This document shows positions 1 to 64,000 of a stretch of DNA of 64,000 nt, piece by piece. The stretch is from assembly GCA_044440125.1 (NCBI GenBank), contig JBITAJ010000012.1:1-64000 (forward strand), read 5' to 3'. Numbering within the stretch: position 1 is the first letter of the stretch; the number at the start of each line of letters is the position of its first letter. The notes beneath the pieces are model-generated. The model was not told where the DNA came from. It made no database searches and saw only the letters and a list, made by a program, of their open reading frames with translations. Both the position numbers and the translations under genes were made by a program. The stretch is from Sedimentisphaeraceae bacterium JB056 (lineage in GTDB: Bacteria; Planctomycetota; Phycisphaerae; Sedimentisphaerales; Sedimentisphaeraceae).

Positions 1-13
1 TTTGTAATTTTAA

Positions 14-895
14 ATGGAATTTCGTGTTGTGAATATGATTAGAAAAATTTGCTGCTATTTTACTGGAGCATATTTTGTAATTCCTGTTTGTTTGTCGATG
101 ACCAGTATATTGCTATTGTTTTTTATTTATTATGCACATGGGGTCTTGATAATTCAGTATCCTCAATTAACGGAAAATACTGGTTGGTTGATAATACTGT
201 TTCACATATATATGTTTCTGAATATGTTTTTAATAATCGTTTGTTTAATTGTTATTCCCATATTAATATTTACGAAGAAATATAATACAGTAAAGTGTTT
301 TTGGTCAGTTTTGTTGTTTAGCTTGACTCTTATAGGCTTTTTTTATTTTTTGAACGCTGATTATGTAACAATCGCAGCTATAAAGAAAATAGATTCTAAA
401 TTGAATTTTGCTAAATTATTCAAAACTTTTGATAACGAAGCTATGCAGATTCCTATAGGCTCTGGCAAGACTTACACTGCAAGAAATGAGGTTTTACGTT
501 CAGTACTAAATGGTGTGCACCCAGACTACATTGCTTTGCATCGATTATCTGATAACAATTATATTTCTCGGGTTATTTTTATTGATCAGTTTGATACTAT
601 TGCAGGTTATGAATTGATAATGGTTAAGGAGCCTATGGAAGAGGTTAGTCTTGAAACTGTTATGCATAGATCAAAGCCACTTTATAAATTCAGCAAAGGA
701 GTATTGTTGTATAATTTAGATTCAACCTCTATAGTACTGCCTAATGAACAAACTCAAAAGATTAAATTAGGTGGTTTTTTATTGGCTTATTTCTTTATAC
801 TTTGTTTGATTTTAAAGTTATCGAAGAATAAAATGTCCTTTAATTCTCTAAAAAAGAGAGGAAGCCCAAGAAATGAAAGCAAAAAAGAGACCTGA
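14..895 (+). CDS. Hypothetical AT-rich membrane protein, possibly an immunity protein of an upstream Rhs cassette (start may be 35)
   Basis: 293-aa ORF with three N-terminal hydrophobic segments and one C-terminal one. Lies in an Rhs locus and its stop codon falls inside the repeat at 891. Confidence 0.55.
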   Translation: MEFRVVNMIRKICCYFTGAYFVIPVCLSMTSILLLFFIYYAHGVLIIQYPQLTENTGWLIILFHIYMFLNMFLIIVCLIVIPILIFTKKYNTVKCFWSVLLFSLTLIGFFYFLNADYVTIAAIKKIDSKLNFAKLFKTFDNEAMQIPIGSGKTYTARNEVLRSVLNGVHPDYIALHRLSDNNYISRVIFIDQFDTIAGYELIMVKEPMEEVSLETVMHRSKPLYKFSKGVLLYNLDSTSIVLPNEQTQKIKLGGFLLAYFFILCLILKLSKNKMSFNSLKKRGSPRNESKKET

Positions 896-1144
896 CCCCT
901 TTAATTGTGCTCCCTGACCCCTTTAATTGTGCTCCGAACAGTATTGGACCTGACCCCTTTAATTCATGCCGACGTTTTTATCTTCTTTTTTGCCACAAAT
1001 GAAATTATGGCTAAAACCTGCGCATGCGCAAGTTAGGATTTGGTTAGATGTTAGCAAGTAGACTATTAGGATGCATAGCAAATGGGGTGCCGAACAGTAT
1101 TGGACCTGACCCCTTTAATTCATGCTGACCCCTTTAATTCATGC
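882..1144 (+). repeat. Cluster of five CTGACCCCTTTAATT REP-like repeats
   Basis: Core copies start at 892, 914, 950, 1106 and 1125. There is a 22-nt tandem duplication (891-912/913-934) and a 36-nt direct repeat CCGAACAGTATTGGACCTGACCCCTTTAATTCATGC at 934-969 and 1090-1125. Confidence 0.9.
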
Positions 1145-2267
1145 AAACTCTCTTGCCTGGGATTATAACGGTGCTCTGACTTCCAATCTATCCTCTTCGA
1201 TTGTGCGAAATCCTGATGGACAGATTCAGTCAGCGGTTGTAGGCAGTGATTCGATTGCCTGTAAATATACCCCTGATGGAGATATGATACTAAAGACCAT
1301 CTCAGACGGCACAAACTCCGCTACTGAAAAATACATCCTTGATATTACAGGTAAATACCCGGTTGTATTGCTTGTTATAGATACCAGTGATGACAGCATA
1401 ACCAACGAATATTTCTATGCCGACAAAGACCTGCTCGCTCAGGAAACCAGTGGCGAGAAATATTTCTATCTCAAAGATCGCCTCGGCAGTGTTCGGGCTA
1501 TGATTGATGATACCGGTTCTATTGTAAACAGCTATGCATATAAACCTTACGGCAAAGTCTTCGAAAAAACTGAGACAATAGAAAACCGTTTCCAATTTGC
1601 AAGCTATCAGTTAGACGATACAACTGAACTATATTACCTAAACGCAAGATGGTATGACCCAGTAATCCAAAGATTCACCAGCCGTGATCCCGTGCGAGGT
1701 TATTTCAATCAGCCACAAACACTGCATCAGTATTTGTATTGCTTGAATAACCCAGTTAACCGCATTGATCCCGATGGACGATTTGCTACGTGGATGCGAG
1801 CTAAAGAAGCAAGTGTTAAAGTAGGAATTCAAGCTTGGGCTTTTAACAAAATACAGGTGGGTTCAACAATTGCAAACGCTACGCTTTCTGGTACAATTAA
1901 TGCAATGTCTGGACCTTCAAATGTAAATCGTGGTGCCTTGTTTGCTATGGGTTTCATGAGTGGTTTTATAGAATCAACGGCATACTACAAAACAGGTAGC
2001 CTAACATTGGCAACTAGTTTGGGAGGAGCTTTCCAAGCAGGTGCCAACCACGCATTGTCAGAAGAAAATAAAATATCTGTAGAAGGAGCAATGATGATTG
2101 GATTTGGAGCGGGTTTAGGAGCTTTAGAGGGGTTTGGGCTTTCAAAAATCCCAGGTTTAAGTGCAGATACAATAAAGTTTTGGATAACTTCAAGAACTGC
2201 TGATGTTTGGATAAATGCTTTTGATGCTATCGGTGATTTATGTCAGGATATAAATGGTGAAAATTAA
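1122..2267 (+). CDS. Orphan Rhs core-associated fragment with C-terminal putative toxin domain
   Basis: Rhs core motifs YFYLKDRLGSVR, YYLNARWYDP, RFTSRDP and YCLNNPVNRIDPDG (DPDG at 1767-1778), followed by a ~160-aa Gly/Ala-rich hydrophobic tip. It is N-terminally truncated and its ATG is supplied by the repeat. Confidence 0.85.
   Translation: MLTPLIHANSLAWDYNGALTSNLSSSIVRNPDGQIQSAVVGSDSIACKYTPDGDMILKTISDGTNSATEKYILDITGKYPVVLLVIDTSDDSITNEYFYADKDLLAQETSGEKYFYLKDRLGSVRAMIDDTGSIVNSYAYKPYGKVFEKTETIENRFQFASYQLDDTTELYYLNARWYDPVIQRFTSRDPVRGYFNQPQTLHQYLYCLNNPVNRIDPDGRFATWMRAKEASVKVGIQAWAFNKIQVGSTIANATLSGTINAMSGPSNVNRGALFAMGFMSGFIESTAYYKTGSLTLATSLGGAFQAGANHALSEENKISVEGAMMIGFGAGLGALEGFGLSKIPGLSADTIKFWITSRTADVWINAFDAIGDLCQDINGEN
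1144..1279 (+). repeat. 136-bp near-identical direct repeat, copy 1 (copy 2 at 3488-3623)
   Basis: Both copies encode NSLAWDYNGALTSNLSSSIVRNPD[G/A]QIQSAVVGSDSIACKYTPDG. Differences are mostly at third codon positions. Confidence 0.95.
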
Positions 2268-2838
2268 AACTAACAAAGACGAAATAATTAAATCAATATT
2301 TTGTTGGATCTTAACAATATTAACTTCACTAGTAGTGATAATAATTGCTATTTATAACTCAGTGTCGGCGTTTAACAAAGCAAGTACTGAAACAACTGAG
2401 AAAGTTTTATTACTAATAGGTTCTGTGGTGATGTTATACGTTTCAATTAGAGCAATTGAGACATCCTTAGGTTTTATACCCAAATTACATTCAATTATAG
2501 GCTTGTATATAAATATTAACGATAACGAGTTAACTTTTAAGAAAGAGAAAACTAATAGGGAAATTGAAATTAACGAATCAGATATTCTGCTTATTTTCGA
2601 TAATACCAGAATTGCAAGCAAAGATTGTTTGTATATAGTTTTTAGATATAAACAATTAGTTTACGAAGTTCTGTTATTCAAGAAACACTTGACTTATAGT
2701 AGCGTTGATTTTAATGATTTTTTAAGACTAAAATCATATTTTGCAAAAAATGATGAAGACTCAAGAAGATTACTAATAAATCTCTTGGGAGAAAATTTTC
2801 AAGATAATATCGAAGAATTTAATTTTGATAAGTTTTAG
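2254..2838 (+). CDS. Putative Rhs immunity protein (two TM helices)
   Basis: Overlaps the 3' end of the Rhs-CT ORF. It is very AT-rich, 194 aa, with two N-terminal hydrophobic helices. Confidence 0.6.
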   Translation: MVKIKTNKDEIIKSIFCWILTILTSLVVIIIAIYNSVSAFNKASTETTEKVLLLIGSVVMLYVSIRAIETSLGFIPKLHSIIGLYININDNELTFKKEKTNREIEINESDILLIFDNTRIASKDCLYIVFRYKQLVYEVLLFKKHLTYSSVDFNDFLRLKSYFAKNDEDSRRLLINLLGENFQDNIEEFNFDKF

Positions 2839-3487
2839 AAAATTGGACTGGAAATGGCGTATATTAATCTATTTATATAACGTAAAGATTTGTAAATTAT
2901 ATACATGAGATTTAATGGCATAAAAACTCTTGGCACACTTGCTTCTTGTGCAGATCAGGATGGGCAGAAGGTAGCCATTAATGTTTATGATAATCAGACT
3001 ACGCCGCAGGTTGTCTACCAGATGCAGTATAGCTATGATTCTGCAGGCAGACTCACTTTTGTTTATAATGGCAATCCGATAGAATTTACAACCAGCTATC
3101 TTGCCTCTTTGGGCTATGATGATAATGGTAATCGCTCTAATCTTGCGTATTATATAGAAGGAAGTGGGCTTGGTGATACGGTGGCAATCGATTATGACTA
3201 CGGTATGCAGAACAGGCTTACCGGCTACACTGCAACCGGTGTAACATTCAGCCTTGACGCCGATGGAACCGGCGATGTCGATGGGCTTGGAAGACTTACC
3301 GGGGCTACTGAAACAATCGGAGCTAATACCTATGTGTTAGACTATGATTATAACGACAGAAGTAAGCTTACAAACTGGCAGATCAATACAACTACGGGCA
3401 GTTACGGATATGACCTTGCCGGTAATATCACAAGTGACGGCACAGATACCTACAGTTATACAGGCGATTTATTAACCTCTGTTGGTT

Positions 3488-3623
3488 CAAACTCACTTGC
3501 CTGGGATTATAACGGTGCCCTGACTTCCAATCTATCCTCTTCGATTGTGCGAAATCCTGATGCACAGATTCAGTCGGCTGTTGTCGGCAGTGATTCGATT
3601 GCCTGCAAATATACTCCCGATGG
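3488..3623 (+). repeat. 136-bp direct repeat, copy 2
   Basis: Matches 1144-1279 at a constant offset of 2344 bp. Confidence 0.95.
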
Positions 3624-3626
3624 GAG

Positions 3627-3651
3627 AATTAAAGGGGTCAGGTCTCTTTTT
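3627..3651 (-). repeat. Inverted copy of the REP-like repeat
   Basis: AATTAAAGGGGTCAGGTCTCTTTTT is the exact 25-nt reverse complement of 882-906. Confidence 0.92.
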
Positions 3652-3961
3652 CTGAGTAATCGGATAGACTTGACAGTTTTTGCTTTGCTTAAACCTCTGT
3701 CCCAAAGGGTTTTCGCGATAGTCGTATTCCATGAACGAAGATTGTTACATCTCCATTTGAAAATAACTGTTCTGGCAAGCGGGTTAGTGTTGCGGTAAAA
3801 AAATTGACTATATGGTTGTGATTTGTTATCATGATTTGTGGTATGGGAGAAATTTATTTTGCCGCGGGCTTTAACTGGGCTTTCAGATGCGGCGGGATAT
3901 TTTGTTAAATGCCTTTTAATAAAAGCGTTAAACATATTTGTATTTCAGAGGAAAGAGAGAA

Positions 3962-5704
3962 ATGGGAAAACATAACGATCAAACTGCGGGCGTTGATATT
4001 ACTATCGTTTTATGCGGTCAGGCGGGGCAGGGAATCCAAACCGTAGAATCACTTCTTACTAAAACCCTTAAGCTTGCGGGCTATAATGTGTTTGCGACAA
4101 AAGAGTATATGTCGAGGGTCAGAGGAGGATTAAATTCAACATTGATAAGGGTTTGTGACAAACCTGTTGATGCATATTGTCACCGAATTGATATTCTGGC
4201 GGCTCTTGAGGCCGGAGCAGTAGATCATCTTGGCTCGAGGGTCAGTGATGATACCATAATAATCGGCAATGCGGATTCCTTAAAAAGTGAAAACGACAAT
4301 ATAGGCGATAAATATGATATCGCTTTTACAGATATTGCCAAAGATGTCGGCGGCAAAGTGTATTCCAATACAGTAGCTGCCGGAGTAGTGCTTGCCATTC
4401 TTGGGATCGATAAGGAAATTTTTGATAATGAGATCCGGAATTTCTTTGAAGGCAAGGATGAGGACATCATAAATACCAACATTGAAGCTTCAAAGGCCGG
4501 TTACAGGGCATCAGAGAAGGGGTTCGGAGAAAGCAAATACAATCTTGGCAAGAGACAGACCGATGAAAACGCTGATCGGCAATTATTGATTAAAGGCGCT
4601 CAGGCAATCGGTCTTGGCGCAATAGCTGGCGGCTGCAATTTCATATGTTCCTACCCAATGTCTCCTTCAACCGGTGTTCTGGTATTCCTTGCCGGGCAGT
4701 CAAAAGAATTCGGCATACTTGCCGAGCAGGCTGAGGATGAAATATCTGCGATAAACATGGCCATAGGAGCCTGGTATGCGGGAGCAAGGGCGATAGTAAC
4801 GACTTCCGGAGGCGGTTTTGCACTTATGGGAGAGGGACTGAGCCTTGCCGGAATTATTGAAAGCCCCGTGGTTATTCATCTTGCGCAAAGACCGGGACCT
4901 GCAACCGGACTTCCTACGAGAACCGAACAGGGTGATCTTGAGCTTGCACTATATTCAGGACACGGAGAATTTCCAAGAGTGATACTGGCTCCGGGAACTA
5001 TTGAGGAGGGGTTTAAGCTTACGGCAAGGGCGTTCGAAGTTGCTGACAAATGCCAGGTGCCGGTTATAATCCTTACAGACCAGTATTATATGGATTCCTA
5101 CTATAATATAGAGCCGTTTGACACAGAGGGTGTCAATTCTGCTAATCATATCACGGAAACTTCTGCTGATTATAACAGGTATGAATTGACTGATGACGGC
5201 ATATCGCCGCGAGGAATACCCGGCTTGAGAGAGGGCTGCGTATGTGTTGACAGTGATGAACATGATGTCAGCGGGCATATTACCGAGGATTTTGATGTCA
5301 GGGTTCAAATGGTTGACAAGCGGCTGAAAAAACTTGATTTGATTCTGGAGGATTCGTTGCCGCCGGATATTTACGGCTTGGATGATTACAAAAATCTTAT
5401 CGTTTGCTGGGGTTCAACGGTAAACATTGTAAGGGAGGCGGTGGAGAGGCTGGAGGATGAAACTGTTGCAGTGGCTCATTTTATGCAGGTTTATCCTTTG
5501 CCGAAAAACATTTCTGAAATACTCGAAAAGGCAGAAAAAGTAATCGTTGTGGAGAATAATGCGACGGGGCAGTTTGCTAAATTGCTATGGACCCAGACGG
5601 GTATCAAGCCTACAGACAGTATATTGAAGTATGATGGAATCGCATTTGCTGTCGATCAGCTCAGCGGTCAGATAGCCGAGACAATAAAGGGAGAAGACAA
5701 ATGA
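3962..5704 (+). CDS. korA: 2-oxoacid:ferredoxin (acceptor) oxidoreductase, alpha subunit (gamma-alpha fusion)
   Basis: Motifs [44 protein letters not shown] and [12 protein letters not shown] at 3962 follows a purine-rich RBS. Confidence 0.92.
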
Positions 5705-6561
5705 GTGATAATAAATTCAACATCGAAGGTATAGATATCGCATGGTGCGGCGGATGCGGCAATTTCGGAATACTTAAAGTACTCAAAGAGACTTTTCAGG
5801 AGATGGAGCTTGACCAGAATAAGCTTGTGATGGTATCTGGTATCGGGCAGGCCGCCAAGATACCGCAGTATGTTAAGTGTAGCTATTTCAATGGTTTGCA
5901 CGGAAGGGCACTGCCTCCGGCAACCGCGATAAAGGCCAGTAACCCAGAACTTACTGTGATTGCTGAAAGCGGTGACGGTGATATGTATGGCGAAGGGGGC
6001 AATCATTTTATTCATGCTATCCGCCGCAATCCGAATATAACAAATATCGTGCATAACAATATGGTTTACGGACTTACCAAAGGGCAGGCATCGCCTACGA
6101 GCCAGAAGGGTTTTACTACACCGGTGCAGGTCGGCGGCGTGATTCTGGAGCCGTTTAATCCGCTTGCGGTTGCGTTATCTCTTGGAGCGGGTTTCATTGC
6201 CAGAACTTTTATCGGCAACAGTGAGCTTACGAAAGAGATATTCAAACAGGCTATAAACTACAATGGTTATGCTTTGGTGGATGTATTTCAACCATGTGTA
6301 ACATTCAATAAGACAAATACTTATCAATGGTATAAGGAAAACACTGTCGAGCTGGATTCTTCTTATGATTCTTCGGATAAGGCCGCGGCATTTGAGCAGG
6401 CCTGCCGTGATGATAAGCTGCCGATAGGTGTTTTCTACAAAGATGAAGATAAAAGACCATTCGAAGAAAACACCGGTATATATGCTGACGATGCTTCTCC
6501 TTTATTTAGAAGAGAAGTGGACAAATCCAAACTGAAAAGCTTGCTAAACAGTTTTGCATGA
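5701..6561 (+). CDS. korB: 2-oxoacid:ferredoxin oxidoreductase, beta (TPP-binding) subunit
   Basis: Motifs [24 protein letters not shown]...[16 protein letters not shown] and QPCVTFN. Translationally coupled to the alpha subunit. Confidence 0.92.
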
Positions 6562-6678
6562 TGATTTGCACAGCCGTAAGTTTTAATTCCCTACGTTTTT
6601 GGTTATTATTTATTTTGTAACATCGCCTTTGTTCAATATAATAGAGGCCTAATTATATCTATTAATTAAGGGGTATTG

Positions 6679-8565
6679 ATGGTTAAATTGAAGAAAGAGC
6701 TACGGTTAGGTGATGTTTTTTGTCTTGCTTCGGGGGCTATGATCAGTTCTGGGCTGTTTGTCCTTCCCGCAATAATTTATGCTATGGTTGGCCCGGCGGT
6801 AGTGCTTATCTACCTGTTCAGTTCAGTTCTAATCATACCTTCAGTGCTAAGTCAGGCTGAGCTTGCCACCGCAATGCCAAAGGCCGGCGGTACCTACTTT
6901 TATGTAGCACGGTCTCTGGGGCCGGCGTTTGGTTTCTTTACCGGCTTGGCCAACTGGTTCTCGGTTACTGCTAAAAGCGCTTTTGCAGTTGCCGGTATCG
7001 CGGTTTTCTGCAAATATATACTTGAGATGACAGGCTTCCTCTCCGGCAACGATTTCTATTCTCTGCTTATAACCAAGGGTGTTTCGGTGGGATTCTGCAT
7101 CCTCTTTATCATCCTGAATATTTACAGTGTCAAATCAAGCTCGGGATTTCAGATATATCTTGTATGGGGTTTACTGATCATTCTGGTGTTTTTTATTCTC
7201 AGTTCGTTTCGGATGGTTGATTTGAGCAGGTTTCACCCATTTTTTGTACCAGATTTAAGCTTTGGACTTTTCATCAGCGCGACAGCTACGGTATTCGTCA
7301 GTTACGGCGGCCTTGTCAACATAGCGGCGGTGGCTGAGGAGATTAAAGAGCCCAAGCGCACATTGCCTTTGGGTATGTTTCTGGCATGGTTCATTATATC
7401 CGGGCTTTATTTTATCGTTATCGCGGCGGCTGTAGCGGTAGTACCTGCCGAAGAATTGGCGTCAAGCTTGATGCCAATATCGACAGCGGCAATGCGAACG
7501 ACTTCGTTGGTGGGTTTTTTGCTGGTATCTTTGGCCGCGATGCTTGCTTTCATAACGACGGGTAATGCGGGACTTATGGCTGCGTCGAGATCGCCTTTGG
7601 CAATGAGCCGTGACAAATTGCTGCCGCCGATTTTTTCCAAAATAAGCCATAAATACCAGACCCCTTATGTCGGCATACTGACTACCGGCTCGTTTATGCT
7701 TATATCACTTATACTTCTCGACCTCGAAACACTCGTCAAAACGGCTTCTTGTCTGATGCTGATGCTGTATTTGCTTGTGAACGTGTCGGTTGTAATAATG
7801 AGAGAAAGCCGGATACTTTCCTATCGCCCGACTTTCAAAAGCCCGTTTTATCCGTATATTCAGATTGCTGCGGTAATAATATATACACTTCTTATGGCTA
7901 CTCTGGGACTGGTGCCGGTGGCAATATCGCTGTGCGTGATGCTCTTTTCGTTTTGTTGGTTCCTGCTTTATCTTTCAAAGAGAGTTGGCAAAAACGCCGC
8001 TCTTATGCATATAGTGGACAGGATTACAGATAAGGCCATCAAAACCATTCATTTGGAAAACGAGCTTCGCGATATTCTTATCGAACGCGACAGCATTACA
8101 GAAGACAGGTTTGACGGTTTGATAAAAGACTGTCCGATACTCGACCTCGAAGACGACTGCAGCTTCGAGCAGGCTTTCAAAAGAATATCCGAAAGAGTAA
8201 GCGAGACAATAGGTTACGACCGCGAGTTGTTCTACAAAAAACTTTGTGCTCGTGAGGCCCAAGGGTCGACAGTAATAATGCCCGGCCTTGCCATTCCTCA
8301 TGTTATTATAGAAGGCGATGGCATTTTTGAGGTGATGATGGTGCGTTCTAAGGCGGGTATAAAGTTTCCACATTCCGAGGGATTAGTAAATTGCATATTT
8401 GTGCTTACCGGTACGCTTGATGAACGTAATTATCATCTTAGAGCTCTGATGGCAATAGCACAAATTGCTCAGGGGCAAGACTTTAAAGATGATTGGCTTA
8501 ATGCTTCTGATATCGAAGTACTCAGGAATGTTATTTTGCTTGCAAACAGGAAAAGAGAATCTTAA
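6679..8565 (+). CDS. APC-family amino acid permease with C-terminal PTS EIIA (Ntr/Fru-type) domain
   Basis: GAMISSGLF, AELATAMPKAGG and AEEIKEPKR motifs with ~12 TM helices. The C-terminus has REAQGSTVIMPGLAIPH...HLRALMAIA. Confidence 0.88.
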   Translation: MVKLKKELRLGDVFCLASGAMISSGLFVLPAIIYAMVGPAVVLIYLFSSVLIIPSVLSQAELATAMPKAGGTYFYVARSLGPAFGFFTGLANWFSVTAKSAFAVAGIAVFCKYILEMTGFLSGNDFYSLLITKGVSVGFCILFIILNIYSVKSSSGFQIYLVWGLLIILVFFILSSFRMVDLSRFHPFFVPDLSFGLFISATATVFVSYGGLVNIAAVAEEIKEPKRTLPLGMFLAWFIISGLYFIVIAAAVAVVPAEELASSLMPISTAAMRTTSLVGFLLVSLAAMLAFITTGNAGLMAASRSPLAMSRDKLLPPIFSKISHKYQTPYVGILTTGSFMLISLILLDLETLVKTASCLMLMLYLLVNVSVVIMRESRILSYRPTFKSPFYPYIQIAAVIIYTLLMATLGLVPVAISLCVMLFSFCWFLLYLSKRVGKNAALMHIVDRITDKAIKTIHLENELRDILIERDSITEDRFDGLIKDCPILDLEDDCSFEQAFKRISERVSETIGYDRELFYKKLCAREAQGSTVIMPGLAIPHVIIEGDGIFEVMMVRSKAGIKFPHSEGLVNCIFVLTGTLDERNYHLRALMAIAQIAQGQDFKDDWLNASDIEVLRNVILLANRKRES

Positions 8566-8667
8566 AGAGATTGTCAGGATTAATGCTTGATTGACTGATA
8601 GTTTTAATTATCATTTTCTCAGATAAAAGAAACGCCTGTAAATGAAGTTAAATATTGCAAGAGTAAC

Positions 8668-9180
8668 ATGGAAAACGTATCCCCATCGAGTATATTGAAC
8701 CCTGACAAAGACGAATATTACATGCTTGAAGCCATAAAACTGGCTACAAGGGCAGAAGATGACGGCGATGTTCCGATTGGGGCGTGTATTGTTTATGGCG
8801 AAAGAATCATTGCTCGGGCTTGGAATCAGCGGGAGCTTCTGCAGGACCCGACCGCTCATGCCGAGATGATAGCACTTACTCAGGCTTCCGAGCATATTGG
8901 AAGCTGGCGGCTGCACGGCTGTACGATGTATGTTACGCTTGAGCCGTGTTCGATGTGTGCCGGGGCGATGGTGCTTGCACGGATGGATCGGCTTGTTTAC
9001 GGCTGCCGTGATCCCAAGACCGGGGCGGTTGGTTCGCTTTATAATATAGTGCAGGATGATAGGCTCAATCATCGATTAGAGGTCAGGGAGGGCGTTTTGG
9101 CGGAGCCTTGTTCTTTGATGCTCTCTGATTTTTTCAGGAGAAGAAGAGAGCAGAAGGCGCGTGAAAATAAAGACAATTAA
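8668..9180 (+). CDS. tadA: tRNA adenosine(34) deaminase
   Basis: Motifs VPIGA, DPTAHAEM, YVTLEPCSMCAGAM, DPKTGA, LNHR and LSDFFRRRR. Confidence 0.95.
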   Translation: MENVSPSSILNPDKDEYYMLEAIKLATRAEDDGDVPIGACIVYGERIIARAWNQRELLQDPTAHAEMIALTQASEHIGSWRLHGCTMYVTLEPCSMCAGAMVLARMDRLVYGCRDPKTGAVGSLYNIVQDDRLNHRLEVREGVLAEPCSLMLSDFFRRRREQKARENKDN

Positions 9181-9208
9181 TATATTGTGGGCAGCAGTAA
9201 TTTGCCGC

Positions 9209-9236
9209 TTGCAAAAAGGGGGGCGTTTTGTATAAT
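9209..9236 (+). promoter_or_regulatory. Sigma70-type promoter of tRNA-Ser
   Basis: TTGCAA-N16-TATAAT followed by a GC-rich discriminator, 23 nt upstream of the tRNA. Confidence 0.75.
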
Positions 9237-9259
9237 TGCCACCCTGTATTTTACCTCGT

Positions 9260-9349
9260 GGAGAGGTGTCCGAGTGGCTGAAGGTGCACCCTTGGAAAGG
9301 GTGTGTGCGGTTCATAGCCGCACCGGGGGTTCGAATCCCCCTCTCTCCG
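9260..9349 (+). tRNA. tRNA-Ser (anticodon GGA), CCA not encoded
   Basis: Acceptor stem GGAGAGG/TCTCTCC, anticodon arm CACCC-TTGGAAA-GGGTG, long variable arm, T arm GGGGG-TTCGAAT-CCCCC, discriminator G. Confidence 0.97.
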
Positions 9350-9361
9350 TTAAGCAAAACA

Positions 9362-9415
9362 AAAAGGCTGCAAGTTCATGATTTACAAGAACTTGCAGCC
9401 TTTTCTCGTTTTTTT
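9362..9415 (+). terminator. Intrinsic (probably bidirectional) terminator after tRNA-Ser
   Basis: Perfect 16-bp stem AAAAGGCTGCAAGTTC (9362-9377) / GAACTTGCAGCCTTTT (9389-9404), followed by a T tract. Confidence 0.85.
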
Positions 9416-9516
9416 ACTTCCCCTATGCTCTCAAAATACCTTTGAAATAGCGTGCTTTACGTGCCAGAAAACCTTGTTTCTAATCTATTACTGTGTATGA
9501 AGCATCATATAGAGTA

Positions 9517-10356
9517 TTAGATAATAGTTTCGTTTTCCATGTTTGCTGTTAGAATTTTCTTGTCTGATTCGCTAAATTGATCTCTCCATTTGCCTGGTGA
9601 TATGTTGTAGTTTTTCTTGAATAGCCGTGTGAAAAAATTTACGTCTTCATATCCGCACATTTGTGAAACTTGTGTCACAGTCATATATGGATTAAGAAGA
9701 TTTTTACGTGCAAACTGCATTCTAAGTTTTTGTTGATATGCTATTGGGCCACAACCAAGATGTTTATTGAATAATGTGCCTAGATAGCTGCTGCTTAAAT
9801 CCAATGTTTCTGAAAGCTGTTCAAGATTTAACGGTTGAGTAAACTTTTCCTGTATTATTTCGATGGCACGTCTTAATTTGGGATGCATAATTGTAGCAGT
9901 TTTCTGATGATGCTCGATATTGCTCAGCCTTGACAAAATTGATCTTAGTATGCCTGAAACCTCTTGTGAATATCTCTTATTGTCGTATATGACGGTATGC
10001 AGATCTATAACATCGTCAACCCACCTGATTATATAAGGTTCGTTTTTTAGATATATTGTTCTAAAGTTCAGGTCAAAGCTATCAGGGCCATAGCTAAATC
10101 CAATATATGATGTACCGACAATTTCATTTTCAGATTGTAGGTGGGGTGTGTTTGGAGGAATCACAAAAATCGTGCCTGTATTACCTGTCAATACCTTGTT
10201 CTGTGCCTGGATAGTACAATGTCCCTGTGTTACCAAAATAAGTTCGGTAAAATCGTGAGCATGGGTTTGTACATTTGCTGACCTTAAAAATCGACCTGCA
10301 ATATTGATTTGAGGGCGATTGTACGTTTTTTCGATTTTTCGCTCTTTTAAGATCAT
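9517..10356 (-). CDS. AraC-family transcriptional regulator
   Basis: N-terminal cupin motif HAHDFTEL and C-terminal HTH (VTQVSQMCGYEDVNFFTRLFKK...SPGKWR). Confidence 0.93.
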   Translation of the reverse strand: MILKERKIEKTYNRPQINIAGRFLRSANVQTHAHDFTELILVTQGHCTIQAQNKVLTGNTGTIFVIPPNTPHLQSENEIVGTSYIGFSYGPDSFDLNFRTIYLKNEPYIIRWVDDVIDLHTVIYDNKRYSQEVSGILRSILSRLSNIEHHQKTATIMHPKLRRAIEIIQEKFTQPLNLEQLSETLDLSSSYLGTLFNKHLGCGPIAYQQKLRMQFARKNLLNPYMTVTQVSQMCGYEDVNFFTRLFKKNYNISPGKWRDQFSESDKKILTANMENETII

Positions 10357-10434
10357 CTTTATACCTTTGTATAGTACTGTTATGGGTAAATAATTATAGT
10401 TATTGTATTGTTTTTGGGCTAAAAACGCAACTTA

Positions 10435-10501
10435 AAAGTGGTTTTATGCTAAAGTAAAGTTGTTTTGTTACTTGTGTTAAATGGCTGTCTGATGTTATAA
10501 T
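10435..10501 (+). promoter_or_regulatory. Putative AraC-activated promoter of the 10558 operon
   Basis: Direct repeats AAAGTGGTTTT (10435) and AAAGTTGTTTT (10456) are 21 bp apart. They abut a weak -35 (TTGTGT, 10472) and an extended -10 TGtTATAAT (TATAAT at 10496-10501). Confidence 0.6.
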
Positions 10502-10557
10502 ACTTCCAATGCTCAAAGGGGCAAAAGATATAGTAAACTATAAAAAGGAATAGGCTG

Positions 10558-11403
10558 ATGCGAAAAACTTATAAACTTATCGTGTGTAAAGGTTTTACTC
10601 TTATAGAGCTTCTTGTGGTTATATCCATTATTGCTATCCTGATGTCAATAATGATGCCGAGTTTGCAAAAAGCAAGACAACAGGCGAAATTGGCAATCTG
10701 TGCGAATAATCAGCACCAGCTAATTTTAGGGGTGACTTCTTATCAGTCTGATTTTTATGATTTCCCACCCTCAATTCAAGGTAAAATATGGGGCACTAAT
10801 AATGTGTGGACTCAACCCTACCGCCTTAATTATTTTCCAAAACCGGTATATCAAAACGATAGCGGGTTTGCAGGTGGTGTAATGAGTGAATTTTTAGAAC
10901 CATATATCAGTGATGCAATGATTTTTGGTTGCCCAATGTCACCACCTAGAAAAAATTATAGCGTAAGAAGTGCAGTTAGTGGTAAGGAGTTGGATTACCA
11001 GCAAGCCTATCTTTCTGGTGAAATAAATTACGTTGACGCATCTTATTGGCAGTTATGGAATTATAGAGGATTTAATTCAGTATTTAATCCTAAAAAGTTT
11101 ATAGGCCCTGGCAAAAAATCAAAGATGACTCTTCTTACCTCTGATGTTTTGTGCTGGAATGATGTTGCTGCCGGACTTCCAAATATGTGGTTGTCAAGCC
11201 ATCGTAACATTAAAAAAGGATCTATGAAAGCAAGAAATGATGTCTTTTATGCTTGGGAGGATGCGGAAAAGATAAAGCCTGATAATATAAATATGAATGC
11301 AGGTTATTCTGATGGACATGTCGAAAGATTCAAGTCATCAGACACTTATGAAATGAGATTAGGTAGTGACCTTAAATGTTATATTCCAACTAAATTTAAT
11401 TAA
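10558..11403 (+). CDS. Prepilin-type N-terminal cleavage/methylation protein (DUF1559 / H-X9-DG type)
   Basis: KG^FTLIELLVVISIIAILMSIMMPSLQKARQQAK, a central CP motif, and C-terminal MNAGYSDGHVE. Confidence 0.9.
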   Translation: MRKTYKLIVCKGFTLIELLVVISIIAILMSIMMPSLQKARQQAKLAICANNQHQLILGVTSYQSDFYDFPPSIQGKIWGTNNVWTQPYRLNYFPKPVYQNDSGFAGGVMSEFLEPYISDAMIFGCPMSPPRKNYSVRSAVSGKELDYQQAYLSGEINYVDASYWQLWNYRGFNSVFNPKKFIGPGKKSKMTLLTSDVLCWNDVAAGLPNMWLSSHRNIKKGSMKARNDVFYAWEDAEKIKPDNINMNAGYSDGHVERFKSSDTYEMRLGSDLKCYIPTKFN

Positions 11404-11423
11404 CCTTTTTAGGAGATCTTACA

Positions 11424-12350
11424 ATGTTGTATGCAAAGAATGTATTGGGATTAGTTACGATATTTTTAATGATATTCAGTTGTCTGAGTTATGCTCAGTT
11501 ACCTGTTACAGATGGTTTGGCTTTACATCTTGAACCGTCTGGGATTGTGGAAAGTGAAGTTGAAGGTGTAATGCATGTTACGGCATGGCTTGACAGCTCA
11601 GGTAATGGGTATGATGCCGGGCCTACTCCTGATCCTTTAGAATTACCAGTTAAAATTGTTGATCCTATGACCGGTTTAGATATGGTGCACTTTGAAGATG
11701 ATGGGCTTTTAATACCTTCAGATTCTAATTCATTAACTCCAAAGACAGATGGTATTACTATTCTTGTTGTAGCCAATACTGATGAAGCTACTGCTAATCA
11801 GTACTATATTCAGAAGGCGAACACTGGCTCAACAGTAGAAGGCTGGAGTGTTAATATGGTTGACAGAGGTCGTCTTGGCAGTCGTATCTGCGGTAAAGGT
11901 GGAACCGATGATGAAAACAGAGGATGGCTCTATAAATATCGCGGCACTACTGACAGAGTTATTGTGACGACTATTTTCTATTATGATCAAGGAACAAATA
12001 TCGGTGAAGTATATGCTGCCGTAAATGGCGATGACACCGGTTATTTATCTAATATATGGTCAGAGCTGTATTACGGAAATTCTAATCCGGATGCGGATGT
12101 TGAGATTGGTAACCTTTTCTATGGTGATATAGCTGAGATCATAATTTATGACGCAGAGTTAAGCCAGACAGAGCTTGAATCAATGTACACTTATTTGTCA
12201 AATAAATATTATATTGATACGCCATTTTCCACTGGTTGTGAAGCAGTATGGGCTGCCGGTGAAGGCGAAGAAGCTGATGTTAATAAGGACTGCTTGATAA
12301 ATATTGATGATTTTGTAGAAATGGCAAATAATTGGCTGCTTAGCTATTAA
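11424..12350 (+). CDS. Secreted LamG/ConA-like protein with C-terminal dockerin-like tail
   Basis: Signal peptide, WLDSSGNG...GDIAEIIIYDAELS, and C-terminal ADVNKDCLINIDDFVEMANNWL. Confidence 0.75.
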   Translation: MLYAKNVLGLVTIFLMIFSCLSYAQLPVTDGLALHLEPSGIVESEVEGVMHVTAWLDSSGNGYDAGPTPDPLELPVKIVDPMTGLDMVHFEDDGLLIPSDSNSLTPKTDGITILVVANTDEATANQYYIQKANTGSTVEGWSVNMVDRGRLGSRICGKGGTDDENRGWLYKYRGTTDRVIVTTIFYYDQGTNIGEVYAAVNGDDTGYLSNIWSELYYGNSNPDADVEIGNLFYGDIAEIIIYDAELSQTELESMYTYLSNKYYIDTPFSTGCEAVWAAGEGEEADVNKDCLINIDDFVEMANNWLLSY

Positions 12351-12377
12351 TACGGACTGTAATTACATGTGATATTA

Positions 12378-12419
12378 AAGGAGCCTTTGATGGTACCGAT
12401 ATCTCAGGCTCCTTGTTTA
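12378..12419 (+). terminator. Intergenic stem-loop (terminator or mRNA stabilizer)
   Basis: AAGGAGCCT (12378-12386) / AGGCTCCTT (12406-12414). Confidence 0.5.
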
Positions 12420-12449
12420 TGAATCCAAAAACGATTTGAGTAATATTAA

Positions 12450-13397
12450 ATGAATACTAAGAAGATAATACTTGATACTGACATAGGTACGGATGTAGAT
12501 GATGTATGGGCCTTAGGGTTGCTGTTAAAAAGTCCTGAGCTTGATCTGAAATTAGTTACCACCGTAAATGGGGATACCATATACAGATCTAAAATCGTTG
12601 CAAAATTCTTGCAACGGGCAAATCGTTGTGATATACCGATAGGCATTGGTTGTGCAGATGATAATAAACTCAACCGACAATGGCAGTGGGTTGAGAATTA
12701 TGATATAGAACAATACCCCGGTAAAATTTATTATGATGGTGTTCAGGCCATGATTGATATGGTGATGAGTTCTTCGAAGCCTGTTACGATAATATCTATC
12801 GGACCTTTGACTAATATTGCCGAGGCAGTTAAAAGATGCCCTGAGATTACTCAAAATGCGGAAATTATTGGTATGCACGGCAGTATAAAAAGTGGAAAAA
12901 ATGCTATTCCCGGTAAAGTAGCGGAATATAATGTGTTGCAGGATGTAGAGTCTGCGAAGCTGGTTTTTAAGCAGGATTGGAATATAACCATAACTCCGTT
13001 GGATACTTGCGGTATTGTGAAGTTTAGAGGTGAAAAATATTCACTGCTGAAAAATAGTGACTCTTCTTTAGTAAAGGATATTATCGAAAATTACAGAATT
13101 TGGGATATAAATGCGAAAATAGGTAATTTTGAGGTAGAAAGTTCTATACTGTTTGATACTGTTGCGATATATTTAGGTTTTACAGATGAATATCTGAATA
13201 TGGAGAGAATTAAACTTGTAATTGATGGTTCTGGTTTCATGAACGAAACTGATAATGGTAAAGATATTAATGTTGCAATCAGTTGGAACGATCTTGAAGG
13301 ATATGAGGATTTTCTAATAGAACGTTATCTGAGCAATCCAAAAGGAAAGACTAAGATTGACAGTGTTGAAACTCAGAACGTTCTTGTTTCCGAGTAA
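12450..13397 (+). CDS. Nucleoside hydrolase (IU-NH family)
   Basis: Motifs IILDTDIGTDVDD, IGPLTNIA, AEYNVLQD, PLD and LFDTVA. Confidence 0.88.
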   Translation: MNTKKIILDTDIGTDVDDVWALGLLLKSPELDLKLVTTVNGDTIYRSKIVAKFLQRANRCDIPIGIGCADDNKLNRQWQWVENYDIEQYPGKIYYDGVQAMIDMVMSSSKPVTIISIGPLTNIAEAVKRCPEITQNAEIIGMHGSIKSGKNAIPGKVAEYNVLQDVESAKLVFKQDWNITITPLDTCGIVKFRGEKYSLLKNSDSSLVKDIIENYRIWDINAKIGNFEVESSILFDTVAIYLGFTDEYLNMERIKLVIDGSGFMNETDNGKDINVAISWNDLEGYEDFLIERYLSNPKGKTKIDSVETQNVLVSE

Positions 13398-13429
13398 TTA
13401 TAGTCTGAGATTTTATAGGAAATTATGTA

Positions 13430-14626
13430 ATGAAAAAGAGTAATAGATTCATATTTTGTGCTGTTTTAATTCTTATCAATATTTCTTTTGCTGCAGAGCC
13501 ATTATTTCAATCAAGTCTGCTTTTTGAACGTCAAACAAAGGAAGATCATTATCGTGGCCCTCGAATCATACAATTGCCATCGGGGCGAATAGTTGTCGGG
13601 GCAACGTTGAAGCTTGGGCATATGCGAGATACTGGTGGTGTTGATGAAGGACGTTTTAAATATAGTGATGATGATGGCCAGACATGGCAAACTACAGAGA
13701 AATATAAAATTGGAGATGTTGTCGACAGCAATACCGGCAAGATCTGGAGTATTTCCCATGATTGGCCAATGAATGATGCTGAAGGTAATCCTATGACAGA
13801 GACATGGATGATCAATAATACCCAAAAAGGTATCGCTATTGGATCAACCATGGAAATATCTTCAAGCAGTGATGGTGTAAACTGGGAAAGCAAAGATATT
13901 ACTGATAAGTTTTTCACCTATACTAATGGCGGCCTTGCATGGTTTATTGGTCACGGTATTCAGCTTGAAAAGGGGAAGTATGCTGGCAGATTGATTATTC
14001 CGGGTAGATATTTTGGCAAAGAGTGGGATCATTGCGGGCCAAGTATGCATAATACATTGGCTTATAGTGATGATGATGGCAAGACATGGAATTGGGGCGG
14101 CAGTGCACAAGGTTACACAGGAGAAGCCTGTATCGTTGAACTTTCAGATGGTTCTGTTTATATGAGTAACCGTAATCATAATCCAGAGACAGCAGGTTAT
14201 CGTTCATATTGTATAAGTAAAGATGGCGGCAAAACATTCACCGAATTCGGTGTAGAAGAGGAATTGCCAGAGCCAAGATGTCATGCCTCTATGGTTAGAT
14301 ATTCTTTTCCGGAAGAAAAAACAAATACTCCAGGCAGAGTTTTATTCTTAAATCCATCTGTGAGAATTCCGGGTACCTCAATTGCACCTAAGAATGGTCG
14401 AAAAAATCTTACTGTCAAACTCAGTTATGATGATTGCAAGACATGGCCTGTATCGAAAACAATTGACGCCGGCATGGGTGGTTATTCTGATATGATTGTT
14501 ACTAAAGACGGTACAGTTATCTGTGTATTTGAATCTGGTAAAGAAGAGATTTATGCAGAGGATATTACACTTATAAGGTTTAATGTTGAATGGCTTGAAT
14601 CCGGCTTTGAACCCAAAATGAAATAA
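13430..14626 (+). CDS. Secreted sialidase-family (GH33-like) protein
   Basis: Signal peptide, YRGPRI (RIP-like motif), Asp-boxes SDDDGQTW, SDDDGKTW, SKDGGKTF and SYDDCKTW, plus GRKNLTV and GYSDM. Confidence 0.85.
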   Translation: MKKSNRFIFCAVLILINISFAAEPLFQSSLLFERQTKEDHYRGPRIIQLPSGRIVVGATLKLGHMRDTGGVDEGRFKYSDDDGQTWQTTEKYKIGDVVDSNTGKIWSISHDWPMNDAEGNPMTETWMINNTQKGIAIGSTMEISSSSDGVNWESKDITDKFFTYTNGGLAWFIGHGIQLEKGKYAGRLIIPGRYFGKEWDHCGPSMHNTLAYSDDDGKTWNWGGSAQGYTGEACIVELSDGSVYMSNRNHNPETAGYRSYCISKDGGKTFTEFGVEEELPEPRCHASMVRYSFPEEKTNTPGRVLFLNPSVRIPGTSIAPKNGRKNLTVKLSYDDCKTWPVSKTIDAGMGGYSDMIVTKDGTVICVFESGKEEIYAEDITLIRFNVEWLESGFEPKMK

Positions 14627-14641
14627 TTAATTCTGAGTATA

Positions 14642-16498
14642 ATGAAAAAGCTAATCATATCTTTATTGCTACTTTTTTCTTCTGTTGTTTTTGCTTCCAA
14701 TAACTTTAAGGTTACTCAGCATGATGGCTTTGATAATATAGGTTACGAATTTGGAGCAAGCGGAATTTTGAAGTTTGCCTCTGGTTATGAAGAACAGCCG
14801 GAAATAGTAAGCGATATATCACTTGATGTCAAAAATGCAGTAGCATTTGGTCAGTCTGATATAGCTATTTTCTGCGATGATGGAACTATTTACTGTTTTA
14901 ATGCTATAACAGAGACTCTGCGGGTTCTTGAAAGACCTGAGAATCTAACGCCTGATATGGATGCCAACTTGACTACAGATCAAGTTCTTAAGTTTTTGGG
15001 TTCATCTAAGCCGAACTTTGGTCTGTTAAATTACACCGTACTTGGCGTTTACCTTGCAATCCTTGTTGGGATGGGATTTTATTTTTCAAAACATGAAAAG
15101 AGTACGGACGATTTCTTTCTTGCTGGCAGACGTATTCCGTCCTGGGCGGCAGGCCTGAGTATTTTCGGCACTCAGTTAAGTGCGATTACTTTTATGGCTG
15201 TACCTGCCAAAGCGTACAGCTCAAATTGGCAATATTTTTTAGGCAATATTGCAATCGTTTTAGTAGCAGCTCCTGTGGCCGCATTCATCTTTATTCCTTT
15301 TTACAGAAGATTGAATATTACTACAGCATATGAATATCTTGAAAAACGATTCAACCTTGCTGTACGTCTTTTTGCAAGTGCGATTTACATTGTAATGCAA
15401 TTGTTGCGAATGGGTATCGTATTGTTTCTGCCGGCCTTGGCATTATCTACCGTTAGTGGTATCGATGTCAGGTTGACAATATTGCTTATGGGTATTTTGT
15501 GTACCATTTATACAGTGCTTGGCGGTATAGAAGCCGTTATCTGGACCGATGTAGTTCAAGTTATAGTTTTACTTGCAGGTGCATTGTTGTGTCTGTTTGT
15601 AATAATCGCAGATGTTGGTCATGATGTGGTTGGTATGACACAAGTGGTATATGAGCAGGGCAAATTGTCGCTTGGTGATATGCGGCTGGATTTCTCTTCG
15701 CCTACACTTATAGTAGTGTTAATTATGATGCCTTCTATGTTTTGTCCTTATGTTACAGACCAAACTGTGGTTCAGCGTTACCTGACAACCAAAGATGAAA
15801 AGCAAGCAAAGAAATCTTTATGGATCAACGCCTGGATGACTATTCCTGCAACAGTTTTGTTTTTTTCGCTTGGAACTTTTCTTTATATGTTTTATTGCGA
15901 TAATCCTGAAAAGTTAGATGCTGGAATGAGCAATGATTCTATTTTGCCATGGTTTGTATTGCAGGAGCTGCCTGCAGGTATTTCTGGTCTTTTAATAGCA
16001 GGTGTTTTTGCAGCAGCTATGAGTAGTTTGGATAGCAGTATGAACAGTGTTTCTGCCGCAATAGTCTCAGACTTTGTTGTACGCTTTAAATCATCTATAT
16101 CAGAACACAGGCGTTTGGTTTTGGCCAGGATTCTTACTGTGATATTAGGAGCTTTTGGTACTATCACCGCTTTAGTGATGACTGCATATGATATTAAATC
16201 ATTCTGGGACTGTATGGTTAAAGTTGTTAATCCATTCTTAGGAGCGCTTGGCGGGCTATTCTTGCTTGGTGCGATTACGAAAAAATGTAATGCCACAGGG
16301 GGGCTTACAGGTATTATATTGGGTGTTGTTGTGTTATATATTATCCAAGCCGAAACTTCGCTTCACTTCTTCCTGTATATGCCTATAGCGGTTGTTGTTA
16401 CTTTTGTTATAGGTTTCATTGTCAGTCTGGTAACCGGTTCGAATAAGAAAGATATGACCAATCTAACCTTAACTACTATGGTTGAAACAGAGAATTAA
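14642..16498 (+). CDS. Sodium:solute symporter (SiaT-like) with N-terminal periplasmic extension
   Basis: Motifs FFLAGRRIP, SAITFMAVP, AYEYLEKRF, GGIEAVIWTD, DQTVVQRY and AAAMSSLDS. Confidence 0.92.
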   Translation: MKKLIISLLLLFSSVVFASNNFKVTQHDGFDNIGYEFGASGILKFASGYEEQPEIVSDISLDVKNAVAFGQSDIAIFCDDGTIYCFNAITETLRVLERPENLTPDMDANLTTDQVLKFLGSSKPNFGLLNYTVLGVYLAILVGMGFYFSKHEKSTDDFFLAGRRIPSWAAGLSIFGTQLSAITFMAVPAKAYSSNWQYFLGNIAIVLVAAPVAAFIFIPFYRRLNITTAYEYLEKRFNLAVRLFASAIYIVMQLLRMGIVLFLPALALSTVSGIDVRLTILLMGILCTIYTVLGGIEAVIWTDVVQVIVLLAGALLCLFVIIADVGHDVVGMTQVVYEQGKLSLGDMRLDFSSPTLIVVLIMMPSMFCPYVTDQTVVQRYLTTKDEKQAKKSLWINAWMTIPATVLFFSLGTFLYMFYCDNPEKLDAGMSNDSILPWFVLQELPAGISGLLIAGVFAAAMSSLDSSMNSVSAAIVSDFVVRFKSSISEHRRLVLARILTVILGAFGTITALVMTAYDIKSFWDCMVKVVNPFLGALGGLFLLGAITKKCNATGGLTGIILGVVVLYIIQAETSLHFFLYMPIAVVVTFVIGFIVSLVTGSNKKDMTNLTLTTMVETEN

Positions 16499-16580
16499 GA
16501 AAGAATAAGTTATAATGGTCAAAAGATTAAATAGTGATCATCTTTACGCCATTTAATAATGATTTCTCAGTCGATTTAGG

Positions 16581-16609
16581 TGAATTAAATATATAATATA
16601 TTTAATTCA
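16581..16609. other. Perfect AT-rich palindrome in intergenic region
   Basis: TGAATTAAATATAT-A-ATATATTTAATTCA (14-bp arms, 1-nt spacer). Confidence 0.7.
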
Positions 16610-16712
16610 TCACCCTTGTGTTTCTATTTAGAAAAAATGATATCAGATAAAGTTTGTAGCGTTTAGGAATAACGCAATGAAACCAATTTGTAAAAAAATT
16701 TGGAGAAATAAT

Positions 16713-19700
16713 ATGGCAAGACGAATGATATTTATAATCTTATGTGTAATATGTTCGAATATTTCTGTTTTTTCTGCAGTATTGGCATATGAGGGGTTTG
16801 ATTATAGTACTAGCGGGCTTAATGGTCAAAGTGGTGGTACAGGCTTTTCTGGTTCATGGTCAGCAACTGGTGTAGAAACATCTGCAGGCAGTTTATCTGC
16901 TCCTTCTGCCTATGGCTTAAGTACAACAGGCGGGAAAGTGGCGGCTGATATGAGCGGAACCAGTATGAGGAGATTTCTAAGTACAGGTCTAAATTTGAAT
17001 CCAGCTTCACAGACAACATATTATCTGAGTATGCTTTTTGAAAGACAGGATTCTAGTAATGATGGATCAGGAGAGTGGATATCAATTTTCAGATTAAAAA
17101 ATTCCAGCAACCAGCAAATACTTAAATTCACAACAGGAAGCGGTGAAAATATTAGTATTACAGATGACAATGCTACCGATTTTTTTACCAAGCCGGATTG
17201 TTTTGAAATTGGCAAAACTTATTTAGTTGTAATGAAGATAGAGGCAAGAAATGATGGATTCGATAATGCTTATATTAAATTATTCGATGAAGACACCGCG
17301 TATATTACAGATGATTTGGATTATCTAAATAGTGATGTGCATATATCTTTTGACAGCAGCTCTACTATAACGAATATAACAACAGATTTTGGTACTAATC
17401 AAAATTATGTATATTTCGATGAGTTTCGCATTGGCACTGCATGGGCAGATGTTGTAGGCGGTGATTTTGTTCCTAAGTTGGCGTATGAAGATTTTGATTA
17501 CGGGACTGCCGGCTTAAATGGTCAAAACGGTGGAACAGGATTTAACGGAGCCTGGACAGCATCAGGTATTGAAACCAGTTCTACAAGTTTGGCAGCTCCT
17601 GCAGGATATGAGTATGTACCATCTGGTGGTGATGTTGCTGCTGATAATTCTGGTCAGGAAGCCAGGCGTGAATTTGCGTTCGATATTAATTTGGATCCTG
17701 AAGTTGGAGACAACTTGGTTTATTACTTTAGTGTGTTGTTCAAGAAGATAGATACCACTGGTGATCAGGAATCTAATGAATATATTCAGCCTATAAGGTT
17801 ATTAAACAGCAGCAATACCGTTATTGTTGACTATATTATTGGTAGTAATGAATCTGTGGCTACTATGATAAATGGCGGCGTGGCAGTTGCTACCTCATCT
17901 GACTACATAGAAAAAGATCAAACTTATTTATTAGTAGGCAAGCTCCTTTGTCGAGGCAGCAATACCCCTCAGTATTTGGATACCGATGATGTTAGTTATA
18001 TAAAAGTTTTGAAGGTTGGCACGGATACAGTTTATAGCGAGCCTAAAGATGAACAGTATTGGGATTGTATAGCAACTGCAAATTGTAGCGATACTATTAG
18101 CAAAGTTGCATTAAAATTCGGAGCCAATCAAACTGCTGTCCATATAGATGAATTCAGAGTTGGAACAACATGGGATCAAGTAGTTAATAATGATAAAGAA
18201 CTGATTCCACCAATATCTGATTATCTCCGTGATGATTATTTGCATTGCAGCTCTTCAGAGATCAGTCGAATAGAATCTGCAACCGATAAAGGATTAATGA
18301 ACATCAGGCCAGTTATTTTACCTGAAGGCGAAAATTTTCTCGGAAGCAATTTCCATATGGGTTGGCCAGTTGCGGCTATGAGTGATGATACTATTATCAT
18401 GCATTCCAGGCGTTTTGTATATCACACAGCTACGACTGAATTCAAACAAACATACCCATCATTCGCTGATGATTATAGCCAGATATTTTACTGTATTTCT
18501 AATGATGCAGGTAAAACATGGGGGCCTATGATAGATATTCAGCCGTTTTTTGCTGGTTCTTCTGGAGATACAATTGGCGGAATGATGAATATTGGGACCA
18601 ACAATAATGATGAATTTATTTTGAGATATAAGGGAATGGCAATTAGTGATGATGGCGGCCAGAATTGGGCATTATCAGAAGGAGCCTTTGATAATTGTAA
18701 TACGACTGATTCGGAAGGTATGGGACCTATTATCATTAATCATCCGGTTTTTGGATTAATGATGTTTAATGGATCTGATGCTGATGAAGAAGGTACTCCT
18801 CCGTGGAAAGCTTATATCAGACGCTCAACAGATGATGGGTTTACATGGGATGACATTTCATGGGACACTTCTAAAGATGGGGATTACGACTACACTTGGC
18901 CTAAGGAACCTGCAGCTTTAACTTGGGGGCCTGGACATATTTTGCTTATTTCACGAGACCACAGTTCAGAGTTTCCTGATGATGGCAGTACATGGGCAAT
19001 GAGTCAGCATTTATATAAATACGAATCTGGGGATACTTTCAGTGCCAGTGATATTGTATTTGAAACTCAGAGGTCAAACATTGAAGGAAATCTCTGGGAT
19101 AATATATGGGCTAATGATACTGCTGATGTTTCTTATAATCCTGTGACAGGCCGCATTGAAGTATTGCATTGTGCTCGATTTGGCGGCGGTCCAGGCTATG
19201 ACGGTAATAACACAGAAGTTGCCAAGGAAACACTTAATATTTGGAGTATAGATCCTGACGAATTGCTTGCAGGAAGCAACGTTTGGCGATTTGAAGGTAC
19301 AATGTTAGTTAGAAATGATCGCCATAGCCCAGCTACTAAAATTGACGGCTTACATCCAGGTTCTGCTGTTATCGATGAGGATAATGACCTGCAGCATATT
19401 TATGTCTATGCTGGGGGACACTGCGGTGAAGAAGTTGGTGTTTTTCAGATTGACAGAACTCTCAATACGGGCCAGTTGAGTGCATATTTAAAATCAAGTT
19501 TGCCAAATTGTCAATATACTAAAAAGATCACACTCGACTGCGATGATTTATACGATGAGCTTAGTGATGTCATTGTTACTATAAAACTAAACTCAAGCAA
19601 TATTGTATATAATCAATTTAAGGCTAATGCTGATGATATGTATTTCACAGATTCTCAGCAAAATATATTAAGACACTATATTTACCAATGGAATACTTCT

Positions 19701-20627
19701 GGCGATTCTTATGTACTTGTCAAAGTTCCTCACCTTGACCCAAGCAGTTCAGATAATCACATATTTATAAACTGGGGTGATTCTAACGCTCACTTCTATG
19801 AGTATCAGGAAGAGTTAAATCCTGACTTGGATAGTTTTTCTGTTAGTTTCTGGGTTAAGAACGATACATCGACCGGTCTGTATTATATGGTTAATAAAGG
19901 TAATGACAGCAGCAGTTCAGAAGTTGGCTGGAGTTTCTTCCGCGACTCAGCCACTTACAGTAATCGCTTGAGATTCAGAGTACAAGGAAACTATTATGTC
20001 AGCAGTGAAAATTTTACGGATACCTCGAACTGGCATCATGTAGCTGGTGTTCTTGACCGGTCTAATAATCTTCTAAAGCTTTACTTGGACTCTGTCTACG
20101 CAGGATCATGCAGTATTTCAAGTGTAAGTTCTATTTTCTCTGCTGAAGATTATACTGTTTATTCAGGTTCTTATGGTAATGTTGATGATGTACATATCAT
20201 ACGCCAAGCTCTAACGGCTAACGATATAACTGCTCTTTACAATGCAGGCAGAAACGGAGCCGTTAGCCAAGCTTTCGTTACATTGCCAACCGTTACTATC
20301 TCTACTTCAGACTATTATGCGTATGAATCGAATACTGCTAATACAGCCAGTTATACAGTTACTCGTACTGGTAGTACAACAGGTTCGCTTGATGTACACT
20401 ATTACATGTATAGTACAGCAACAAACGGTGAAGATTACAATAAGCTTTCAGGTACAGTAACAATACCTGCAGGTAACTCTTCGGCAATGATAACTGTTAC
20501 AGCTATAAATGATACTGAAGATGAATCTTTGTATGAATGGGCAGAGATAAGTCTTTTGGATGGCGTTGACTATGATCTTGGTGCCGCTGCAACAGCATAT
20601 GCCTATGTAGTTGATGATGATCCTTGA
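16713..20627 (+). CDS. Large secreted multidomain protein: two ~230-aa repeats, Asp-box/sialidase-like propeller, DUF2341-like region, LamG and Calx-beta-like domains
   Basis: GGAG RBS and signal peptide. Repeats run LAYExFDY...DEFRxGTxWxxVV. Asp-boxes SNDAGKTW, SDDGGQNW and STDDGFTW. LamG motif NWHHVAGV. Calx-beta motif TVTRTGSTT...ATNGEDY...GTVTIPAG. Confidence 0.82.
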   Translation: MARRMIFIILCVICSNISVFSAVLAYEGFDYSTSGLNGQSGGTGFSGSWSATGVETSAGSLSAPSAYGLSTTGGKVAADMSGTSMRRFLSTGLNLNPASQTTYYLSMLFERQDSSNDGSGEWISIFRLKNSSNQQILKFTTGSGENISITDDNATDFFTKPDCFEIGKTYLVVMKIEARNDGFDNAYIKLFDEDTAYITDDLDYLNSDVHISFDSSSTITNITTDFGTNQNYVYFDEFRIGTAWADVVGGDFVPKLAYEDFDYGTAGLNGQNGGTGFNGAWTASGIETSSTSLAAPAGYEYVPSGGDVAADNSGQEARREFAFDINLDPEVGDNLVYYFSVLFKKIDTTGDQESNEYIQPIRLLNSSNTVIVDYIIGSNESVATMINGGVAVATSSDYIEKDQTYLLVGKLLCRGSNTPQYLDTDDVSYIKVLKVGTDTVYSEPKDEQYWDCIATANCSDTISKVALKFGANQTAVHIDEFRVGTTWDQVVNNDKELIPPISDYLRDDYLHCSSSEISRIESATDKGLMNIRPVILPEGENFLGSNFHMGWPVAAMSDDTIIMHSRRFVYHTATTEFKQTYPSFADDYSQIFYCISNDAGKTWGPMIDIQPFFAGSSGDTIGGMMNIGTNNNDEFILRYKGMAISDDGGQNWALSEGAFDNCNTTDSEGMGPIIINHPVFGLMMFNGSDADEEGTPPWKAYIRRSTDDGFTWDDISWDTSKDGDYDYTWPKEPAALTWGPGHILLISRDHSSEFPDDGSTWAMSQHLYKYESGDTFSASDIVFETQRSNIEGNLWDNIWANDTADVSYNPVTGRIEVLHCARFGGGPGYDGNNTEVAKETLNIWSIDPDELLAGSNVWRFEGTMLVRNDRHSPATKIDGLHPGSAVIDEDNDLQHIYVYAGGHCGEEVGVFQIDRTLNTGQLSAYLKSSLPNCQYTKKITLDCDDLYDELSDVIVTIKLNSSNIVYNQFKANADDMYFTDSQQNILRHYIYQWNTSGDSYVLVKVPHLDPSSSDNHIFINWGDSNAHFYEYQEELNPDLDSFSVSFWVKNDTSTGLYYMVNKGNDSSSSEVGWSFFRDSATYSNRLRFRVQGNYYVSSENFTDTSNWHHVAGVLDRSNNLLKLYLDSVYAGSCSISSVSSIFSAEDYTVYSGSYGNVDDVHIIRQALTANDITALYNAGRNGAVSQAFVTLPTVTISTSDYYAYESNTANTASYTVTRTGSTTGSLDVHYYMYSTATNGEDYNKLSGTVTIPAGNSSAMITVTAINDTEDESLYEWAEISLLDGVDYDLGAAATAYAYVVDDDP

Positions 20628-20831
20628 ACCCTGGTAGGTGATATTGCTCCCAGTGGCGGCGATGGTATAGTTAACCTAAAAGATTTTACAAAATTTGCAT
20701 CTGCATGGTTGAGCAATCCTACGGACTCAAATTGGAATATTGAAAGCAACTTATATCCAGAAGAAGGAGACGATGTAATTGATATTCAAGATTTCAGAGT
20801 GTTTGTTGAAATTTGGTTATTGGGCTATTAA
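20628..20831 (+). other. In-frame 67-codon dockerin-like extension behind the TGA of the 16713 gene
   Basis: Translates as TLVGDIAPSGGDGIVNLKDFTKFASAWLSNPTDSNWNIESNLYPEEGDDVIDIQDFRVFVEIWLLGY*. No ATG of its own. Confidence 0.85.
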
Positions 20832-20888
20832 TAGACATTTAATAAAGATGATAAGTTTATTTATTGGTAAGTAAAGGTAGATCGTAGC

Positions 20889-21974
20889 ATGACATCAAAA
20901 GAACGAGTTTTGGCATCCATAAATTTCTCGCAGCCTGATAGAGTACCTGTTGATTTTAGCGCAAATAGATGGGTTTTGGAAAAGCTTTATAAGGCAACAG
21001 GTATTAATGATTACAGCCAACTTTTAAGGCACTATAACGCTGATATTGTGGATTTGCGTGGCATTGTCGACCCCGTCTATAAAGGTCCGGTTCCTTATAT
21101 TGATGTTCAGGAAGATGGCATCCGCCAGAATTTTTGGGGTTGGCGTACAAGAATATGTGAAACTGCTACCGGCCCTGAAGAGATGTATGCTGAATTCATT
21201 TTACAAAATGCTGACCTGACTCAAGTTGAAAATCATCAATGGCCTCAGGTTGACTGGTTTGATTTTGCTGATTTTTCAGAACGGTTAAAACCATGGTCTG
21301 ATTTTGCAATCATGGCAAGCGGTGCGAGTATTTGGCAGCATCCATCTTTCTTGAGAAGTCTTGATCAGCTTCTAATGGATGTTGCTCTTCAAGATGAAGC
21401 TGGAATTTATGTCATAGATAAATTTGTGGAATTTTATACAAATTATTTTGACAAAATGTTTAGCTCTGCACCAAATCAAATACAAATTCTCAGAATAGCA
21501 GACGATATTGGCATGCAGGACAGATTGATATTCAGCCCGTCTCAATTCAACAGCTTTCTTGCACCTCGCTTAAGAAATATTGTTGACATGGCTCATAGCC
21601 ACAACGTGAAGGTAATGTTCCACTCTTGTGGAGCGGTAGAGCCTTTGATTAATAATATCATAGATATAGGTATTGATATTCTTGATCCGTTACAGATAAC
21701 AGCTTCTGGCATGGACCCCGATATATTGAAACAGAAATATGGCAGCAGAATATGTTTACACGGTTCTATTGATACCCAATATTTGCTTCCAAACGGTACT
21801 CCTGAAGATATAATTGAAAATGTCAAAAAAATGATAACGATACTTTCACCGGATGGCGGCTTTATTCTTTCGCCTACACACATACTTCAAAATGATGTCT
21901 CTGTTGAGAATATTGAAGCTCTTTATTCCACTGCCGAGAAATACGGCAGCTATGAAAGTGCTAACTTTGTTTGA
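20889..21974 (+). CDS. Uroporphyrinogen decarboxylase / MtaA-CmuA-like family protein
   Basis: Motifs MTSKERV...PDRVP, ADDIGMQ, FHSCG, DILDPLQ, HGSIDTQ, GGFILSPTH and ENIEA. Confidence 0.85.
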   Translation: MTSKERVLASINFSQPDRVPVDFSANRWVLEKLYKATGINDYSQLLRHYNADIVDLRGIVDPVYKGPVPYIDVQEDGIRQNFWGWRTRICETATGPEEMYAEFILQNADLTQVENHQWPQVDWFDFADFSERLKPWSDFAIMASGASIWQHPSFLRSLDQLLMDVALQDEAGIYVIDKFVEFYTNYFDKMFSSAPNQIQILRIADDIGMQDRLIFSPSQFNSFLAPRLRNIVDMAHSHNVKVMFHSCGAVEPLINNIIDIGIDILDPLQITASGMDPDILKQKYGSRICLHGSIDTQYLLPNGTPEDIIENVKKMITILSPDGGFILSPTHILQNDVSVENIEALYSTAEKYGSYESANFV

Positions 21975-22000
21975 AAGTTAAATTTCTAAGGAGACATCTG

Positions 22001-23104
22001 GTGATAAATGCTAAGCGTTTAGTTTTATATATTTCTGTGGTAACTTTTATTTTGCCGTTTTCAGTAAGTGCTGGGAAAAGTTCAAAGTCTTTTTTTAACT
22101 GGACTAACGATTTAATTCTGCCTCCAGCTTCCGGCCAGTCTGAATCATTAGGTGTTGCAGGTCCATTTGCAGGTGTCAGTAATGATGCATTGATAGTTGC
22201 AGGCGGAGCTAACTTTCCTAAGCCTTATTGGGGCCAAAATAAAACATGGTTCTCTGATATCTGGGTGACTGAAAAAGAAGATTCTGGATATAAATGGTAC
22301 ACAGGCTTTAAGTTGGACCGGCCAATTGCTTACGGCATGACAGTGACAACTCAGTATGGAGTTGTTTGCATGGGTGGTGCAGATGCCAACCAATGTTTTG
22401 CAGATGTTTTTATTCTGAGCTGGGATAAAAATAATAAAAAGATCACAAAAAAAGTTCTACCATCAATGCCTGAAAAATGTGCCTTTGGCAGTGCAACCGT
22501 TATTGGTGATAAAATCTATGTTGCTGGCGGACTAAGCTCAGTAAGACTTGATTCCGCAATGAAAAATTTCTGGTTATTGGATTTGTCTAAAAAAGATACA
22601 GATGGATTTGCGTGGCAAACACTTACCAAGTGGCCAGGTCCTCAGAGAGCATTTAATGTTACTGTCGCTCAACAAAATAAAGACAGTAATTGTGTTTATG
22701 TAATTAGCGGCAGAATGCAAAAAGATCAGACAACTGCATTTTTGAAAGACACCTATGAATATGATCTGATCAGCAATAGCTGGAGAGAATGTGCAAAACT
22801 TCCAACACCAGTTTGTGCTGGAGTTGGTGCGGCAATTGGTCAGAGTGATATATTTCTTTTTGGTGGAGCAGACGGTACACTTTGGGATAAAGTAGACGAT
22901 CTTGGTGATAATCATCCCGGTTTCCCAAAAGATATATGGGCTTATAATACAATTTCAGATACATGGCGCAAAGCAGGTCAGGTACCTCAAACGCATGTTA
23001 CTGCCGCATCTGTTAAATGGAATGGCAAATATTTGATTGTCAGTGGCGAAGTCAGGCCTCTTGTCAGAACTCCCAAAATATTACAAGCAGAACCAATTTT
23101 ATAG
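22001..23104 (+). CDS. Kelch-repeat NanM-like (N-acetylneuraminate mutarotase-type) protein
   Basis: AAGGAG RBS then GTG, signal peptide, GVAGPFAG...VAGGANFP, and repeated GG...W Kelch blades. Confidence 0.8.
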   Translation: MINAKRLVLYISVVTFILPFSVSAGKSSKSFFNWTNDLILPPASGQSESLGVAGPFAGVSNDALIVAGGANFPKPYWGQNKTWFSDIWVTEKEDSGYKWYTGFKLDRPIAYGMTVTTQYGVVCMGGADANQCFADVFILSWDKNNKKITKKVLPSMPEKCAFGSATVIGDKIYVAGGLSSVRLDSAMKNFWLLDLSKKDTDGFAWQTLTKWPGPQRAFNVTVAQQNKDSNCVYVISGRMQKDQTTAFLKDTYEYDLISNSWRECAKLPTPVCAGVGAAIGQSDIFLFGGADGTLWDKVDDLGDNHPGFPKDIWAYNTISDTWRKAGQVPQTHVTAASVKWNGKYLIVSGEVRPLVRTPKILQAEPIL

Positions 23105-23278
23105 TCTGTCTATATAATCATATAAAATTTTAAGAGCCAAAATGTAATTGTTATAGGCCGCAGCAATATGAGATTGTCAGCTAAGATTCCCAGAAATCTT
23201 ATCGAAAATAATCTCTTTACTACGCCGCCTTGTAAAGGGTAAATTATTTTAAGAAGCAAATGAGTCTTTGAAAGGATC

Positions 23279-24804
23279 ATGATGAAGCGTAATATCTTAG
23301 TTTTTTCTATTTTAATTATATGTATTAATTCATTGCTTATTGCAGATGTTAAGCTTCCTGCCATCATTGGTAACAATATGGCATTACAGCAAAAAACAGA
23401 TGCTTGTATATGGGGGTGGGCAGACTCTAATGAGACTGTTTCTATAAAATCAACTTGGCAGTCCTCTACAATTAAAACCAAAGCAGATAGCAATGGCAAA
23501 TGGAAAACTAAGATCAAAACTCCTCAAGCAGGCGGGCCGCATACCCTTACGATAAAGGGAAATAATACGATTGAAATCAAAAATATTATTATCGGAGAAG
23601 TTTGGCTTTGTTCTGGACAGTCGAATATGGAGATGCCGATGAAAGGCTATAATAATCAGCCAGTTGCAAATAGCTCTGAAGAGATAGCAAGTTCTTCTAA
23701 TAAATCTATTCGGCTTTTTAAGGTGGCAAGAAATATTTCTGATGTCCCTGTCGAAGATACAAAAGGTTCATGGGTTGAGTGTACTCCTGATACCGTCAAA
23801 GATTTTAGCGCTACTGGATATTATTTTGGCAGAAAAATTAATAAAGAAACCCAATATCCTGTTGGATTGATTTGCAGTTCATGGGGAGGAACTTTGGCCC
23901 AGGCTTGGACACGTCTTGATTTTATTAAGTACGATGATAATCTAAATCCTGTGATTGGTTATTATAATACAAACCTTGAGAAATGGAAAAAGCATGTCTT
24001 GAAGCTGGATCAGAAAAACCATGTCGTAGAGCTGGGATACGGGCTAATGATGAGTCCGGAGTTCTTTATAACGGAATGATTGCACCTATAACTAATATGA
24101 CAATTCGTGGTACTATTTGGTATCAGGGTGAATCAAATACAAATGATGCATATAGGTATAGAGATCTTTTTCCAACAATGATTGATAATTGGCGATGTGA
24201 TTTCAAGAATTATCAAATGCCGTTTTATTTTGTCCAATTAGCAAGTTTTACGGATCAAAAGCCTGGTCGGCAAGTTGAACCGTACAGAGGACAGCCTCGG
24301 GATCATTCATGGGCAGAATTAAGGGAAGCACAATTTATGACTTCTTTTATGAAAAACAATGGTATGGCAGTTATAATTGACATTGGAGAATCAAACTGCA
24401 TTCATCCTGCCAATAAAAAAGATGTTGGTGAGCGTCTTGCTCTTTGGGCATTGGCTAAAGATTACGGACACGATATTGAATGCTCCGGACCATTATATGC
24501 TGGTTATAAAATCGAAGGCAGAAAAATCAGGGTTATGTTTAGCCATGCACAAAGTGGTCTAATCTTCAAAGATGGAAAGCCAAAGGGATTTGCGATTGCT
24601 GGTGAGGACAAAAAGTTCGTTTGGGCTGATGCACAGATTGATGGTGACACAGTTCTTGTATATAGTGATGCAATTGATACTCCAGTTGCTGTTAGATATG
24701 CTTGGGATGTGGACCCTGAAAATAGCCTTTATAATAAGTCAAATTTGCCAGCGTCACCTTTTAGGACAGATGACTGGAATGGTTTAACTTTTGGTAAAAA
24801 ATGA
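23279..24804 (+). pseudogene. Sialate O-acetylesterase (SASA) split by a frameshift near 23986-23992
   Basis: ORF 23279-24079 has a signal peptide, GEVWLCSGQSNME and WGGT. Overlapping ORF 23983-24804 has LYNGMIAP, WYQGESN, IHPANKKDVGERLA and PASPFRTD. Confidence 0.88.
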
Positions 24805-24928
24805 TATATGGAGATATGATAAGTATCGATACCTCTCAAGTGTTTGTTGTTGATTCTTTATTATATGAGCAATTTGTAAGTATAACTTTTTTAATAACTT
24901 TACAAAAACAACCAGATGGGATATTTTT

Positions 24929-24990
24929 TCTCTGTTAAGTAAAAAGGCTGCAAGTTCTTAGAATCAAGAATTTGAAGCCTTTTCTTGTTT
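24929..24990 (+). repeat. Degenerate copy of the tRNA-Ser 3' end plus terminator (attR-like); also a terminator between convergent genes
   Basis: TCTCTGTTAAGTAAAAAGGCTGCAAGTTCTTAGAATCAAGAATTTGAAGCCTTTTCTTGTTT aligns with 9342-9412. Confidence 0.75.
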
Positions 24991-25058
24991 TATGCAGTTA
25001 TTACAGTAGAGTCATATCAGTAAAATTTAATCAAATTTGCTGTCTATTCTATGTGTCC

Positions 25059-26561
25059 TCATTTATGCGTTTTTTTACGGTTAAATAGTTTTGTCAGGAT
25101 AATGCCTAATACGAATATGAATATATTTGCAAGTGTTCCAAGCCAAACTCCGTCAGGCATTTTACTGCTGATTGACGGGCATAATTTCTCTCCTGCAGAA
25201 CTTTGAATTGCCAGGAATAAACAAACGCATAAAACAGTTGTTATCGTAGAAATCAATGCTGTTTTGCTGCTGACACTTTTTGTAAGGAAGCCGAGCATAA
25301 ACAAGCCAAGCAGACCTCCGCCGAATATTGAGAATGCGAGTGTCTGTATGTCATTGAGTGTTTGAGTACGCGTCCAGTGTATCGTCATTGCTGTGATTAT
25401 CATTATGAGGCTGAAAAGTACAGAGAATATTCTGCCCATCTTAAGATAGTGATTGTCGCTGTTTTTTTTGCTTATCAGTCTTTTGTAAAAGTCGTTAGTT
25501 AGTGTTGCTGCTGTCGCATTTACAAGAGAATCGAGAGTTGACATTGCAGATGCTACCAGACCAAGTATTACGAACCCGGCAAGTCCTGATGGTACTTGTC
25601 TTAGAATGAAGAAAGGCAGTATCTGCTCAGGCCCTTCAAGATTCTGCAGATCGGCGGTTGGATTTATTTTATAGAATACATATATTGCTGTGCCGATAAA
25701 GAAAAAGTATGTCCACATTGGAACCGTTAGAGCTGCACCGAACAGCATTGACTTGCGGGCTTCTTTTAATGTTTTAGGAGCACAATATCTCTGAACCATG
25801 CTTTGATCGGTACACATAATTTGAATCCAGAACAGAGGAGACATAAACAGTAATGTCCAAAACTCTCTTTGTGATAAGTCCCAGGTAGTATCTCCCAAAG
25901 AGAATTTATTGTCTTCCATTCCCATCGAGATAATTTGTCCGAATCCGCCGGGCAAATGTTTGATGACGATGGGCAGGCATATAAATGCACCGCCTATCAA
26001 CGCAATTGCCTGTATCACATCAGTCCATATAACAGCTTCCAATCCACCAGCAACAGTATAAATTGCAACTATAATTCCAAACAGCAGTATCACGAACGGC
26101 ATCGGCCAGTTTGTCATGGCTTGTATGGCAAGGCTTGCCGCATACAGAATTATTCCTATCCTGAAAATCTGCATTAGAATAAATCCTGCTGCCGCGTAGA
26201 ATCTTGCCCATGCTCCAAACCTGATTTCGAGATATTCGTAAGCACTGCTTATTTTCACCTTTCTATAGTAAGGCATAAACAGGAAGAGTGCCATGATGAG
26301 TGCGATGAAATAACCGGCGGTAGGTGTCATGAATTTCCAGTTGCCAGCATAAGCGCTGCCGGGATTGGCAAGGAATGACATTGAACTGATGACCGTTGCC
26401 ATCATTGAAAAACCGACTACCCAGCCGTTCATGTTACGTCCGGCGAGAAAATATGTTTCAGCAGATTTGTTACGTCTGGCACATATTGAGCCGATAAATA
26501 TCATCGCTATAAAGCCAACTGTCAGAACGACCAGATCCGGCCATCGAATTGTATAACCCAT
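25059..26561 (-). CDS. Sodium:solute symporter
   Basis: Motifs YFLAGRNM, SAYEYLEIRFG, GGLEAVIWTD, DQSMVQRY and ASAMSTLDS. Confidence 0.92.
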   Translation of the reverse strand: MGYTIRWPDLVVLTVGFIAMIFIGSICARRNKSAETYFLAGRNMNGWVVGFSMMATVISSMSFLANPGSAYAGNWKFMTPTAGYFIALIMALFLFMPYYRKVKISSAYEYLEIRFGAWARFYAAAGFILMQIFRIGIILYAASLAIQAMTNWPMPFVILLFGIIVAIYTVAGGLEAVIWTDVIQAIALIGGAFICLPIVIKHLPGGFGQIISMGMEDNKFSLGDTTWDLSQREFWTLLFMSPLFWIQIMCTDQSMVQRYCAPKTLKEARKSMLFGAALTVPMWTYFFFIGTAIYVFYKINPTADLQNLEGPEQILPFFILRQVPSGLAGFVILGLVASAMSTLDSLVNATAATLTNDFYKRLISKKNSDNHYLKMGRIFSVLFSLIMIITAMTIHWTRTQTLNDIQTLAFSIFGGGLLGLFMLGFLTKSVSSKTALISTITTVLCVCLFLAIQSSAGEKLCPSISSKMPDGVWLGTLANIFIFVLGIILTKLFNRKKTHK

Positions 26562-26583
26562 TTAATATCCTTTTGTATGATCT

Positions 26584-29082
26584 TTAGTTGTTAGTTACTC
26601 TTCCGCTTGAAAGCCAGTATTCGGATAGCCGGCTCAAATCTTCAATACTTACAATACAATCGTTGTTATAATCAAAGTCGACGACTCCTCTGCATTGAGA
26701 GGTTGTGTCAGATTCAACACCTGCGTTATAAAGCTCGTCAATATGTCCTTGTTCAAGAGCATAGTCATATACTCTTATCACCGATATATCTCCTGTGTAA
26801 TACAAGTCGTCTCTTGGTGTGCTTAATTGAGTTGGTTCACCTGTAGAAAATACAAAATCACTGATTGATGTGGCAGTAACTGATGTTGTGCCGCTGTCAA
26901 TCAGCGATCCGTTGACCCATATCCAATACGGCATATCAATTGTACCAGTTGTTGAATTATATACAGCAATATCTTTTGCAAAGACTAAATGAGTCCATGT
27001 GTCTGTGCTGTAGTCGAGAATATTGTCGCTTCTGAAATGGAATGCTGCCTTAAGACTTGTCAGTGTTGACTCATTATCTCTTTGCTGGAATTCAAGTGAG
27101 TATTTTCCGCTGCCGGCATCGCATCTTACATCGAATCTCCATCCGTTATCCAAGCTGTCTATATTGCCGATTACCATTCCGGTAAGCTTTGAATTATTTA
27201 TCTGCTGATTTTGCCTCAGCCATACTTCGATTGTGCAGGCATCTGAACCCATACCAATTAAATTGTCAGGATCGACATTAACAACCTGGTCGTTATTTTC
27301 TGTTGTGGAATCAAATCTATAGAACCATACAGCTTTATTATCGGCAGCGTTTTCTGCCGTGATCTCAGGTATTCCTGTAAGATCTCCAGTGCCGCTGCCT
27401 GTTACAGGTTTCCAGTATGTTTCTGTTTGGCTTCCCGCATTATCTGCATTCATCTCGAAAACAGGATTGGCTGACCAGTTGGGTGTCATAAGGTCAATCC
27501 ATATTATTCTTGCACTTTCACCTGAATCAAGTTTAATATAGATATCATTGTCGCCTGATTCTAAATATTCTATCGGTACAATCCATGCTTTATAATCTTC
27601 TTCCTCGCCCTTGAAGTTAGGGTAAGTATTATCGTAAATTTCACTCACGTCTCCCGTTGGGCTAAGCTGATAACCATTGATTTTTGCGGTCCAGCTGCTG
27701 TCTGCTATAGAGGCGTCTGCTCTTATTCTTAATTTGCTCTGTCCATAGAGTTGAGGGTATAGAGGCATGGTAAAAGTATAACTGCTTCCTGCGGAGAAGA
27801 CACGGTTAAGCGGTCTGTTGCTGATAGGCGGGGAGTTCCATATTCCGCCTATAAAGTGATAATGATTTTGTGAAGCAAGCCACTGCGGTTCTCCAAGATG
27901 TTCCATTATCTCAAACGGCGGTTCGGTGAATGGTGCGCCGATATCTTCGCCATGATCGCGATAATATTGGAAGTTGAACAAGCTGACTCCTGAAGCCCCT
28001 TCGTTGTAAGCAATATGAGCGCTTGTATAGAATTGCTCGGCTGTTGTTCGCAGATAATCATAACTGTCGTATACTCCCGGTACGGGGTTGCCCGTCAGCG
28101 GTGTACCTGTCATTTCATAGTAAACGGCAGTATCGGGTATCAGGGCTTTAATTTCAGCTATTTCTGCCTGCTGATCTGTAAAGAAGTATGATGAAAGATT
28201 GACCATGTCAACGCCGGCAGCTACCATTGACGGTAAGTCAATACCTAATGCATCATGCGTACTGATATAGCATGGTACGCGTACACAAAGCCACTTATAG
28301 TCGCCTTCAGCTGTATTGTCATCCAGATAGCCCCTTACATCCGCTATTACAGAAGTCATTATGTTGGCTCGTTCAAAGCTCGTTGTTGCAGATGTATCAA
28401 AGAAGCTGCACATTCTCATGAAATCAAGCTCAAGACCGTCAATATCGTAGTTCTCGCATATCTCTTCAATAGAGGCCAGCTTATATTCTCTTACTGCCGG
28501 TATCGCCCAGTTTTGTACTCTTTCGTACCAACTGTCAAGGTTATCGCCAATTCTGTAATCTGGATTATTTTTATAAAAAGGAGTAATGTTATTGCATGCA
28601 CCAGAAGGTATCTGACCGGGTAGATCATTAACATTATCAAGCCTGTGACCATCATTTAGTCTGAATGAGATAAATGGTGTTAGTCCCTTTTCACGGCATC
28701 TATCTACAAAGACTTGAACTACATCGCCGTCATTTATCATATACATTCCAAAGCTGTCAGGATTGACCTGATAGGTGTTCATAAACCAGAAGTAGTGATC
28801 AGGGGCTGGATACACAGTGCTTTTCCACCATGGAACCCAGCAAACTCCCGGTTGAAGCATATGAACCTCAACGCCTGTCCCTACTGTCTCATCAACGCTT
28901 GCCCGTAGCTTTTCTGAATTGAATGGACTGGCTACTGTCTGATAAGGTGAGATACACGAATATATATTGGTAGTGTCGTTACTATATAATACCTTAAACG
29001 GGGAGGTTGGCCTTTCTGAATAACAAACACATGTCGATATTAATAAAATACATAGACAGGTATATCTTTTTGCTTTAGACAT
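26584..29082 (-). CDS. Secreted putative glycoside hydrolase-like TIM barrel + LamG + dockerin-like tail
   Basis: Signal peptide. ENYDIDGLELDFMR resembles the GHL10/DUF187 motif. LamG motif GDISVIRVYDYAL. C-terminal FDYNNDCIVSIEDLSRLSEYWL. Paralog of 34898 (N part) and 32992 (C part). Confidence 0.72.
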   Translation of the reverse strand: MSKAKRYTCLCILLISTCVCYSERPTSPFKVLYSNDTTNIYSCISPYQTVASPFNSEKLRASVDETVGTGVEVHMLQPGVCWVPWWKSTVYPAPDHYFWFMNTYQVNPDSFGMYMINDGDVVQVFVDRCREKGLTPFISFRLNDGHRLDNVNDLPGQIPSGACNNITPFYKNNPDYRIGDNLDSWYERVQNWAIPAVREYKLASIEEICENYDIDGLELDFMRMCSFFDTSATTSFERANIMTSVIADVRGYLDDNTAEGDYKWLCVRVPCYISTHDALGIDLPSMVAAGVDMVNLSSYFFTDQQAEIAEIKALIPDTAVYYEMTGTPLTGNPVPGVYDSYDYLRTTAEQFYTSAHIAYNEGASGVSLFNFQYYRDHGEDIGAPFTEPPFEIMEHLGEPQWLASQNHYHFIGGIWNSPPISNRPLNRVFSAGSSYTFTMPLYPQLYGQSKLRIRADASIADSSWTAKINGYQLSPTGDVSEIYDNTYPNFKGEEEDYKAWIVPIEYLESGDNDIYIKLDSGESARIIWIDLMTPNWSANPVFEMNADNAGSQTETYWKPVTGSGTGDLTGIPEITAENAADNKAVWFYRFDSTTENNDQVVNVDPDNLIGMGSDACTIEVWLRQNQQINNSKLTGMVIGNIDSLDNGWRFDVRCDAGSGKYSLEFQQRDNESTLTSLKAAFHFRSDNILDYSTDTWTHLVFAKDIAVYNSTTGTIDMPYWIWVNGSLIDSGTTSVTATSISDFVFSTGEPTQLSTPRDDLYYTGDISVIRVYDYALEQGHIDELYNAGVESDTTSQCRGVVDFDYNNDCIVSIEDLSRLSEYWLSSGRVTNN

Positions 29083-29186
29083 ACGCAACTCCTTAAAGAA
29101 TTTCAATTAATGATGCAGACAAAATCGAAAATCAGCTGAACATAGAGTGTATATCATTGGAAGATTTTGTCAATCGCATTATCTTT

Positions 29187-31016
29187 TTATGAAACAAGAC
29201 ATTTTTCAGCTTGAGGTTTTGTGTTTTTTGAGTCTGCTTTTTCAATAGCGGCAGGTATTTGCTGTGCCCGTCGTATTTTTTCCAGATCAAATTTAGGTTT
29301 TCGATCAAAATAATACAGACCGTTTTTCTCCTGATATGTATCTATCAATTGGGTATAGCAATAGCCAAACATCTCGGGGTTGTCTAATAATACTTTGCAG
29401 AGTTGCTCAAAGCGTTCGTAAAACTCTTCTTCTGTTTTAGGAGGTTCACCGTAACCCCATGAGGTATTTCTGCAGTTGAGTTTCAGTGTTTCAGGACACC
29501 ATTTTATTCCGCCAAATTCACTGCAGAAATATGGCTGTCCGTTGTATTCAACAGAGTAGTTACTTTTTCCATCGGCAGTAAGATCTTTATATGGTTTGCC
29601 CTCTTCAAGACCTGAATGCAGTTGTTTGAATATTTCAGGGTTTTGCTCGTAGCAGTGGCTGTCGTAGATATCGCTTTCCTTAAGTCTGTGTGAAAATCCA
29701 GATACATCAATAACGGGACGTGTCGTATCCATAGCTTTTGCTGCAAGGAACATACCGAGAGTCAGTTCGGTGAGGTTGTCGTAGTTGTCCGATGATTCTT
29801 TACGGGTTTCATTGAGACCGCACCAGCCTATAATTGATGGATGTGAAAAATCTCTGCTGAGTATTTCCAGCCATTGTGTGATATAACCGGCATGCGGGTT
29901 TTCGATATCAATGCCCCAATCCCCAAACTCTGCCCAGACCAGATATCCCATACGGTCACAGTGGTACAGGAATCTTTCCTCGAATGTTTTCTGATGCAAA
30001 CGTGCACCGTTGAATCCTGCGGCAAGTGAGAGATCAATATCTTTTATCAGTTCATCATCTGTTGCGGCAGTCATAATTCCATCTTCATAGTAGCCTTGAT
30101 CAAGTACCAATCGCTGGAATATTGTTTCACCGTTTATTTTTACTGCTTTACCTTCAATCGTAACAGACCGCAGTCCGGCATAGCTCTGAACAAAATCGAG
30201 TGTTTTGCCGTCTAGGTCAGTCAATGCAATATCTATATTGTAAAGGAACGGGTCGTCGCATGTCCAAAGTCTTTTTCGATCATTCGGGATTTTAAGTTCA
30301 AGAGAAGGTGTGAAATCTGAGTCGCATTTCTTCTCAGAAGTTGTGATTATTCCGTATTCATCTTTCAAACTTGCTTTGACTGTTGTGCCTGCTCTGTCAT
30401 TAGTCATTGGCAGGATTATTGTAAATTTATCTTCTGATAAGTCTGGTGTTATTTTGGGGCGTTTGAGGTGTACTTTACTGACCGGTTCCATCCATACTGT
30501 TTGCCATATTCCTGTTGTCCGGTTGTAAAAACATCCGAAGTTATGATATTGACTGTTGCATTGTTTTCCGCCGGGTTTGCCTTTGTCTGTTCGAATGTCA
30601 CGGGCGCGTACAACTATTTCTATTTTGTCACCGGCTTCTGCAATGTTGCTCAGGTTGCACTGAAATCCTGTCCAGCCTCCTCTATGCTCGCCGGCTTTAA
30701 TACCATTGACCCATACAGTTGTATCGTAATCAACAGCTTGGAAGTGCAGTATTGTGTCTTTACCTTCCCACTCATGCGGTATTTCTATATTCTTTCTATA
30801 CCACACGGCATCCATGAAACCTGTATGTTCTATGCCGCTTAATTTTGATTCAGGGCAGAAAGGAACTGTTATTTCATTTTTGAAAGGTCGGTTGAGAAAG
30901 TCCTTTTCCATTCCTGAATCATTGTGGTCTATTTCAAATTGCCATTGTCCATTAAGACAAAGCCATTGTTCTCTTACAAATTGAGGTCTTGGATATTCGT
31001 TACGTGGTAGGTTCAT
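29187..31016 (-). CDS. Glycoside hydrolase family 2, cytoplasmic
   Basis: Motifs EYPRPQ, LNGQWQF, LHFQAVDY, GIWQTVW, LDQGY, FNGARLHQK, HPSIIGWCGLNE, SEFGG and GYCYTQL. No signal peptide. Confidence 0.92.
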   Translation of the reverse strand: MNLPRNEYPRPQFVREQWLCLNGQWQFEIDHNDSGMEKDFLNRPFKNEITVPFCPESKLSGIEHTGFMDAVWYRKNIEIPHEWEGKDTILHFQAVDYDTTVWVNGIKAGEHRGGWTGFQCNLSNIAEAGDKIEIVVRARDIRTDKGKPGGKQCNSQYHNFGCFYNRTTGIWQTVWMEPVSKVHLKRPKITPDLSEDKFTIILPMTNDRAGTTVKASLKDEYGIITTSEKKCDSDFTPSLELKIPNDRKRLWTCDDPFLYNIDIALTDLDGKTLDFVQSYAGLRSVTIEGKAVKINGETIFQRLVLDQGYYEDGIMTAATDDELIKDIDLSLAAGFNGARLHQKTFEERFLYHCDRMGYLVWAEFGDWGIDIENPHAGYITQWLEILSRDFSHPSIIGWCGLNETRKESSDNYDNLTELTLGMFLAAKAMDTTRPVIDVSGFSHRLKESDIYDSHCYEQNPEIFKQLHSGLEEGKPYKDLTADGKSNYSVEYNGQPYFCSEFGGIKWCPETLKLNCRNTSWGYGEPPKTEEEFYERFEQLCKVLLDNPEMFGYCYTQLIDTYQEKNGLYYFDRKPKFDLEKIRRAQQIPAAIEKADSKNTKPQAEKCLVS

Positions 31017-31055
31017 AGTTTAAGATCCGTTTTATAATTGAGTTTCAGTGGGGTT

Positions 31056-31817
31056 TTATTTCTTAGGGTTCGACCACCAGATTTGTGCATATGGATTTCT
31101 TGTGTAACTGTGAAAAACTTCGCAATCAGTGAAATCTACAAATGAAGCGTGTCCATCAACAAATGACATTGGTGCTCCTTTGGGTTCTTCTGTAACCTTG
31201 AAGCTTTTAGGATGACTGTATTGCCAGTCTCCACCATATGTTTTGTTCTCAAGAACGCATCCAGATACAGCCATATACGGAGATGCTTCCGATATCTTGG
31301 CAGGTGTTACAAATTTATCTTCGTCGTTCCATTCAGCTACGCTTGTAAGGTCTTTGGGGTAACCTACGTAGATGTAATAATTGCCTTCTACATAAGTTGT
31401 TCCGCCTGACTCATTTTCTTCAAGCTGAATATCCCAGTCCTTTACGTCTCTTAAGCCGCCCGGGCAACGAGTGATTTTATAATCTGAGAGGTAAGGTCTC
31501 ACAAAAGTTTCGAGTAGATTGGTTCTGACGAAACCGGAGACTTCAGCGTAATATATTAACGGGTTATTGTAGTAAAATTGTTTCCCGATGTTGGTGTCAA
31601 CTTTTCTGTTAGGGAATCTCTGGTCGTTTTCCATTGTGTATTGTGTTATAGCGGTCGCCCATTGCTTGCAGTGACTGCCGCATATAGTCTTTTTCGCTGA
31701 CTCACGGGCTTTGCCTAAAGCCGGCATCAGAACAGCCATCAATATCGCAATGATTGAGATCACTACTAAAAGTTCAATAAGTGTGAAGCCCTTTCGGCTA
31801 TTTGTTTTATTTAACAT
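31056..31817 (-). CDS. Prepilin-type N-terminal cleavage/methylation protein (DUF1559 / H-X9-DG type)
   Basis: KG^FTLIELLVVISIIAILMAVLMPALGKARESAK, RCPG, and SH...FVDGHAS. Confidence 0.9.
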   Translation of the reverse strand: MLNKTNSRKGFTLIELLVVISIIAILMAVLMPALGKARESAKKTICGSHCKQWATAITQYTMENDQRFPNRKVDTNIGKQFYYNNPLIYYAEVSGFVRTNLLETFVRPYLSDYKITRCPGGLRDVKDWDIQLEENESGGTTYVEGNYYIYVGYPKDLTSVAEWNDEDKFVTPAKISEASPYMAVSGCVLENKTYGGDWQYSHPKSFKVTEEPKGAPMSFVDGHASFVDFTDCEVFHSYTRNPYAQIWWSNPKK

Positions 31818-31899
31818 AAAACCTGCTCCATAAAGTTGTTAGTCCAAAAAAATCACAAAGACACCCTTAGTGATGTCAAAACCTTTATTGTATAGTGGA

Positions 31900-31963
31900 A
31901 TTATAGCAATTGAATACTTAAATGTAAATGTATGATAATACTGAAAATTTAACTTATTCTTTT
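31900..31963 (-). promoter_or_regulatory. Sigma70 promoter plus upstream putative AraC box
   Basis: On the minus strand: TTTACA (31928-31923)-N17-TATAAT (31905-31900), with box AAAAGAATAAGTTAAA at 31963-31948. Confidence 0.7.
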
Positions 31964-32106
31964 GAATAGTGGGTTTGGGTTTGTTTTTTTAAGTAAGTTT
32001 AAATTTCAGAATAATCTTGAAAAAAGCCTTTGATAGCAGTATTATAAGGAATTATGATAGTGATATACTTTTACTTATTCTGTTAAAGATGATTTGAGGA
32101 AATCTT

Positions 32107-32940
32107 ATGAGCAAACCTTCTTCCTGTAAATTTAAAGTACTCAGGACCGGCGTTAAATATTATCATGCTTCGGATTATTTCCTTTACAGGTCTCACGGTT
32201 CTGGTGACTATATATTTATAAAATTTCTGAGTAAGGCGACGATTGAATTTCTTGGTGAAAAGCATTTTGTTGAGCCGGGTAACTGTATATTTTTTTCCCC
32301 TAAATGTGCTCATCGCCTGAGTGGTTATAAAGATGAGGGTCTTGCCAATGACTGGCTGCATTTTATAGGGCAAAATGGAAGAAAAATAATGGCGAAATAT
32401 GATTTGCCTATTAACACTGTTATCCCTACCGTTAATATTTCATTTGTTCGTGGTATTATAAACAATATCAAAAAAGAGATAAGTGAAAGTCAGATGCTTC
32501 ATAGTGATAGGATGGCTGAAATATTGTTTGAGACGTTGTGTTTGAATATTTCACGAAGTCTTGAAGCGGAACACGAATTCAGGTTGAGTTCATCGAAGAG
32601 GGAGCATTTTGATAATTTCAGGAAATTAAGACGCAAAATGCTTGAGACATTCTGTGAAGACTGGACAGTTGAAAAGATGGCGGCAGAGGTTTATATGAGC
32701 TGTTCGCGTTTTGCAGTATTGTATAAAGAGTTTTTCGGTACATCTCCAATTGCAGAATTGCTTGAGGTGAGGATAAGTAATGCCAAATGGCTTCTGACGA
32801 GTACAACATGTTCTGTTAAATCAATTGCACGGCAGAGCGGTTTTAAGAATGTGTACTATTTCAGTCGTAAATTCAATGAGTATGTTGGTTGTCCGCCGAC
32901 AAAATATTATACAAATTATGTAAAAAATGTTGATGATTAA
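32107..32940 (+). CDS. AraC-family transcriptional regulator
   Basis: Cupin-like N domain (DWLHF) and HTH WTVEKMAAEVYMS...IARQSGFKNVYYFSRKF...GCPP. Confidence 0.93.
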   Translation: MSKPSSCKFKVLRTGVKYYHASDYFLYRSHGSGDYIFIKFLSKATIEFLGEKHFVEPGNCIFFSPKCAHRLSGYKDEGLANDWLHFIGQNGRKIMAKYDLPINTVIPTVNISFVRGIINNIKKEISESQMLHSDRMAEILFETLCLNISRSLEAEHEFRLSSSKREHFDNFRKLRRKMLETFCEDWTVEKMAAEVYMSCSRFAVLYKEFFGTSPIAELLEVRISNAKWLLTSTTCSVKSIARQSGFKNVYYFSRKFNEYVGCPPTKYYTNYVKNVDD

Positions 32941-32971
32941 AAAAGGCTGTAGAAATTTTCTACAGCCTTTA
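32940..32971. terminator. Bidirectional intrinsic terminator
   Basis: AAAGGCTGTAGAAA-T-TTTCTACAGCCTTT between convergent genes. Confidence 0.85.
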
Positions 32972-32991
32972 GAAATCTCAGAAAAATATAT

Positions 32992-34572
32992 TTACTCTGG
33001 TGATACGATACTGTCGGCAAGCCAGTAAGCAGCGAAGGCTGCCATGTCATCAAGGTTTACAACACAGTCACCTGTAACATCGTAATCCTGACCGCCGCAT
33101 TGCCATGATGTCATGGAATCAATACCTGCATCGTAGTTGGCCTGTACCTCAGCTTGTGTCAGCAGGCGATTGTAGATACGGACAGCAGCTATATCACCTA
33201 CGTAATAGATGTCATCCCTATAGGTTCCGAATCGAATATCATCAGTTTTGAAGTAGAAATCGTCAATAGAAGATGCAGTAACGCTCTGTACACCATGCGT
33301 TACTCTTGTCCCGCCGTTGACATATATGTCGTGATTGATTTCGATTTTGCCGGTGGTGGAATTGTATTGAGCAGCATATTTGACGAATACTACATGTACC
33401 CAATCAGTAGCACTGTAATCAAGGATGTATCCAGAATGATAATAGAAAGCTCCTGTTGTTGATGTTGCGGCTGTTTCATTATCTCTTTGCAGGAATGCGA
33501 TCGCGTATTTGCCGGTTGCGGCATCACATCTGGTTTCCAAACGCCAGCCTGTATCTGCTCCGTCGCAATTTCCTACGATCATGCCTCTTCCTTTAGAGTT
33601 GGCGATTGCTGCCGGCATTCTGATCCATGCTTCGATTGTGCACCAGTCATCGTCAACAAAACTCAGATTGTCGTGTGTCTCTAAACCAGTTGCCTGATCT
33701 TTAGTGTTGCCGGCTCCTCTATCAGTAAATTCGTAGAACCAGTTGTAAGTGCCTGCCGTTGCATCGGCTGTTTCAGCTGTCAATACCGGTTTGCCCTCAA
33801 GCAAACCATCGCCAGAGCCTAAAACCGGTGTCCAGTAGTCATTTACAAGATCACCGGCATCTGCAGCATTTGCTTCGAAAGCAAGGCCGTTTGAGATGAC
33901 TACTTCGCCAAAAAGGAGATCCGTAGGTACGTAATTAGGCTCGTTTGTCCAGAAGATAGCATCAATTCTCTCTGAGTTTTCGCCGGCTTCTCTTTCGTTT
34001 ATTCTGAATACAATCTTGCCGTCAGTGTCGAGAGAGAATTCTTTTTCTACGCCGGAGGTGGTGGAGTCTGCACCGAGCCATATCCATTTGCCTGCACCTG
34101 CACCGTCATTGCCTGGCAGATCATTGCCAAGAATATCATCTTCATCGGTTACTCCGGCTATTGCTGTTGAGTACCATGATTCTCCTGAACCATCGCCTGA
34201 GTCATTTTTGACAACCAGATAATTAGCCTCTTCATCATCTGCTGCAGGCTGATTAACCCTAACCCAGCAATACCAGTTGCCGCTAAGCTCTATCGCAGGA
34301 TCCGGCAAATCAGCAGAATCAATTGAATATTCGGCCCACCACTGATCTATCTGGGTTTTATTCGAGTACTCAGAAAAATAAAGAGCACTTCCTGATGTGT
34401 TCCATGCTTCTGTGTCTACTGTGAATTGATCTGTCTTGGAATCATAATTTTCTGCTTCAATCCAGATGGAAACATTTCCTGTTGATGAATTGTAGTCTAT
34501 TCTGCAATCAGAAGCGATTGCAAGACTGCAGAAAACAATGAAAAAAAGCACGCATGATCTAATCATAATCAT
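32992..34572 (-). CDS. Secreted, probably non-catalytic beta-sandwich + LamG protein with dockerin-like tail
   Basis: Signal peptide, IWIEAENY (CBM-like start), LamG motif GDIAAVRIYNRLL, and C-terminal YDVTGDCVVNLDDMAAFAAYWL. Confidence 0.75.
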   Translation of the reverse strand: MIMIRSCVLFFIVFCSLAIASDCRIDYNSSTGNVSIWIEAENYDSKTDQFTVDTEAWNTSGSALYFSEYSNKTQIDQWWAEYSIDSADLPDPAIELSGNWYCWVRVNQPAADDEEANYLVVKNDSGDGSGESWYSTAIAGVTDEDDILGNDLPGNDGAGAGKWIWLGADSTTSGVEKEFSLDTDGKIVFRINEREAGENSERIDAIFWTNEPNYVPTDLLFGEVVISNGLAFEANAADAGDLVNDYWTPVLGSGDGLLEGKPVLTAETADATAGTYNWFYEFTDRGAGNTKDQATGLETHDNLSFVDDDWCTIEAWIRMPAAIANSKGRGMIVGNCDGADTGWRLETRCDAATGKYAIAFLQRDNETAATSTTGAFYYHSGYILDYSATDWVHVVFVKYAAQYNSTTGKIEINHDIYVNGGTRVTHGVQSVTASSIDDFYFKTDDIRFGTYRDDIYYVGDIAAVRIYNRLLTQAEVQANYDAGIDSMTSWQCGGQDYDVTGDCVVNLDDMAAFAAYWLADSIVSPE

Positions 34573-34708
34573 TTCTCCTTAAACAAATAAAGTTTTAGTA
34601 TCCAAATTATGCAATAGCATTGTTTGGATTTGTACACAATTCATACCTTAAACTGTAGCTGCAGCTATATATCCTGCCTTATGCAGAAATATCAAAGTTT
34701 ACAGTTGG

Positions 34709-34865
34709 ATTATAATACTTCAGAGGTTCGATGGCAATACATAATAAAATTGTTCTTTTAACTTATTCTTTTAAGTTGTGTTTTGCTTTTATACTAAAAA
34801 TAAAAGAAATGTCCAAAAGTTAGAGAGGATTATAAATTGCAATAATGCGTTTAATAGCGTAGAAT
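34709..34865. promoter_or_regulatory. Back-to-back sigma70 promoters with mirrored upstream boxes
   Basis: Minus strand: TTGCCA (34737-34732)-N17-TATAAT (34714-34709) with box at 34772-34757. Plus strand: TTGCAA (34837)-N17-TAGAAT (34860) with AAAAGAA at 34802. Confidence 0.68.
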
Positions 34866-34897
34866 AGCCAACGTTACCTTGTTTAGGATAAGATTAA

Positions 34898-36553
34898 ATG
34901 GAGCTATTAAGAATGAAAAATCAAAACAGGAAGAATGTTGTATTTACCTTTTCTATTATGTTGCTTATTGGGGTCTTGCTACCATCTATAGGTGAATCTT
35001 CGCAGGGCAAGGTGTATGATCCGCCTTTTAATGTGCTGTACAGTAACGACACTACTAATATATTGACATGTGAAAGCTATTTTCATAAGGCTGGTGAGCC
35101 TATTAATATGGGGATGCTGGATGCTGTTGTTGACGAGACGGCAGGTACAGGGATTGATGTTCATATGCTTCAGCCTGGTTTTACATGGGTTCCATTCTGG
35201 CAGAGTAATGTTTTGCCTGTTGAAGAACACGTAAAGTGGTGGAATGAAACATATCCGGGCGTTGGTGTAAGCGGTTATTTGCAAATGGTATTGGAAGGGA
35301 ATGATTTTGTCGAGTCATTTGTAGACCGGTGTAAAAAAGATGAACTTACACCATTTATTTCGATACGCCTTAATGACAAACACTTGCTGAATGAAATAGA
35401 TGCTCCTGAACATGAAGGCAGGTCTGTTCACATAAGCAAGTTTTATTGCGACCATCTTGACTACCGGATTGGTGAAGACAAAAACGACCAATACCAGAGA
35501 GTACATAACTGGGCAATACCGGAAGCCAGAGAGTATAAATTCAAATTCATAAAAGAGATATGTGAGAATTACGACATATCCGGTTTGGAACTTGACTTTA
35601 TGCGTCATCCGAATTTCTTCAGGCTCTACGAGACTACTTCTGAACAAAGAGCTAAAATAATGGCTGATTTTGTCAGAGACGTGCGGAATCTGCTTGATAG
35701 GACGGCAAAAAAAGATACTCACAGGTGGTTGTCGGTGAGAATACCGGCTTATATTGCATGTCATGATCCGTTGGGAATCAATCTCAAGGAGTTTGAAAAG
35801 GCTGGTGTTGATATCTTTAATATATCTGCATACTTTTTTACAGATCAGCAAAGCGATATAAAGAGAATTGCTGAAATAATTCCTGATTCTGCAAAATATC
35901 TTGAGATGACTCAATGTTCGGCTATTGGTAAGACTGTTGCTAAGGGAATTGACAACTTTGAGTTCAGGCGCACGACAGATGAACAATTCTATACAACCGC
36001 TCATCTTGCGTATTCTTTCGGGTTTAAGGGAGTGAGTGTGTTTAATTTCGCTTACTACAGAAAGCATGGCGATGGTGATAGGGGAGTGTTTAATGAGCCG
36101 CCTTTCCATGTATTCAATAATATTGCTGACAGAGATTGGGTTGCCAAGCAAAAGCAACATTATTTTGTAGGTAAAATCTGGAATCATCCGCGTAAGCCGT
36201 ATCTTGCTTTGCCGCAAAGACTTGAGAAAGGCAACCACTATATCTGTCTTCAGCTTAATATGGTTCCGCCTGCAGGTGGTTGGAAAAAGGATGCGAGAAT
36301 GAGGTTGCAGGCTGATAAGGCATGGAGCGGACAGAAGATAATTATGAGATTCAACAATACTAATCTCCGTACAAATAAACTGATCGAAGAGCCGTATTCT
36401 ATACCTTATGAGTCGGGTATCGGAAAGGCTGAGCAATATAGAGGGTATACTATTCCGAAAGAAATTTTGGCTGACGGCACAAACCAGATAGAATTTAAGC
36501 TTGCCGATGGCGAACCTTTCAATCTTATATATCTTGACATTGCTGCAGAATAA
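34898..36553 (+). CDS. Secreted putative glycoside hydrolase-like protein (stand-alone paralog of the 26584 catalytic region)
   Basis: Signal peptide. VLYSNDTTNI, DETxGTG, HMLQPG, NWAIP, GLELDFMR and YFFTDQQ are shared with 26584. Confidence 0.72.
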   Translation: MELLRMKNQNRKNVVFTFSIMLLIGVLLPSIGESSQGKVYDPPFNVLYSNDTTNILTCESYFHKAGEPINMGMLDAVVDETAGTGIDVHMLQPGFTWVPFWQSNVLPVEEHVKWWNETYPGVGVSGYLQMVLEGNDFVESFVDRCKKDELTPFISIRLNDKHLLNEIDAPEHEGRSVHISKFYCDHLDYRIGEDKNDQYQRVHNWAIPEAREYKFKFIKEICENYDISGLELDFMRHPNFFRLYETTSEQRAKIMADFVRDVRNLLDRTAKKDTHRWLSVRIPAYIACHDPLGINLKEFEKAGVDIFNISAYFFTDQQSDIKRIAEIIPDSAKYLEMTQCSAIGKTVAKGIDNFEFRRTTDEQFYTTAHLAYSFGFKGVSVFNFAYYRKHGDGDRGVFNEPPFHVFNNIADRDWVAKQKQHYFVGKIWNHPRKPYLALPQRLEKGNHYICLQLNMVPPAGGWKKDARMRLQADKAWSGQKIIMRFNNTNLRTNKLIEEPYSIPYESGIGKAEQYRGYTIPKEILADGTNQIEFKLADGEPFNLIYLDIAAE

Positions 36554-36572
36554 TACTTAGATGTTTTGCAAT

Positions 36573-36610
36573 AAAAAAGCCGGTTAAATCTTGATTTTAA
36601 CCGGCTGAAA
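36573..36610. terminator. Intrinsic terminator between convergent genes
   Basis: AGCCGGTTAAA...TTTAACCGGCT preceded by an A6 run (a T tract on the minus strand). Confidence 0.8.
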
Positions 36611-36644
36611 GATTGTTTTAATTTATAATTGTAGAATATTGGGC

Positions 36645-37367
36645 TTAGCTTGATCTTTTTCTGCGTATGAAGAATCCGCCTAAGCCGATTAGGGCCAATG
36701 TTGCGGGTTCTGGAACTGCTACATATTCCAGTGTCAAAGTTGCCGCGGCTTCTGTTTCTCTTACACCGAAGATATCGAGAGATGTTGACTCGCCTGAGTG
36801 GCGTGAAATCATGAATGTAACGTTCTCGTCAGTATCGCCGTTGAGGAAATTGAGTAAGCTTGCTCCGGAGATGCTGTAAGTGTCTCCGCCTGCTCCGCCG
36901 TAATTGTATCCAACCACCTGGAAATCGCCAAGCATAGAGCTTTCTGCGGGGTCAAATGTTGTCTCACTCGTTGTGTCGTTACCGGGTGCATTGTTCCATG
37001 TAAGCCCCATAGTATATGGGTCGCCTGGATTACGGGCGGAATTGATTTCTTCCCAATCATTTGCTGTAACATCATCGTCAAGACCGTAAATGTCATAGGT
37101 CGAATTCCATGCACCGGCGATGTCACGGCTAAGAGTAAGAGTTGCTGAGGTGACATAATCTATGTCTGTAGGCAACTCAAAACGCATGTATCCTTTTATC
37201 CCATTGTCGCTTACGCTGGAAACCCACATTCCGCTGCGATTGGAGAGGCCGTAATCAGGAGCGACTTGCCTGATATCCGTATCGGCAGCAGCACCAAGCT
37301 GGACCGAAGCTGCTGAAGAAATACCTGCCAAGGCAGTAATCATCAGCAATATCAATAATTTTCTCAT
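36645..37367 (-). CDS. PEP-CTERM-anchored DNRLRE-like (CBM96-type) domain protein
   Basis: Signal peptide, AAADTDIR...YMRFEL...LTWNNAP...LTLEY, and C-terminal VPEPATLALIGLGGFFIRRKR. Confidence 0.88.
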   Translation of the reverse strand: MRKLLILLMITALAGISSAASVQLGAAADTDIRQVAPDYGLSNRSGMWVSSVSDNGIKGYMRFELPTDIDYVTSATLTLSRDIAGAWNSTYDIYGLDDDVTANDWEEINSARNPGDPYTMGLTWNNAPGNDTTSETTFDPAESSMLGDFQVVGYNYGGAGGDTYSISGASLLNFLNGDTDENVTFMISRHSGESTSLDIFGVRETEAAATLTLEYVAVPEPATLALIGLGGFFIRRKRSS

Positions 37368-37408
37368 AACAAAACCTTTCATAAAAAACAATCAACTAAT
37401 TAAATATC

Positions 37409-38218
37409 CTACCAGAAATAATCGCGACCGGCTGAAGGCCAGTGGTCATATTTTCCGGGGATTCTCGTGTCGTTGAGAAGTGTCTTTCCATCATCTCTTT
37501 CAGGTCCCATTTCATCTGCGTCAACCCATTCAACGCTGCCATCAACGTAAAGCCTGTTCGAGCCATCGGGTATTACAACGCCATTTTTACTTTTACCTGG
37601 ATGAGCAATTACTGTAGCCTCTGCATTCCAGTCGTTAGCCCATCTGATATTCAAGTCTGCACAAAGAATCTTATCAGAACGGTCTGTAGGTTTCTGGGCG
37701 CATTCTTCGACTGTTTTAGGCTCAGGAATAGTCATGTTGACCAGTCCAACTAAATTGACCAGTCCCATATATCTCGGATAGGGAGCGTCTCCATTGCGGG
37801 GCAGATCTTCCTGGCTAAAGTCGACATCTCCAAGAAAACCTCTTTTAGCTCCCTTGCTTCTTAAAGAAGGGCAAACCCAAAATTCAGCTTCTATGCCGTA
37901 ACCTGTTTTCAATACTTGATATACATTATCGCCCAAGAAGTAAGGTACTACGCCGGAGATTTCATTTCCGATTGGTATATGAACTTCCTTGCCGCCTTGA
38001 GTTGTACATCTGGGTATCCATTGTCCATAATCATTAGCATAGGCAAGATGGGTAACACCAACTTGATGAAAATTTGATGAACAAATTACTTTTTTTGCCT
38101 GTTTTCTTGCCATAGTAAGAGCAGGCATCATAATGCTCATAAGCACGGCAATTATCGAAATTACCACCAGCAGTTCTATTAATGTGAATGCTTGGCGTTT
38201 ATTTAGTCTTTCCATCAT
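37409..38218 (-). CDS. Prepilin-type N-terminal cleavage/methylation protein (DUF1559 / H-X9-DG type)
   Basis: QA^FTLIELLVVISIIAVLMSIMMPALTMARKQAK, WVCPS, and AH...SNRLYVDGSVE. Confidence 0.9.
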   Translation of the reverse strand: MMERLNKRQAFTLIELLVVISIIAVLMSIMMPALTMARKQAKKVICSSNFHQVGVTHLAYANDYGQWIPRCTTQGGKEVHIPIGNEISGVVPYFLGDNVYQVLKTGYGIEAEFWVCPSLRSKGAKRGFLGDVDFSQEDLPRNGDAPYPRYMGLVNLVGLVNMTIPEPKTVEECAQKPTDRSDKILCADLNIRWANDWNAEATVIAHPGKSKNGVVIPDGSNRLYVDGSVEWVDADEMGPERDDGKTLLNDTRIPGKYDHWPSAGRDYFW

Positions 38219-38253
38219 AAAGCTCCTGTTTACATCAGTTTATATGTTTCAAC

Positions 38254-39303
38254 TTATGCGGATTCCCTTTCGATGATATCCGCTTTTATCAGTACCGATT
38301 TATCTTTTTTCTTGTCTTTTTCTATCATGTCGACCAGCAGATTTACCGCTTCATGAGCTACATCTGCAAATTTCTGGTCTGTTGTGGTTAGTTGCGGGGA
38401 TATAAGTCTTCCGATGTCGTAATTGCCGCTTCCTGCAACGGCTACGTCATCCGGGACTCTGATACCGGCATTCTTCAATTGTGTTATTATCTGTACCGCA
38501 AGATGATCATTGGCGGTAAAAACCACATCTGCTTTTGCCTGTCGAATGGTTTTCTCTATAAAAATATCTGTGTATTTTGGCGGTGTGTACCAGCTGTCGC
38601 CGTTAAGCCCATGATCTGTAGCGACCCATATAAGGTCTTTTTCGATTTCCAGCCCTAAGCGTCGGGACGACTTTATATATCCGTTGTACAAAGACTGCGG
38701 AGAGTGCCAGTCGAGGTTTGTTGTGGCAAAAGCTATTCTTCGATGCCCTTTATTGTACAGATATTCCATCATTTGGATTGCGCTGTCTTCGTAATCGAAG
38801 GCGGCAAACGTTGCATTTGATATAGAAGGAGGGTCTATGAACACTACCTTGGAGAATTTCTGAGAAACTACCTTTGGAATATCAATGTCGGGTTCAGGAT
38901 AGATATGGTGCATACATATCACGCCGTCAACTCCTCTGCTTATCAGTTCATCAACTGCCTCGTCTATTGATGCAGGAGTAGGGTATTCGTGAACGATTAT
39001 AAGATGATAACCGGCTTCCTTTGCCTTGAATCCCATTTGTGCCAGTCTTATACTGTTTATCATAAGTGGTTTTGGGTCCATCAGGATGCCGATGGTCTTG
39101 CTGCGTTTACCAGCGAGTTGCCTGGCGGCTTGATTAGGACGGTAGTTTAGCTTTTCAGCGATTTCACGAATTCGCTGAGCGGTTTCCTCCGCAACACGGA
39201 TATTTTTTCCGCCTGAACCCTGCAGCACGTATCCAACAGTTGTTGGTGAGACCTTGGCCTCACGAGCTATGTCAATAAGCCTGACTGGTTTTGTAGTCGG
39301 CAT
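38254..39303 (-). CDS. LacI-family transcriptional regulator
   Basis: RLIDIAREAKVSPTTVGYVL, LNYRPNQAARQL, GHRRIAF, VPDDVAV, PQLTT and IERES. Start may be 39318. Confidence 0.95.
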   Translation of the reverse strand: MPTTKPVRLIDIAREAKVSPTTVGYVLQGSGGKNIRVAEETAQRIREIAEKLNYRPNQAARQLAGKRSKTIGILMDPKPLMINSIRLAQMGFKAKEAGYHLIIVHEYPTPASIDEAVDELISRGVDGVICMHHIYPEPDIDIPKVVSQKFSKVVFIDPPSISNATFAAFDYEDSAIQMMEYLYNKGHRRIAFATTNLDWHSPQSLYNGYIKSSRRLGLEIEKDLIWVATDHGLNGDSWYTPPKYTDIFIEKTIRQAKADVVFTANDHLAVQIITQLKNAGIRVPDDVAVAGSGNYDIGRLISPQLTTTDQKFADVAHEAVNLLVDMIEKDKKKDKSVLIKADIIERESA

Positions 39304-39346
39304 TTTTCTTTCTTTCATAATTTTTAATTTTTTTGTGAAAAAACTC

Positions 39347-39474
39347 TTGATTTTGCGTTCTATCAGTGGTAATCTTGTTTGATGTAACGCCACATCAGTT
39401 TTCAGTATAGCACTAAAATTGCGTTATTCAAGCAAATTTTTATTTTTTTGAAAAAAAGATTTGGCGTTAAATCA
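39347..39474. promoter_or_regulatory. Two LacI-type operators and face-to-face promoters
   Basis: TGATGTAACGCCACATCA (39380-39397) and an inverted copy at 39457-39474 (15/18 identical). Plus promoter TTGATT-N17-TAATCT (39347-39375). Minus promoter TTGAAT-N16-TATACT (39431-39404). Confidence 0.75.
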
Positions 39475-39505
39475 AAGTTGATAAAAAAAGGAACGTAAGT
39501 ATATA

Positions 39506-40573
39506 ATGGGCAAGAGAAACTTATTAAATCTTCTGAAACGGGAAGGAATCGAGAGAGCAGAGTGTTATTTCACTTTGTGTCCTTCTCTTGAAGCCCAAAT
39601 GTGTGAGCATGTTGCTGATGCGGATTATCAGGACTACTTTGGCTTTTCGATGAGATATGTCGGGCAGCCGGTTTTATCTAAATCTGAATTTGATCCACTT
39701 TGCTATTATTCCGAAGTTCTTAAAGAAGGAACATGCATAGATCGCTGGGGTGTTGCACATTGCCCGGGAAGTGAAGAGGCAATGCATATGACTCAGATGA
39801 TGCACCCACTTTCGGGCAGTATATCGATGGAAACACTGGAGAATTACCCATACCCAGATTTTGCAACTGCCGATTACAGCCAGATTGAGGGGAATGTTAA
39901 GTCTTTTGCTGAGCGTGATATAGCTTCTTTTGCAAAAATGAGTGATATGGTTTGGGAGATATCCTGGTATTTGAGAAGCATGGAAGATTTGATGATGGAT
40001 ATGGCTGTTGATGATGAGAAAGCAGTGTATATTCTTGATAAGGCAACCGAATTAGCTTGCGTTCGTGCTGAGAAGTATGCTGCTCTTGGCGTTGATATTT
40101 TGCATACAGGCGATGATGTAGGCATGCAGCAAAACATGATGTTTTCAGTTGAATTCTGGCAAAAATGGTTAAAACCGCGTATGGCAAAAGTTGTTGAAAC
40201 TGCTAAAGATACAAATCCGAATATCTTGTTTTCGTATCACAGCTGCGGTTTTATTGAGCCTATAATCAACGACCTTATCGAAATAGGAGTTGATGTGCTG
40301 AATCCTGTACAACCTGAATGCATGGATTTTGAAGAAATTCACAACAAATACGGCAACAAGATTTCCTTTTGGGGTACTATAGGTACTCAGACAACTATGC
40401 CGTTTGGCTCGCCTGACGATGTGAGACGGGAAGTTTTGAGAAATCTTGATATTGCGGGTAAGAAAGGCGGGCTGCTTTGTACACCAAGCCACCTGCTTGA
40501 ACCGGAAGTACCTCTTGAGAATATATTGTCATACGTCAAAGCTTGCAGAGATTGGGAGCCAGATGTTGCATAA
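39506..40573 (+). CDS. UROD / MtaA-CmuA-like family protein
   Basis: Motifs IDRWGV, GDDVGMQ, YHSCG, DVLNPVQPE, WGTIGTQ, TPSH and ENI. Confidence 0.85.
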   Translation: MGKRNLLNLLKREGIERAECYFTLCPSLEAQMCEHVADADYQDYFGFSMRYVGQPVLSKSEFDPLCYYSEVLKEGTCIDRWGVAHCPGSEEAMHMTQMMHPLSGSISMETLENYPYPDFATADYSQIEGNVKSFAERDIASFAKMSDMVWEISWYLRSMEDLMMDMAVDDEKAVYILDKATELACVRAEKYAALGVDILHTGDDVGMQQNMMFSVEFWQKWLKPRMAKVVETAKDTNPNILFSYHSCGFIEPIINDLIEIGVDVLNPVQPECMDFEEIHNKYGNKISFWGTIGTQTTMPFGSPDDVRREVLRNLDIAGKKGGLLCTPSHLLEPEVPLENILSYVKACRDWEPDVA

Positions 40574-40680
40574 TGTAAAAAATATGAACAGTGAGACCTT
40601 TTAATGGTCTTAAAAGAATAATGTAGTATGCCGTGCGTGGCGGTGTATAGAGAGAATAACCAATTATCGGAGGCTAAGTT

Positions 40681-43600
40681 ATGACATTTAGCAAACAGTT
40701 ATTGAGAAATTTACTTATTGGATTATTGTTGTCGGTTTCAATAGCGACAGCAGAGACAAAGACGGTAACCATACCAGTTGCCGCGGATTGCGATATCAGG
40801 GAGGTTGTGCCTGATACAGCATACGGTATCAGAACTGATATGGTAGCAGCAACCAGCACAAGCTCCATGAAAATCTATATGCGGTTTAATCTGCCTGCAG
40901 ATTTTGCGGTTGCTTCTTCTGCCACAGTAAAAATGGTAAGAACGAGGGTTGCTTCAGCAACAACAAATCTCTACTATAATCTTTATGGACTCAATGACGG
41001 CGTGGCAGGTCAGGACTGGTTGGAAACTACCGGTTATGTTGATAATCCGGCAACTGTTCAGGATGGCCTTACATGGAACAATGCTCCGGCCAACAGTACT
41101 GGAAACACTTTTACTACTGACGCTCTTGCACTTGTCAATCTGGTTATGCTCCCGGCCGGTGATAATGGTGGGGCAGTTGGCAGCGAGCATGATTTTACAA
41201 GTCAGGGACTTGTTGATTTCCTCAATAGCGACACAGACGGCGTTGTTAATCTGATGATGAGCCGTCACAATACTACAAGTGCATGGGAAAGTTTTGCAGG
41301 AAAAGAAAATACAACATACAGCGGTCCTGTACTTGAGCTTACATATGATACTATAAATTCTAAAACTGTTGAAATAGTGGCAGTGGCTGATACTGATATA
41401 AGGCAGGATTCTCCTACATATGCAAAAGGCGACCGTACAGTTGCTGTAGTTCAGAATTCTTCAGGCAAGAACAAGAAGATGTATATAAAGTTCCAGCTTC
41501 CTGTCGATTTCGGTACTGCACTGGCTGTTGATTTCAAAATCGTACCTGAGATTAATTATAATACTTTGTGGAACTGGGAATATAATCTCTTTGGCCTTGA
41601 AGATGGTGCCGAAGGAAACGACTGGCCGGAAAGTTCTCCGGGAGAAATTCCAGGACAGTCATACATGTCAGGTGTTACTTGGGAAAACGCACCTGGTAAT
41701 GACCCTGCTACCGGAGCGATGACATCCGATGTTACAGAAAAACTTAATTCATTCAATATCTATTCAGAGGTAGGTGTTGATGTTACGGCTGTTTCAAGTC
41801 AGGCAATGGTTGACTTTATAAACACAGATTCTGATGGTTTTGTAACTTTAATCATGACAAGAACAAATCCAAGCACCGCATTGGATCAGCTTGCTACAAA
41901 AGAGAATACTACATATGCCGGTCCAAGACTTGTAATAACATACGAACCTATCGAAACGACAACAGTCACACTTTCTGCTGTTGCTGATACTGATATTCGT
42001 ATGGCTGCTCCTGATTATGCTCATTCAACCCGAACAGGTATGTGGGTTTCAAGTCAGTCAACCAATGGTATGAAGGGATATGCAAGATTTACATTGCCGA
42101 CTGATATCGGAAGTGTAGTTTCAAGTACTATAACATACAATAGAACAGTAGCGGCCGGTGCCTGGAATTCAACTTACGATATTTATGTATTGAATGATAA
42201 TGCCGTAGGAAATGACTGGCCTTCAGCAAACAGTGCAAGAAATCCTGGAGACCCTTACACAATGGGGCTTACATGGAACAATGCACCGGGTAACGATACG
42301 ACCAGCTCAATTTTGTTCGATACTGCGACTACTTCGATGCTCGGTGATTTTACTGTAGTGGGTACAAGTTATGGCGGAACCGTTGGTGATTCTTATTCGT
42401 TGTCGAATACTGCTTTGAATGATGCGATATCGGCAGACACAGATGGCGCCATTACTCTTATGATCAGTCGCCACTTTGGAGAGTCATCATCAATGGATGT
42501 TTTTGGTGTGGTTGAAACAGGTGCACCTGCGACATTGAGTATTACATATATCAATCAATGTGGTGAAAGGCTTCTTTCGGACGTTAATTATGACTGCACT
42601 GTTGACTATCAGGACTATGCCCAGATGGGTAACGACTGGTTGATAGATGATCCTAATTTCTTTACTGAAGCTAACAACGATGTATATCCTGATGGAGTTA
42701 TCGGTATTGCTGATCTTGACATGATGGCTCAGAGCTGGCTTGGATGTTCGCTTCCAGGCGACCCTGATTGTGATCAGTACTGGAAAGCAGAATATCTTGC
42801 TCCTGTAAAATATAATCAGTGGCGTAAAAGTTTTGATACATTCCCGATAGCAGCATGGGCTTATTTCACAAGATATGGCGGTTTGGCTTCTGAGTATCAA
42901 AGCTATTATGATGCCGGTCTTACTATGGTACAGACTGTTCCCGATCAGTATCAGACAGCGGTTGATGCCGGACTGTATCCGATAATGGGTACCTGGGATG
43001 CTCTCTACAGTAATTCAGCAAAGCTTGATACATTCATGGGCTATCCTACAGCTGTTGAAGAAAATCTCAGAGGCTTGTTCTTCAAAGATGATATAAGAGA
43101 TTTCCAAATACCTGAGATGGTAGATGCAACACAAAAAGTACTGCTCGAAGATGTTAGAGGCGCGATACCAATGGTGAATCTGCTACCTTCATTCGGTACT
43201 ATTGATGGCGAAAATTCCAACACATACCAAGAATATCTTGATTATGTAGATGAATACATCGATACTGTTCATCCTGCGATTCTAAGCTGTGCATATTATT
43301 GTCTTCTCAGCGATGAAAATGAAAGAGCGGGAACATATGACAGTCTTGAACTCAGACGTTCAAAAGCACTTGCTAACGGTATAGGCTTCATGGCATTCGC
43401 TATTGTAAACGAGCATCTTGGCTACCGCAGCCCAAGTGAATCCGATCTTAACTGGAAAGTATGGGCATCTCTGACATACGGTGCAAAGGCTATCTGGTAT
43501 TACAACTGGCGTATAGAACCCGACAGCAGTTTCGGTGAAGGTATGATAACTCATCTTGACGGAACACCTACGGATGTTTATTACCTTGCACAGTCTATAA

Positions 43601-44010
43601 ATACAGAAGTACAGGCGATGGGTCCGGTTCTTATGAGTCTTGAGTCAACGGGCGTTTATCATGCCGATGTTGCAGACCCGAACAATACCTCGATTACACT
43701 CTACAGCGACGGCGATGTTGCCGCTATAGCAACATTTACCGGAAGCCAGTTTGTAATAGGTGAATTTGAGAATGTAGATGATGCAGCAGATACTTCTGAC
43801 TACGTTATGATAACCAGCAAGAGACATGCGGCAGATAAACTTTCTAACGAACTGACATCATCAGCTTCGTTTACAGCATCTGCGGGTGTGACTTCTGTGA
43901 ATTATTTTGACACATCCTCAGAAACATGGCAAAGCCTTACTGGAAGCGGCGGTGTTTATAACCTAAGCATTGATGGTGGTAAGAGCGTATTGCTGAAATT
44001 TAATTATTAA
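40681..44010 (+). CDS. Large secreted protein: 3x DNRLRE-like domains + internal dockerin-like pair + putative glycoside hydrolase-like C domain
   Basis: Signal peptide and three ADxDIR...TWxNAP repeats. Dockerin-like SDVNYDCTVDYQDY...WL and DVYPDGVIGIADL...WL. The C domain is paralogous to the 47553 N domain (YGAKAIWYYNW). Confidence 0.78.
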   Translation: MTFSKQLLRNLLIGLLLSVSIATAETKTVTIPVAADCDIREVVPDTAYGIRTDMVAATSTSSMKIYMRFNLPADFAVASSATVKMVRTRVASATTNLYYNLYGLNDGVAGQDWLETTGYVDNPATVQDGLTWNNAPANSTGNTFTTDALALVNLVMLPAGDNGGAVGSEHDFTSQGLVDFLNSDTDGVVNLMMSRHNTTSAWESFAGKENTTYSGPVLELTYDTINSKTVEIVAVADTDIRQDSPTYAKGDRTVAVVQNSSGKNKKMYIKFQLPVDFGTALAVDFKIVPEINYNTLWNWEYNLFGLEDGAEGNDWPESSPGEIPGQSYMSGVTWENAPGNDPATGAMTSDVTEKLNSFNIYSEVGVDVTAVSSQAMVDFINTDSDGFVTLIMTRTNPSTALDQLATKENTTYAGPRLVITYEPIETTTVTLSAVADTDIRMAAPDYAHSTRTGMWVSSQSTNGMKGYARFTLPTDIGSVVSSTITYNRTVAAGAWNSTYDIYVLNDNAVGNDWPSANSARNPGDPYTMGLTWNNAPGNDTTSSILFDTATTSMLGDFTVVGTSYGGTVGDSYSLSNTALNDAISADTDGAITLMISRHFGESSSMDVFGVVETGAPATLSITYINQCGERLLSDVNYDCTVDYQDYAQMGNDWLIDDPNFFTEANNDVYPDGVIGIADLDMMAQSWLGCSLPGDPDCDQYWKAEYLAPVKYNQWRKSFDTFPIAAWAYFTRYGGLASEYQSYYDAGLTMVQTVPDQYQTAVDAGLYPIMGTWDALYSNSAKLDTFMGYPTAVEENLRGLFFKDDIRDFQIPEMVDATQKVLLEDVRGAIPMVNLLPSFGTIDGENSNTYQEYLDYVDEYIDTVHPAILSCAYYCLLSDENERAGTYDSLELRRSKALANGIGFMAFAIVNEHLGYRSPSESDLNWKVWASLTYGAKAIWYYNWRIEPDSSFGEGMITHLDGTPTDVYYLAQSINTEVQAMGPVLMSLESTGVYHADVADPNNTSITLYSDGDVAAIATFTGSQFVIGEFENVDDAADTSDYVMITSKRHAADKLSNELTSSASFTASAGVTSVNYFDTSSETWQSLTGSGGVYNLSIDGGKSVLLKFNY

Positions 44011-44021
44011 CAATCAATCAG

Positions 44022-44059
44022 ACAGGTCGTCAGGAACGGCTGGCGGCCTGTTGCTTTTT
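44022..44059 (+). terminator. Intra-operon stem-loop / terminator
   Basis: ACAGGTCGTCAG/CTGGCGGCCTGT followed by TGCTTTTT. Confidence 0.6.
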
Positions 44060-44092
44060 ATAAAATCAGTTATTATTCAAGGTTTACTTCAA

Positions 44093-45502
44093 ATGGGATA
44101 CATACATTTTTTCGATGACTGGCAGCTTATTTCATACAGCAATCTTGTACGCAAACAAGGCAGCCCGCGCTATCGTCCTGAAGCTACACTCGTTGACGGA
44201 TTAACAGAAGGTACATGGAATTTTCCACTTGTAACCTATCTTGCTGAACAGCAAAAGTATATAGGGCTTTACGGCGGTGCGGCAAGCCTGCCGATATTCA
44301 ACAGCATGCAGATACCCGAAGGTGTAGATAAAAATCTTAAACCAAGAACTCAGGTGCTTTGTTATGCTGAAAGCAAAGACGGTATCAACTGGGATAAACC
44401 GGATCTTACGAGCAGAGCAAATTTTGGCGGTGAGACATTTGTGAAAAATCAGGTTTTCGGACTTGAGCAAGGCTATGATGGGGGACCTGCCACTTACGAT
44501 CCGTATGATCCTGATCCACAAAGACGATTCAAGTATCTGATCAATTTCAAAGATAACGCCTACAATGCTCATGGCATACGTGCAATGGTAACATCGGGCA
44601 ATGGAATTGACTGGAAGATTGAAAAATATTTCAAGGATCAACATGGAACTGATACACCGACAAGCATATTCTACAATCCATTGAAAGAATGCTACAGCTT
44701 CAATATACGCTATTGGTCAGGCGACAGGCGTATATTCTTTATGAATACAAAAGACTTTGAAAACTTCGGCGATGCCGAGCTCATAATGCATCCTGACAGT
44801 ATGGATGAACCTCTTGTTGGTTTTTACGGGATGCCGGTGGCGTATTATGAGGGTCTTTTCGTTGGACTGCTTTGGAAAATTTATTGCGATCCTGCAACCC
44901 AGACCTTGGCTAATGGAAAAGTTAACTGTGAACTGGTTTACAGCTATGATGGCAGTCATTTCAACCGTGCATTCAGACAACCGTTTATAGATACAAACGA
45001 ACTTGGCGATCACGGCGGCGGCTGCGTTTATACTGGTTCGATGGTTGTTACACCGGAGAACACCATACGATTTTATTCCGGCGGCTCAAAGGCCGAACAT
45101 TTCCAGAATCAGGAACTCGAGGATGCCGCACTGATGATGCATGAGATGCGTCTTGACGGTTTTATGTATATGGCAACACCAAGCGGAAGAGGCCGTCTCA
45201 GAACAAGGCCGCTGCGTATACATGGTGACAGTCTTAAAATAAATGCAAGAAGTCCATGGGGGTATGTCAAGGTAAGAGTTCTTGATGAAAATGCTAAAGT
45301 GATTGAGGGGTATGATTTTGATGACTGTATTCCTCTTGTTGGCGATGAGCTTTTCTGGGAGCCCAAGTGGAAAAACGGCAAGACTATAGCCGGAGTTAAA
45401 AGTCATTTGAGGCGATCTCTCGAAATCGAAATCAACACTGGTGAAATATTTGGCATCAGGGGTGATTTTGAAAGGCTCAAATGTCTTTGGGATAAAGATT
45501 GA
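44093..45502 (+). CDS. Cytoplasmic beta-propeller glycosidase-like protein (GH32/43/130-like fold)
   Basis: Motifs YAESKDGINWDKP, TSGNGIDW, YSYDGSHF and MRLDGF, plus a C-terminal beta-sandwich. No signal peptide. Confidence 0.65.
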   Translation: MGYIHFFDDWQLISYSNLVRKQGSPRYRPEATLVDGLTEGTWNFPLVTYLAEQQKYIGLYGGAASLPIFNSMQIPEGVDKNLKPRTQVLCYAESKDGINWDKPDLTSRANFGGETFVKNQVFGLEQGYDGGPATYDPYDPDPQRRFKYLINFKDNAYNAHGIRAMVTSGNGIDWKIEKYFKDQHGTDTPTSIFYNPLKECYSFNIRYWSGDRRIFFMNTKDFENFGDAELIMHPDSMDEPLVGFYGMPVAYYEGLFVGLLWKIYCDPATQTLANGKVNCELVYSYDGSHFNRAFRQPFIDTNELGDHGGGCVYTGSMVVTPENTIRFYSGGSKAEHFQNQELEDAALMMHEMRLDGFMYMATPSGRGRLRTRPLRIHGDSLKINARSPWGYVKVRVLDENAKVIEGYDFDDCIPLVGDELFWEPKWKNGKTIAGVKSHLRRSLEIEINTGEIFGIRGDFERLKCLWDKD

Positions 45503-45559
45503 TTTCCCGGTCAGTACTTCGTATATTAAAGTTGTGAGTTATAATTTATTTTAAGGATT

Positions 45560-47524
45560 GTGATGAACCTTCACTTTTGGGATTGGTTTATAGTCGGTGT
45601 TGTAACATGCTTTTTCATTTTTATGGCATGGTACACACGGAGATTTACAAAAAGCGTGGCTGATTTTATGGCGGCTAACAGGTGTGCCGGACGGTATCTT
45701 CTGGCTGTAGCTTATGGAATTTCTTCTCTTGGTGCAATAACGGTTATCGCCGAGTTCCAGAAATTCTACAAAGCCGGATTCACTGCCGTATGGTGGTCAT
45801 TCATAATGTTCGCCGTAACTATTCTTATAGCGGCGTCGGGATGGGTTGTCTACAGATACAGGGAAACGAGAGTCTTTACTCTTGCCCAGTTCTTTGAGAC
45901 CCGTTACAGTCGAAACTTCAGGATTTTTTGCGGTATCCTTGGCTTCAGTGCCGGTATTGTCAATTTTGGTATATTTCCTGCTGTGGGGTCGAGATTTTTC
46001 CTTTACTTCTGTGGTTTACCCCATACTTTCAGTGTTTTCGGTTTTGAAATCTCAACATTTCTTACGATCATGACTGTGCTGCTGGTAGTATCGCTGTATT
46101 TTACATTTTCAGGCGGCCAGATCGCTGTTATCACTACCGATTTTCTGCAGGGCATATTCTGCAATATCGTGTTCATACTGATACTTGTGTTTATGTTCAT
46201 AAAGTTCGATTGGCCGACGGTTGTGGAGGGCTTGCGAATGGCCCCGGCCGATCAATCGAGAATAAACCCGTTTGAGACCGGCGGCATATCAGATTTTAAT
46301 TTGTGGTTCTTTCTTATACTTGCGTTCACGATGTTTTACGGCATCATCAGTTGGCAGGGTCAGCAGGGATATTTTACATCATCAAAAAGTCCGCATGAGC
46401 AGAAGATGGCTATGGTACTTGCCAATTGGCGGTTCGTTGCTCTTACGCTTCTCTTGCTTCTTATTTCTCTTTCGGCATTCGTGGTAATGAATCATCCGAA
46501 ATTTTCCGGTACAGCCGAAAGTGTCAACCAAATGCTTTCAGCGACGGATAATGATCAAACCCGTGAACAGATAAGAATACCGCTTGTGCTGGTGAATGTG
46601 CTGCCGAAAGGTTTAATAGGTGCTTTCTGCGCGGTGATGCTTGCAGCCTTTATCAGTACCCATGATACGTATCTTCATACATGGGGCAGTATTTTTATTC
46701 AGGATGTGGTCATGCCGTTCCGTAAAAAGCCTTTTGATACGAAGACTCATATGAAACTGTTAAGGGCTTCAATAATAGGCGTGGCGGCATTCGTATTCTG
46801 TTGGAGTTGGAAGTTTCAGCAGAGTCAGGACATACTCATGTATTTCCAGATAACAGGTGCGATTTTTACCGGCGGGGTGGGCTCGGCTATTATAGGCGGG
46901 CTTTACTGGAAACGTGGAACCACCGCTGCGGCATGGTCGGCCATGATAACCGGTGGAACACTTGCAACTGCAGGTGTAATTCTTATACAGATACATTCTC
47001 AAAATCCTTTTACCAATAAACTGCTTTTATTCATTTCTTCTCAAACAGGTGCGGTGCTTGGTTTCTGGTCTTCTTTGGTTGCGATAATAGTTTATGTCGT
47101 GGTCTCGCTTCTTACCTGTAAAGAACCATACAATATAGAAAAGCTTTTACATCGCGGTAAGTATGCTGTTGCAGGTGAGAAAAAGAAACTTAACAATGTG
47201 AAGGGAATCCGTGCGCTCATAGGCGGAGAAGAGTTTACTCTTCGTGACAAGCTGACCAGTCTTTCAGTAATCATATGGGGTATAGGATGGTTTCTTGTAT
47301 TTCTTGTTGGAACTATATGGAATTATTTCTACCCTATATCAAACTCAAACTGGGAAAAATTCTGGAGTGTGTATGTATGGATCAGTCTTGTGGTTGGAAC
47401 AATAATCACTATTTGGTTTACCATCGGCGGATTCAAAGATTTGAGATTTATGTTCCGTACGCTTGCCTCTGTTAAGAGAGACGAGAGTGATGACGGCATG
47501 GTAAGCGAAGAAGATAAAGGTTGA
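45560..47524 (+). CDS. Sodium:solute symporter family protein
   Basis: Motifs SVADFMAANRCAGRYL, TLAQFFETRYS, GGQIAVITTD, AAFIST and GGLYWKRGT, with many TM helices. Confidence 0.88.
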   Translation: MMNLHFWDWFIVGVVTCFFIFMAWYTRRFTKSVADFMAANRCAGRYLLAVAYGISSLGAITVIAEFQKFYKAGFTAVWWSFIMFAVTILIAASGWVVYRYRETRVFTLAQFFETRYSRNFRIFCGILGFSAGIVNFGIFPAVGSRFFLYFCGLPHTFSVFGFEISTFLTIMTVLLVVSLYFTFSGGQIAVITTDFLQGIFCNIVFILILVFMFIKFDWPTVVEGLRMAPADQSRINPFETGGISDFNLWFFLILAFTMFYGIISWQGQQGYFTSSKSPHEQKMAMVLANWRFVALTLLLLLISLSAFVVMNHPKFSGTAESVNQMLSATDNDQTREQIRIPLVLVNVLPKGLIGAFCAVMLAAFISTHDTYLHTWGSIFIQDVVMPFRKKPFDTKTHMKLLRASIIGVAAFVFCWSWKFQQSQDILMYFQITGAIFTGGVGSAIIGGLYWKRGTTAAAWSAMITGGTLATAGVILIQIHSQNPFTNKLLLFISSQTGAVLGFWSSLVAIIVYVVVSLLTCKEPYNIEKLLHRGKYAVAGEKKKLNNVKGIRALIGGEEFTLRDKLTSLSVIIWGIGWFLVFLVGTIWNYFYPISNSNWEKFWSVYVWISLVVGTIITIWFTIGGFKDLRFMFRTLASVKRDESDDGMVSEEDKG

Positions 47525-47552
47525 AGTGTTAAAGATTAAAATGAAGGCGTTT

Positions 47553-49523
47553 ATGATGAAAAGAATTTTAAGTTGTTTGTTTATAATTTCGATTACGGGA
47601 GTTTTAAGTTTTGGTGCAGATGATACTGCAACGAAAAAGTGGCATCAGTGGCGAAAGGCTCGTGATAAATTTCCGATAGCGGCCTGGGCATATTTTGACA
47701 GGTTTGACGGCAGTTATGAGGAATATAAGACTTATGCTGATGCGAATTTGACAATGGTTTCAATTCCTGAGGATATGAGGCATTACGAGAATGCCACCAA
47801 GGCCGGACTTGATGTTATAATCGGAGGCTGGATGTATCTGCATGAAAAGCCCGAAGTGGTAGAAAGACTTTTGAGTTTCCCGTCCACGACGGCAGAGAAT
47901 GTAGCCGGTTATCAACTCAAAGATGAACCCGAGCCTACTATTTTCGAAGGTCTGGCACGTGCGCATCAGATGATTTATGAAAAAGATCAGCGTAATGTTC
48001 TTATTATAACGGATATGCTTCCCGGGTGGGCATGGATGAAAAATACTCGCCGTGCCGAACGGTTTGAAATGAACTATGATGAGATGATAGCTCATTGGAT
48101 AGAAACAGCAAAACCTCCTGTAATAATAAACTGTCATTATGCACCTATGCTTGACGGCAGCGATCGTGATGACATGTATGCCGACAAAGAACTTATGCGT
48201 AAACACGCACTGCTGAATAATATTGGTAATATGTCGTTTATTTCTGCTGCAGCCTATCGTGACTGGTACAGGGTTCCAAGCGAATCAGATTTTTACTGGC
48301 AGGTTTATACATGTCTTGCATATGGTTCAAAGGGGATATGGTATTGGAACTGGAGAATCAAACCGGTTAAGGATGTGTTCTTTGAGGGATTGGTTACATA
48401 TAAGGATGATAAGCCTACCGAGTCGTACGAGTATGTTAAAAATGTAAATGCCGAAGTGTTGGCGTTGGGCGACCTGCTGCTGAAGCTGCGGTCGAGAAAT
48501 GTCTGGCATACCGGCGAGGTGGTACCTCAGGGAACTACGAGGTTTGTGCCTATGCCTGACAGCGGATCATCTGTGATATATGATTTTGTCGGTGATGATT
48601 TTATAGTAAGTGAGTTTGATAATCAGGATGACAGTGCGGATAAGAGTACATATGTTATGTTGGTTAATAAAAGACATGGTGCTGGTAAGCTCAGCAGCGA
48701 TCCATCATTGAAAGCGGAGGCGATATTTAAGCCGGCTGATTATTACGGGTTTGTCTACCATTATCCGCAGAGTGATAAGGCGGTTCTGCTTGAACCGTTT
48801 GAGTATAACGGAGAAAAAGGCTATTATAAAATTTCGCTTGAGGGCGGTAAAGGTGCAATGCTTCGCTTTTCAAGGAAGCCTGTAGATATTTTCATCGCTG
48901 ATAGGCCTCAGCAAAGATTGGAGTTTGCCAGAAGAGTGCCGACTGTTGATGGAGAACTTAACGATGGAATCTGGCAGAAATCCGAGTCGTTGGAATTGAA
49001 AAAGCCTGCCGATAGTGAAGGAACTATTAAAGAATCAGGCTTGGTCAAAGCTGCGTGGCGTGATAACCAGCTTTGGATATGTGCGGATTTTCAAGATAGC
49101 GATATTATTGCTCTCGGTGATGAAAACGGACAGGATCATTACAGGCTCGGCGATTGTCTTGAAATATTCCTTAAACCGGAATATTCAGATTGGTACTGGG
49201 AGATATGGGTAAATCCGAAGGGGAATTATACTACACTCTTCTGGAACAAGAAAGGTGATAAGGCAGCCAAGACTTTTGAGTTTGACGTTGTGTGTAAAAA
49301 AACTGATACCGGATGGTATGTTGAGGCCGAGTTGCCTTTCGATGGATTACTTCAAAATGGCGAACTTCTTAAGCAGGGACAATGGACGATTCTTGCTGCG
49401 AGACAAAATCATACTGGTAAAGTTGATATAAAAACACGGGAGTTATCTTCGTGGCCCGGTTTGACAAAGAGTAATTTTCATTTACTTAATGAGTTTGCTA
49501 AATTGAACTTTGCTCTTTATTGA
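47553..49523 (+). CDS. Secreted putative glycoside hydrolase-like protein with C-terminal CBM9-like domain
   Basis: Signal peptide, GYQLKDEP and YGSKGIWYWNW. The C-terminus has PTVDGELNDGIW...GDCLEIFL...WYVEAELPF. Confidence 0.7.
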   Translation: MMKRILSCLFIISITGVLSFGADDTATKKWHQWRKARDKFPIAAWAYFDRFDGSYEEYKTYADANLTMVSIPEDMRHYENATKAGLDVIIGGWMYLHEKPEVVERLLSFPSTTAENVAGYQLKDEPEPTIFEGLARAHQMIYEKDQRNVLIITDMLPGWAWMKNTRRAERFEMNYDEMIAHWIETAKPPVIINCHYAPMLDGSDRDDMYADKELMRKHALLNNIGNMSFISAAAYRDWYRVPSESDFYWQVYTCLAYGSKGIWYWNWRIKPVKDVFFEGLVTYKDDKPTESYEYVKNVNAEVLALGDLLLKLRSRNVWHTGEVVPQGTTRFVPMPDSGSSVIYDFVGDDFIVSEFDNQDDSADKSTYVMLVNKRHGAGKLSSDPSLKAEAIFKPADYYGFVYHYPQSDKAVLLEPFEYNGEKGYYKISLEGGKGAMLRFSRKPVDIFIADRPQQRLEFARRVPTVDGELNDGIWQKSESLELKKPADSEGTIKESGLVKAAWRDNQLWICADFQDSDIIALGDENGQDHYRLGDCLEIFLKPEYSDWYWEIWVNPKGNYTTLFWNKKGDKAAKTFEFDVVCKKTDTGWYVEAELPFDGLLQNGELLKQGQWTILAARQNHTGKVDIKTRELSSWPGLTKSNFHLLNEFAKLNFALY

Positions 49524-49531
49524 GGTGTTCA

Positions 49532-50164
49532 ATGATCAAAATCAAAGATAACGCAACGATTGTATTTGCCGGTGACAGTATAACTCATGGTTTTTCATCT
49601 ATTGAGGAATATAAACCTTACGGCAAGGGATTTGTTGATTTCGTTGCAAATATACTGTTAGCGCAGAATTATAAAAGTAATCTTAAAATATACAATGCCG
49701 GTATCGGTGGAAATACAACAAGTGAGCTGCTTGAAAGATGGCAGAAAGATGTACTTGATCTGGAGCCGGACATTGTGGTATTGCTTATTGGAGTTAATGA
49801 TGTGCTTCGTAAGTATGAAGAAGACAGGTCTGATGAGAGCGTATCTGTTGATCAATGCCAGAGCAATATAAAATTCATGCTTGATACGCTGGTCAAGAAT
49901 AATGTTCAAGTAGTACTTATGCAGCCGTTTATGTTTGTCAAAGATAATTATGATCAACGATTTTCAGATATATTAAGATATGGTGATAGAATAAAAGAAC
50001 TTGCTGAAAATTATTCCGACATAACTTTTATCCCGATGCAGGAAATCATAACGAAAGAGTTTGAAGATATTGACATGGCTGATGTGAGCTATGATTCAAT
50101 TCATCCGCATCGTTGGGCCCACTGTTGGTTGGGATTGGAATTGTTGAAATATTTTACGAAATAG
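49532..50164 (+). CDS. SGNH/GDSL hydrolase (probable carbohydrate esterase)
   Basis: Motifs GDSIT, NAGIGG, IGVND and DSIHP. GAGGTG RBS. Confidence 0.9.
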   Translation: MIKIKDNATIVFAGDSITHGFSSIEEYKPYGKGFVDFVANILLAQNYKSNLKIYNAGIGGNTTSELLERWQKDVLDLEPDIVVLLIGVNDVLRKYEEDRSDESVSVDQCQSNIKFMLDTLVKNNVQVVLMQPFMFVKDNYDQRFSDILRYGDRIKELAENYSDITFIPMQEIITKEFEDIDMADVSYDSIHPHRWAHCWLGLELLKYFTK

Positions 50165-50190
50165 AACTCAAAGACCAATTGGAGAGATTA

Positions 50191-51945
50191 ATGAATAAAC
50201 GTAGATATATCCTATTATTTATGCTTTTCTTTTGTACTGTTTTGAAAGCAGAAAGTTTTAAGGTAGGTTTTGCCAACTCATTGCAAAAACTGCGAGGCGA
50301 TAGAACAGCAGTTAAAGATGTTGTCTATAAAGATAGCGTTTATCTTGATATGGCAAGAGATGAGAGTGAATCATTTCAGCTTGTAGTTGTGCCTCAGAAT
50401 TCAGAACTGAAAAATATAAAGGTGAACTTGAATCCTGTTATTATGGGAAGCGATAAACTTAAGACCCGCTGGCATATTGTTAATTATGTAAAGACTTCTA
50501 ACCCTTCATATCCAACACCTTATGTTGGCTTGTGGCCCGATGTTCTGATGCCTGCAGCAAACTTTGATGTTGCTGCTGATGAAGTGCAGCCATTATGGTT
50601 CAGCGTCATAAGCGATCCGCAAACTCCTGCAGGAGTGTATAATGGAAGCATAGAGATAAGTGATGGAAAGACGACTGAAATTGTTGAGCTTGTGGTAAAC
50701 GTTCGTAATTTTACAATACCAAGGCCTGGTACACTGGCTACGCCGTTCGGTCTTTATAAATGGACTCTCGAAGAATGGTATTACGGCAAACGAGGTACTC
50801 TGGCCAAGGAAGACTTTATGCGATGGTGTGAGTTTCTCGCGGAGTACAGGTTGACGGTTAAGAATATCGGCTATGAGTATGTTGAGAAAAAATACGCGGA
50901 CGTTGACGGGGAGAAAAAACTTGTCGGTGTGGATATGTCAAAACTCAACCCTGAGCTTAAGAGATTATCCAATGAATATTTTGCACCATACTCTTACGGA
51001 CTTTACCGGCTGCAATCGGGCCCGACAGTTGAAAAAGGGATGGAGGCCCAGGCATCGTGGTGTACGCCTGAAAATATCGCTGCTCCGGTCAAACTTCATT
51101 TTGACCAGTGGCAAAAGCAGGGTTTTAATGATGAGGTATACATTTATGGAGTTGATGAAGCTACTAATGGCGATATGTACGAGTTGATCAAAGATACTTA
51201 TGCTCTCATCAAAAAGGATATTCCGAATTCAAAAATCATGCAGACCGGACTTTGCAATAAGCCGGAAATGGTTGGTTTGATAGATATATGGTGTCCTAAA
51301 AACGAGATAGCATGGGCCCCGTTCTTTCAGGAGCGGCTCAAAGCCGGTGATACTTTATGGATGTATGTGTGCTGTTCGCCGGTGCCGCCGTATCCTAATC
51401 TCCTTGTAGATGAACCGGCGGTGCATCACCGTGTGCTCTTCTGGCAGACAAGGCAGATTGGCGCAACGGGTTTTCTTTACTGGTCAACTCTTTGGCATGC
51501 GGGTATAGAGGACAAGCCATATACGGATAAGCCGGCGTTTCCCGAAAGAATGTGGGATTATGGAGAGTCTAATATGTATTCGGATGTGTGGGTGCATGTC
51601 AATGGCGACGGGTTGTTAGTTTATCCGGGTAAGAACCTTACCCCGCTGCCTTCAATCAGGCTTGAAATTGTGCGTGACGGTATAGAAGACTACGAATATA
51701 TGGTGATACTTGAAAAACTTGTCGCTGAAGTAAGTGCACTGGAAAAATATCAAACTAAAGGGACTGCTTCACTTATCGCAAGAGCAAAAGAGCTTTCACA
51801 GGTGCCGGATTTTATTTCGAGCAGCGCCCTCAAGTATACTGAAGAGCCTCTGGTTCTTTTCGAAAGACGTCGCGAGATTGCGGATATGATCGAACAGTTC
51901 AAAGATATTCTTGAAAATAAAGACTACACAAACTGGAAGATGTAA
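50191..51945 (+). CDS. Secreted DUF4091 / GH123-like glycoside hydrolase
   Basis: Motifs ARDESESFQL, WPDVL, YGVDE, DIWCP, WMYVC, GFLYW, GDGLLVYP and SIRLEIVRDGIEDYEY. Confidence 0.8.
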   Translation: MNKRRYILLFMLFFCTVLKAESFKVGFANSLQKLRGDRTAVKDVVYKDSVYLDMARDESESFQLVVVPQNSELKNIKVNLNPVIMGSDKLKTRWHIVNYVKTSNPSYPTPYVGLWPDVLMPAANFDVAADEVQPLWFSVISDPQTPAGVYNGSIEISDGKTTEIVELVVNVRNFTIPRPGTLATPFGLYKWTLEEWYYGKRGTLAKEDFMRWCEFLAEYRLTVKNIGYEYVEKKYADVDGEKKLVGVDMSKLNPELKRLSNEYFAPYSYGLYRLQSGPTVEKGMEAQASWCTPENIAAPVKLHFDQWQKQGFNDEVYIYGVDEATNGDMYELIKDTYALIKKDIPNSKIMQTGLCNKPEMVGLIDIWCPKNEIAWAPFFQERLKAGDTLWMYVCCSPVPPYPNLLVDEPAVHHRVLFWQTRQIGATGFLYWSTLWHAGIEDKPYTDKPAFPERMWDYGESNMYSDVWVHVNGDGLLVYPGKNLTPLPSIRLEIVRDGIEDYEYMVILEKLVAEVSALEKYQTKGTASLIARAKELSQVPDFISSSALKYTEEPLVLFERRREIADMIEQFKDILENKDYTNWKM

Positions 51946-52982
51946 TGCAGATAAAAAGACTAAATAGAGAACAGGTGCGCGCAGCGATAAAATTTCAGTC
52001 GCCCTCAAGACCTCCTATCGCCCATGCTCTGACTTTTGAACCGGAATTATGGGCGAAGTATCCGGAGCAGCTTGACCGTATCAAAAGAGATTATCCCGAT
52101 GATATATCTTTTCACAATGTACATGTTGACTACTGGCAGGCTCCGGTGGATAAGCCATTTTATCGATGGGCCTTTGGCGGTAAGCAGAAACCGGCCGGTA
52201 CTGCTATAGACAGCTGCCCGGTGATAGAAGACTGGAATGATCTGGATCAGTTTATAAGTGAAATGCCGTCGCCTTTGGATGATAAGCCTTACGACGAAGT
52301 AAGACGGCTTGCCAATCAAAATCCTGACGATTATATATTGATTAGCTTTGGACATTATTTCAATCAGAAGTTTGCTTCCTTTCGAGGTATTGAAAATCTT
52401 TTGATGGATTTTTATGACAGTAAACATGAATTGCAAAGACTTCTTGAAGCGATTCTCGGTTATTACCAGGTGCTTGCCGAGCGCGTTGCCAAAGCCGGGG
52501 CTAACGGGATTTATGGCGGTGAAGATTTGGGTACGCAGAGAAGCTTGTTTATGTCGCCGCAAATTTTTCGTGAGGTATATAAACCATATTACATTCGCTT
52601 TGCCGAGATACTCCATGCTAACGGACTTGATTTTTGGCTGCATAGTTGCGGTAATATCACTGAGATAATACCTGATCTGATAGAGGCCGGTGTTGATGTA
52701 CTGCATCCGATACAGGTTGGTACGATGGATGATGAGCAGATAGTCAAAGATTATTCCGGTAAGATTTGTTTCCATGTAGGTATGGATGTTCAGAATCTTA
52801 TACCTTTTGCTACCGTGCAGGAAGTACGTGAGGGAATACGAAAGCGGGCCTTCAATTTCTATCGTCCTGACGGCGGTGTTATTTATGCTGCCGGAAATGT
52901 CATAACCGATGGTACGCCGCTGGAGAATATCGAAGCTTACGCACAAGAGCTGTTTTATTTTGTGGAGGCGCACACAAAATGA
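51945..52982 (+). CDS. UROD / MtaA-CmuA-like family protein
   Basis: Motifs RGIENLLMD, EDLGTQ, LHSCG, DVLHPIQ, GMDVQ and PLENI. Confidence 0.85.
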   Translation: MQIKRLNREQVRAAIKFQSPSRPPIAHALTFEPELWAKYPEQLDRIKRDYPDDISFHNVHVDYWQAPVDKPFYRWAFGGKQKPAGTAIDSCPVIEDWNDLDQFISEMPSPLDDKPYDEVRRLANQNPDDYILISFGHYFNQKFASFRGIENLLMDFYDSKHELQRLLEAILGYYQVLAERVAKAGANGIYGGEDLGTQRSLFMSPQIFREVYKPYYIRFAEILHANGLDFWLHSCGNITEIIPDLIEAGVDVLHPIQVGTMDDEQIVKDYSGKICFHVGMDVQNLIPFATVQEVREGIRKRAFNFYRPDGGVIYAAGNVITDGTPLENIEAYAQELFYFVEAHTK

Positions 52983-54205
52983 CATCAAGGGAACGGGTTT
53001 TACGAAGTATAGAATTCAAGAGTGTGGACAGGCTTGCCAAGGACCTTGGCGGTATGGCATCGACGGGAATAAGTGCGTTCGCTTATCCGAGGCTTGTCGA
53101 AAAGCTTGGACTTGCCTATCGCAGGCCAAAAGTTCATGATGTAGGTCAGATGCTGGCTATGCCGGATATGGATGTTCTCGATGCGTTGGGTTGTGATGTG
53201 GTAACGGTTTTTCATGGCGTGACCAACGCTTTTGAACAGGATGAGAAATGGCACGATTATGATTTTGGAGGCAGGCTCAAGGCAAAGATTCGTGATGCCT
53301 CTATGTTTGAAGTTTTATCTGACGGTACGATTGAATGTAAAACTCAAAAGTCAAAAATGCCTCCCGCTTCGACCGTTTTCGATACCGAACACGGCGGCCA
53401 GTCTGTATGTCTTTCCGGAGATATACCCAAACCAGATCTTGATCAGTTGCGGGAGCAGTTGAATAAGAGTTTCCCTTCCGAGTCGCAAATAGAGGAGACT
53501 GCTTCTCTTTGCCGAATGGTAAGACAAAGTACCGATAAGGCGGTCTTTTTTAACGGCCCGATTTACAGCGGACTTGGTATATGCTCTTTCGGCGGGATGG
53601 GTATTTTCCCGATGCTGTGTATGCTCGAACCTGAGTTCGTCAAAGAGTTGCATGGTATTATTGCTGATAACGCGACCACTATAATACATAAAATGCTTCC
53701 TGCCATAAAGAATGATATTGATATTTTATTGTTCGGTTCCGATGACTGGGGTACGCAGAATTCTCTTATCGCTCCGCCGGAGGTTTACAGGGAATTGTTT
53801 CTGCCGTTCCTCAAGCGAATGAACAGCGAGATAAAATCTATAGCTCCCGATCTTAAAATATTTCTGCATAGCTGCGGCAATATAATTGATATACTGCCGA
53901 TGATAATCGAAGCAGGGTTTGATGTGCTCAATCCCGTGCAATGGTCAACGACCGGTCAAGGCAGTTATGTTAAGTGGAAAGAAAAGACTCACGGCCGCAT
54001 CGCGTTATGGGGCGGCGGGGTAAATTCCCAGCATACTCTTCCTTTGGGAACAGTGGATGATATAGAACGTCAGGTAAGAGAAACCGTAAAATGTTTCTCT
54101 GATGGCAGCGGTTATATATTTGCTAACACACATAATATATTGTCAGAGATAGAACCCGAAAAAATAACGGCTATGTATAAAACGGCTGAAGAAATTAAGA
54201 TTTAA
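52979..54205 (+). CDS. UROD / MtaA-CmuA-like family protein
   Basis: Motifs MTSRERV, DDWGTQ, LHSCG, DVLNPVQ, WGGGVNSQ and THNI. Confidence 0.85.
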   Translation: MTSRERVLRSIEFKSVDRLAKDLGGMASTGISAFAYPRLVEKLGLAYRRPKVHDVGQMLAMPDMDVLDALGCDVVTVFHGVTNAFEQDEKWHDYDFGGRLKAKIRDASMFEVLSDGTIECKTQKSKMPPASTVFDTEHGGQSVCLSGDIPKPDLDQLREQLNKSFPSESQIEETASLCRMVRQSTDKAVFFNGPIYSGLGICSFGGMGIFPMLCMLEPEFVKELHGIIADNATTIIHKMLPAIKNDIDILLFGSDDWGTQNSLIAPPEVYRELFLPFLKRMNSEIKSIAPDLKIFLHSCGNIIDILPMIIEAGFDVLNPVQWSTTGQGSYVKWKEKTHGRIALWGGGVNSQHTLPLGTVDDIERQVRETVKCFSDGSGYIFANTHNILSEIEPEKITAMYKTAEEIKI

Positions 54206-54225
54206 AATTGTTAAGAGGCTTTAAG

Positions 54226-55353
54226 ATGACAAACAGAGAAAGATTATTGACAGTACTTAGAGGCGATATACCCGACTGCGTACCGGTATGTCCCGACATA
54301 TCGAATATGATTCCCTGCCGCCTTACGGGCAAGCCGTATTGGGATGTTTATCTCAAGAACAATCCTCCGCTCTGGAAGGCTCATATAAATGCATTGAAAT
54401 ATTTCAACCTCGACGGTGGGTTTGAGATGTATCGTTATCCCGACCCGCTCGGTGATGCTCCGAAATATGAAACAAGAATACTCAAACGTGAAGACGGCAA
54501 AATCATAACGAGGGATTATTACACTGAGAAGCAGGAATGGGCAAAATATCTCTGGGTTTATTATGAGAATGAGGCGCCCGCTGCTTATGTCAAACCTGCA
54601 ACAGTAGGGCTGCCCGAGGTGCCGCAACAATGGGAGCAAATAGATAATCCTGTAGAGTGGCCTGATGGAATGGAGCTGTGGCGTATCATACGAAAAGAGA
54701 TGGGAGAGCAGGGATTGATGGGTATGCCTTCGGGTATGCATACGTGTTTGCTTAACACTGCCGATGATGTGTATGAGTATTATGATAATCCCGGCAAGTA
54801 TCACAAGATGGCCGAGGATATGCTTGCACTTTCACTGAGCAGGATCGAGAGGATATCCAAGTTTCCAGTAGAGGATCGTCCGGACTTTATTGCCTGTGGA
54901 GCATCCGGTTCGCTTGTTCTTCAGACGCCCACAATATTCAGGGAGCTGATCTTGCCGATGCTCAAAGAGGTAACCAAAGCGGCAAAGAATATCGGTCTGC
55001 CCACACAGGTTCATTCCTGTGGCCCTGAGACGGCACTTGTCAAAATGGCCGCCGAAGAGACCGACCTTACTGTAATAGATCCACTTGAGATTGCTCCGAT
55101 GGGAGACTGTACGCTTGCGGACCTCAAGAAAGAGTTTGGCGACAAGATCGTTCTCAAAGGCAATCTTCATACTACTGACGTAATGCTTTACGGCAGCGTG
55201 CAGGAAGTTAAGGACGCGGCAAAGAAGGCGATTGATGACGCGGCAGAAGGTGGACGTTTTATCCTGTCCACCGGCGACCAGTGCGGCAGGGACACACCTT
55301 TCGAAAATATCGAGGCGATGGTGGAAGTAGCCAGAACATACGGCAAATATTAA
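54226..55353 (+). CDS. UROD / MtaA-CmuA-like family protein
   Basis: Motifs MTNRERL...PDCVP, VHSCG, IDPLE, LKGNL and FILSTGDQCGRDTPFENI. Confidence 0.85.
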   Translation: MTNRERLLTVLRGDIPDCVPVCPDISNMIPCRLTGKPYWDVYLKNNPPLWKAHINALKYFNLDGGFEMYRYPDPLGDAPKYETRILKREDGKIITRDYYTEKQEWAKYLWVYYENEAPAAYVKPATVGLPEVPQQWEQIDNPVEWPDGMELWRIIRKEMGEQGLMGMPSGMHTCLLNTADDVYEYYDNPGKYHKMAEDMLALSLSRIERISKFPVEDRPDFIACGASGSLVLQTPTIFRELILPMLKEVTKAAKNIGLPTQVHSCGPETALVKMAAEETDLTVIDPLEIAPMGDCTLADLKKEFGDKIVLKGNLHTTDVMLYGSVQEVKDAAKKAIDDAAEGGRFILSTGDQCGRDTPFENIEAMVEVARTYGKY

Positions 55354-55368
55354 ATGAAAGAGGTGTAA

Positions 55369-57168
55369 ATGAATAAGCTGCTGTTTAATTTCATAACCAT
55401 AGTAATGATCAGTACGAGTTGTTTGCAGGCTTCGTATAAAATTGCTTATGCCGATTCCATGACTAAGATCCGTATGGAGAAAGAGTATGCATCCGATCTT
55501 CCGATCGTTTCGGATATTGATGTTGATATGGCGGCTAATGAAAGTGAATCTTTCCAGCTTGTCATAATACCCGACGACTCAAATATTGAAGAAGTGTTTG
55601 TCAACTTTGAGAATACGACTTTTGATGCCGATGAACTGGCTATTGAATATTTCAAGGTCGGCTATGTGAAAACCGGTAAGCCGAAAAAGTACGATCCGTT
55701 ATATGTCGGTTACTGGCCGGACAGACTTATGCCCGTTGACACCTTTGATGTCAAAAGTGAAAATGTTGCGGTTTTGTGGTTTAAGATTACCACTAATAAA
55801 AATATACGCAGGGGCAGTTATAAAACTGATATAAGGATAACGAGTGCCCGGCAGAGCGATCTTGTAGAGTTGAATGTTAAGGTGAGAGATTTTGTCATAC
55901 CTGAAAAGGGAACATTTGCGGCTCCGTTCGGATTGTATCTGCCGTATATTTCTAAATGGTATTTTTCTGACGAAGATTATATAGGCAACATTACTCCCGA
56001 GCAATACGGTCAAATGTGCGAATCGCTTTACGAATACCGGCTTACTCCCAAGAATATAGGCTATGAATATGTTCACAGAAAAATCGGCGACCAAGTGCTG
56101 CCGCAAGCCGGAGCTAATGCCGGCCGGATCTTTGTTCATAAGGATATGAGCAAACCGATCAGTGTTGATATGGAGAGCCTGCAAAAGACCATCGGTCGGC
56201 TTGGCGATCAATTCCCGGATTATTCGTATGGAATCTATCGTTTGCCGCCGTATGAAGAGCTGCTTAAAGACGCCGATATTACTAACGGTCAACGAGATAC
56301 TTCCAGAGAAAATCTTGACAATTTGGTTCTGCCGGCTCTCGCCCATATAAAAGAATGGAAGAAGCAGAACTTGTCTTCGGTCGGATATATCTACGGGGTT
56401 GATGAGCCGCGGGAGTTTCATTTGGGTTTTTTGAAGGAGCTTTATACGAAGATCAAGGCCGAATTACCGGATGTGAAAATTCTGCAGGTGATTTCAACGG
56501 GAGACCCAAGCAAACTTGAAGGTTTGGTTGATATCTGGTGCCCATTGACAATCTTGCTCCATAGGGAATACGATTTTTTCCAGAAACGAGTTGCGGCAGG
56601 CGACATGCTTTGGACGTATGTCTGCTGCTGGCCTGAACCGCCGTTTGCAAACTTTTTCATTGATGAACCAGGTATAGATCACAGGGCATTGTTCTGGCAG
56701 GCTCAAAAGGCCGGAGCTACAGGGCTTCTATACTGGAGTGTTGCGTGGTTCGAAGGGCTTGAGGAACTTAAAGCTCCCGATGGGATAACCCTCAAAGAGC
56801 CTGTCGATATGACCAAGCACGAGATGTATGGCCGATCTAAAGTAAACGGTGACGGTTTGCTCTTGTATCCCGCTGAAAATTTTCAATTCAATCCGTCGAT
56901 ACGTCTTGAAATAATAAAAGACGGCATTGAAGACTGTGAATATTTTTCCCTTCTGAAAGCGTTGGTTCAGGAAGTAGAAAATATAAAAAGTCTTGATCAG
57001 GAAGATGCGGCCCGTCTTTCTCAGGCGAGGAAACTTATTGCCGTGCCTGATGATATAGTTGAAGATATGATTAATCATACTTCCCGTTCTAATGATATAA
57101 CAGATCATCGAAGAAAAATAGCCGATGCAATCGAAAGCTTAATGAAGATAAAAGAAAAGAGAAAGTAA
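55369..57168 (+). CDS. Secreted DUF4091 / GH123-like glycoside hydrolase (paralog of 50191)
   Basis: Motifs ANESESFQL, YGVDEP, DIWCP, WTYVC, GLLYW, NGDGLLLYP and SIRLEIIKDGIED. Confidence 0.8.
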   Translation: MNKLLFNFITIVMISTSCLQASYKIAYADSMTKIRMEKEYASDLPIVSDIDVDMAANESESFQLVIIPDDSNIEEVFVNFENTTFDADELAIEYFKVGYVKTGKPKKYDPLYVGYWPDRLMPVDTFDVKSENVAVLWFKITTNKNIRRGSYKTDIRITSARQSDLVELNVKVRDFVIPEKGTFAAPFGLYLPYISKWYFSDEDYIGNITPEQYGQMCESLYEYRLTPKNIGYEYVHRKIGDQVLPQAGANAGRIFVHKDMSKPISVDMESLQKTIGRLGDQFPDYSYGIYRLPPYEELLKDADITNGQRDTSRENLDNLVLPALAHIKEWKKQNLSSVGYIYGVDEPREFHLGFLKELYTKIKAELPDVKILQVISTGDPSKLEGLVDIWCPLTILLHREYDFFQKRVAAGDMLWTYVCCWPEPPFANFFIDEPGIDHRALFWQAQKAGATGLLYWSVAWFEGLEELKAPDGITLKEPVDMTKHEMYGRSKVNGDGLLLYPAENFQFNPSIRLEIIKDGIEDCEYFSLLKALVQEVENIKSLDQEDAARLSQARKLIAVPDDIVEDMINHTSRSNDITDHRRKIADAIESLMKIKEKRK

Positions 57169-57169
57169 T

Positions 57170-59161
57170 ATGGATTTTAACGCAGGATTAACTGATAGAT
57201 TTTCTACGGGCTGTAACTACTGGGCTTCACATGCCGGGTTGTTTATGTGGAGCAGATGGGACGAGGCAATAGTTGAGGCAGACTTTAAGCTTCTAAGCGA
57301 AAAGGGGCTGAAGACTTTGCGGGTCTTTCCGCTCTGGCCCGATTTTCAGCCGCTCAACGTTCTTTACGGCGAGTTTGGAGCGGCCAAGGAAGTTCGCCGC
57401 GGCGAGAGAAGACTTGATAGTTCGAGTCCTGAATCAGTTGCCTGTGTTGATCCTATTATGGTAGATCGTTTTGAGAAAATGTGCGAGCTGGCCGGAGAGT
57501 ATGGCCTTGAGCTTACCGTTATGCTGCTCACCGGCTGGATGAGCGGCAGACAGTTCAAGCCTGCTCCTCTCAATGACCGCAACATATATTCCAATCCGTT
57601 CGCCCTTAAGTGGCAGGTTCGGTTCGTGAAATATTTTGTGGAAAGGTTCAGGTCGCACAAGTGTATTGTGGGCTGGGGGCTTGGCAACGAGAGCAATATA
57701 ATGAGTACCTGTGATGACCCTGATACCGCTTATAGCTGGACGGCTCTTATATCCAACACGATCAAGGCCGCCGATCCTGAGCGGCCGGTAATTTCCGGAA
57801 TGCACGGACTCAGCGTTGACGGCAGCGGGCTGGGTTGGAAGATATCCGATCAGGGGGAACTTGTTGATATCGTTACAACCCATCCCTATGCCTTGTTTGT
57901 TAAACATCTTGATGGTGATAAGCTGCTAAGCATAAGAAATACAATGCATATTGCTGCGGAGTCAACGCTTTATTCCGATCTTACCGGCAAGCCGTGTATG
58001 AGCGAGGAACTTGGTGATCTTGGGACCAATCTTCTTGATCCACAATCCTCAAAAACGTTTCTAAATACTTGTCTTTTATCAGGTTGGGCTAATAATAACC
58101 TTGGTCTTTTATGGTGGTGTGCTTTTGAGCAGCGGCATCTTGACGATGCTCCTTACGATTGGTTTGCTTTTGAACAGGAGCTTGGTATTTTTAGTGCCGA
58201 TGGTAAGCCTAAGCCTACTTATTCAGCTTTTGAGAATTTTCACTCATTCCTCAGTTCTTTGCCGCCTCAGTTGCGAAAGCTTCCGCCGCGAAAACGCGAT
58301 GCCGTTTGCCTTCTCAGCAGAGGGCAGGATAACTGGGCTGCCGCTTTATCAACTTTTGTCCTTGCTAAACAGGCAGGTTTTGACGTACAGTTTGTTACAG
58401 AGGAGAATATACTTCCCGATGCTGAACTATATATGCTGCCGTCACTTTGCGGTTATGGTCCGGTATCTAAGTTTATGTATAAACAATTGCTTGATAAAGT
58501 GGAAGCTGGTGCAAGCTTATATATAAGCTCTTTTGATGCTTTACTGCCTAATCTCAGTGAGTATGCAGGTGTGAAAGTGATTTCAAGGAGTAAGTGGAAT
58601 TGTGAAGGCAGTATCAAGCTTGACGATGGTACCTCTATTAGACTGCCTGATGAGATGACCATGCAGCAGTGGCATAGAGAGGGCGGCTTCTTTGCTGATG
58701 CCAGCCAGTATTCTCTTGAACTGGAACCGGTTGGAGCTGAAGTGCTTGCAGATGATGAGAACGGTAATCCTATTTTAACTTGTAATAAATACGGCAAAGG
58801 TTTTGTATATTTCCTTAACTTTGGATTGGAAGTTATACTTGCCAAGACGTCTTTTGCTTTTGAAAACAATATGGACGATTTCTTTAAGCTTTATCAAAAA
58901 ATAAGTGGTAAGGCTTTGTCGCAAAGAGCTGCTCTTAAGAGTGAAAATCAGAAAGGACTGGCTATCTCAGAGTTTGTTATTAATGAGGAAGTGGTATGCG
59001 TAGGCGTTAACCACTATTGCTGTAAGATTGAAGGAAAACTTGACTTGCAGAACGATTTTAAGCTGGTTAAGTCTTTTGGTGGCGAGGTTAAGTCTTTTGG
59101 TGACAGGTGTTTATCTTACAGGCTGGATAAAGGGAAGGCTTTTGTTGCGATTTTAAGTTGA
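57170..59161 (+). CDS. Cytoplasmic clan GH-A glycoside hydrolase (GH5/GH42-like)
   Basis: GCNYWASHAG, LRVFPLW, acid/base WGLGNE, putative nucleophile SEELG, and LWWCAF, with a C-terminal GH42-like accessory domain. Confidence 0.8.
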   Translation: MDFNAGLTDRFSTGCNYWASHAGLFMWSRWDEAIVEADFKLLSEKGLKTLRVFPLWPDFQPLNVLYGEFGAAKEVRRGERRLDSSSPESVACVDPIMVDRFEKMCELAGEYGLELTVMLLTGWMSGRQFKPAPLNDRNIYSNPFALKWQVRFVKYFVERFRSHKCIVGWGLGNESNIMSTCDDPDTAYSWTALISNTIKAADPERPVISGMHGLSVDGSGLGWKISDQGELVDIVTTHPYALFVKHLDGDKLLSIRNTMHIAAESTLYSDLTGKPCMSEELGDLGTNLLDPQSSKTFLNTCLLSGWANNNLGLLWWCAFEQRHLDDAPYDWFAFEQELGIFSADGKPKPTYSAFENFHSFLSSLPPQLRKLPPRKRDAVCLLSRGQDNWAAALSTFVLAKQAGFDVQFVTEENILPDAELYMLPSLCGYGPVSKFMYKQLLDKVEAGASLYISSFDALLPNLSEYAGVKVISRSKWNCEGSIKLDDGTSIRLPDEMTMQQWHREGGFFADASQYSLELEPVGAEVLADDENGNPILTCNKYGKGFVYFLNFGLEVILAKTSFAFENNMDDFFKLYQKISGKALSQRAALKSENQKGLAISEFVINEEVVCVGVNHYCCKIEGKLDLQNDFKLVKSFGGEVKSFGDRCLSYRLDKGKAFVAILS

Positions 59162-59185
59162 AAAATAAAATCAGCCTAAAACTTT

Positions 59186-60190
59186 TTATTGGACTGAGTC
59201 GCAGAAAGCCTCAAATACCTCATCTGGCACATCTGCGGGTATCTCACAGCCGGCACTGAGCATATAGCTTGTATCTTTTGCTTTTTGAATACAAGACTTT
59301 GCCTTTTGGGCACAAACCTGCGGTGTTGCCTGTAGAATATCAGCTACCGGATCGAGATTGCCCTTGAAGCATTTGCCGGCTTTGCCGTAAACACAGCAGG
59401 CTGTATCAAAGTCAACCATATGATCAACATTGAAAAGATCGGCGTCAGTTTTTACCATATCCTCAAGCAAAGCAGAGGTATTGCCGCATATATGGAGTTT
59501 TACAAGTCCGCCGGCGTTGTGTACCGCCTGAATAACACGCTTCTCATACGGCAGTGCGAATTCACGATACATCTCCGGAGAGATTAAGGATGCCGCTGCA
59601 TCTCCGGCACCGACCATATGCGCTCCGCTTTCAATTTGCAGTAATGCAAAATCAATAACTATATCGGTGAGAAATTCGAGGGTCGTATGAACAAGTTGCT
59701 GATTTTCGTAAGTCAGCATTAGAAGCTCACTTACGCCACATATCGAGCATGATTCGGCAAAAGGCATATCTACCCAGCCGGCTACCATACATCTGTCACC
59801 AATATTTTTTGACAGACACTCAACAGCTTTAGCCCTGTCGTACATTCTCGACGAAGCATTGGAAACATCAGGTCGTTTGAGAGAATTCAAATCCTGCAGA
59901 TTTCTCACCAAGGGAGCGGCAAGATGGGGTGGATGCTCTTCCGGGAAAACCATTTCTCCGCCAAGATCAGCCGATACCCTGAATGCATCCGAGCAGGCCG
60001 TTACTGCATCGACATTGAATTTTTCAAAAATGTTTAACTGAGATTGCGCAAGTACTTGTGCATCACTTGCAAACTGCCTGTAAGATGCGCCGATTCTTTT
60101 GGCTGCAAAACTCATCAAAAGTGGAAATACCGGCGTTCTGTCGACCTTTTTCCCTGCGATACTGTTCAAACATCTTTGCTTGGAGTTCAT
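59186..60190 (-). CDS. UROD / MtaA-CmuA-like methyltransferase-family protein
   Basis: Motifs DRTPVFP, GDAAASLISP, LHICG, KGNLDP and LSAGCEIP. Retains a full His-x-Cys...Cys zinc ligand set. Confidence 0.87.
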   Translation of the reverse strand: MNSKQRCLNSIAGKKVDRTPVFPLLMSFAAKRIGASYRQFASDAQVLAQSQLNIFEKFNVDAVTACSDAFRVSADLGGEMVFPEEHPPHLAAPLVRNLQDLNSLKRPDVSNASSRMYDRAKAVECLSKNIGDRCMVAGWVDMPFAESCSICGVSELLMLTYENQQLVHTTLEFLTDIVIDFALLQIESGAHMVGAGDAAASLISPEMYREFALPYEKRVIQAVHNAGGLVKLHICGNTSALLEDMVKTDADLFNVDHMVDFDTACCVYGKAGKCFKGNLDPVADILQATPQVCAQKAKSCIQKAKDTSYMLSAGCEIPADVPDEVFEAFCDSVQ

Positions 60191-60638
60191 AAATAATGAT
60201 TCCCTTAAATTTCTGCTAAATAGAAGGTGGAAAATAAATTACAGCTTCTGGACATTGAATATTAATATATACATGTACAAATTAAGTGCAAGTAAATAGT
60301 CTCTTATATTTCCGATAATCCTATCGGGTCTATTTATTTTCAAAATTTTATTGAAATCCACGATTTTGGCTGTCTTTCTCGACTTTTGCCGGCCTTACCT
60401 TTTCTTAAATCTCATAAAAGACGTTTTTTTTTGTATAAATAGTAAAAAAGTTGCTTTTTACTCGGTTTTATGGATACTTATAAAGGTATAATTGCGGCTT
60501 AGTGTAGCCGTAGAAATTTTAATAAACGTGAGCGTTCATAACCCAGGTGATGTTTATTGTATGAAATTGCAATATTATTGTTAAATGTATGAATGTTTAC
60601 AAATAAACAAAAAATCTTGCAGATAGTTTGGAGATTAT

Positions 60639-61199
60639 ATGAAAGCAACAGATATGAAAAAAGGTATGACCGTTACAATTGACGGAATACTATATTCGAT
60701 TGTGGATTATCAACACGTTAAACTGGGTAAGGGCGGTGCGGTTTACCAGACCAAGCTCAAAAACCTGATTGACGGCGGCATTCGCGATATAAGGCTCAGG
60801 GCTGAAGAGAATATTGAACAGGCTTATCTTGATAAGCGTAATTTCGAATATCTCTATTCAGCGGGCAGTGAACACGTACTTATGGACCTCGAAACTTATG
60901 ATCAGATCACTCTTGACGATGATCAGTTTGGTGAGGGAATGAAATACCTAAAGGGTAACGAGACACTTCAGGTAAGTATGTATAATGAAAAGCCTGTCCA
61001 GATTGTTCTGCCTACAACGGTAGATCTTGAAGTTACCGACACAGCCCCTGAAATCAAGGGTGCTACGGCAACGAATCAGTACAAACCTGCCACACTGGAA
61101 ACGGGTTTGGAAATTTCAGTCCCTCCTTTTATCAAACTTGGTGAAAAAATCCGTGTTGATACCAGAACTGGTGATTATGTAACCAGAGTTAAAGAATAG
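60639..61199 (+). CDS. efp: Translation elongation factor P
   Basis: Motifs HVKLGKGGA, YLY, MDLETYDQ, KGATA, KPATLETG, VPPFI and IRVDTRTGDY. GGAG RBS. Confidence 0.96.
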   Translation: MKATDMKKGMTVTIDGILYSIVDYQHVKLGKGGAVYQTKLKNLIDGGIRDIRLRAEENIEQAYLDKRNFEYLYSAGSEHVLMDLETYDQITLDDDQFGEGMKYLKGNETLQVSMYNEKPVQIVLPTTVDLEVTDTAPEIKGATATNQYKPATLETGLEISVPPFIKLGEKIRVDTRTGDYVTRVKE

Positions 61200-61211
61200 G
61201 CAATAAGGTTT

Positions 61212-61264
61212 GGAGTAACTTGCCGGGGCAGCAGTGAAAGCCGTTGCCCCGGGCTCCTTTTTTT
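61212..61264 (+). terminator. Intrinsic terminator between efp and secA
   Basis: CCGGGGCAGC/GTTGCCCCGG stem, outer GGAG/CTCC pairing, then T7. Confidence 0.75.
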
Positions 61265-61290
61265 GCAGTTGCAGCTATAGAAAGAATAAA

Positions 61291-64000
61291 ATGCTCTCGA
61301 AAATAAGTAAACTGCTCGTATCAATGTTCGGCTCTCGCAATGAACGTTTGGTAAAAGCGTATATGGATATTGCGCTTTCAGCCGGAGAATTTGAGCCTCA
61401 GATGAAGCAACTCACAGATGAGCAGATTAAGAGTCATACCAGCGTTCTGAAAGATAAGATCAACTCTGGCACCAAGGCTGAGTCTCTTCTGCCTGAAGCC
61501 TTTGCTCTTGTACGTGAAGCCGCGCGAAGAAACATGAATATGCGGCATTATGATGTTCAGCTTGTTGGTGGAAATGTCCTTTTTGAGGGTAAAATCGCAG
61601 AAATGGCTACTGGTGAGGGTAAAACGCTTGTTGCCACACTTGCTGCCTATCTTGTTCACTTACGTGGCAAGCATGTACATGTGATAACTGTTAATGATTA
61701 CCTGGCCAAACGTGACTGTGAGTGGATGAGACCTGTTTATGAGGCTCTTGGACTTACAGTTGGTGCTATACAGTCGGAAATGAATCCCGGCGGTGCCGAA
61801 CGAAAAGAGATGTACGCTCGTGATATCACCTATGGTACAAACAATGAATTCGGTTTTGATTATCTTCGTGACAATATGAAGATGAATGCAGAGCAGCTTG
61901 CCCAAGGCGAGCTTGAATTTGCTCTGATTGATGAGGTTGACTCGATTCTGATTGATGAGGCGCGTACCCCTCTTATTATCAGTGGTCCGGCGTTTGATGA
62001 TATCACACGGTATAAGAAGGCTGATACAGTCGTAAAAGGGCTGATTTCTCTTCAAAGTAAATACGACAGTGTTAAGAAAAGAATAGACCTTGCCGAGAAG
62101 GAAATTGCAGCCGCTGAAGGCGAGATATCTGACTCAGGCAAGGATAAGGAAAGATCTCAAAAAGCACGTGAAGTTCTTGAAAAAGCGAGATCTGAGAAGG
62201 AGCAATCTGAAGAAGAACTTGAAAATACTACCCAGTATTATGAAGTAGAGTACGACCGCAAGAGCGTTCATCTGACCCACGAGGGAACCGGTGCTGCGCA
62301 GGATCTTGCTGATGTCGGCTCGTTCTTTACCGGTACCAATATGGACTGGCCGCATCTTATAGAGCAGGGTCTGCGTGCGAGAATATGTTTTGAGCGTGAA
62401 AAAGATTATGTGGTGATGGATGGTAAAGTCGTTATTGTTGATGAGTTTACCGGTCGTTTGATGGAAGGTCGTCAGTGGTCTGATGGGCTTCACCAGGCAA
62501 TTGAGGCTAAAGAAAATGTTCAGATCAAAGAGGAGTCGCAAACTTTGGCGACAATAACCCTCCAGAACTTCTTCAAGCTTTATGATCAGATTGCCGGTAT
62601 GACAGGTACCGCGATGACTGAGGCCCAGGAATTCAGCGACATTTACGGTCTTGATACCGTTTCCATACCGACTAATAAGCCTTGTGTAAGAGATGACAAA
62701 GACGATCTTATTTTCAAGTCGATGAAGGAAAAATTCGCGGCTATTGTTGAAAATGTCAAGGACATAAGTCAAAGCGGCTGCCCCGTACTGGTAGGTACTG
62801 TAAGTATTGAGAAATCCGAGGCCATTTCCAATGCCTTGATTCGCAAATACGGTATCGAGCATGAGGTACTCAATGCTAAGCAGCATGCACGCGAGGCTTC
62901 TATTGTTGAAAAAGCGGGTTTTACTCATACCGGCAGAGATGGAAAGCAATGGGGAAATGTAACAATTGCTACGAATATGGCCGGTCGTGGTACAGATATC
63001 AAGCTTGGTGAAGGAGTCGCCGAAAGAGGCGGACTTCACATAATCGGTACTGAGCGACATGAATCGAGGCGTATTGATAATCAGCTTCGAGGTCGTGCGG
63101 GGCGTCAGGGAGACAACGGTGCCAGCCAATTCTTCCTGTCGTTCGATGATGATCTTCTGGCTATTTTCTCACCTGACTGGACAGTGAAAGCTCTTACCAG
63201 AACCGGCTGGAAGGAAGGCGATCCTGTTTTCCATCCGTGGATCAGCAGAGGTATAGAAAAAGCTCAGAAAAAAGTTGAGGAAAAGAACTATGAGTCGCGT
63301 AAATCACTTCTCGAATATGATGAAGTGATGGATTATCAACGTAAGATATTCTATACAAGAAGACGTGAGATTCTCAAAGGTGTGGATTTAAGGCAAATTA
63401 TCGAGGATATGATAGCTAATGTTGTATCTGACGCTTGCCAAAGCATATTAAATGAAGACTATCCTTACAACTGCATAGTTGAATGGGCCAGAAGCAACTT
63501 TAATGTTGATGTTACCCTGAAATCGATCAAAGGCGGTGAAATTGAGGATATTGAAAAGCATATAAAGAAGAATGCTAAGAAAGAAGTTGAGTCTGAGATT
63601 GAAATTGCTCTTGGTGAATATATTGAGGATTTCGAGGACAGATCGACCTGGAAGCTTGATAAGCTTTCAAAATGGATGATGAGTTCTTATAGTGCTGACG
63701 TTTCGGTTTCCAAACTTCGCAGTCTGGATGCTTATCAGATACAGGAAATGGTAACTCAGGCTGCATGTGGTCAGGTTGACAACAAAGACAGCTCCATGCT
63801 TGCAGAGTTTTTGAGCGATGACTTTGCGGAAAAAACTTTCCTGGATGCTGTTAATGCCCGTTTTAATCTGAAGCTGACGGTTGAAGATATAAAAGACCGT
63901 TCTTCTGAGGATATACAAGGGGCTATATTGACCTTGATTGCGGAGAAATATGATACTAAGGAGCTTGAGTATCCTATAGACTTTGCTCTTGGAATGGTAT
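61291..64000 (+). CDS. secA: Preprotein translocase ATPase SecA (runs off the window; absent from the ORF track)
   Basis: Own translation gives MLSKISKLLVSMFGSRNER, AEMATGEGKT, TVNDYLA, FGFDYLRDN, IDEVDSILIDEARTPLIISG, ATNMAGRGTDI and RRIDNQLRGRAGRQG. Confidence 0.97.
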   Translation, partial: MLSKISKLLVSMFGSRNERLVKAYMDIALSAGEFEPQMKQLTDEQIKSHTSVLKDKINSGTKAESLLPEAFALVREAARRNMNMRHYDVQLVGGNVLFEGKIAEMATGEGKTLVATLAAYLVHLRGKHVHVITVNDYLAKRDCEWMRPVYEALGLTVGAIQSEMNPGGAERKEMYARDITYGTNNEFGFDYLRDNMKMNAEQLAQGELEFALIDEVDSILIDEARTPLIISGPAFDDITRYKKADTVVKGLISLQSKYDSVKKRIDLAEKEIAAAEGEISDSGKDKERSQKAREVLEKARSEKEQSEEELENTTQYYEVEYDRKSVHLTHEGTGAAQDLADVGSFFTGTNMDWPHLIEQGLRARICFEREKDYVVMDGKVVIVDEFTGRLMEGRQWSDGLHQAIEAKENVQIKEESQTLATITLQNFFKLYDQIAGMTGTAMTEAQEFSDIYGLDTVSIPTNKPCVRDDKDDLIFKSMKEKFAAIVENVKDISQSGCPVLVGTVSIEKSEAISNALIRKYGIEHEVLNAKQHAREASIVEKAGFTHTGRDGKQWGNVTIATNMAGRGTDIKLGEGVAERGGLHIIGTERHESRRIDNQLRGRAGRQGDNGASQFFLSFDDDLLAIFSPDWTVKALTRTGWKEGDPVFHPWISRGIEKAQKKVEEKNYESRKSLLEYDEVMDYQRKIFYTRRREILKGVDLRQIIEDMIANVVSDACQSILNEDYPYNCIVEWARSNFNVDVTLKSIKGGEIEDIEKHIKKNAKKEVESEIEIALGEYIEDFEDRSTWKLDKLSKWMMSSYSADVSVSKLRSLDAYQIQEMVTQAACGQVDNKDSSMLAEFLSDDFAEKTFLDAVNARFNLKLTVEDIKDRSSEDIQGAILTLIAEKYDTKELEYPIDFALGMV

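Follow-up and report, generated by a model that had tools for sequence, protein, structure and literature searches.

Planctomycetes and verrucomicrobes are major marine polysaccharide degraders with almost no TonB receptors, and a 2025 review describes the players in their uptake of large nutrients as unknown and discusses pili (PMC12673574). What could stand in the receptor's place is the question raised by a locus of Sedimentisphaeraceae bacterium JB056 (GCA_044440125.1, contig JBITAJ010000012.1, positions 1 to 64,000), a 64,000-nt stretch hereafter called the window. An earlier note had read three modules from it, in each of which a pilin-like gene accompanies a regulator, secreted proteins and a sodium symporter, and had proposed that a pilus replaces SusC/D. 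We propose that these proteins are ligand-specific type IV pilins working at the outer-membrane step of nutrient uptake, a reading to which we assign, from comparative sequence analysis, a probability of roughly 0.55.

Three glycan modules with one pilin gene each

The three modules (9517-24804, 25059-36553 and 36645-59161) are real and lie where the note had placed them, with the following contents:

9517..10356, minus strand: AraC-family regulator of module 1, divergent from pilin A (HTH_18 E 2.8e-19, AraC_binding)
10558..11403, plus strand: pilin A, 281 aa, opening the module 1 operon; a large insert in a type IV pilin core (N_methyl and PF07596 over cut-off)
11424..12350, plus strand: exported ConA/LamG-like protein with a dockerin-like tail (own tail profile E 1e-10); Laminin_G_3 in 30-34% of members among its Atlas look-alikes, score 0.97, as a lead only
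12450..13397, plus strand: nucleoside-hydrolase-family protein (PF01156 E 1.6e-36)
13430..14626, plus strand: BNR sialidase-like enzyme (BNR_2 E 1.6e-17; neuraminidase model under cut-off)
14642..16498, plus strand: sodium:solute symporter of module 1 (PF00474, residues 158-561) with about 150 extra N-terminal residues
16677..20627, plus strand: exported multidomain protein, 1316 aa (DUF2341, Calx-beta, weak ConA-like match)
20889..21974, plus strand: URO-D/MtaA-fold protein (PF01208 E 1.5e-20; MtaA/CmuA and HemE models under cut-off)
21971..23104, plus strand: NanM-like Kelch protein (PF24996 E 4.5e-39; single stretches under cut-off, 134.7 bits overall)
23279..24804, plus strand: sialate O-acetylesterase-family gene, present as two overlapping ORFs owing to a frameshift (SASA on both halves)
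25059..26561, minus strand: sodium:solute symporter of module 2 (PF00474 E 2e-48)
26584..29106, minus strand: exported GH-like barrel with LamG and a dockerin-like tail (LamG E 7.5e-8; tail E 9e-8)
29187..31016, minus strand: GH2 glycosidase (four GH2 domains)
31056..31817, minus strand: pilin B, 253 aa, opening the module 2 operon (N_methyl E 3.5e-9; TIGR02532 over cut-off)
32107..32940, plus strand: AraC-family regulator of module 2, divergent from pilin B (HTH_18 E 2.1e-16)
32992..34572, minus strand: exported LamG protein with a dockerin-like tail (LamG E 9.8e-9; tail E 2e-8)
34898..36553, plus strand: exported GH-like barrel protein (GH18 E 7.6e-4, under cut-off; GHL10 on 14-24% of members among Atlas look-alikes), 44% identical over about 500 aa to the protein of 26584..29106
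36645..37391, minus strand: CBM96-like protein with a PEP-CTERM tail, after pilin C on the same strand (CBM96 E 8.8e-6, PEP-CTERM E 5.7e-6), 64% identical to one repeat of 40681..44010
37409..38218, minus strand: pilin C, 269 aa (N_methyl E 7.8e-8)
38254..39393, minus strand: LacI-family regulator of module 3, upstream of pilin C on the same strand (LacI E 4.1e-12, Peripla_BP_3 E 6e-29)
39506..40573, plus strand: URO-D/MtaA-fold protein (PF01208 E 1.1e-19)
40681..44010, plus strand: exported 1109-aa protein with three CBM96-like stretches, two internal dockerin-like repeats and a C-terminal domain related to the gene at 47526
44051..45502, plus strand: 483-aa protein with no Pfam match at E 0.5
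45560..47524, plus strand: sodium:solute symporter of module 3 (PF00474 E 8.2e-22)
47526..59161, plus strand: remainder of module 3 with near-zero gaps (CBM9-bearing protein, GDSL esterase, two GH123, three URO-D/MtaA-fold proteins, GH2/42-like barrel)

In every module a single prepilin gene adjoins a single AraC/LacI regulator, at gaps of 201, 289 and 35 nt, and there is one SSS transporter, confirmed as SSF (PF00474). Among the 44 window proteins scanned, TonB receptor, SusD, ABC and pilus-machine families gave 0 matches, in agreement with the note; pilus machinery, although absent from the window, is encoded at other sites in the genome. A dockerin-tailed secreted protein had been claimed for each module and was found in modules 1 and 2, whereas in module 3 the repeats are internal (40681-44010, residues 624-690) and the gene adjoining pilin C ends in PEP-CTERM. 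The dockerin-like proteins were called with our own profile; none of the four reaches Pfam Dockerin_1 (best E 0.1). Three tails carry one repeat and 40681..44010 carries two (13.3 bits vs a Dockerin_1 cut-off of 22.9), while none was found in the 1316-aa protein of module 1. The halves of the frameshifted esterase gene align to consecutive parts of intact paralogues of 524-530 aa, and a possible source run agrees with the window. Module 1 likely acts on a sialic-acid-type glycan, module 2 on a glycan that its genes do not assign to a type, and module 3 on a GalNAc-containing one, in keeping with the activity of GH123 enzymes.

A pilin core with a divergent head

The N-terminal helix is indeed common to the three pilins, with A and C 57% identical over residues 11-71 only, and the C-terminal DG motif noticed earlier was found as DG[H/S] near the end of each. 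A class III signal peptide (short basic leader, G/A at -1, F at +1, E at +5 and a hydrophobic helix) is present in 3/3, and TIGR02532 scores over its cut-off in all of them. The family label DUF1559 (PF07596) fits pilin A only (26.8 vs 23.3 bits, over 42/268 positions); pilin C remains under the cut-off at 12.7 bits and pilin B has no match. PF07596 and TIGR04294 (H-X9-DG) recover 16 and 14 genes in this genome, and none of the 14 is a window pilin. The N_methyl plus SBP_bac_10 (PF07596)/TIGR04294 paralogues of Planctomycetota, as described in PMC8567305, have the same prepilin motif and length (230-330 aa) and occur in dozens, scattered round the genome beside signal-peptide genes, but two of the three window pilins miss both models. 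We found no literature linking this family to uptake loci or riboswitches.

The type IV pilin fold was seen in two predicted structures. The model of pilin A (pLDDT 94.6) has a helix at 15-66 and terminal strands, with the long alpha1 helix on a C-terminal beta-sheet. The best 10 of 48,161 chains in its fold search were all pilins, at middling Z of only about 5, led by PilA4 (Z 5.1, rmsd 3.4, 122 aligned); EpsG, PilV and ComP are the other best pilin matches. About 150 of its 281 residues align to no pilin. Foldseek with pilin A matched nothing at E 0.001, and lectin rows from that search were dismissed at a TM of about 0.1. The window pilins fall far under the GspG and ComGC cut-offs (27.5-38.2 bits vs 88.85 for GspG model TIGR01710), the true GspG sitting at C16 with 117.5 bits, and no SBP family was found in them in Pfam or among the matches listed in fold searches (an ABC-type solute-binding fold could escape). 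Tryptophan makes up 3.3% of pilin heads and 2.35% of tagged proteins, a difference too weak to use.

Pilin loci, receptors and pilus machines across the genome

The window modules are 3 of 78 pilin-like loci in the genome, a set with the prepilin motif in 78/78 by construction and with residue -1 divided between G (39) and A (39). In a genome with 67 LacI and 58 SSS genes, these pilins have as neighbours, far more often than by chance, dockerin-tagged exported proteins (72/78), LacI/AraC regulators (61/78) and SSS transporters (39/78). The genome-wide co-occurrence that the note had suggested computing is borne out: regulator, dockerin gene and SSS surround 40/78 pilins vs 7.5% of other genes. 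The same is true of the association with CAZymes, a catabolic CAZyme or sulfatase lying within three genes in 13/20 randomly drawn pilin loci and in 2/20 control loci (Fisher p 0.0008). Direct adjacency of pilin and AraC/LacI gene is the exception, as it holds for 3/3 in the window but for only 20/78 genome-wide. Most pilins (74/78) have no second pilin within three genes; URO-D-fold genes are not enriched nearby (12/78 within five genes vs 9.3 expected); and some pilins occupy loci without a clear uptake role, namely a multicopper oxidase/cytochrome operon, folB-folK and a lone gene.

Against these 78 loci, the genome (99.8% complete) has one TonB receptor and 0 SusD, as well as two SBP_bac_1, which accords with the proposal that the pilus replaces SusC/D. 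That wording is nevertheless too narrow, since operons for cobalamin and metal uptake also have a pilin of this family where a receptor would be expected. A point against the proposal is that the sole receptor resembles sugar-type receptors (TIGR01782, under cut-off) and could carry many oligosaccharides. There are three type IV/T2SS clusters, four PilT over cut-off, six secretin matches and one prepilin peptidase, and assembly ATPase, platform, secretin and peptidase are all encoded, PilB, PilC and PilT included. PilT occurs in 20/20 relatives and likewise in both TonB-using genomes tested; a C15-cluster pilin was matched in 14/20 relatives, several on the N-terminal helix alone. PilM and the secretins are far under the cut-offs of the Amuc_1101/Amuc_1098 models.

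The main rival reading is that each pilin serves as a cargo-specific T2SS endopilus adaptor, exporting or displaying those proteins of its locus that carry a dockerin or PEP-CTERM tag, without ever touching the nutrient. We consider this unlikely, although several observations fit it well: the tagged protein is the strongest neighbour signal, directly adjoining 49/78 pilins and 28/29 of the metal loci described below; pilins and partners are co-inherited; the genome has a complete T2SS; and the pilin of the cytochrome/multicopper-oxidase operon is accompanied by three tagged proteins. However, 53 of the 198 dockerin-tag genes have no pilin within five genes, and in one locus (L189) the pilin is the first gene and has no partner.

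Cobalamin and metal operons

Each of the genome's two cobalamin riboswitches stands at the head of a pilin operon, as had been predicted before looking; neither of two TPP riboswitch matches leads to a pilin. Two cobalamin operons (L157, L168) run in the order riboswitch, surface proteins, pilin, Peripla_BP_2, ABC ATPase and FecCD, a BtuF-D-C-type ABC system, and because the periplasmic binder is already present only the outer-membrane step is left open. We sampled 60 riboswitches in 56 relatives (19 families): a pilin follows 48 of them, a TonB receptor 3, neither 9 and both 0. In this genome the chance rate of a pilin at such a position is 4.7%. One relative (G008) has kept a pilin operon and a TonB-receptor operon. 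In families f6, f8, f14 and f15, where PF00593 was found in 0/21 genomes, 9/9 sampled riboswitches lead to a pilin. The riboswitch pilins form one clade (49/49 plus one other, SH 0.978), and the reverse test, in which clade members were found by sequence alone, placed a riboswitch in 52/53 loci with at least 4 kb upstream (16/16 with Rfam) and a TonB receptor in 0/80. Clade members include the pilins at C16:58905 and C1:26063 of this genome, and in 16 close members the His of an RWHG motif is invariant. A second pilin clade immediately precedes a ZnuA-type ABC system in 23/29 loci. A haem/iron-side clade was considered as a third ligand class and is not counted as one, because ChaN adjoins in just 2/6 outside loci.

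The clade results can stem from the inheritance of one ancestral operon rather than from independent events. Surface-protein partners travel with the pilin and chain into one group, which holds 45/48 riboswitch loci, so that tracking of the ligand and tracking of the cargo are not separable here. Two observations nonetheless argue against export as the pilin's task: four riboswitch operons have tagged proteins and no pilin, and export would leave cobalamin's outer-membrane crossing unexplained in the genomes that lack a TonB receptor match.

Cobalamin, the ligand bound by DUF4465, measures about 1.35 kDa. Its size bears on a second rival, in which the pilins are bindosome-like periplasmic binders, anchored in the inner membrane with a short filament or none, that feed the SSS or ABC transporter, while porins or the single TonB receptor cross the outer membrane. 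The SSS transporters in these loci come without a binding protein of their own, the genome does have one TonB system, and Sulfolobus sugar-binding proteins share the signal peptide class (PMC3047682). We still judge this reading fairly improbable. In cobalamin and metal operons the pilin is already followed by a binder of BtuF or ZnuA type; the porin limit, given as about 600 Da in PMC5394234, is under the size of cobalamin; the absence of any riboswitch with both pilin and receptor indicates that the pilin replaces the receptor rather than accompanying it; and Tuwongella N_methyl plus SBP_bac_10 proteins are also found in an SDS-only fraction (PMC8567305). The BasE model gave 41-46 bits vs a cut-off of 1000, the ATPases of the genome being of PilB/GspE/PilT type.

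Substrate tracking, expression and fibres in relatives

Judged from neighbouring genes, substrate tracking among the glycan pilins is partial. A sialidase-like gene lies near 9/26 relatives of pilin A, shared enzymes occur at 3/4 relatives of pilin B and, weakly, at just 1/3 of pilin C, and 62/93 related pilin pairs share no neighbour family. Pilin A relatives in family f16 lie in loci without a dockerin-tag match, which fits poorly with an export adaptor. The window sialidase has only three close relatives, beside two related pilins; its gene type is not exclusive to related pilins, as more distant BNR genes occur elsewhere.

Co-induction of the pilin with its module, which the note had expected, is seen in a verrucomicrobial relative only. 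In Verruconatronum alginivorum, pgaptmp_000050 (251 aa, with a pilin signal and 67 paralogues) lies beside an SSF gene, in a glycan locus that also has a LacI gene (PMC13274419), and is likened to the window pilins by size and label, not sequence. It made up 0.513% of the proteome on alginate and 0 on sucrose and mannose, in one replicate (PMC13274419 Table S3), and was the most abundant among genes 000047-60 of the alginate-induced locus; a 129-aa pilin beside pilT rose from 0.006 to 0.222% (PMC13274419). The authors themselves read the pseudopilin as belonging to enzyme export (PMC13274419), but on alginate it stood at 8 times GspG (0.513 vs 0.064%), which is high for an adaptor. Pilin terms are absent from the supplements of PMC11685898, and 'pilin' is absent from the Kiritimatiellia preprint. 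In two planctomycetes, dextran-gold was located on pili-like fibres and dextran reaches the periplasm, according to PMC5394234.

The pilins might instead be substrate-specific adhesins or sensors on a pilus, holding the cell to particles of glycan or signalling that a ligand is present, with no import. PMC13174399 describes the MUL2 pili of Akkermansiaceae as serving attachment, and the pilin head in locus L298 has diverged further than that locus's enzymes (39% vs 53-71%), in the manner of surface antigens; yet this role is a misfit for dissolved cobalamin and metal ions and for a gene placed between surface proteins and ABC transporters, and we regard it as highly improbable.

A proposed uptake route

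For ligand-specific pilins at the outer-membrane step, we envisage the following sequence. A regulator or riboswitch would turn the locus on, as gene order here and protein induction in the relative suggest. The single prepilin peptidase might then cut the prepilin, which, through its conserved N-terminal helix, could be built into a type IV filament by one among the shared machines. The variable head would bind the nutrient or a breakdown product, possibly handed over by the surface proteins with dockerin-like or PEP-CTERM tails, and PilT-driven retraction could pull it through the secretin into the periplasm, where, to judge from gene order, the locus's own SSS or ABC transporter would take over. 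One machine with interchangeable heads would thus do the job of one TonB receptor per locus elsewhere. Extended to much of the PVC superphylum, the proposal is that glycans, cobalamin and metal complexes pass the outer membrane independently of TonB, carried in by a single retractile type IV filament with its secretin, the filament being fitted with any of dozens of ligand-specific pilins according to which is induced. This we rate a shade under an even chance.

Bacteroidota SusC/SusD and btuB/btuG loci offer a close layout, in which every regulated locus has a single dedicated envelope gene along with surface binding proteins and a transporter of the inner membrane; cobamide loci there are likewise riboswitch-led operons (PMC11080852). 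The glycan modules co-locate regulator, glycosidases, binding proteins and transporter as such loci do, but have no tandem TonB receptor and SusD. In contrast to those systems, a pilin takes the place of beta-barrel receptor, SusD and TonB, the surface proteins bear dockerin-like or PEP-CTERM tails, and the inner step is SSS. In the Sulfolobus solfataricus bindosome (Bas), too, a sugar-uptake protein bears a class III signal peptide, but that system consists of classical ABC binding proteins in an archaeon with no outer membrane, whereas here the head has a pilin fold, paralogues number dozens and the glycan loci use SSS rather than ABC. With PilA/ComP competence pili and T2SS GspG/PulG the pilins share the prepilin motif with Glu5, the long helix and the pilin core; unlike them, they are encoded in nutrient loci, away from the machines. 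Akkermansia MUL2 ties pilus-like genes to glycan uptake in a PVC bacterium, but as a single conserved locus for the machine, without a separate pilin for each substrate (PMC13174399).

If true, the proposal would give a function to a pilin family with dozens of copies per genome, among the largest unexplained planctomycete families, and a molecular identity to the planctomycete dextran-binding fibres. Uptake loci of these phyla could then be called by their pilin, much as susC/D serves in Bacteroidota, and there would be a second general way for nutrients to pass the outer membrane of Gram-negative bacteria. For a direct test, the cobalamin clade offers one conserved protein and a ligand that is small, soluble and coloured.

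Tails as probable interchangeable tags

That the pilin might be a missing cohesin, a scaffold for dockerin-tagged enzymes, is suggested by 198 dockerin-like genes alongside no PF00963 match (a diverged cohesin could escape) and by the likeness of the tail to solved cellulosomal dockerins (E 3e-5), but it is scarcely credible given that the tails are alike and the pilin heads mostly unalignable (136/3003 pairs), and that pilins of one clade stand beside the same partner domain whether it ends in a dockerin-like tail (families f1-f3) or in PEP-CTERM (f7, f8, f9, f19). On this pattern, the dockerin-like tail behaves as a putative tag for anchoring or sorting, for which PEP-CTERM can stand in, and not as part of a cellulosome.

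Three pilin modules and their recurrence in the genome

All three modules proposed in the earlier note, each with one regulator, one pilin-like gene and one sodium:solute symporter (SSS), are present in the window, which belongs to a 4.54 Mb assembly (G000) that is 99.8% complete:

9517-24804, module 1: pilin A (10558..11403, +), sialidase-like BNR enzyme, NanM-like protein, frameshifted sialate acetylesterase, SSS
25059-36553, module 2: pilin B (31056..31817, -), GH2, two related GH-like barrels, two LamG proteins
36645-59161, module 3: pilin C (37409..38218, -), two GH123, CBM96-like proteins, GDSL esterase, four URO-D-fold genes

The borders of module 2 are supported because relatives of all eight of its genes lie, slightly reordered, inside one 20 kb stretch of another genome (G194, locus L298). 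The DUF1559-type label holds for pilin A, which exceeds the DUF1559 cut-off, but not for pilins B and C, and none of the three passes TIGR04294. Likewise, the dockerin-tailed protein assigned to every module needs qualification for module 3, whose dockerin-like repeats are internal rather than C-terminal.

We called 3434 genes with a simple ORF caller and searched them with profiles iterated from the window proteins, which gave 67 LacI and 59 AraC regulators (some shared), 58 SSS and 198 dockerin-like genes, the latter with a C-terminal repeat in 172 and a hydrophobic N-terminus in 193. The pilin motif matched 79 times, and one match inside a machine cluster was left out. The co-occurrence seen in the window recurs genome-wide: within five genes of the 78 pilins lie a dockerin-like gene in 72 (random mean 25.6, maximum 38, 1000 draws), a regulator in 61 (random mean 21.1) and an SSS in 39 (random mean 11.9). 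Among genes near an SSS only, pilins still adjoin a dockerin-like gene (32/46 versus 11.6%). An association with CAZymes also holds. Using Pfam, we found a catabolic CAZyme, BNR protein or sulfatase within three genes either side of 13 of 20 pilins drawn at random from 72 previously unexamined ones (two loci overlap), compared with 2 of 20 control loci that have no pilin within 10 genes (p 0.0008).

A shared stalk and variable heads

The homologues of pilin A that carry a name belong to Sedimentisphaerales and other Phycisphaerae, which suggests a planctomycete of this group as the source. Its model (pLDDT 94.6, alignment of 118 sequences) retrieved only pilins as the ten best hits among 48,161 chains, led by PilA4 (Z 5.1 over 122 residues); Foldseek returned no match at E 0.001. 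A pilin of the cobalamin clade described below gave the same picture (pLDDT 89.2, best Z 5.0). An insert without an alignment to any pilin makes up over half of each modelled protein, and of the 3003 head pairs among the genome pilins just 136 can be aligned. The picture is one of a shared stalk that carries a variable head.

Pilins replace TonB receptors at cobalamin riboswitches

Two G000 pilins adjoin a DUF4465 PEP-CTERM gene or its partner domain. We take DUF4465 to be cobalamin-binding and therefore predicted riboswitches at these two operons before testing; the only two RF00174 matches in G000 head precisely these operons. Across the class, RF00174 is found in 142 of 150 genomes (171 matches), and we inspected 10 kb downstream of 60 matches picked for spread (56 genomes, 19 families). 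A pilin follows 48 of them, a TonB receptor three (three of the 60 having been picked knowing that a receptor was nearby), both none and neither nine, against a chance pilin rate of 4.7% in G000. The swap of pilin for TonB receptor is thus near-complete, and riboswitch-led pilins occur in 17 of the 19 families. The remaining nine riboswitches precede nrdD (three), cobamide-salvage operons (two) and operons of tagged proteins (four). At two loci (L157 and L168) genes for Peripla_BP_2, an ABC ATPase and FecCD come after the pilin.

The pilins also form clades by ligand class. A FastTree phylogeny of 125 rows, from which two riboswitch pilins without the prepilin motif and one distal pilin were omitted, places all 49 riboswitch pilins in one group with a single other pilin (SH 0.978). 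A profile of the relatives' heads gives the two riboswitch pilins of G000 scores of 192 and 153 bits, and the next pilin 45. In the reverse direction, among the best 80 of 573 relatives by protein similarity (records titled Phycisphaerae, Pirellulales and other Planctomycetota), a riboswitch is present in 52 of the 53 loci with at least 4 kb upstream, and a TonB receptor in none of the 80. Rfam confirmed 16 of 16 of these riboswitches, and the sole match in 50 control pilin loci was G000's own C1 operon. All these loci are related and could trace back to a single ancestral operon.

The partner domain of the cobalamin operons (L112:7119-8051; alignment A3) has no Pfam or PDB match except in its tail; its motifs may resemble those of BtuH. 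Directly after the C1 operon (L113:5155-7992) lie a second pilin, two dockerin-tagged proteins and a His-rich 114-aa ORF, possibly for cobalt or zinc capture.

Metals, other ligands and glycans

One 216-aa pilin of G000 has a NikR/cupin/dockerin-tag block on one side and a ZnuA-type ABC system on the other. It has matches in 39 of 201 genomes, and among the matches listed ABC genes directly follow the pilin in 23 of 29 outside loci. The arrangement holds less well for a pilin next to feoAB, chaN and cbiX (chaN at 2/6 outside loci), and no pilin was found at TPP riboswitches. Elsewhere in G000, an operon on C22 (226134-238145; L114) encodes multicopper-oxidase-domain proteins, a subtilase, a dockerin-tagged multihaem cytochrome c, a pilin and ResB/ResC-type maturation genes, a possible surface redox or metal-acquisition system. 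On C32 (L119:4063-7420) a pilin precedes folB, folK and a short-chain reductase in the same orientation, possibly for pterin salvage.

Glycan pilins follow substrate in part. Of 93 pairs of related pilins, 31 have a neighbour family in common, compared with 65 of 2909 unrelated pairs (permutation mean 3.0, maximum 15); outside the largest pilin family the figure for related pairs is 10 of 47. Co-duplication can explain this sharing. Nine of 26 pilin A relatives (5 of 31 rows left out for a missing prepilin motif) have a sialidase-like gene nearby, among them four of the six closest and two from a family outside the order. The enzyme family of pilin B recurs at three of its four relatives, and that of pilin C, weakly, at one of three.

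Uptake or export

G000 has one TonB receptor, two SBP_bac_1 and no SusD match; PF00593 matches occur in 74 of 151 genomes of the class, at most 9 per genome. The machine clusters of G000 comprise a T2SS (C16), a type IVa-like system (C27) and PilB-PilT-PilB-PilC with large pilins (C15); in all, four PilT score above cut-off, and the genome has six secretin matches and a single prepilin peptidase. Four secretin-domain genes outside the three pilus clusters (C15:226655-230546, C15:290746-292065, C4:282354-285917) are candidate channels for the locus pilins. We propose that the pilin would bind its ligand, assemble into a filament and, on retraction, carry the ligand through a secretin. Such a system would work like a bindosome or a competence pilus, in place of SusC or BtuB, but belongs to neither family. 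Within the literature covered, which excludes most subscription papers, we found none that puts these pilins where a TonB receptor would stand.

Alternatively, the pilins could be cargo-specific adaptors exporting the tagged proteins of their own loci, a reading that stands because partner proteins and pilins travel together. One partner domain bears a dockerin-like tail in some families, PEP-CTERM in others and both once; since the tail swaps with PEP-CTERM and cohesin has no match in G000, we read it as a tag for anchoring or sorting.

Among the 89 pilin-labelled entries of a published Verruconatronum alginivorum data set, with one replicate per condition, protein 000050 stands at 0.513, 0 and 0% on alginate, mannose and sucrose, 003013 was detected on sucrose only (0.033%), 002757 appears in all three conditions (0.87-1.78%), and the remaining paralogues of 200-280 aa that lie outside machine clusters were undetected or at most 0.016% (PMC13274419). 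A lone 324-aa G000 pilin with no nutrient operon around it (C11:45167; L121:5167-6141) is a candidate constitutive member like 002757.

Further observations

The GH-like barrels (26584-29106, 34898-36553; C21:15801-28530) number five close copies in the genome, sit in the loci of two related pilins (C12:31056 and C21:31765) and are a candidate new glycoside hydrolase family. URO-D/MtaA-fold genes number six in the window (20889-21974, 39506-40573, 51945-55353, 59186-60190), all under the HemE and MtaA cut-offs, and 52 in the genome, with no enrichment near pilins; they may serve corrinoid-dependent demethylation of methylated sugars. At the frameshifted acetylesterase gene (23279-24804), a possible source run matches the window sequence, and low-depth contigs from another study differ by single-base indels. 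Some SSS have long N-terminal extensions, of about 150 aa with a signal-like start at 14642-16498 and of 375 aa in an 827-aa protein (L091:1-2484). Finally, 1122-3798 (36.5% GC) holds RHS-core and YD-repeat fragments on either side of a small membrane protein and looks like a polymorphic toxin/immunity remnant.

What the first reader, a model, noticed from the sequence alone, without database searches (positions are those of the whole stretch)
20622..20831. Complete dockerin-like domain hidden in frame behind a single TGA: readthrough switch or recent nonsense mutation
Seen: ...GAT GAT GAT CCT TGA ACC CTG GTA GGT GAT... continues for 67 sense codons to TAA at 20829-20831. These codons encode two intact repeats (GDIAPSGGDGIVNLKDFTKFASAWL and NLYPEEGDDVIDIQDFRVFVEIWL). 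The stop sits precisely in the linker after the Calx-beta domain, near where the other tails have a Cys. The extension has no ATG. A weak CTGG...CCAG hairpin starts 4 nt after the stop. Inference: leaky UGA readthrough would give both free and tethered isoforms of one enzyme, echoing the free/tethered paralog pairs nearby. A point mutation or sequencing error is equally possible.
Basis: partly seen in the sequence, partly recalled or inferred. Interest (0 to 1): 0.75.

Follow-up and report, generated by a model that had tools for sequence, protein, structure and literature searches.

The report
Nonsense mutation cutting off a dockerin tail
A large secreted sugar-processing protein has lost its C-terminal docking module to a single genuine stop codon that a second strain also carries; this looks like an ordinary young nonsense mutation, not a translational switch.

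Summary
ORF 16677..20627 ends at TGA 20625-20627. Sixty-seven in-frame sense codons follow, up to TAA 20829-20831.

- **The tail is a real dockerin module.** Its family profile hits solved dockerins, the AlphaFold model has pLDDT 95.6, and the best PDB fold matches are all dockerins.
- **The tail belongs to this gene.** Three full-length relatives (49-54% identical, 1370-1386 aa) carry it without interruption, with a sense codon where the window has TGA.
- **The stop is not an assembly error.** A second strain has an ORF 696/701 identical that ends at the same '...VVDDDP', and its tail is called as a separate 65-aa ORF. The NCBI and Logan protein sets hold the window's own truncated protein.
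- **Nothing supports programmed readthrough or selenocysteine.** TGA ends 13 of 42 ORFs in the window. The RNA downstream folds no better than shuffles. Rfam finds nothing there.
- **The tail may be evolving faster than the body.** It differs between the strains at 3 of 64 residues, the body at 5 of 701 (p = 0.02-0.06, weak).
- **A neighbouring gene is also broken.** A sialate O-acetylesterase gene 2.6 kb downstream is frameshifted.

Best reading: a recent, real nonsense mutation gives a dockerin-less protein. Basal UGA leak is possible, perhaps raised by the slow-terminating Asp-Pro-UGA-A context, but no programmed signal is shown.

The parts
16677..20627 (+). Truncated ORF of 1316 aa counted from ATG 16677. 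The form held in the NCBI and Logan protein sets starts at ATG 16713 and is 1304 aa (P0330). Read from the translation, it has an N-terminal hydrophobic signal-like stretch and two N-terminal repeats of unknown family. These are followed by a weak BNR/Asp-box region, DUF2341, a LamG-like lectin fold and Calx-beta. It ends ...VVDDDP-TGA.
   Evidence: The Pfam 'Toxin_R_bind_N' hit overlaps the Laminin_G_3 hit. I read it as a shared lectin-like jelly-roll fold, not as a toxin.
20292..20525 (+). Calx-beta domain match, residues 1206-1283. It is the last domain before the stop.
   Evidence: E = 1.5e-5, 25.5 bits against a cut-off of 27; 27.6 bits on the C-terminal piece alone.
20625..20627 (+). In-frame TGA in the linker between Calx-beta and the dockerin module. 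The context is Asp-Pro-UGA-A.
   Evidence: The second strain's ORF, P0282, ends at the same residue. Full-length relatives have N or T at the aligned column.
20628..20828 (+). Dockerin-module remnant of 67 codons, intact and in frame with the ORF. Repeat 1 is at 20637-20711 and repeat 2 at 20748-20819.
20829..20831 (+). TAA, the ancestral stop of the full-length 1384-codon gene.
   Evidence: The relatives end 0-2 residues from the aligned position.

Best explanation
The gene once encoded a secreted multidomain protein of about 1384 aa with a C-terminal dockerin module. The domain order was: two N-terminal repeats, a BNR-like propeller region, DUF2341/LamG, Calx-beta, dockerin.

A single nonsense change created a TGA in the linker between Calx-beta and the dockerin. 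The ribosome now terminates there. The cell makes a 1316-aa (or 1304-aa) protein with every domain except the dockerin, so the protein is presumably no longer held wherever dockerin-bearing proteins of this organism are held.

The 201 nt behind the stop are a young, still intact remnant. The mutation is real and older than the split between two strains that are about 99% identical in protein. It is too recent for the remnant to have decayed.

A few per mille to a few per cent of ribosomes may read UGA through, as on any bacterial UGA. That would be an unselected by-product.

- **Shown:** the stop, the homology and fold of the tail, uninterrupted relatives, and the stop in a second strain.
- **Inferred:** the direction of change (sense to stop), loss of tethering, and the absence of selection on the tail.
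For: 1. **The tail belongs to the gene.** P0095 (1386 aa), P0122 (1371 aa) and P0128 (1370 aa, locus L001, MAG 'Planctomycetes bacterium GWF2_42_9') are 49-54% identical over the full length. All three continue through the linker into a homologous tail. Tail identity is 26/64 and 27/67, much like the Calx-beta region at 51/114 and 47/114.
2. **The stop is real.** P0282 (702 aa) is 696/701 identical to residues 616-1316 and ends at the same ...VVDDDP. P0131 (65 aa) is the tail called as a separate ORF starting at tail codon 3. Both come from an ENA contig of 34,558 nt. The window's own 1304-aa truncated form is held under both NCBI and Logan. No uninterrupted form exists among relatives above 90% identity: the cluster has 2 members, both truncated.
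3. **TGA is an ordinary stop in this organism.** It ends 13 of 42 ORFs, against 24 for TAA and 5 for TAG.
4. **There is no recoding signal.** Downstream folds have z from -0.10 to +1.04. Rfam finds nothing local, with a best E of 1.7 for an archaeal snoRNA model. The only tRNA in the window is tRNA-Ser.
5. **Between the two strains the tail changes faster.** It differs at 3/64 residues, the gene body at 5/701 (Fisher p = 0.023). Against all 1108 other comparable residues (14 differences) p = 0.061.
6. **A second broken gene lies 2.6 kb away in the same cluster.** A SASA esterase is split into 23279..24079 and 23983..24804, matching Pfam profile positions 3-109 and 102-174. The same truncated N-terminal piece is in a Logan contig as P0323.
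7. **Asp-Pro-stop is not a typical evolved C-terminus.** It is the most depleted C-terminal dipeptide across 1,582 bacterial genomes, with odds ratio 0.33 (passages of PMC7246954).
Against: - The remnant has no stop, frameshift or loss of any of the six family-invariant or nearly invariant residues (D19, W27, W36, D55, W63, L64) in either strain. That is also what a translated, selected extension would show.
- The stop has persisted across a strain split.
- The rate test is weak. Two of the three tail differences are the last two residues, which also vary among relatives. The test against all other sequence is not significant (p = 0.061). Only protein differences could be counted, because the second strain's DNA was out of reach.
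- The second strain's contig also shows frameshift-like breaks: P0282 starts where the window has a G5 run, and P0324 diverges after residue 46. It may therefore be an error-prone assembly.
[quoted passage not shown] 2002, as cited in PMC7246954). The leak here could therefore be above average.
Confidence: 0.8

Rival explanations
1. Selected leaky readthrough. The UGA is kept because near-cognate decoding gives a minor dockerin-bearing (tethered) isoform beside the major free one.
For: - The stop is shared by two strains, and the tail is intact in both.
- UGA is the leakiest stop (PMC7026636 passages).
- Basal bacterial readthrough is 1e-3 to 1e-2, and up to about 10% under stress (PMC10057733 passages).
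- Asp-Pro-stop stalls termination in E. coli (PMC7246954 passages).
- The tail model is a well-folded dockerin.
- Precedents exist. Q-beta coat and a Bacillus subtilis enzyme are listed in the references of PMC7026636 (reference list only).
Against: - There is no stimulatory structure.
- The +4 base is A, not the C linked to leaky UGA.
- All three full-length relatives have a sense codon.
- The window holds no second stop-then-dockerin case. An HMM of the tail family run over all six-frame segments finds only ordinary ORF parts besides the tail itself.
- The tail does not evolve more slowly than the body.
- A neighbouring gene is also broken.
Confidence: 0.08
2. Sequencing or assembly error. 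The true codon is a sense codon and the gene is intact.
For: A single substitution would be enough. No reads could be inspected.
Against: - A distinct strain (5 differences in 701 residues) ends its ORF at the same residue, and its tail is called separately.
- The identical truncated protein is held from both NCBI and Logan sources.
Confidence: 0.03
3. The TGA encodes selenocysteine, taking the place of a linker Cys.
For: - TGA is one step from TGT or TGC.
- P0122 and P0128 have a Cys one alignment column before the stop position.
- Three other tails in the window have a Cys 9-16 residues before their Ca-loop.
Against: - There is no SECIS-like hairpin better than chance. The best local hairpin is -8.1 kcal/mol, and 85 of 200 shuffles fold as well.
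- No tRNA-Sec lies in the window, though 64 kb is a small sample.
- The aligned residues are N and T, not Cys.
- The partner Cys of the other tails is Gly here.
- The site is a secreted linker, not a redox site (this last point is general knowledge, recalled).
Confidence: 0.02
4. Genome-wide reassignment of TGA to an amino acid.
For: None beyond this one site.
Against: Thirteen of 42 ORFs end at TGA. The Pfam matches of several TGA-ending ORFs run to the C-terminal end of their family profiles.
Confidence: 0.005

Closest known systems
Dockerin modules of cellulosomal proteins (Pfam PF00404 Dockerin_1; solved type II dockerins such as 4wi0_B, 2y3n_B, 3kcp_A)
   Same: - Duplicated loop-helix segments in a module of about 65 aa at the C-terminus of a secreted, carbohydrate-related multidomain protein.
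- The family profile hits solved dockerins (2y3n_B at E = 2.1e-6).
- The model superposes on them at TM 0.62-0.75 and rmsd 1.6-2.8 A.
- Eleven of 27 family members match Dockerin_1.
   Different: - The window's tail itself is below Pfam's reach: no Dockerin_1 hit even at E <= 10.
- The loops read DIAPxGGDGxVN, are longer than the classical loop (recalled), and are Trp-rich.
- Pfam finds no cohesin in the 64-kb window.
- The host looks planctomycete-like, not a cellulosome-forming clostridium.
NCBIfam NF041540 'GC-type dockerin domain-anchored protein'
   Same: This is the best curated-model match for the tail. Residues 10-66 match profile positions 13-66 of 67, with E = 2.5e-6.
   Different: The score of 27.8 bits is just under the curated cut-off of 29 bits.
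Functional UGA readthrough in bacteria and phages (Q-beta coat read-through protein; Bacillus subtilis extended enzyme)
   Same: A UGA followed by an in-frame extension that would add a functional C-terminal part.
   Different: Those cases are conserved and experimentally shown. Here the stop is absent from all three full-length relatives, and no stimulatory signal is found. I saw these precedents only as entries in the reference list of PMC7026636. Details beyond the titles are recalled.
Ordinary nonsense-truncated genes (young pseudogene segments) in bacterial genomes
   Same: A single in-frame stop relative to uninterrupted homologues, an intact downstream remnant, and another disrupted gene nearby.
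   Different: The truncated product keeps every domain but the last, so the gene is probably still functional and not dead.

Membership tests
Dockerin domain | Two tandem segments of about 22-25 residues, each a Ca-binding-type loop followed by a helix | tested here: met
   The repeats are visible in the sequence. The model has helices at 17-25 and 53-61, each preceded by a loop, with pLDDT 95.6. Ca binding itself was not tested.
Dockerin domain | Match to curated sequence models | tested here: inconclusive
   Pfam Dockerin_1 gives no hit for the tail itself. NCBIfam dockerin_GC scores 27.8 bits against a cut-off of 29. Eleven of 27 aligned family members match Dockerin_1, best E = 2.3e-15.
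Dockerin domain | Dockerin fold | tested here: met
   The top 11 PDB fold matches are all chains of cohesin-dockerin entries, with TMq 0.62-0.75 and probability 0.97-1.00. Foldseek E-values are weak (5.6e-3 at best; 0 of 126 matches at E <= 0.001) because the domain is short.
Dockerin domain | Binds a cohesin partner | not testable with these tools
   No cohesin family appeared among the Pfam hits of the 44 window ORFs scanned. The rest of the genome was not available.
Programmed stop-codon readthrough | The stop is conserved in orthologues together with a conserved downstream frame | tested here: not met
   The stop is shared only with a strain about 99% identical. All three full-length relatives at 49-54% identity have a sense codon.
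Programmed stop-codon readthrough | Stimulatory context or downstream RNA structure | tested here: not met
   Fold z-scores run from -0.10 to +1.04. The +4 base is A. Asp-Pro before the stop is a known slow-termination context in E. coli, but that is not a readthrough signal as such.
Programmed stop-codon readthrough | Purifying selection on the extension | tested here: inconclusive
   Only protein differences were available. The tail differs at 3/64 residues, the body at 5/701 (p = 0.023), and all other comparable sequence at 14/1108 (p = 0.061). This leans against selection, but the numbers are small.
Programmed stop-codon readthrough | The extended protein is detected | not testable with these tools
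   Needs proteomics, ribosome profiling or a reporter.
Bacterial selenoprotein gene | SECIS hairpin just downstream of the UGA | tested here: not met
   Searches show nothing beyond what shuffles give. Rfam finds nothing local.
Bacterial selenoprotein gene | Cys at the aligned position in homologues | tested here: inconclusive
   The aligned residues are N, T and T. A Cys lies one column upstream in P0122 and P0128. The linker alignment is uncertain.
Bacterial selenoprotein gene | Sec machinery (selA, selB, selC, selD) in the genome | not testable with these tools
   Only 64 kb were available, and they hold a single tRNA, tRNA-Ser.
Nonsense-truncated gene | Uninterrupted full-length homologues whose sequence continues into the region behind the stop | tested here: met
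   P0095, P0122 and P0128.
Nonsense-truncated gene | The stop is present in the organism and is not an artefact | tested here: met
   The second strain's ORF ends at the same residue. The truncated form is held from two sources. Raw reads were not seen.

The most novel reading that the evidence does not exclude
The strain-shared UGA sits in a slow-terminating Asp-Pro-UGA-A context and is maintained by selection. Most ribosomes release a free enzyme. A few per cent read through and add an intact dockerin. One gene would then supply both a diffusible and a cell-tethered form of the same glycan-processing protein. This would be a bacterial chromosomal case of functional readthrough that controls protein localisation.
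Probability: 0.07. Interest if true: 0.65.

Novelty: already known. Interest (0 to 1): 0.2.

Why it matters
As it stands, this matters mainly for annotation. The gene should be described as a dockerin-family protein truncated by an in-frame stop. The 201-nt 'intergenic' stretch is a domain remnant, not regulatory DNA.

It also shows that strains of this organism differ, or are starting to differ, in whether this enzyme carries its docking module. Together with the frameshifted esterase next door, this hints at erosion or remodelling of a sialic-acid-related gene cluster.

Only if the minority reading were true, with selected leak giving free and tethered isoforms, would it be of wider interest. 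Functional readthrough in bacterial chromosomal genes is rarely documented.

Tried and rejected
- **Genome-wide TGA recoding.** Rejected: TGA ends 13 of 42 ORFs.
- **Readthrough-stimulating or SECIS-like RNA structure.** Four folds of the region behind the TGA were no better than shuffles. The local Rfam search at E <= 10 gave only two chance-level snoRNA matches.
- **Terminator or promoter inside 20300-21100.** There were 0 terminator-like sites, and the promoter-like count (4) was close to the shuffle mean of 3.1.
- **Other stop-then-dockerin cases in the window.** phmmer with the tail and an HMM of the tail family were run over all six-frame stop-to-stop segments of 25 aa or more. Besides the tail they found only parts of ordinary ORFs. 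The self-hit is circular, because the tail is in the HMM.
- **First genome-contig scan, with the full-length alignment.** Sixty-one pattern matches, 0 relatives. The second scan, with the conserved core, gave 39 matches and 1 relative, L001. The window's own genome was not among the species representatives.
- **P0121** (1309 aa, Logan contig of 5,353 nt). It ends ...DIDIVR, four residues into the tail. I could not tell a contig end from a second truncation, so I did not count it either way.
- **Separate expression of the tail.** The window has GTA, not a start codon, where the second strain's 65-aa ORF begins. The piece has no signal peptide (read from the sequence). Rejected as a functional product.
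- **Function of the central region.** There are only sub-threshold BNR/Asp-box hits (E = 0.0014 and 0.0041) and non-significant sialidase PDB hits (E about 0.5). The enzyme activity is therefore not established.
- **Literature.** 'dockerin' together with 'readthrough' is held by 2 papers, neither about a stop before a dockerin judging by title and abstract (listing only).
- **Not done.** No complex prediction, because no cohesin candidate was found.
Full report
**What is there.** On the + strand an ORF runs from ATG 16677 to TGA 20625-20627 and encodes 1316 aa. An alternative ATG at 16713 gives the 1304-aa form that public protein sets hold. The same frame stays open for 67 more codons (20628-20828) and ends at TAA 20829-20831. 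It has no in-frame ATG. No ORF of 60 aa or more lies on the opposite strand here.

**The protein.** The start shows a hydrophobic, signal-like stretch and two N-terminal repeats of about 230 aa, beginning AYEGFDY... and AYEDFDY... (read). Pfam finds no family for these repeats.
- The central 425 aa give only sub-threshold BNR/Asp-box matches (E = 0.0014 and 0.0041). Their PDB sialidase matches are not significant (E about 0.5).
- The C-terminal third has DUF2341, a LamG-like lectin fold (Laminin_G_3, E = 5.3e-13) and Calx-beta at residues 1206-1283.
- The overlapping Pfam name 'Toxin_R_bind_N' I read as a shared lectin-like jelly-roll fold and nothing more.
- Neighbouring genes suggest a sialic-acid or glycan-use cluster. 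They include a BNR_2 sialidase-like protein (13430..14626), two sodium:solute symporters, a NanM-like epimerase (21971..23104), a SASA acetylesterase, and GH2 and GH123 hydrolases.
- Prepilin-type/DUF1559 proteins and a PEP-CTERM protein are present. The only genomic relative found is from a MAG titled 'Planctomycetes bacterium GWF2_42_9'. Together these point to a planctomycete-like host. I did not establish the taxonomy.

**Is the tail a dockerin?** Yes, by family and by fold.
- Alone, the tail is below Pfam's reach. It scores 27.8 bits (E = 2.5e-6) on NCBIfam NF041540 dockerin_GC, whose cut-off is 29 bits.
- Against 1.84 billion representative proteins it has 362 relatives at E <= 1e-3 and 41 at E <= 1e-10. 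Most matches lie near a C-terminus, and some proteins carry 2-3 tandem copies, for example P0130 and P0132.
- I aligned the tail with 26 short family members out of the 150 listed. I chose them for their shortness, so they are not a random sample.
- The alignment gives the consensus DIxPxxxDGxVNxxDxxxFAxAWxSxPxSxNWNxxCDIxPxxGDGxVDxxDLxVFxxxWL. The tail keeps all six invariant or nearly invariant residues.
- Eleven of the 27 sequences match Pfam Dockerin_1, best E = 2.3e-15.
- The profile hits solved dockerin chains: 2y3n_B at 2.1e-6, 2b59_B at 1.2e-4 and 3kcp_A at 3.2e-4. Thirty-eight chains hit at E <= 1, and the weaker ones are EF-hand proteins.
- AlphaFold2 on this alignment gives pLDDT 95.6 and pTM 0.82, with two loop-helix units.
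- The 11 best PDB fold matches are all from cohesin-dockerin entries, with TMq 0.62-0.75 and rmsd 1.6-2.8 A. Foldseek E-values are modest, 5.6e-3 at best, as expected for 67 residues.

**Does the tail belong to this gene?** Yes.
- Searches of 5.8 billion protein clusters found few full-length relatives. P0095 (1386 aa) is 52% identical and P0122 (1371 aa) 49% identical, each covering 99% of the read-through query. P0121 (1309 aa) is 54% identical.
- The other hits share only Calx-beta, judged by their low query coverage and their listed Pfam domains.
- One genomic locus, L001, encodes P0128 (1370 aa), which is in P0122's 90% cluster.
- P0095, P0122 and P0128 run without interruption from Calx-beta through a short variable linker into a tail homologous to the window's. 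Identities are 26/64, 27/67, and 44% over 54 residues with E = 2e-14.
- At the column of the window's TGA they have N, T and T.
- P0121 ends four residues into the tail. Its contig is only 5,353 nt, and I cannot tell a contig end from a truncation.

**Is the stop real?** The 'shorter' search gave the key result.
- P0282 (702 aa) is 696/701 identical to residues 616-1316 and ends at exactly ...VVDDDP.
- P0131 (65 aa), found by the exhaustive search, is the tail itself. It starts with M at tail codon 3, where the window has GTA, and differs at 3 of the other 64 residues.
- Both are reported from one ENA contig of 34,558 nt.
- So a second, distinct strain has a stop at the same place and the tail as a separate frame.
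- The window's own truncated protein is held under NCBI and Logan. Its 90% cluster has only these 2 members, and no uninterrupted close relative turned up in any search.
- An assembly error in the window is therefore unlikely. Raw reads were not available.

**Is there a recoding mechanism?** I found none.
- TGA ends 13 of 42 ORFs, against 24 for TAA and 5 for TAG, so it is a normal stop here.
- RNA downstream of the stop folds no better than dinucleotide shuffles, with z = +0.41, +1.04, 0.00 and -0.10.
- Rfam at gathering thresholds finds only one tRNA in the window, tRNA-Ser(GGA). A permissive local search gives two chance-level snoRNA matches.
- The selenocysteine idea deserves mention. A linker Cys lies one column before the stop position in P0122 and P0128, and three other tails in the window have a Cys 9-16 residues before their loop.
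- Against it, there is no SECIS-like hairpin, the aligned residues are not Cys, and the partner Cys of those tails is Gly here.

**Selection on the tail.** Only protein-level differences between the two strains could be counted.

| Region compared | Differences |
|---|---|
| Tail | 3 of 64 (T21A, G66S, Y67D) |
| Gene body | 5 of 701 |
| Downstream gene (P0320 vs P0321) | 8 of 361 |
| First 46 residues of the esterase | 1 of 46 |

- Fisher's test gives p = 0.023 for tail against body, and p = 0.061 for tail against all other sequence.
- This leans towards relaxed constraint but is weak. Two of the three changes are the last two residues, which also vary among relatives.
- The second strain's contig may be error-prone. 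P0282 begins MGP... where the window reads ACA TGG GGG CCT. I infer one G fewer in the G5 run.
- P0324 leaves the esterase frame after residue 46.

**Context that favours decay.** The SASA acetylesterase gene 2.6 kb downstream is split into two overlapping ORFs, 23279..24079 and 23983..24804. They match SASA profile positions 3-109 and 102-174. The frame change lies near an A5 run at about 23988-23992. A Logan contig of 78,567 nt holds the same truncated N-terminal piece, P0323, which ends identically. Two disrupted genes within 3.4 kb fit ordinary mutational erosion better than a designed switch.

**The context of the stop.**
- The new C-terminus is Asp-Pro, followed by UGA-A.
- Passages of PMC7246954 report DP-stop as the most depleted C-terminal dipeptide in 1,582 bacterial genomes (odds ratio 0.33). 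They cite Hayes et al. 2002 for strong termination stalling and SsrA tagging at DP- and PP-stop in E. coli.
- The same paper did not see lower expression for DP-stop in Mycoplasma pneumoniae.
- Passages of PMC10057733 give bacterial readthrough as 1e-3 to 1e-2, rising to about 10% under stress.
- I draw two inferences. Such a terminus is unlikely to be an old, optimised gene end. And some leak into the dockerin frame is to be expected. Neither shows that the leak is used.

**Verdict.**
- The most likely explanation (about 0.8) is a genuine, fairly recent nonsense mutation, shared by at least two strains, that removes the dockerin from an otherwise complete secreted protein.
- Selected leaky readthrough remains possible (about 0.08). 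Sequencing error (about 0.03) and selenocysteine (about 0.02) are unlikely.

**What stayed unchecked.**
- Raw reads.
- The rest of the genome: Sec machinery, cohesins and other stop-then-dockerin cases.
- Whether P0121 is a second truncation.

Noticed in passing
window 23279-24804 (+): A sialate O-acetylesterase (Pfam SASA) gene is split by a frameshift into two overlapping ORFs, 23279..24079 and 23983..24804. The frame change lies near an A5 run at about 23988-23992. The same truncated N-terminal piece occurs in a Logan contig (P0323). The second strain's copy (P0324, 54 aa) leaves the frame earlier, after residue 46.
   Followed up: partly
window 18516-18530 (+), G5 run at 18520-18524: The second strain's ORF P0282 starts 'MGPMIDIQ' where the window reads ACA TGG GGG CCT ATG. 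One G fewer would create that ATG in frame. So that strain, or its assembly, appears to have a frameshift inside the same gene.
   Followed up: partly
window 42559-42747 (+), inside ORF 40681..44010: An internal dockerin-family module, not at the C-terminus: residues 628-690 of a 1109-aa CBM96-bearing protein. The HMM of the tail family scores it at i-E = 6.1e-8, and it is flanked by Cys residues.
   Followed up: partly
window 11424..12350 (+), 26584..29106 (-), 32992..34572 (-): Three secreted-looking proteins, two of them with LamG-like domains, end in a single loop-helix repeat with a Cys pair (C...DC.V...D...F...WL). This looks like half a dockerin, and the matches to the tail-family HMM are weak (i-E 0.0038 to 0.67). 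One ends ...WLLSY, like the ...WLLGY of the tail studied here.
   Followed up: partly
window 20889..21974, 39506..40573, 51945..52982, 52979..54205, 54208..55353, 59186..60190: Six paralogous URO-D (uroporphyrinogen decarboxylase family) genes are scattered among glycoside hydrolase and transporter genes. Five match only the C-terminal half of the Pfam profile. Their role in a glycan-use region is unclear.
   Followed up: no
window 36645..37391 (-): A small CBM96-like protein ends in a PEP-CTERM sorting motif. Three prepilin-type N-terminal methylation-motif proteins (10558..11403, 31056..31817, 37409..38218), one of them also matching DUF1559, sit beside the glycan genes.
   Followed up: no
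window 14-3798 (+): Four consecutive ORFs of 194-381 aa have no Pfam family at E <= 1e-4.
   Followed up: no
L001 1261-2187 (+): In the MAG relative, the homologous full-length gene lies directly downstream of a DHDPS-family gene. By recall, that family includes N-acetylneuraminate lyases, which fits a sialic-acid context for this protein family.
   Followed up: partly

Follow-up and report, generated by a model that had tools for sequence, protein, structure and literature searches.

Six genes with a URO-D fold lie in glycan loci of Sedimentisphaeraceae bacterium JB056, within the first 64,000 nucleotides of contig JBITAJ010000012.1 (the window). It is moderately probable that they encode substrate-specific corrinoid methyltransferases of the MT1 type for the anaerobic demethylation of O-methyl sugars, many of them sharing one carrier protein. 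Their dependence on a corrinoid, the service of one carrier to many enzymes, sugars as substrates and what becomes of the methyl group are all inferred. A first-pass annotation of this DNA had proposed anaerobic O-demethylation of methylated sugars as one possible function, and this reading is favoured here on the basis of clades, of corrinoid/P450 operons in other genomes and of partner genes in the same genome. The features concerned are listed in Table 1.

Table 1. Coordinates of the URO-D-fold genes, their neighbours in the window and candidate partner genes elsewhere in the genome (contig numbers precede positions outside the window).
Feature	Position	Strand	Description
URO-D-fold paralog 1	20889..21974	+	361 aa, HSCG...PTH; Pfam URO-D 74 bits
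URO-D-fold paralog 2	39506..40573	+	355 aa, HSCG...PSH; opens 39506-59161 operon
URO-D-fold paralog 3	51945..52982	+	345 aa, HSCG...AGN
URO-D-fold paralog 4	52979..54205	+	408 aa, HSCG...NTH
URO-D-fold paralog 5	54208..55353	+	381 aa from TTG start, HSCG...GDQC
URO-D-fold paralog 6	59186..60190	-	334 aa, HICG...AGCE; MtaA-like, Cys-type zinc motif
BNR_2 sialidase-like gene and SSF symporter	13430..16498	+	upstream of paralog 1
NanM-like Kelch propeller, then sialate O-acetylesterase (SASA) gene	21971..24804	+	
LacI-family regulator	38254..39393	-	divergent from paralog 2
CBM96 protein, unknown 483-aa protein, SSF symporter, CBM9 protein, GDSL esterase, GH123-like gene	40681..51945	+	
GH123_cat (PF13320, former DUF4091) gene	50113-51945	+	flanks tandem paralogs, upstream side
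GH123_cat (PF13320, former DUF4091) gene	55369-57168	+	flanks tandem paralogs, downstream side
Second GH123-like gene and GH2-like TIM-barrel protein	55369..59161	+	end of operon
MtaC/MtgC-type corrinoid protein	C3:13828-14451		207 aa, B12-binding_2 and B12-binding domains; single copy
RACo/RamA-type activase	C9:66855-68738		627 aa; Fer2, RACo_linker, Raco_middle, RACo_C_ter; full-length
MtaA-thioredoxin fusion and CobW GTPase	C12:217761-220067		window's contig, ~155 kb downstream
Methyl-THF:corrinoid methyltransferase-like protein	C20:30666-31676		336 aa; homocysteine S-methyltransferase/MTHFR fusion adjoins

All six open reading frames were intact and found at the positions claimed by the first-pass annotation, which had placed the start of paralog 5 at its first in-frame ATG (54226). 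They scored above the cut-off of Pfam URO-D (PF01208, 23.9 bits) with 52.5 to 240.6 bits. Only paralog 6 covered the whole profile (240.6 bits); in the other five, the match was limited to its C-terminal half (52.5–74 bits). H245, C247 and G248 were invariant in an alignment of the six, so that the previously described H-[S/I]-C-G motif is indeed kept in all of them, and the distal residues also agreed with the earlier description. A distal Cys at the aligned position occurs in paralog 6 only. It is shifted in paralog 5, and the position is held by His in paralogs 1, 2 and 4 and by Asn in paralog 3. In MtaA itself, zinc is reported to be bound by H-x-C and a further, distal Cys. Because paralogs 2–6 are only 20–28% identical to paralog 1, the six are, judged by sequence, old paralogs and not recent duplicates. 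None of them reached an NCBIfam cut-off. On TIGR01463 (MtaA/CmuA; cut-off 235.4 bits), scores between 28.3 and 158.2 bits were obtained, with 158 bits for paralog 6. Sequence matches of paralog 1 in the PDB were confined to MtaA (E 2.8e-6) and CdmB (E 2.2e-4).

No signal peptide was detected in any of the six, and the operon spacing with symporters and glycosidases is tight; the proteins are cytoplasmic and their genes wired into glycan loci, as had been stated before. Paralog 1 is a candidate MT1 in a locus of sialic-acid type. Its stop codon overlaps the start of the NanM-like gene, the SASA gene is split into two overlapping ORFs and the BNR_2 sialidase-like gene encodes a signal-like N-terminus. 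In the long operon, the genes between paralogs 2 and 3 are separated by -52 to 107 nt. Paralogs 3, 4 and 5 stand in tandem, spaced by -4 and +2 nt, between two DUF4091 (now GH123) genes, which is the layout noted earlier. Among the sequencing runs listed for positions 50113-57168 of the window there was no RNA run; four DNA or unknown-type runs of a single study contained about 0.47 of the sampled words.

The six belong to a far larger family than the earlier count suggested: the genome (4.5 Mb) contains ~45 dispersed URO-D paralogs. The neighbours of 39 other paralogs were surveyed within three genes on either side, leaving out 9 of 204 neighbour ORFs that lay beyond the fetched regions. According to our reading of the annotations, a CAZyme, sulfatase or LamG gene is found at most three ORFs away in 17 of the 39 cases and a sugar-type AraC, LacI or GntR regulator in 18. 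When sugar transporters are included as well, 29 of the 39 have a neighbour of one of these kinds. The paralog nearest to paralog 3 (C21:64699-65775, 47% identity) also adjoins a GH123 gene. Over the 45 paralogs, the ligand sets vary between H-x-C, H-x-D, H-x-H and D-x-D, with His, Cys, Asn or Asp as distal residue.

The first-pass annotation had found no corrinoid partner genes. This holds for the window, in which a domain search gave no match for B12-binding, RACo or Pterin_bind, but not for the genome, in which matches to these domains lie on contigs C3, C6, C15, C16, C9, C11 and C20. The genome search that it had proposed for a corrinoid protein and a RamA-type activator returned one MtaC/MtgC-type protein and one RACo. 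The corrinoid protein has a DxHxxG motif and scored 197 bits on TIGR02370 (cut-off 215), 204 bits on MtgC and 141 bits on metH. The corresponding search for an MT2 yielded two candidates, the MtaA-thioredoxin fusion, accompanied by CobW, and a weak folate-type protein (Pterin_bind 33 bits; PRK07535 92 bits, cut-off 259); the strong Pterin_bind match of the genome is DHPS. Two cobalamin riboswitches were detected. Acetyl-CoA synthase was absent from the genome in our search and RACo therefore serves no Wood-Ljungdahl pathway. A profile search found neither MetE nor MetH in the genome. The carrier, RACo, the methyl-THF-type protein and the homocysteine methyltransferase might therefore be no more than the components of a split methionine synthase.

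Relatives of several paralogs adjoin corrinoid genes in other genomes. Paralogs 1, 4 and 6 share clades with corrinoid-flanking URO-D genes (loci L213, L227, L231 and L233) with supports of 0.91, 0.985 and 0.99, respectively. For paralog 4, the URO-D gene in the clade directly flanks the corrinoid-protein gene in L227, and for paralog 6 such genes flank those in L231 and L233. In a Lentisphaerales MAG, one fetched locus (L170) contains both an MtaA-Trx/CobW module and the gene for a URO-D protein with 51% identity to paralog 2. No close relative of paralog 5 was found next to a corrinoid-protein gene, and the search for paralog 3 gave three loci from 66 pattern matches, too few for use. Orthologs of paralog 1 with 50–60% identity occur in many phyla. 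Among 80 of their loci, BNR_2 was the commonest neighbour (41), followed by a DHDPS/NanA-like lyase (33) and an RraA-like protein (12). Within the fetched flanks, none of the 80 encoded a corrinoid protein, CobW, RACo or a MetH-activation-like protein, many of these loci being short. In a Poriferisphaera genome, a URO-D gene is paired with MtaB.

A five-gene module was found in eight loci of marine Bacteroidota (Lutibacter, Maribacter, Mariniflexile and one Bacteroidota MAG). It comprises a URO-D gene in the MT1 position (UROD339), a corrinoid protein, MtaA-Trx, CobW and a MetH-activation-like protein. On the same strand it is followed by genes for a P450, a ferredoxin, a ferredoxin reductase, a Zn-ADH, in some cases a GH2, and an esterase. 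The P450 scored 617 bits on 6G5O, the 6-O-methyl-galactose demethylase of Zobellia, and the ADH 645 bits on 8H2A. UROD339 is 60–63% identical to paralog C22:156211-157227 of the present genome, and its site, HSCG...PSH, is of the His type. Apart from the relatives of paralogs 1, 4 and 6, only orthologs of C22:156211 had a carrier gene as neighbour.

Across the phylum, RACo was encoded in 22 of 22 genomes with at least 15 first-look URO-D candidates, compared to 30 of 129 other genomes, a cut-off that was set after the counts had been seen. One or two B12-binding_2 matches were present in 20 of these 22 expanded genomes; the other two, G048 (91% complete) and G074 (86% complete), had none. RACo also occurred in 44 of 50 genomes with a paralog-1 ortholog (50 of the 80 loci were taken) and in all five complete ones, two of which encode a full MetH as well. 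Anaerobic lifestyle and kinship are confounders of this co-occurrence. The MtaA-Trx fusion was rejected as a general partner of the expansions, being limited to 5 of 151 genomes of the phylum (E<=1e-90, with up to 11 candidates per genome scored).

The AF2 model of paralog 1 (pLDDT 93.2) has a beta-rich insert in its N-terminal half. Its best Foldseek match was MtaA (4ay7, E 3.3e-14, TM 0.64–0.68), and URODs and MetE matched as well. When paralog 1 was modelled together with the carrier C3:13828-14451, ipSAE values of 0.78, 0.80 and 0.76 were obtained, with 0.00 for the best of three controls; the ipSAE mark applied is attained by 116 of 157 solved complexes, as against 2 of 215 mismatched pairs. 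Between runs, 95% or more of the contacts agreed, and the partner had a pLDDT of 86. The modelled interface includes the DxHxxG loop of the carrier and the barrel mouth. As modelled, paralog 1 docks on the carrier at its B12 face, but the good score may stem from a resemblance of the pair to known families.

The following pathway is proposed. A decorated glycan would be broken down extracellularly by exported glycosidases, esterases and sulfatases, and the pieces would enter via SSF symporters. Each paralog would bind one kind of O-methylated sugar at its metal site, formed by H-x-C and a distal His, Cys or Asn, and offer the methyl ether to Co(I) of the single corrinoid protein. The cobalt would accept the methyl group, leaving a free sugar hydroxyl and a sugar open to ordinary catabolism. 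The methyl-Co(III) carrier would then be unloaded by an MT2, for which the MtaA-thioredoxin fusion with CobW, the C20:30666-31676 protein and the homocysteine S-methyltransferase/MTHFR fusion are candidates, and the RACo activase would re-reduce the oxidised carrier. Against this pathway, corrinoid genes are missing from the window and from the fetched flanks of the 80 paralog-1 loci, and a single carrier for ~45 enzymes is atypical, since known systems encode the carrier beside its MT1. The possible split methionine synthase, the rarity of the MtaA-Trx fusion, the two expanded genomes with no B12-binding_2 match and the sub-threshold NCBIfam scores also speak against it.

The absence of corrinoid genes from the paralog-1 loci, together with the BNR_2, lyase and RraA-like neighbours found there instead, would fit metalloenzymes with a URO-D barrel that act directly on sugars and need no corrinoid, for instance Zn or Fe hydrolases, lyases or decarboxylases removing another decoration. 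The varied ligand sets are consistent with several kinds of Lewis-acid chemistry, and a cell lacking MetE and MetH needs the carrier for methionine synthesis anyway, so that carrier and RACo might belong to a split methionine synthase only. Such a corrinoid-independent function had been named as an alternative before. It is weaker because the genome encodes a corrinoid protein, RACo and MtaA-thioredoxin/CobW, and we regard it as rather unlikely: the clades tie paralogs 1, 4 and 6 to corrinoid-flanking genes, the His-type HSCG...PSH site recurs at the MT1 position of the corrinoid/P450 operons, docking on the carrier is supported by the complex model, and RACo accompanies the family even where a full MetH exists. 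Distinctly improbable is a corrinoid-dependent MT1 or MT2 function on non-sugar donors such as methoxylated aromatics, methylated thiols or selenides or methanol-derived groups, with co-regulation as the only reason for the position in glycan loci. The thiol-type H-x-C...C site of MtaA in paralog 6 and the pairing with MtaB in Poriferisphaera speak for it, and the characterised UroD-superfamily MT1s known to us all have aryl methyl ethers, haloalkanes or thiols as substrates (PMC13222342, PMC10418091). However, the paralogs lie inside operons with sugar symporters and glycosidases, sugar-type regulators are frequent near the other paralogs, and the corrinoid module is joined to the operon of a characterised methyl-galactose demethylase.

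That one or more of the six serve as the cell's uroporphyrinogen decarboxylase (HemE) has a negligible probability. The Pfam family name and the common barrel fold suggest it, and paralog 6 can be aligned over its full length with solved URODs (best 6w2o, E 2.6e-18). However, ALAD, ferrochelatase and CbiC had no matches in the genome, which is 99.77% complete and, by its gene content, is unable to make haem or B12. On TIGR01464 (HemE, EC 4.1.1.37; cut-off 302.95 bits), paralog 6 scored best with 107.9 bits, and the others had at most 16.8 bits or no match. The best PF01208 score in the genome was 240 bits, compared to ~340–450 (about 400) for true HemE in the same phylum, and the six carry a metal-ligand motif in which they differ from HemE. 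HemE was rejected for all of them on these grounds, and the earlier statement that they are not haem enzymes stands.

Compared with known systems, the favoured demethylation by corrinoid MT1 enzymes is closest to the three-component corrinoid O-demethylases and dehalogenases, with a UroD-superfamily TIM-barrel MT1, an MtaC-type DxHxxG carrier and a RACo/RamA-type activase. Their known substrates, however, are aryl methyl ethers and haloalkanes and not carbohydrates, they are encoded in compact operons with one carrier each instead of ~45 scattered MT1-like genes with one carrier and one activase, and their sequence similarity to paralog 1 is remote; here, no canonical folate MT2 stands beside the MT1-like genes. 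MtaA, MtbA and MtsA, the methylcobamide:CoM methyltransferases (4AY7), resemble the paralogs in the structure modelled for paralog 1, in H-x-C and in the distal Cys of paralog 6. They differ in that five of the six replace or shift this Cys, in the sub-threshold TIGR01463 scores and in the beta-rich insert of the paralog-1 model. To our knowledge, no coenzyme M metabolism is to be expected in such a bacterium. The P450 6-O-methyl-D-galactose demethylase (P450ZoGa/CYP236A with ferredoxin, reductase, ADH and esterase) catalyses the same net reaction as proposed here and shares the eight operons described above, but it is oxygen-dependent, releases formaldehyde and has an unrelated fold. The term "undescribed family" in the first-pass annotation was too strong, as the literature already places MT1s of corrinoid O-demethylases (OdmB, VdmB, MtvB, MtoB and CdmB) in the UroD superfamily (PMC13222342, PMC10418091). 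Some MT1 enzymes contain zinc and others none, and Acetobacterium dehalogenans has 26 paralogous systems, a multiplicity comparable to the one seen here (both from PMC13222342). Mlp clusters are described for methyl-sulfur and methyl-selenium metabolism in PMC10418091, where neither of the words "sugar" and "carbohydrate" occurs. In a search of the literature outside subscription journals, no link of URO-D-family or corrinoid proteins to carbohydrate demethylation was found.

Methyl ethers block the catabolism of sugars, and the only characterised sugar demethylase that we know of requires oxygen. For anaerobes, methyl-galactose demethylation "has not been elucidated yet" according to a 2025 study on porphyran use by gut Bacteroides (PMC12316285). 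The present genome and the corrinoid/P450 operons provide named candidate genes for this step. Tentatively, anaerobic glycan degraders may possess a hub-and-spoke network in which dozens of locus-specific URO-D MT1s converge on one shared corrinoid protein that also feeds methionine synthesis and the C1 pool, with methylated sugars of the sialic or ulosonic acid type among the substrates. The prediction is that anoxic growth on methylated glycans needs B12 and one carrier protein. If true, the enzymes would supply the oxygen-free equivalent that has so far been missing for the P450 methyl-sugar demethylase, thousands of database entries named "uroporphyrinogen decarboxylase" or "MtaA" would be reassigned, and B12 supply would become a point at which the degradation of methylated polysaccharides is controlled in anoxic sediments and guts.

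The six URO-D-fold genes proposed in the first-pass annotation were confirmed as ORFs, and all of them scored above the Pfam URO-D cut-off. Paralog 6 matched the whole profile with 240.6 bits, while the matches of paralogs 1 to 5 were limited to its C-terminal half (52.5–74 bits). The nearest NCBIfam models to all six were MtaA/CmuA-type methyltransferases, with every score below the curated cut-off (at best 158 bits vs 235); hemE scores reached at most 108 bits against a cut-off of 303. Identity of the other window paralogs to paralog 1 was only 20–28%. The conserved H-[S/I]-C-G and the variable distal ligand noticed earlier were borne out by an alignment of the six, in which H-x-C-G was invariant and the distal position was occupied three times by His, once by Asn and, in paralog 6, by Cys; the Cys of paralog 5 is shifted. 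None of the six has a signal-like N-terminus.

The glycan genes of the window comprise two GH123-like genes, GH2, GH2-like, CBM96, CBM9, LamG, a GDSL esterase, BNR sialidase-like, NanM-like and sialate O-acetylesterase (SASA) genes and three SSF symporters. Signal-like N-termini were found in many of these neighbours (BNR_2, NanM-like, SASA, CBM96, CBM9 and the second GH123-like gene). Intergenic distances of −52 to 107 nt between 39506 and 59161 suggest a single operon with paralog 2 at its head, divergent from a LacI gene. The SASA gene (23279–24804) is split into two overlapping ORFs (23279–24079 and 23983–24804), one matching the first part of the Pfam profile and the other the second, which points to a frameshift or sequencing error. 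A single 629-aa ORF at 6676–8565 encodes an amino-acid permease with a PTS EIIA-2 domain attached, an unusual transporter-regulator fusion.

The JB056 genome (4.54 Mb, 33 contigs, 99.77% complete) contains 47 PF01208 matches. With a profile built from the six paralogs, 48 ORFs were found in a crude, home-made ORF set, 45 of them at E ≤ 1e-14 and three weak. Of 204 ORFs within three genes of the 39 non-window paralogs, 195 were annotated and nine lay outside the retrieved regions. According to a reading of the annotation tables, a glycoside hydrolase, polysaccharide lyase, carbohydrate esterase, sulfatase or LamG gene lies at most three ORFs from 17 of the 39, an SSF or sugar-MFS transporter near 10 and an AraC, LacI or GntR regulator near 18. 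At least one of these three kinds of gene was present near 29 paralogs, and the surroundings of the other 10 were unrelated. At C5:33978–38905, URO-D paralogs are flanked by AraC regulators that contain a PocR sensory domain. At C18:18710–23830, a weak URO-D-like paralog of 384 aa, which gave no NCBIfam match, has FolD and formate-tetrahydrofolate ligase as neighbours on one side and an AraC gene on the other.

That heme partner genes are lacking held genome-wide: ALAD, ferrochelatase and CbiC gave no match in JB056, the same searches matching in 11, 8 and 6 of 14 control genomes, respectively. There would thus be no uroporphyrinogen as substrate for a decarboxylase. True HemE proteins of a 151-genome phylum sample scored about 340–450 bits on PF01208 compared to 240.6 bits for the best URO-D protein of JB056, and a function as uroporphyrinogen decarboxylase was rejected. 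JB056 must depend on B12 import. It has two cobalamin riboswitches. One is followed by genes whose products are an unknown protein of 357 aa, a DUF4465/PEP-CTERM protein and one of prepilin type, and the other by an unannotated run. Either gene set may serve for B12 uptake, JB056 itself making no corrin.

The reported absence of corrinoid partner genes was correct for the window and did not hold for the genome, where a carrier, the activase RACo and an MtaA-thioredoxin fusion with CobW are encoded elsewhere. A genome-wide search for corrinoid proteins, RamA-type activators and MT2 enzymes, which unload the methyl-carrier, returned the carrier and RACo and, as a weak MT2 candidate, a 336-aa protein. 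Among four B12-binding matches, the carrier scored 197 bits on the model for methyltransferase-cognate corrinoid proteins and 204 on MtgC, but only 141 on metH. A second small protein may be a B12-based sensor. The barrel of the fusion carries F-V-C-G instead of H-x-C-G. Acetyl-CoA synthase gave no match in the genome.

Coordinates of the URO-D paralogs and of corrinoid-related features in JB056 (contig C12 contains the window)
Feature	Contig	Position	Strand	Description
Paralog 1	C12	20889–21974	+	
Paralog 2	C12	39506–40573	+	
Paralog 3	C12	51945–52982	+	
Paralog 4	C12	52979–54205	+	
Paralog 5	C12	54208–55353	+	
Paralog 6	C12	59186–60190	-	
Carrier	C3	13828–14451		207 aa; B12-binding_2 and B12-binding domains
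Second small B12-binding protein	C6	27321–27965		214 aa; weakly CarH-like; directly upstream of histidine kinase
RACo activase	C9	66855–68738		full-length
MtaA-thioredoxin fusion	C12	217761–220067		MtaA-like barrel and thioredoxin-like (HUIPC-type) domain; paired with CobW-type GTPase; outside the window
Cobalamin riboswitch	C16	56581–56774		
Cobalamin riboswitch	C1	29544–29737		

In other genomes, 243 relatives of the fusion were confirmed; the best 80 loci (42–65% identity) come from many phyla and contained CobW in 62 cases, a corrinoid protein in 29, a MetH-activation-like gene in 19 and RACo in 8, as well as 28 further URO-D genes among clustered ORFs. Eight loci (Maribacter, five Lutibacter, Mariniflexile and a Bacteroidota MAG) encode a URO-D protein (339–352 aa), carrier, fusion, CobW and MetH-activation-like protein on one strand, followed in slightly varying order by P450, ferredoxin, ferredoxin reductase, Zn-ADH, (GH2) and esterase, in most cases with a divergent AraC gene upstream. 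The Lutibacter P450 scored 617 bits on 6G5O/6G5Q (P450ZoGa), and the ADH 645 bits on 8H2A and 594 on 8H2B (FoADH/ZoADH), which the sources assign to a characterised 6-O-methyl-galactose demethylation cluster (PMC6292453, PMC10033563). The leading URO-D gene in these operons shares 60–63% identity with a JB056 paralog (C22:156211–157227) and has the His-type site of window paralogs 1, 2 and 4 (IHSCGD...PSH). Comparable arrangements of URO-D, carrier and fusion genes occur with other URO-D subfamilies (L213, L216, L227, L231 and L233). A Sphaerochaetaceae chromosome unites sugar genes, two divergent URO-D genes, PocR-AraC, RACo, carrier, fusion and CobW in a single cluster; there, PocR-domain AraC regulators flank the RACo and corrinoid-protein genes (L164:6231–10191).

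Each window paralog is 26–35% identical, over alignments of 250–436 residues, to a URO-D gene whose first or second neighbour encodes a corrinoid protein (BLAST). Such carrier-adjacent genes were interleaved throughout a midpoint-rooted FastTree tree (LG+gamma) of 45 JB056 paralogs, 31 URO-D proteins from module loci and one fusion barrel. Paralog 1 clustered with a Puteibacter gene (support 0.91), paralog 4 with the L227 gene (0.985) and paralog 6 with the L231 and L233 genes (0.99); paralog 2 weakly joined the clade of the methyl-galactose operons (0.565) and paralog 3 that of the carrier-adjacent L216 gene (0.37). With a threshold set after the data had been seen (≥15 first-look URO-D candidates), 22 of the 151 phylum genomes were expanded, with 15–75 candidates each. 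RACo was found in 22/22 of these vs 30/129 others. Since 20 of the 22 had one or two B12-binding_2 matches (those listed mostly frames of 210–283 aa; none in G048 and G074), many URO-D enzymes with one or two carriers seem to be a general pattern. Both sets of counts are confounded by kinship and anaerobiosis.

The main rival explanation for the presence of carrier and activase is methionine synthesis. Contig C20 encodes the 336-aa protein, weakly similar to methyl-THF:corrinoid methyltransferases, and then a homocysteine S-methyltransferase/MTHFR fusion (672 bits, cut-off 453). As neither MetE nor MetH was found in the genome, these two proteins may form a split methionine synthase with carrier and RACo. 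A corrinoid-independent activity of the six paralogs is also a live alternative, chiefly for paralogs 1 and 5. Paralog 5 had no carrier-adjacent relative in the FastTree tree. For paralog 1, 475 relatives were confirmed in a species-level genome collection; the best 80 (40–59% identity) come from Planctomycetota, Verrucomicrobiota, Kiritimatiellales, Lentisphaerae, Anaerolineae, Spirochaetota, Bacillota, Bacteroidales and others. Their loci contained a BNR_2 sialidase-like protein in 41 cases, mostly directly upstream, a DHDPS/NanA-like lyase in 33, mostly directly downstream, an unknown 388-aa protein in 16, RraA-like in 12, NanM-SSF fusions in 8 and GntR in 8. A corrinoid protein, CobW, RACo or MetH-activation-like gene was found in none of these 80 loci, many of which are short, which speaks for corrinoid independence. 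Given these neighbours, paralog 1 is a member of a sialic- or ulosonic-acid-type catabolic module, its B12 link not being visible locally.

At the genome level, all five complete genomes with a paralog 1 ortholog had a small carrier (frames of 209–224 aa) and RACo, two of them also full MetH. RACo was present in 44 of 50 further genomes, taken from the 80 loci, mostly the longer ones, before any result was known. The six without RACo all had a B12-binding_2 match, with frames of 183–225 aa in G157, G178, G184 and G201 and only 300–354 aa in G164 and G192; the fusion was found at ≥550 bits in G164, G178 and G201. The Poriferisphaera chromosome, from a Phycisphaerae isolate with a paralog 1 ortholog, also carries a methanol-type set (L163, 2066135–2073208) of MtaB, URO-D gene, corrinoid protein, AraC, DUF1638 and RACo.

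The AlphaFold2 model of paralog 1 (40-sequence alignment, mean pLDDT 93.2) has a beta-rich insert in its N-terminal half. Foldseek ranked MtaA 4ay7 first (E 3.3e-14, TM 0.64–0.68), followed by URODs and MetE. Positions that do not vary in the orthogroup include H245, C247, H331, Q269, D205 and D206. Modelled with the JB056 carrier (alignments A2 and A4, respectively), paralog 1 gave ipSAE values of 0.78, 0.80 and 0.76 (best of three controls 0.00), passing a mark reached by 116/157 solved complexes and 2/215 mismatched pairs; the runs agreed in ≥95% of contacts and partner pLDDT was 86. Predicted carrier contacts include the DxHxxG loop (100–106), 148–150 and 176–178, and those of paralog 1 (158–167, 209–219 and 297) ring the barrel mouth beside D205, D206 and Q210. 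The model supports, rather than demonstrates, binding of paralog 1 to the carrier, and family likeness may add to the pass.

UroD-superfamily MT1 enzymes, the substrate-specific methyltransferases of three-component corrinoid O-demethylases, are well known for aryl methyl ethers and haloalkanes, as stated in PMC13222342 and PMC10418091. A 2025 paper (PMC12316285) describes anaerobic methyl-galactose demethylation as unexplained, and a full-text literature search returned no description of a sugar demethylase of the corrinoid or URO-D type. The best-supported reading is that the six paralogs are UroD-superfamily MT1-type methyltransferases that would demethylate imported O-methyl sugars. A URO-D paralog would transfer the O-methyl group of the sugar to a presumably shared corrinoid protein, from which it would pass to a thiol acceptor, folate or homocysteine.
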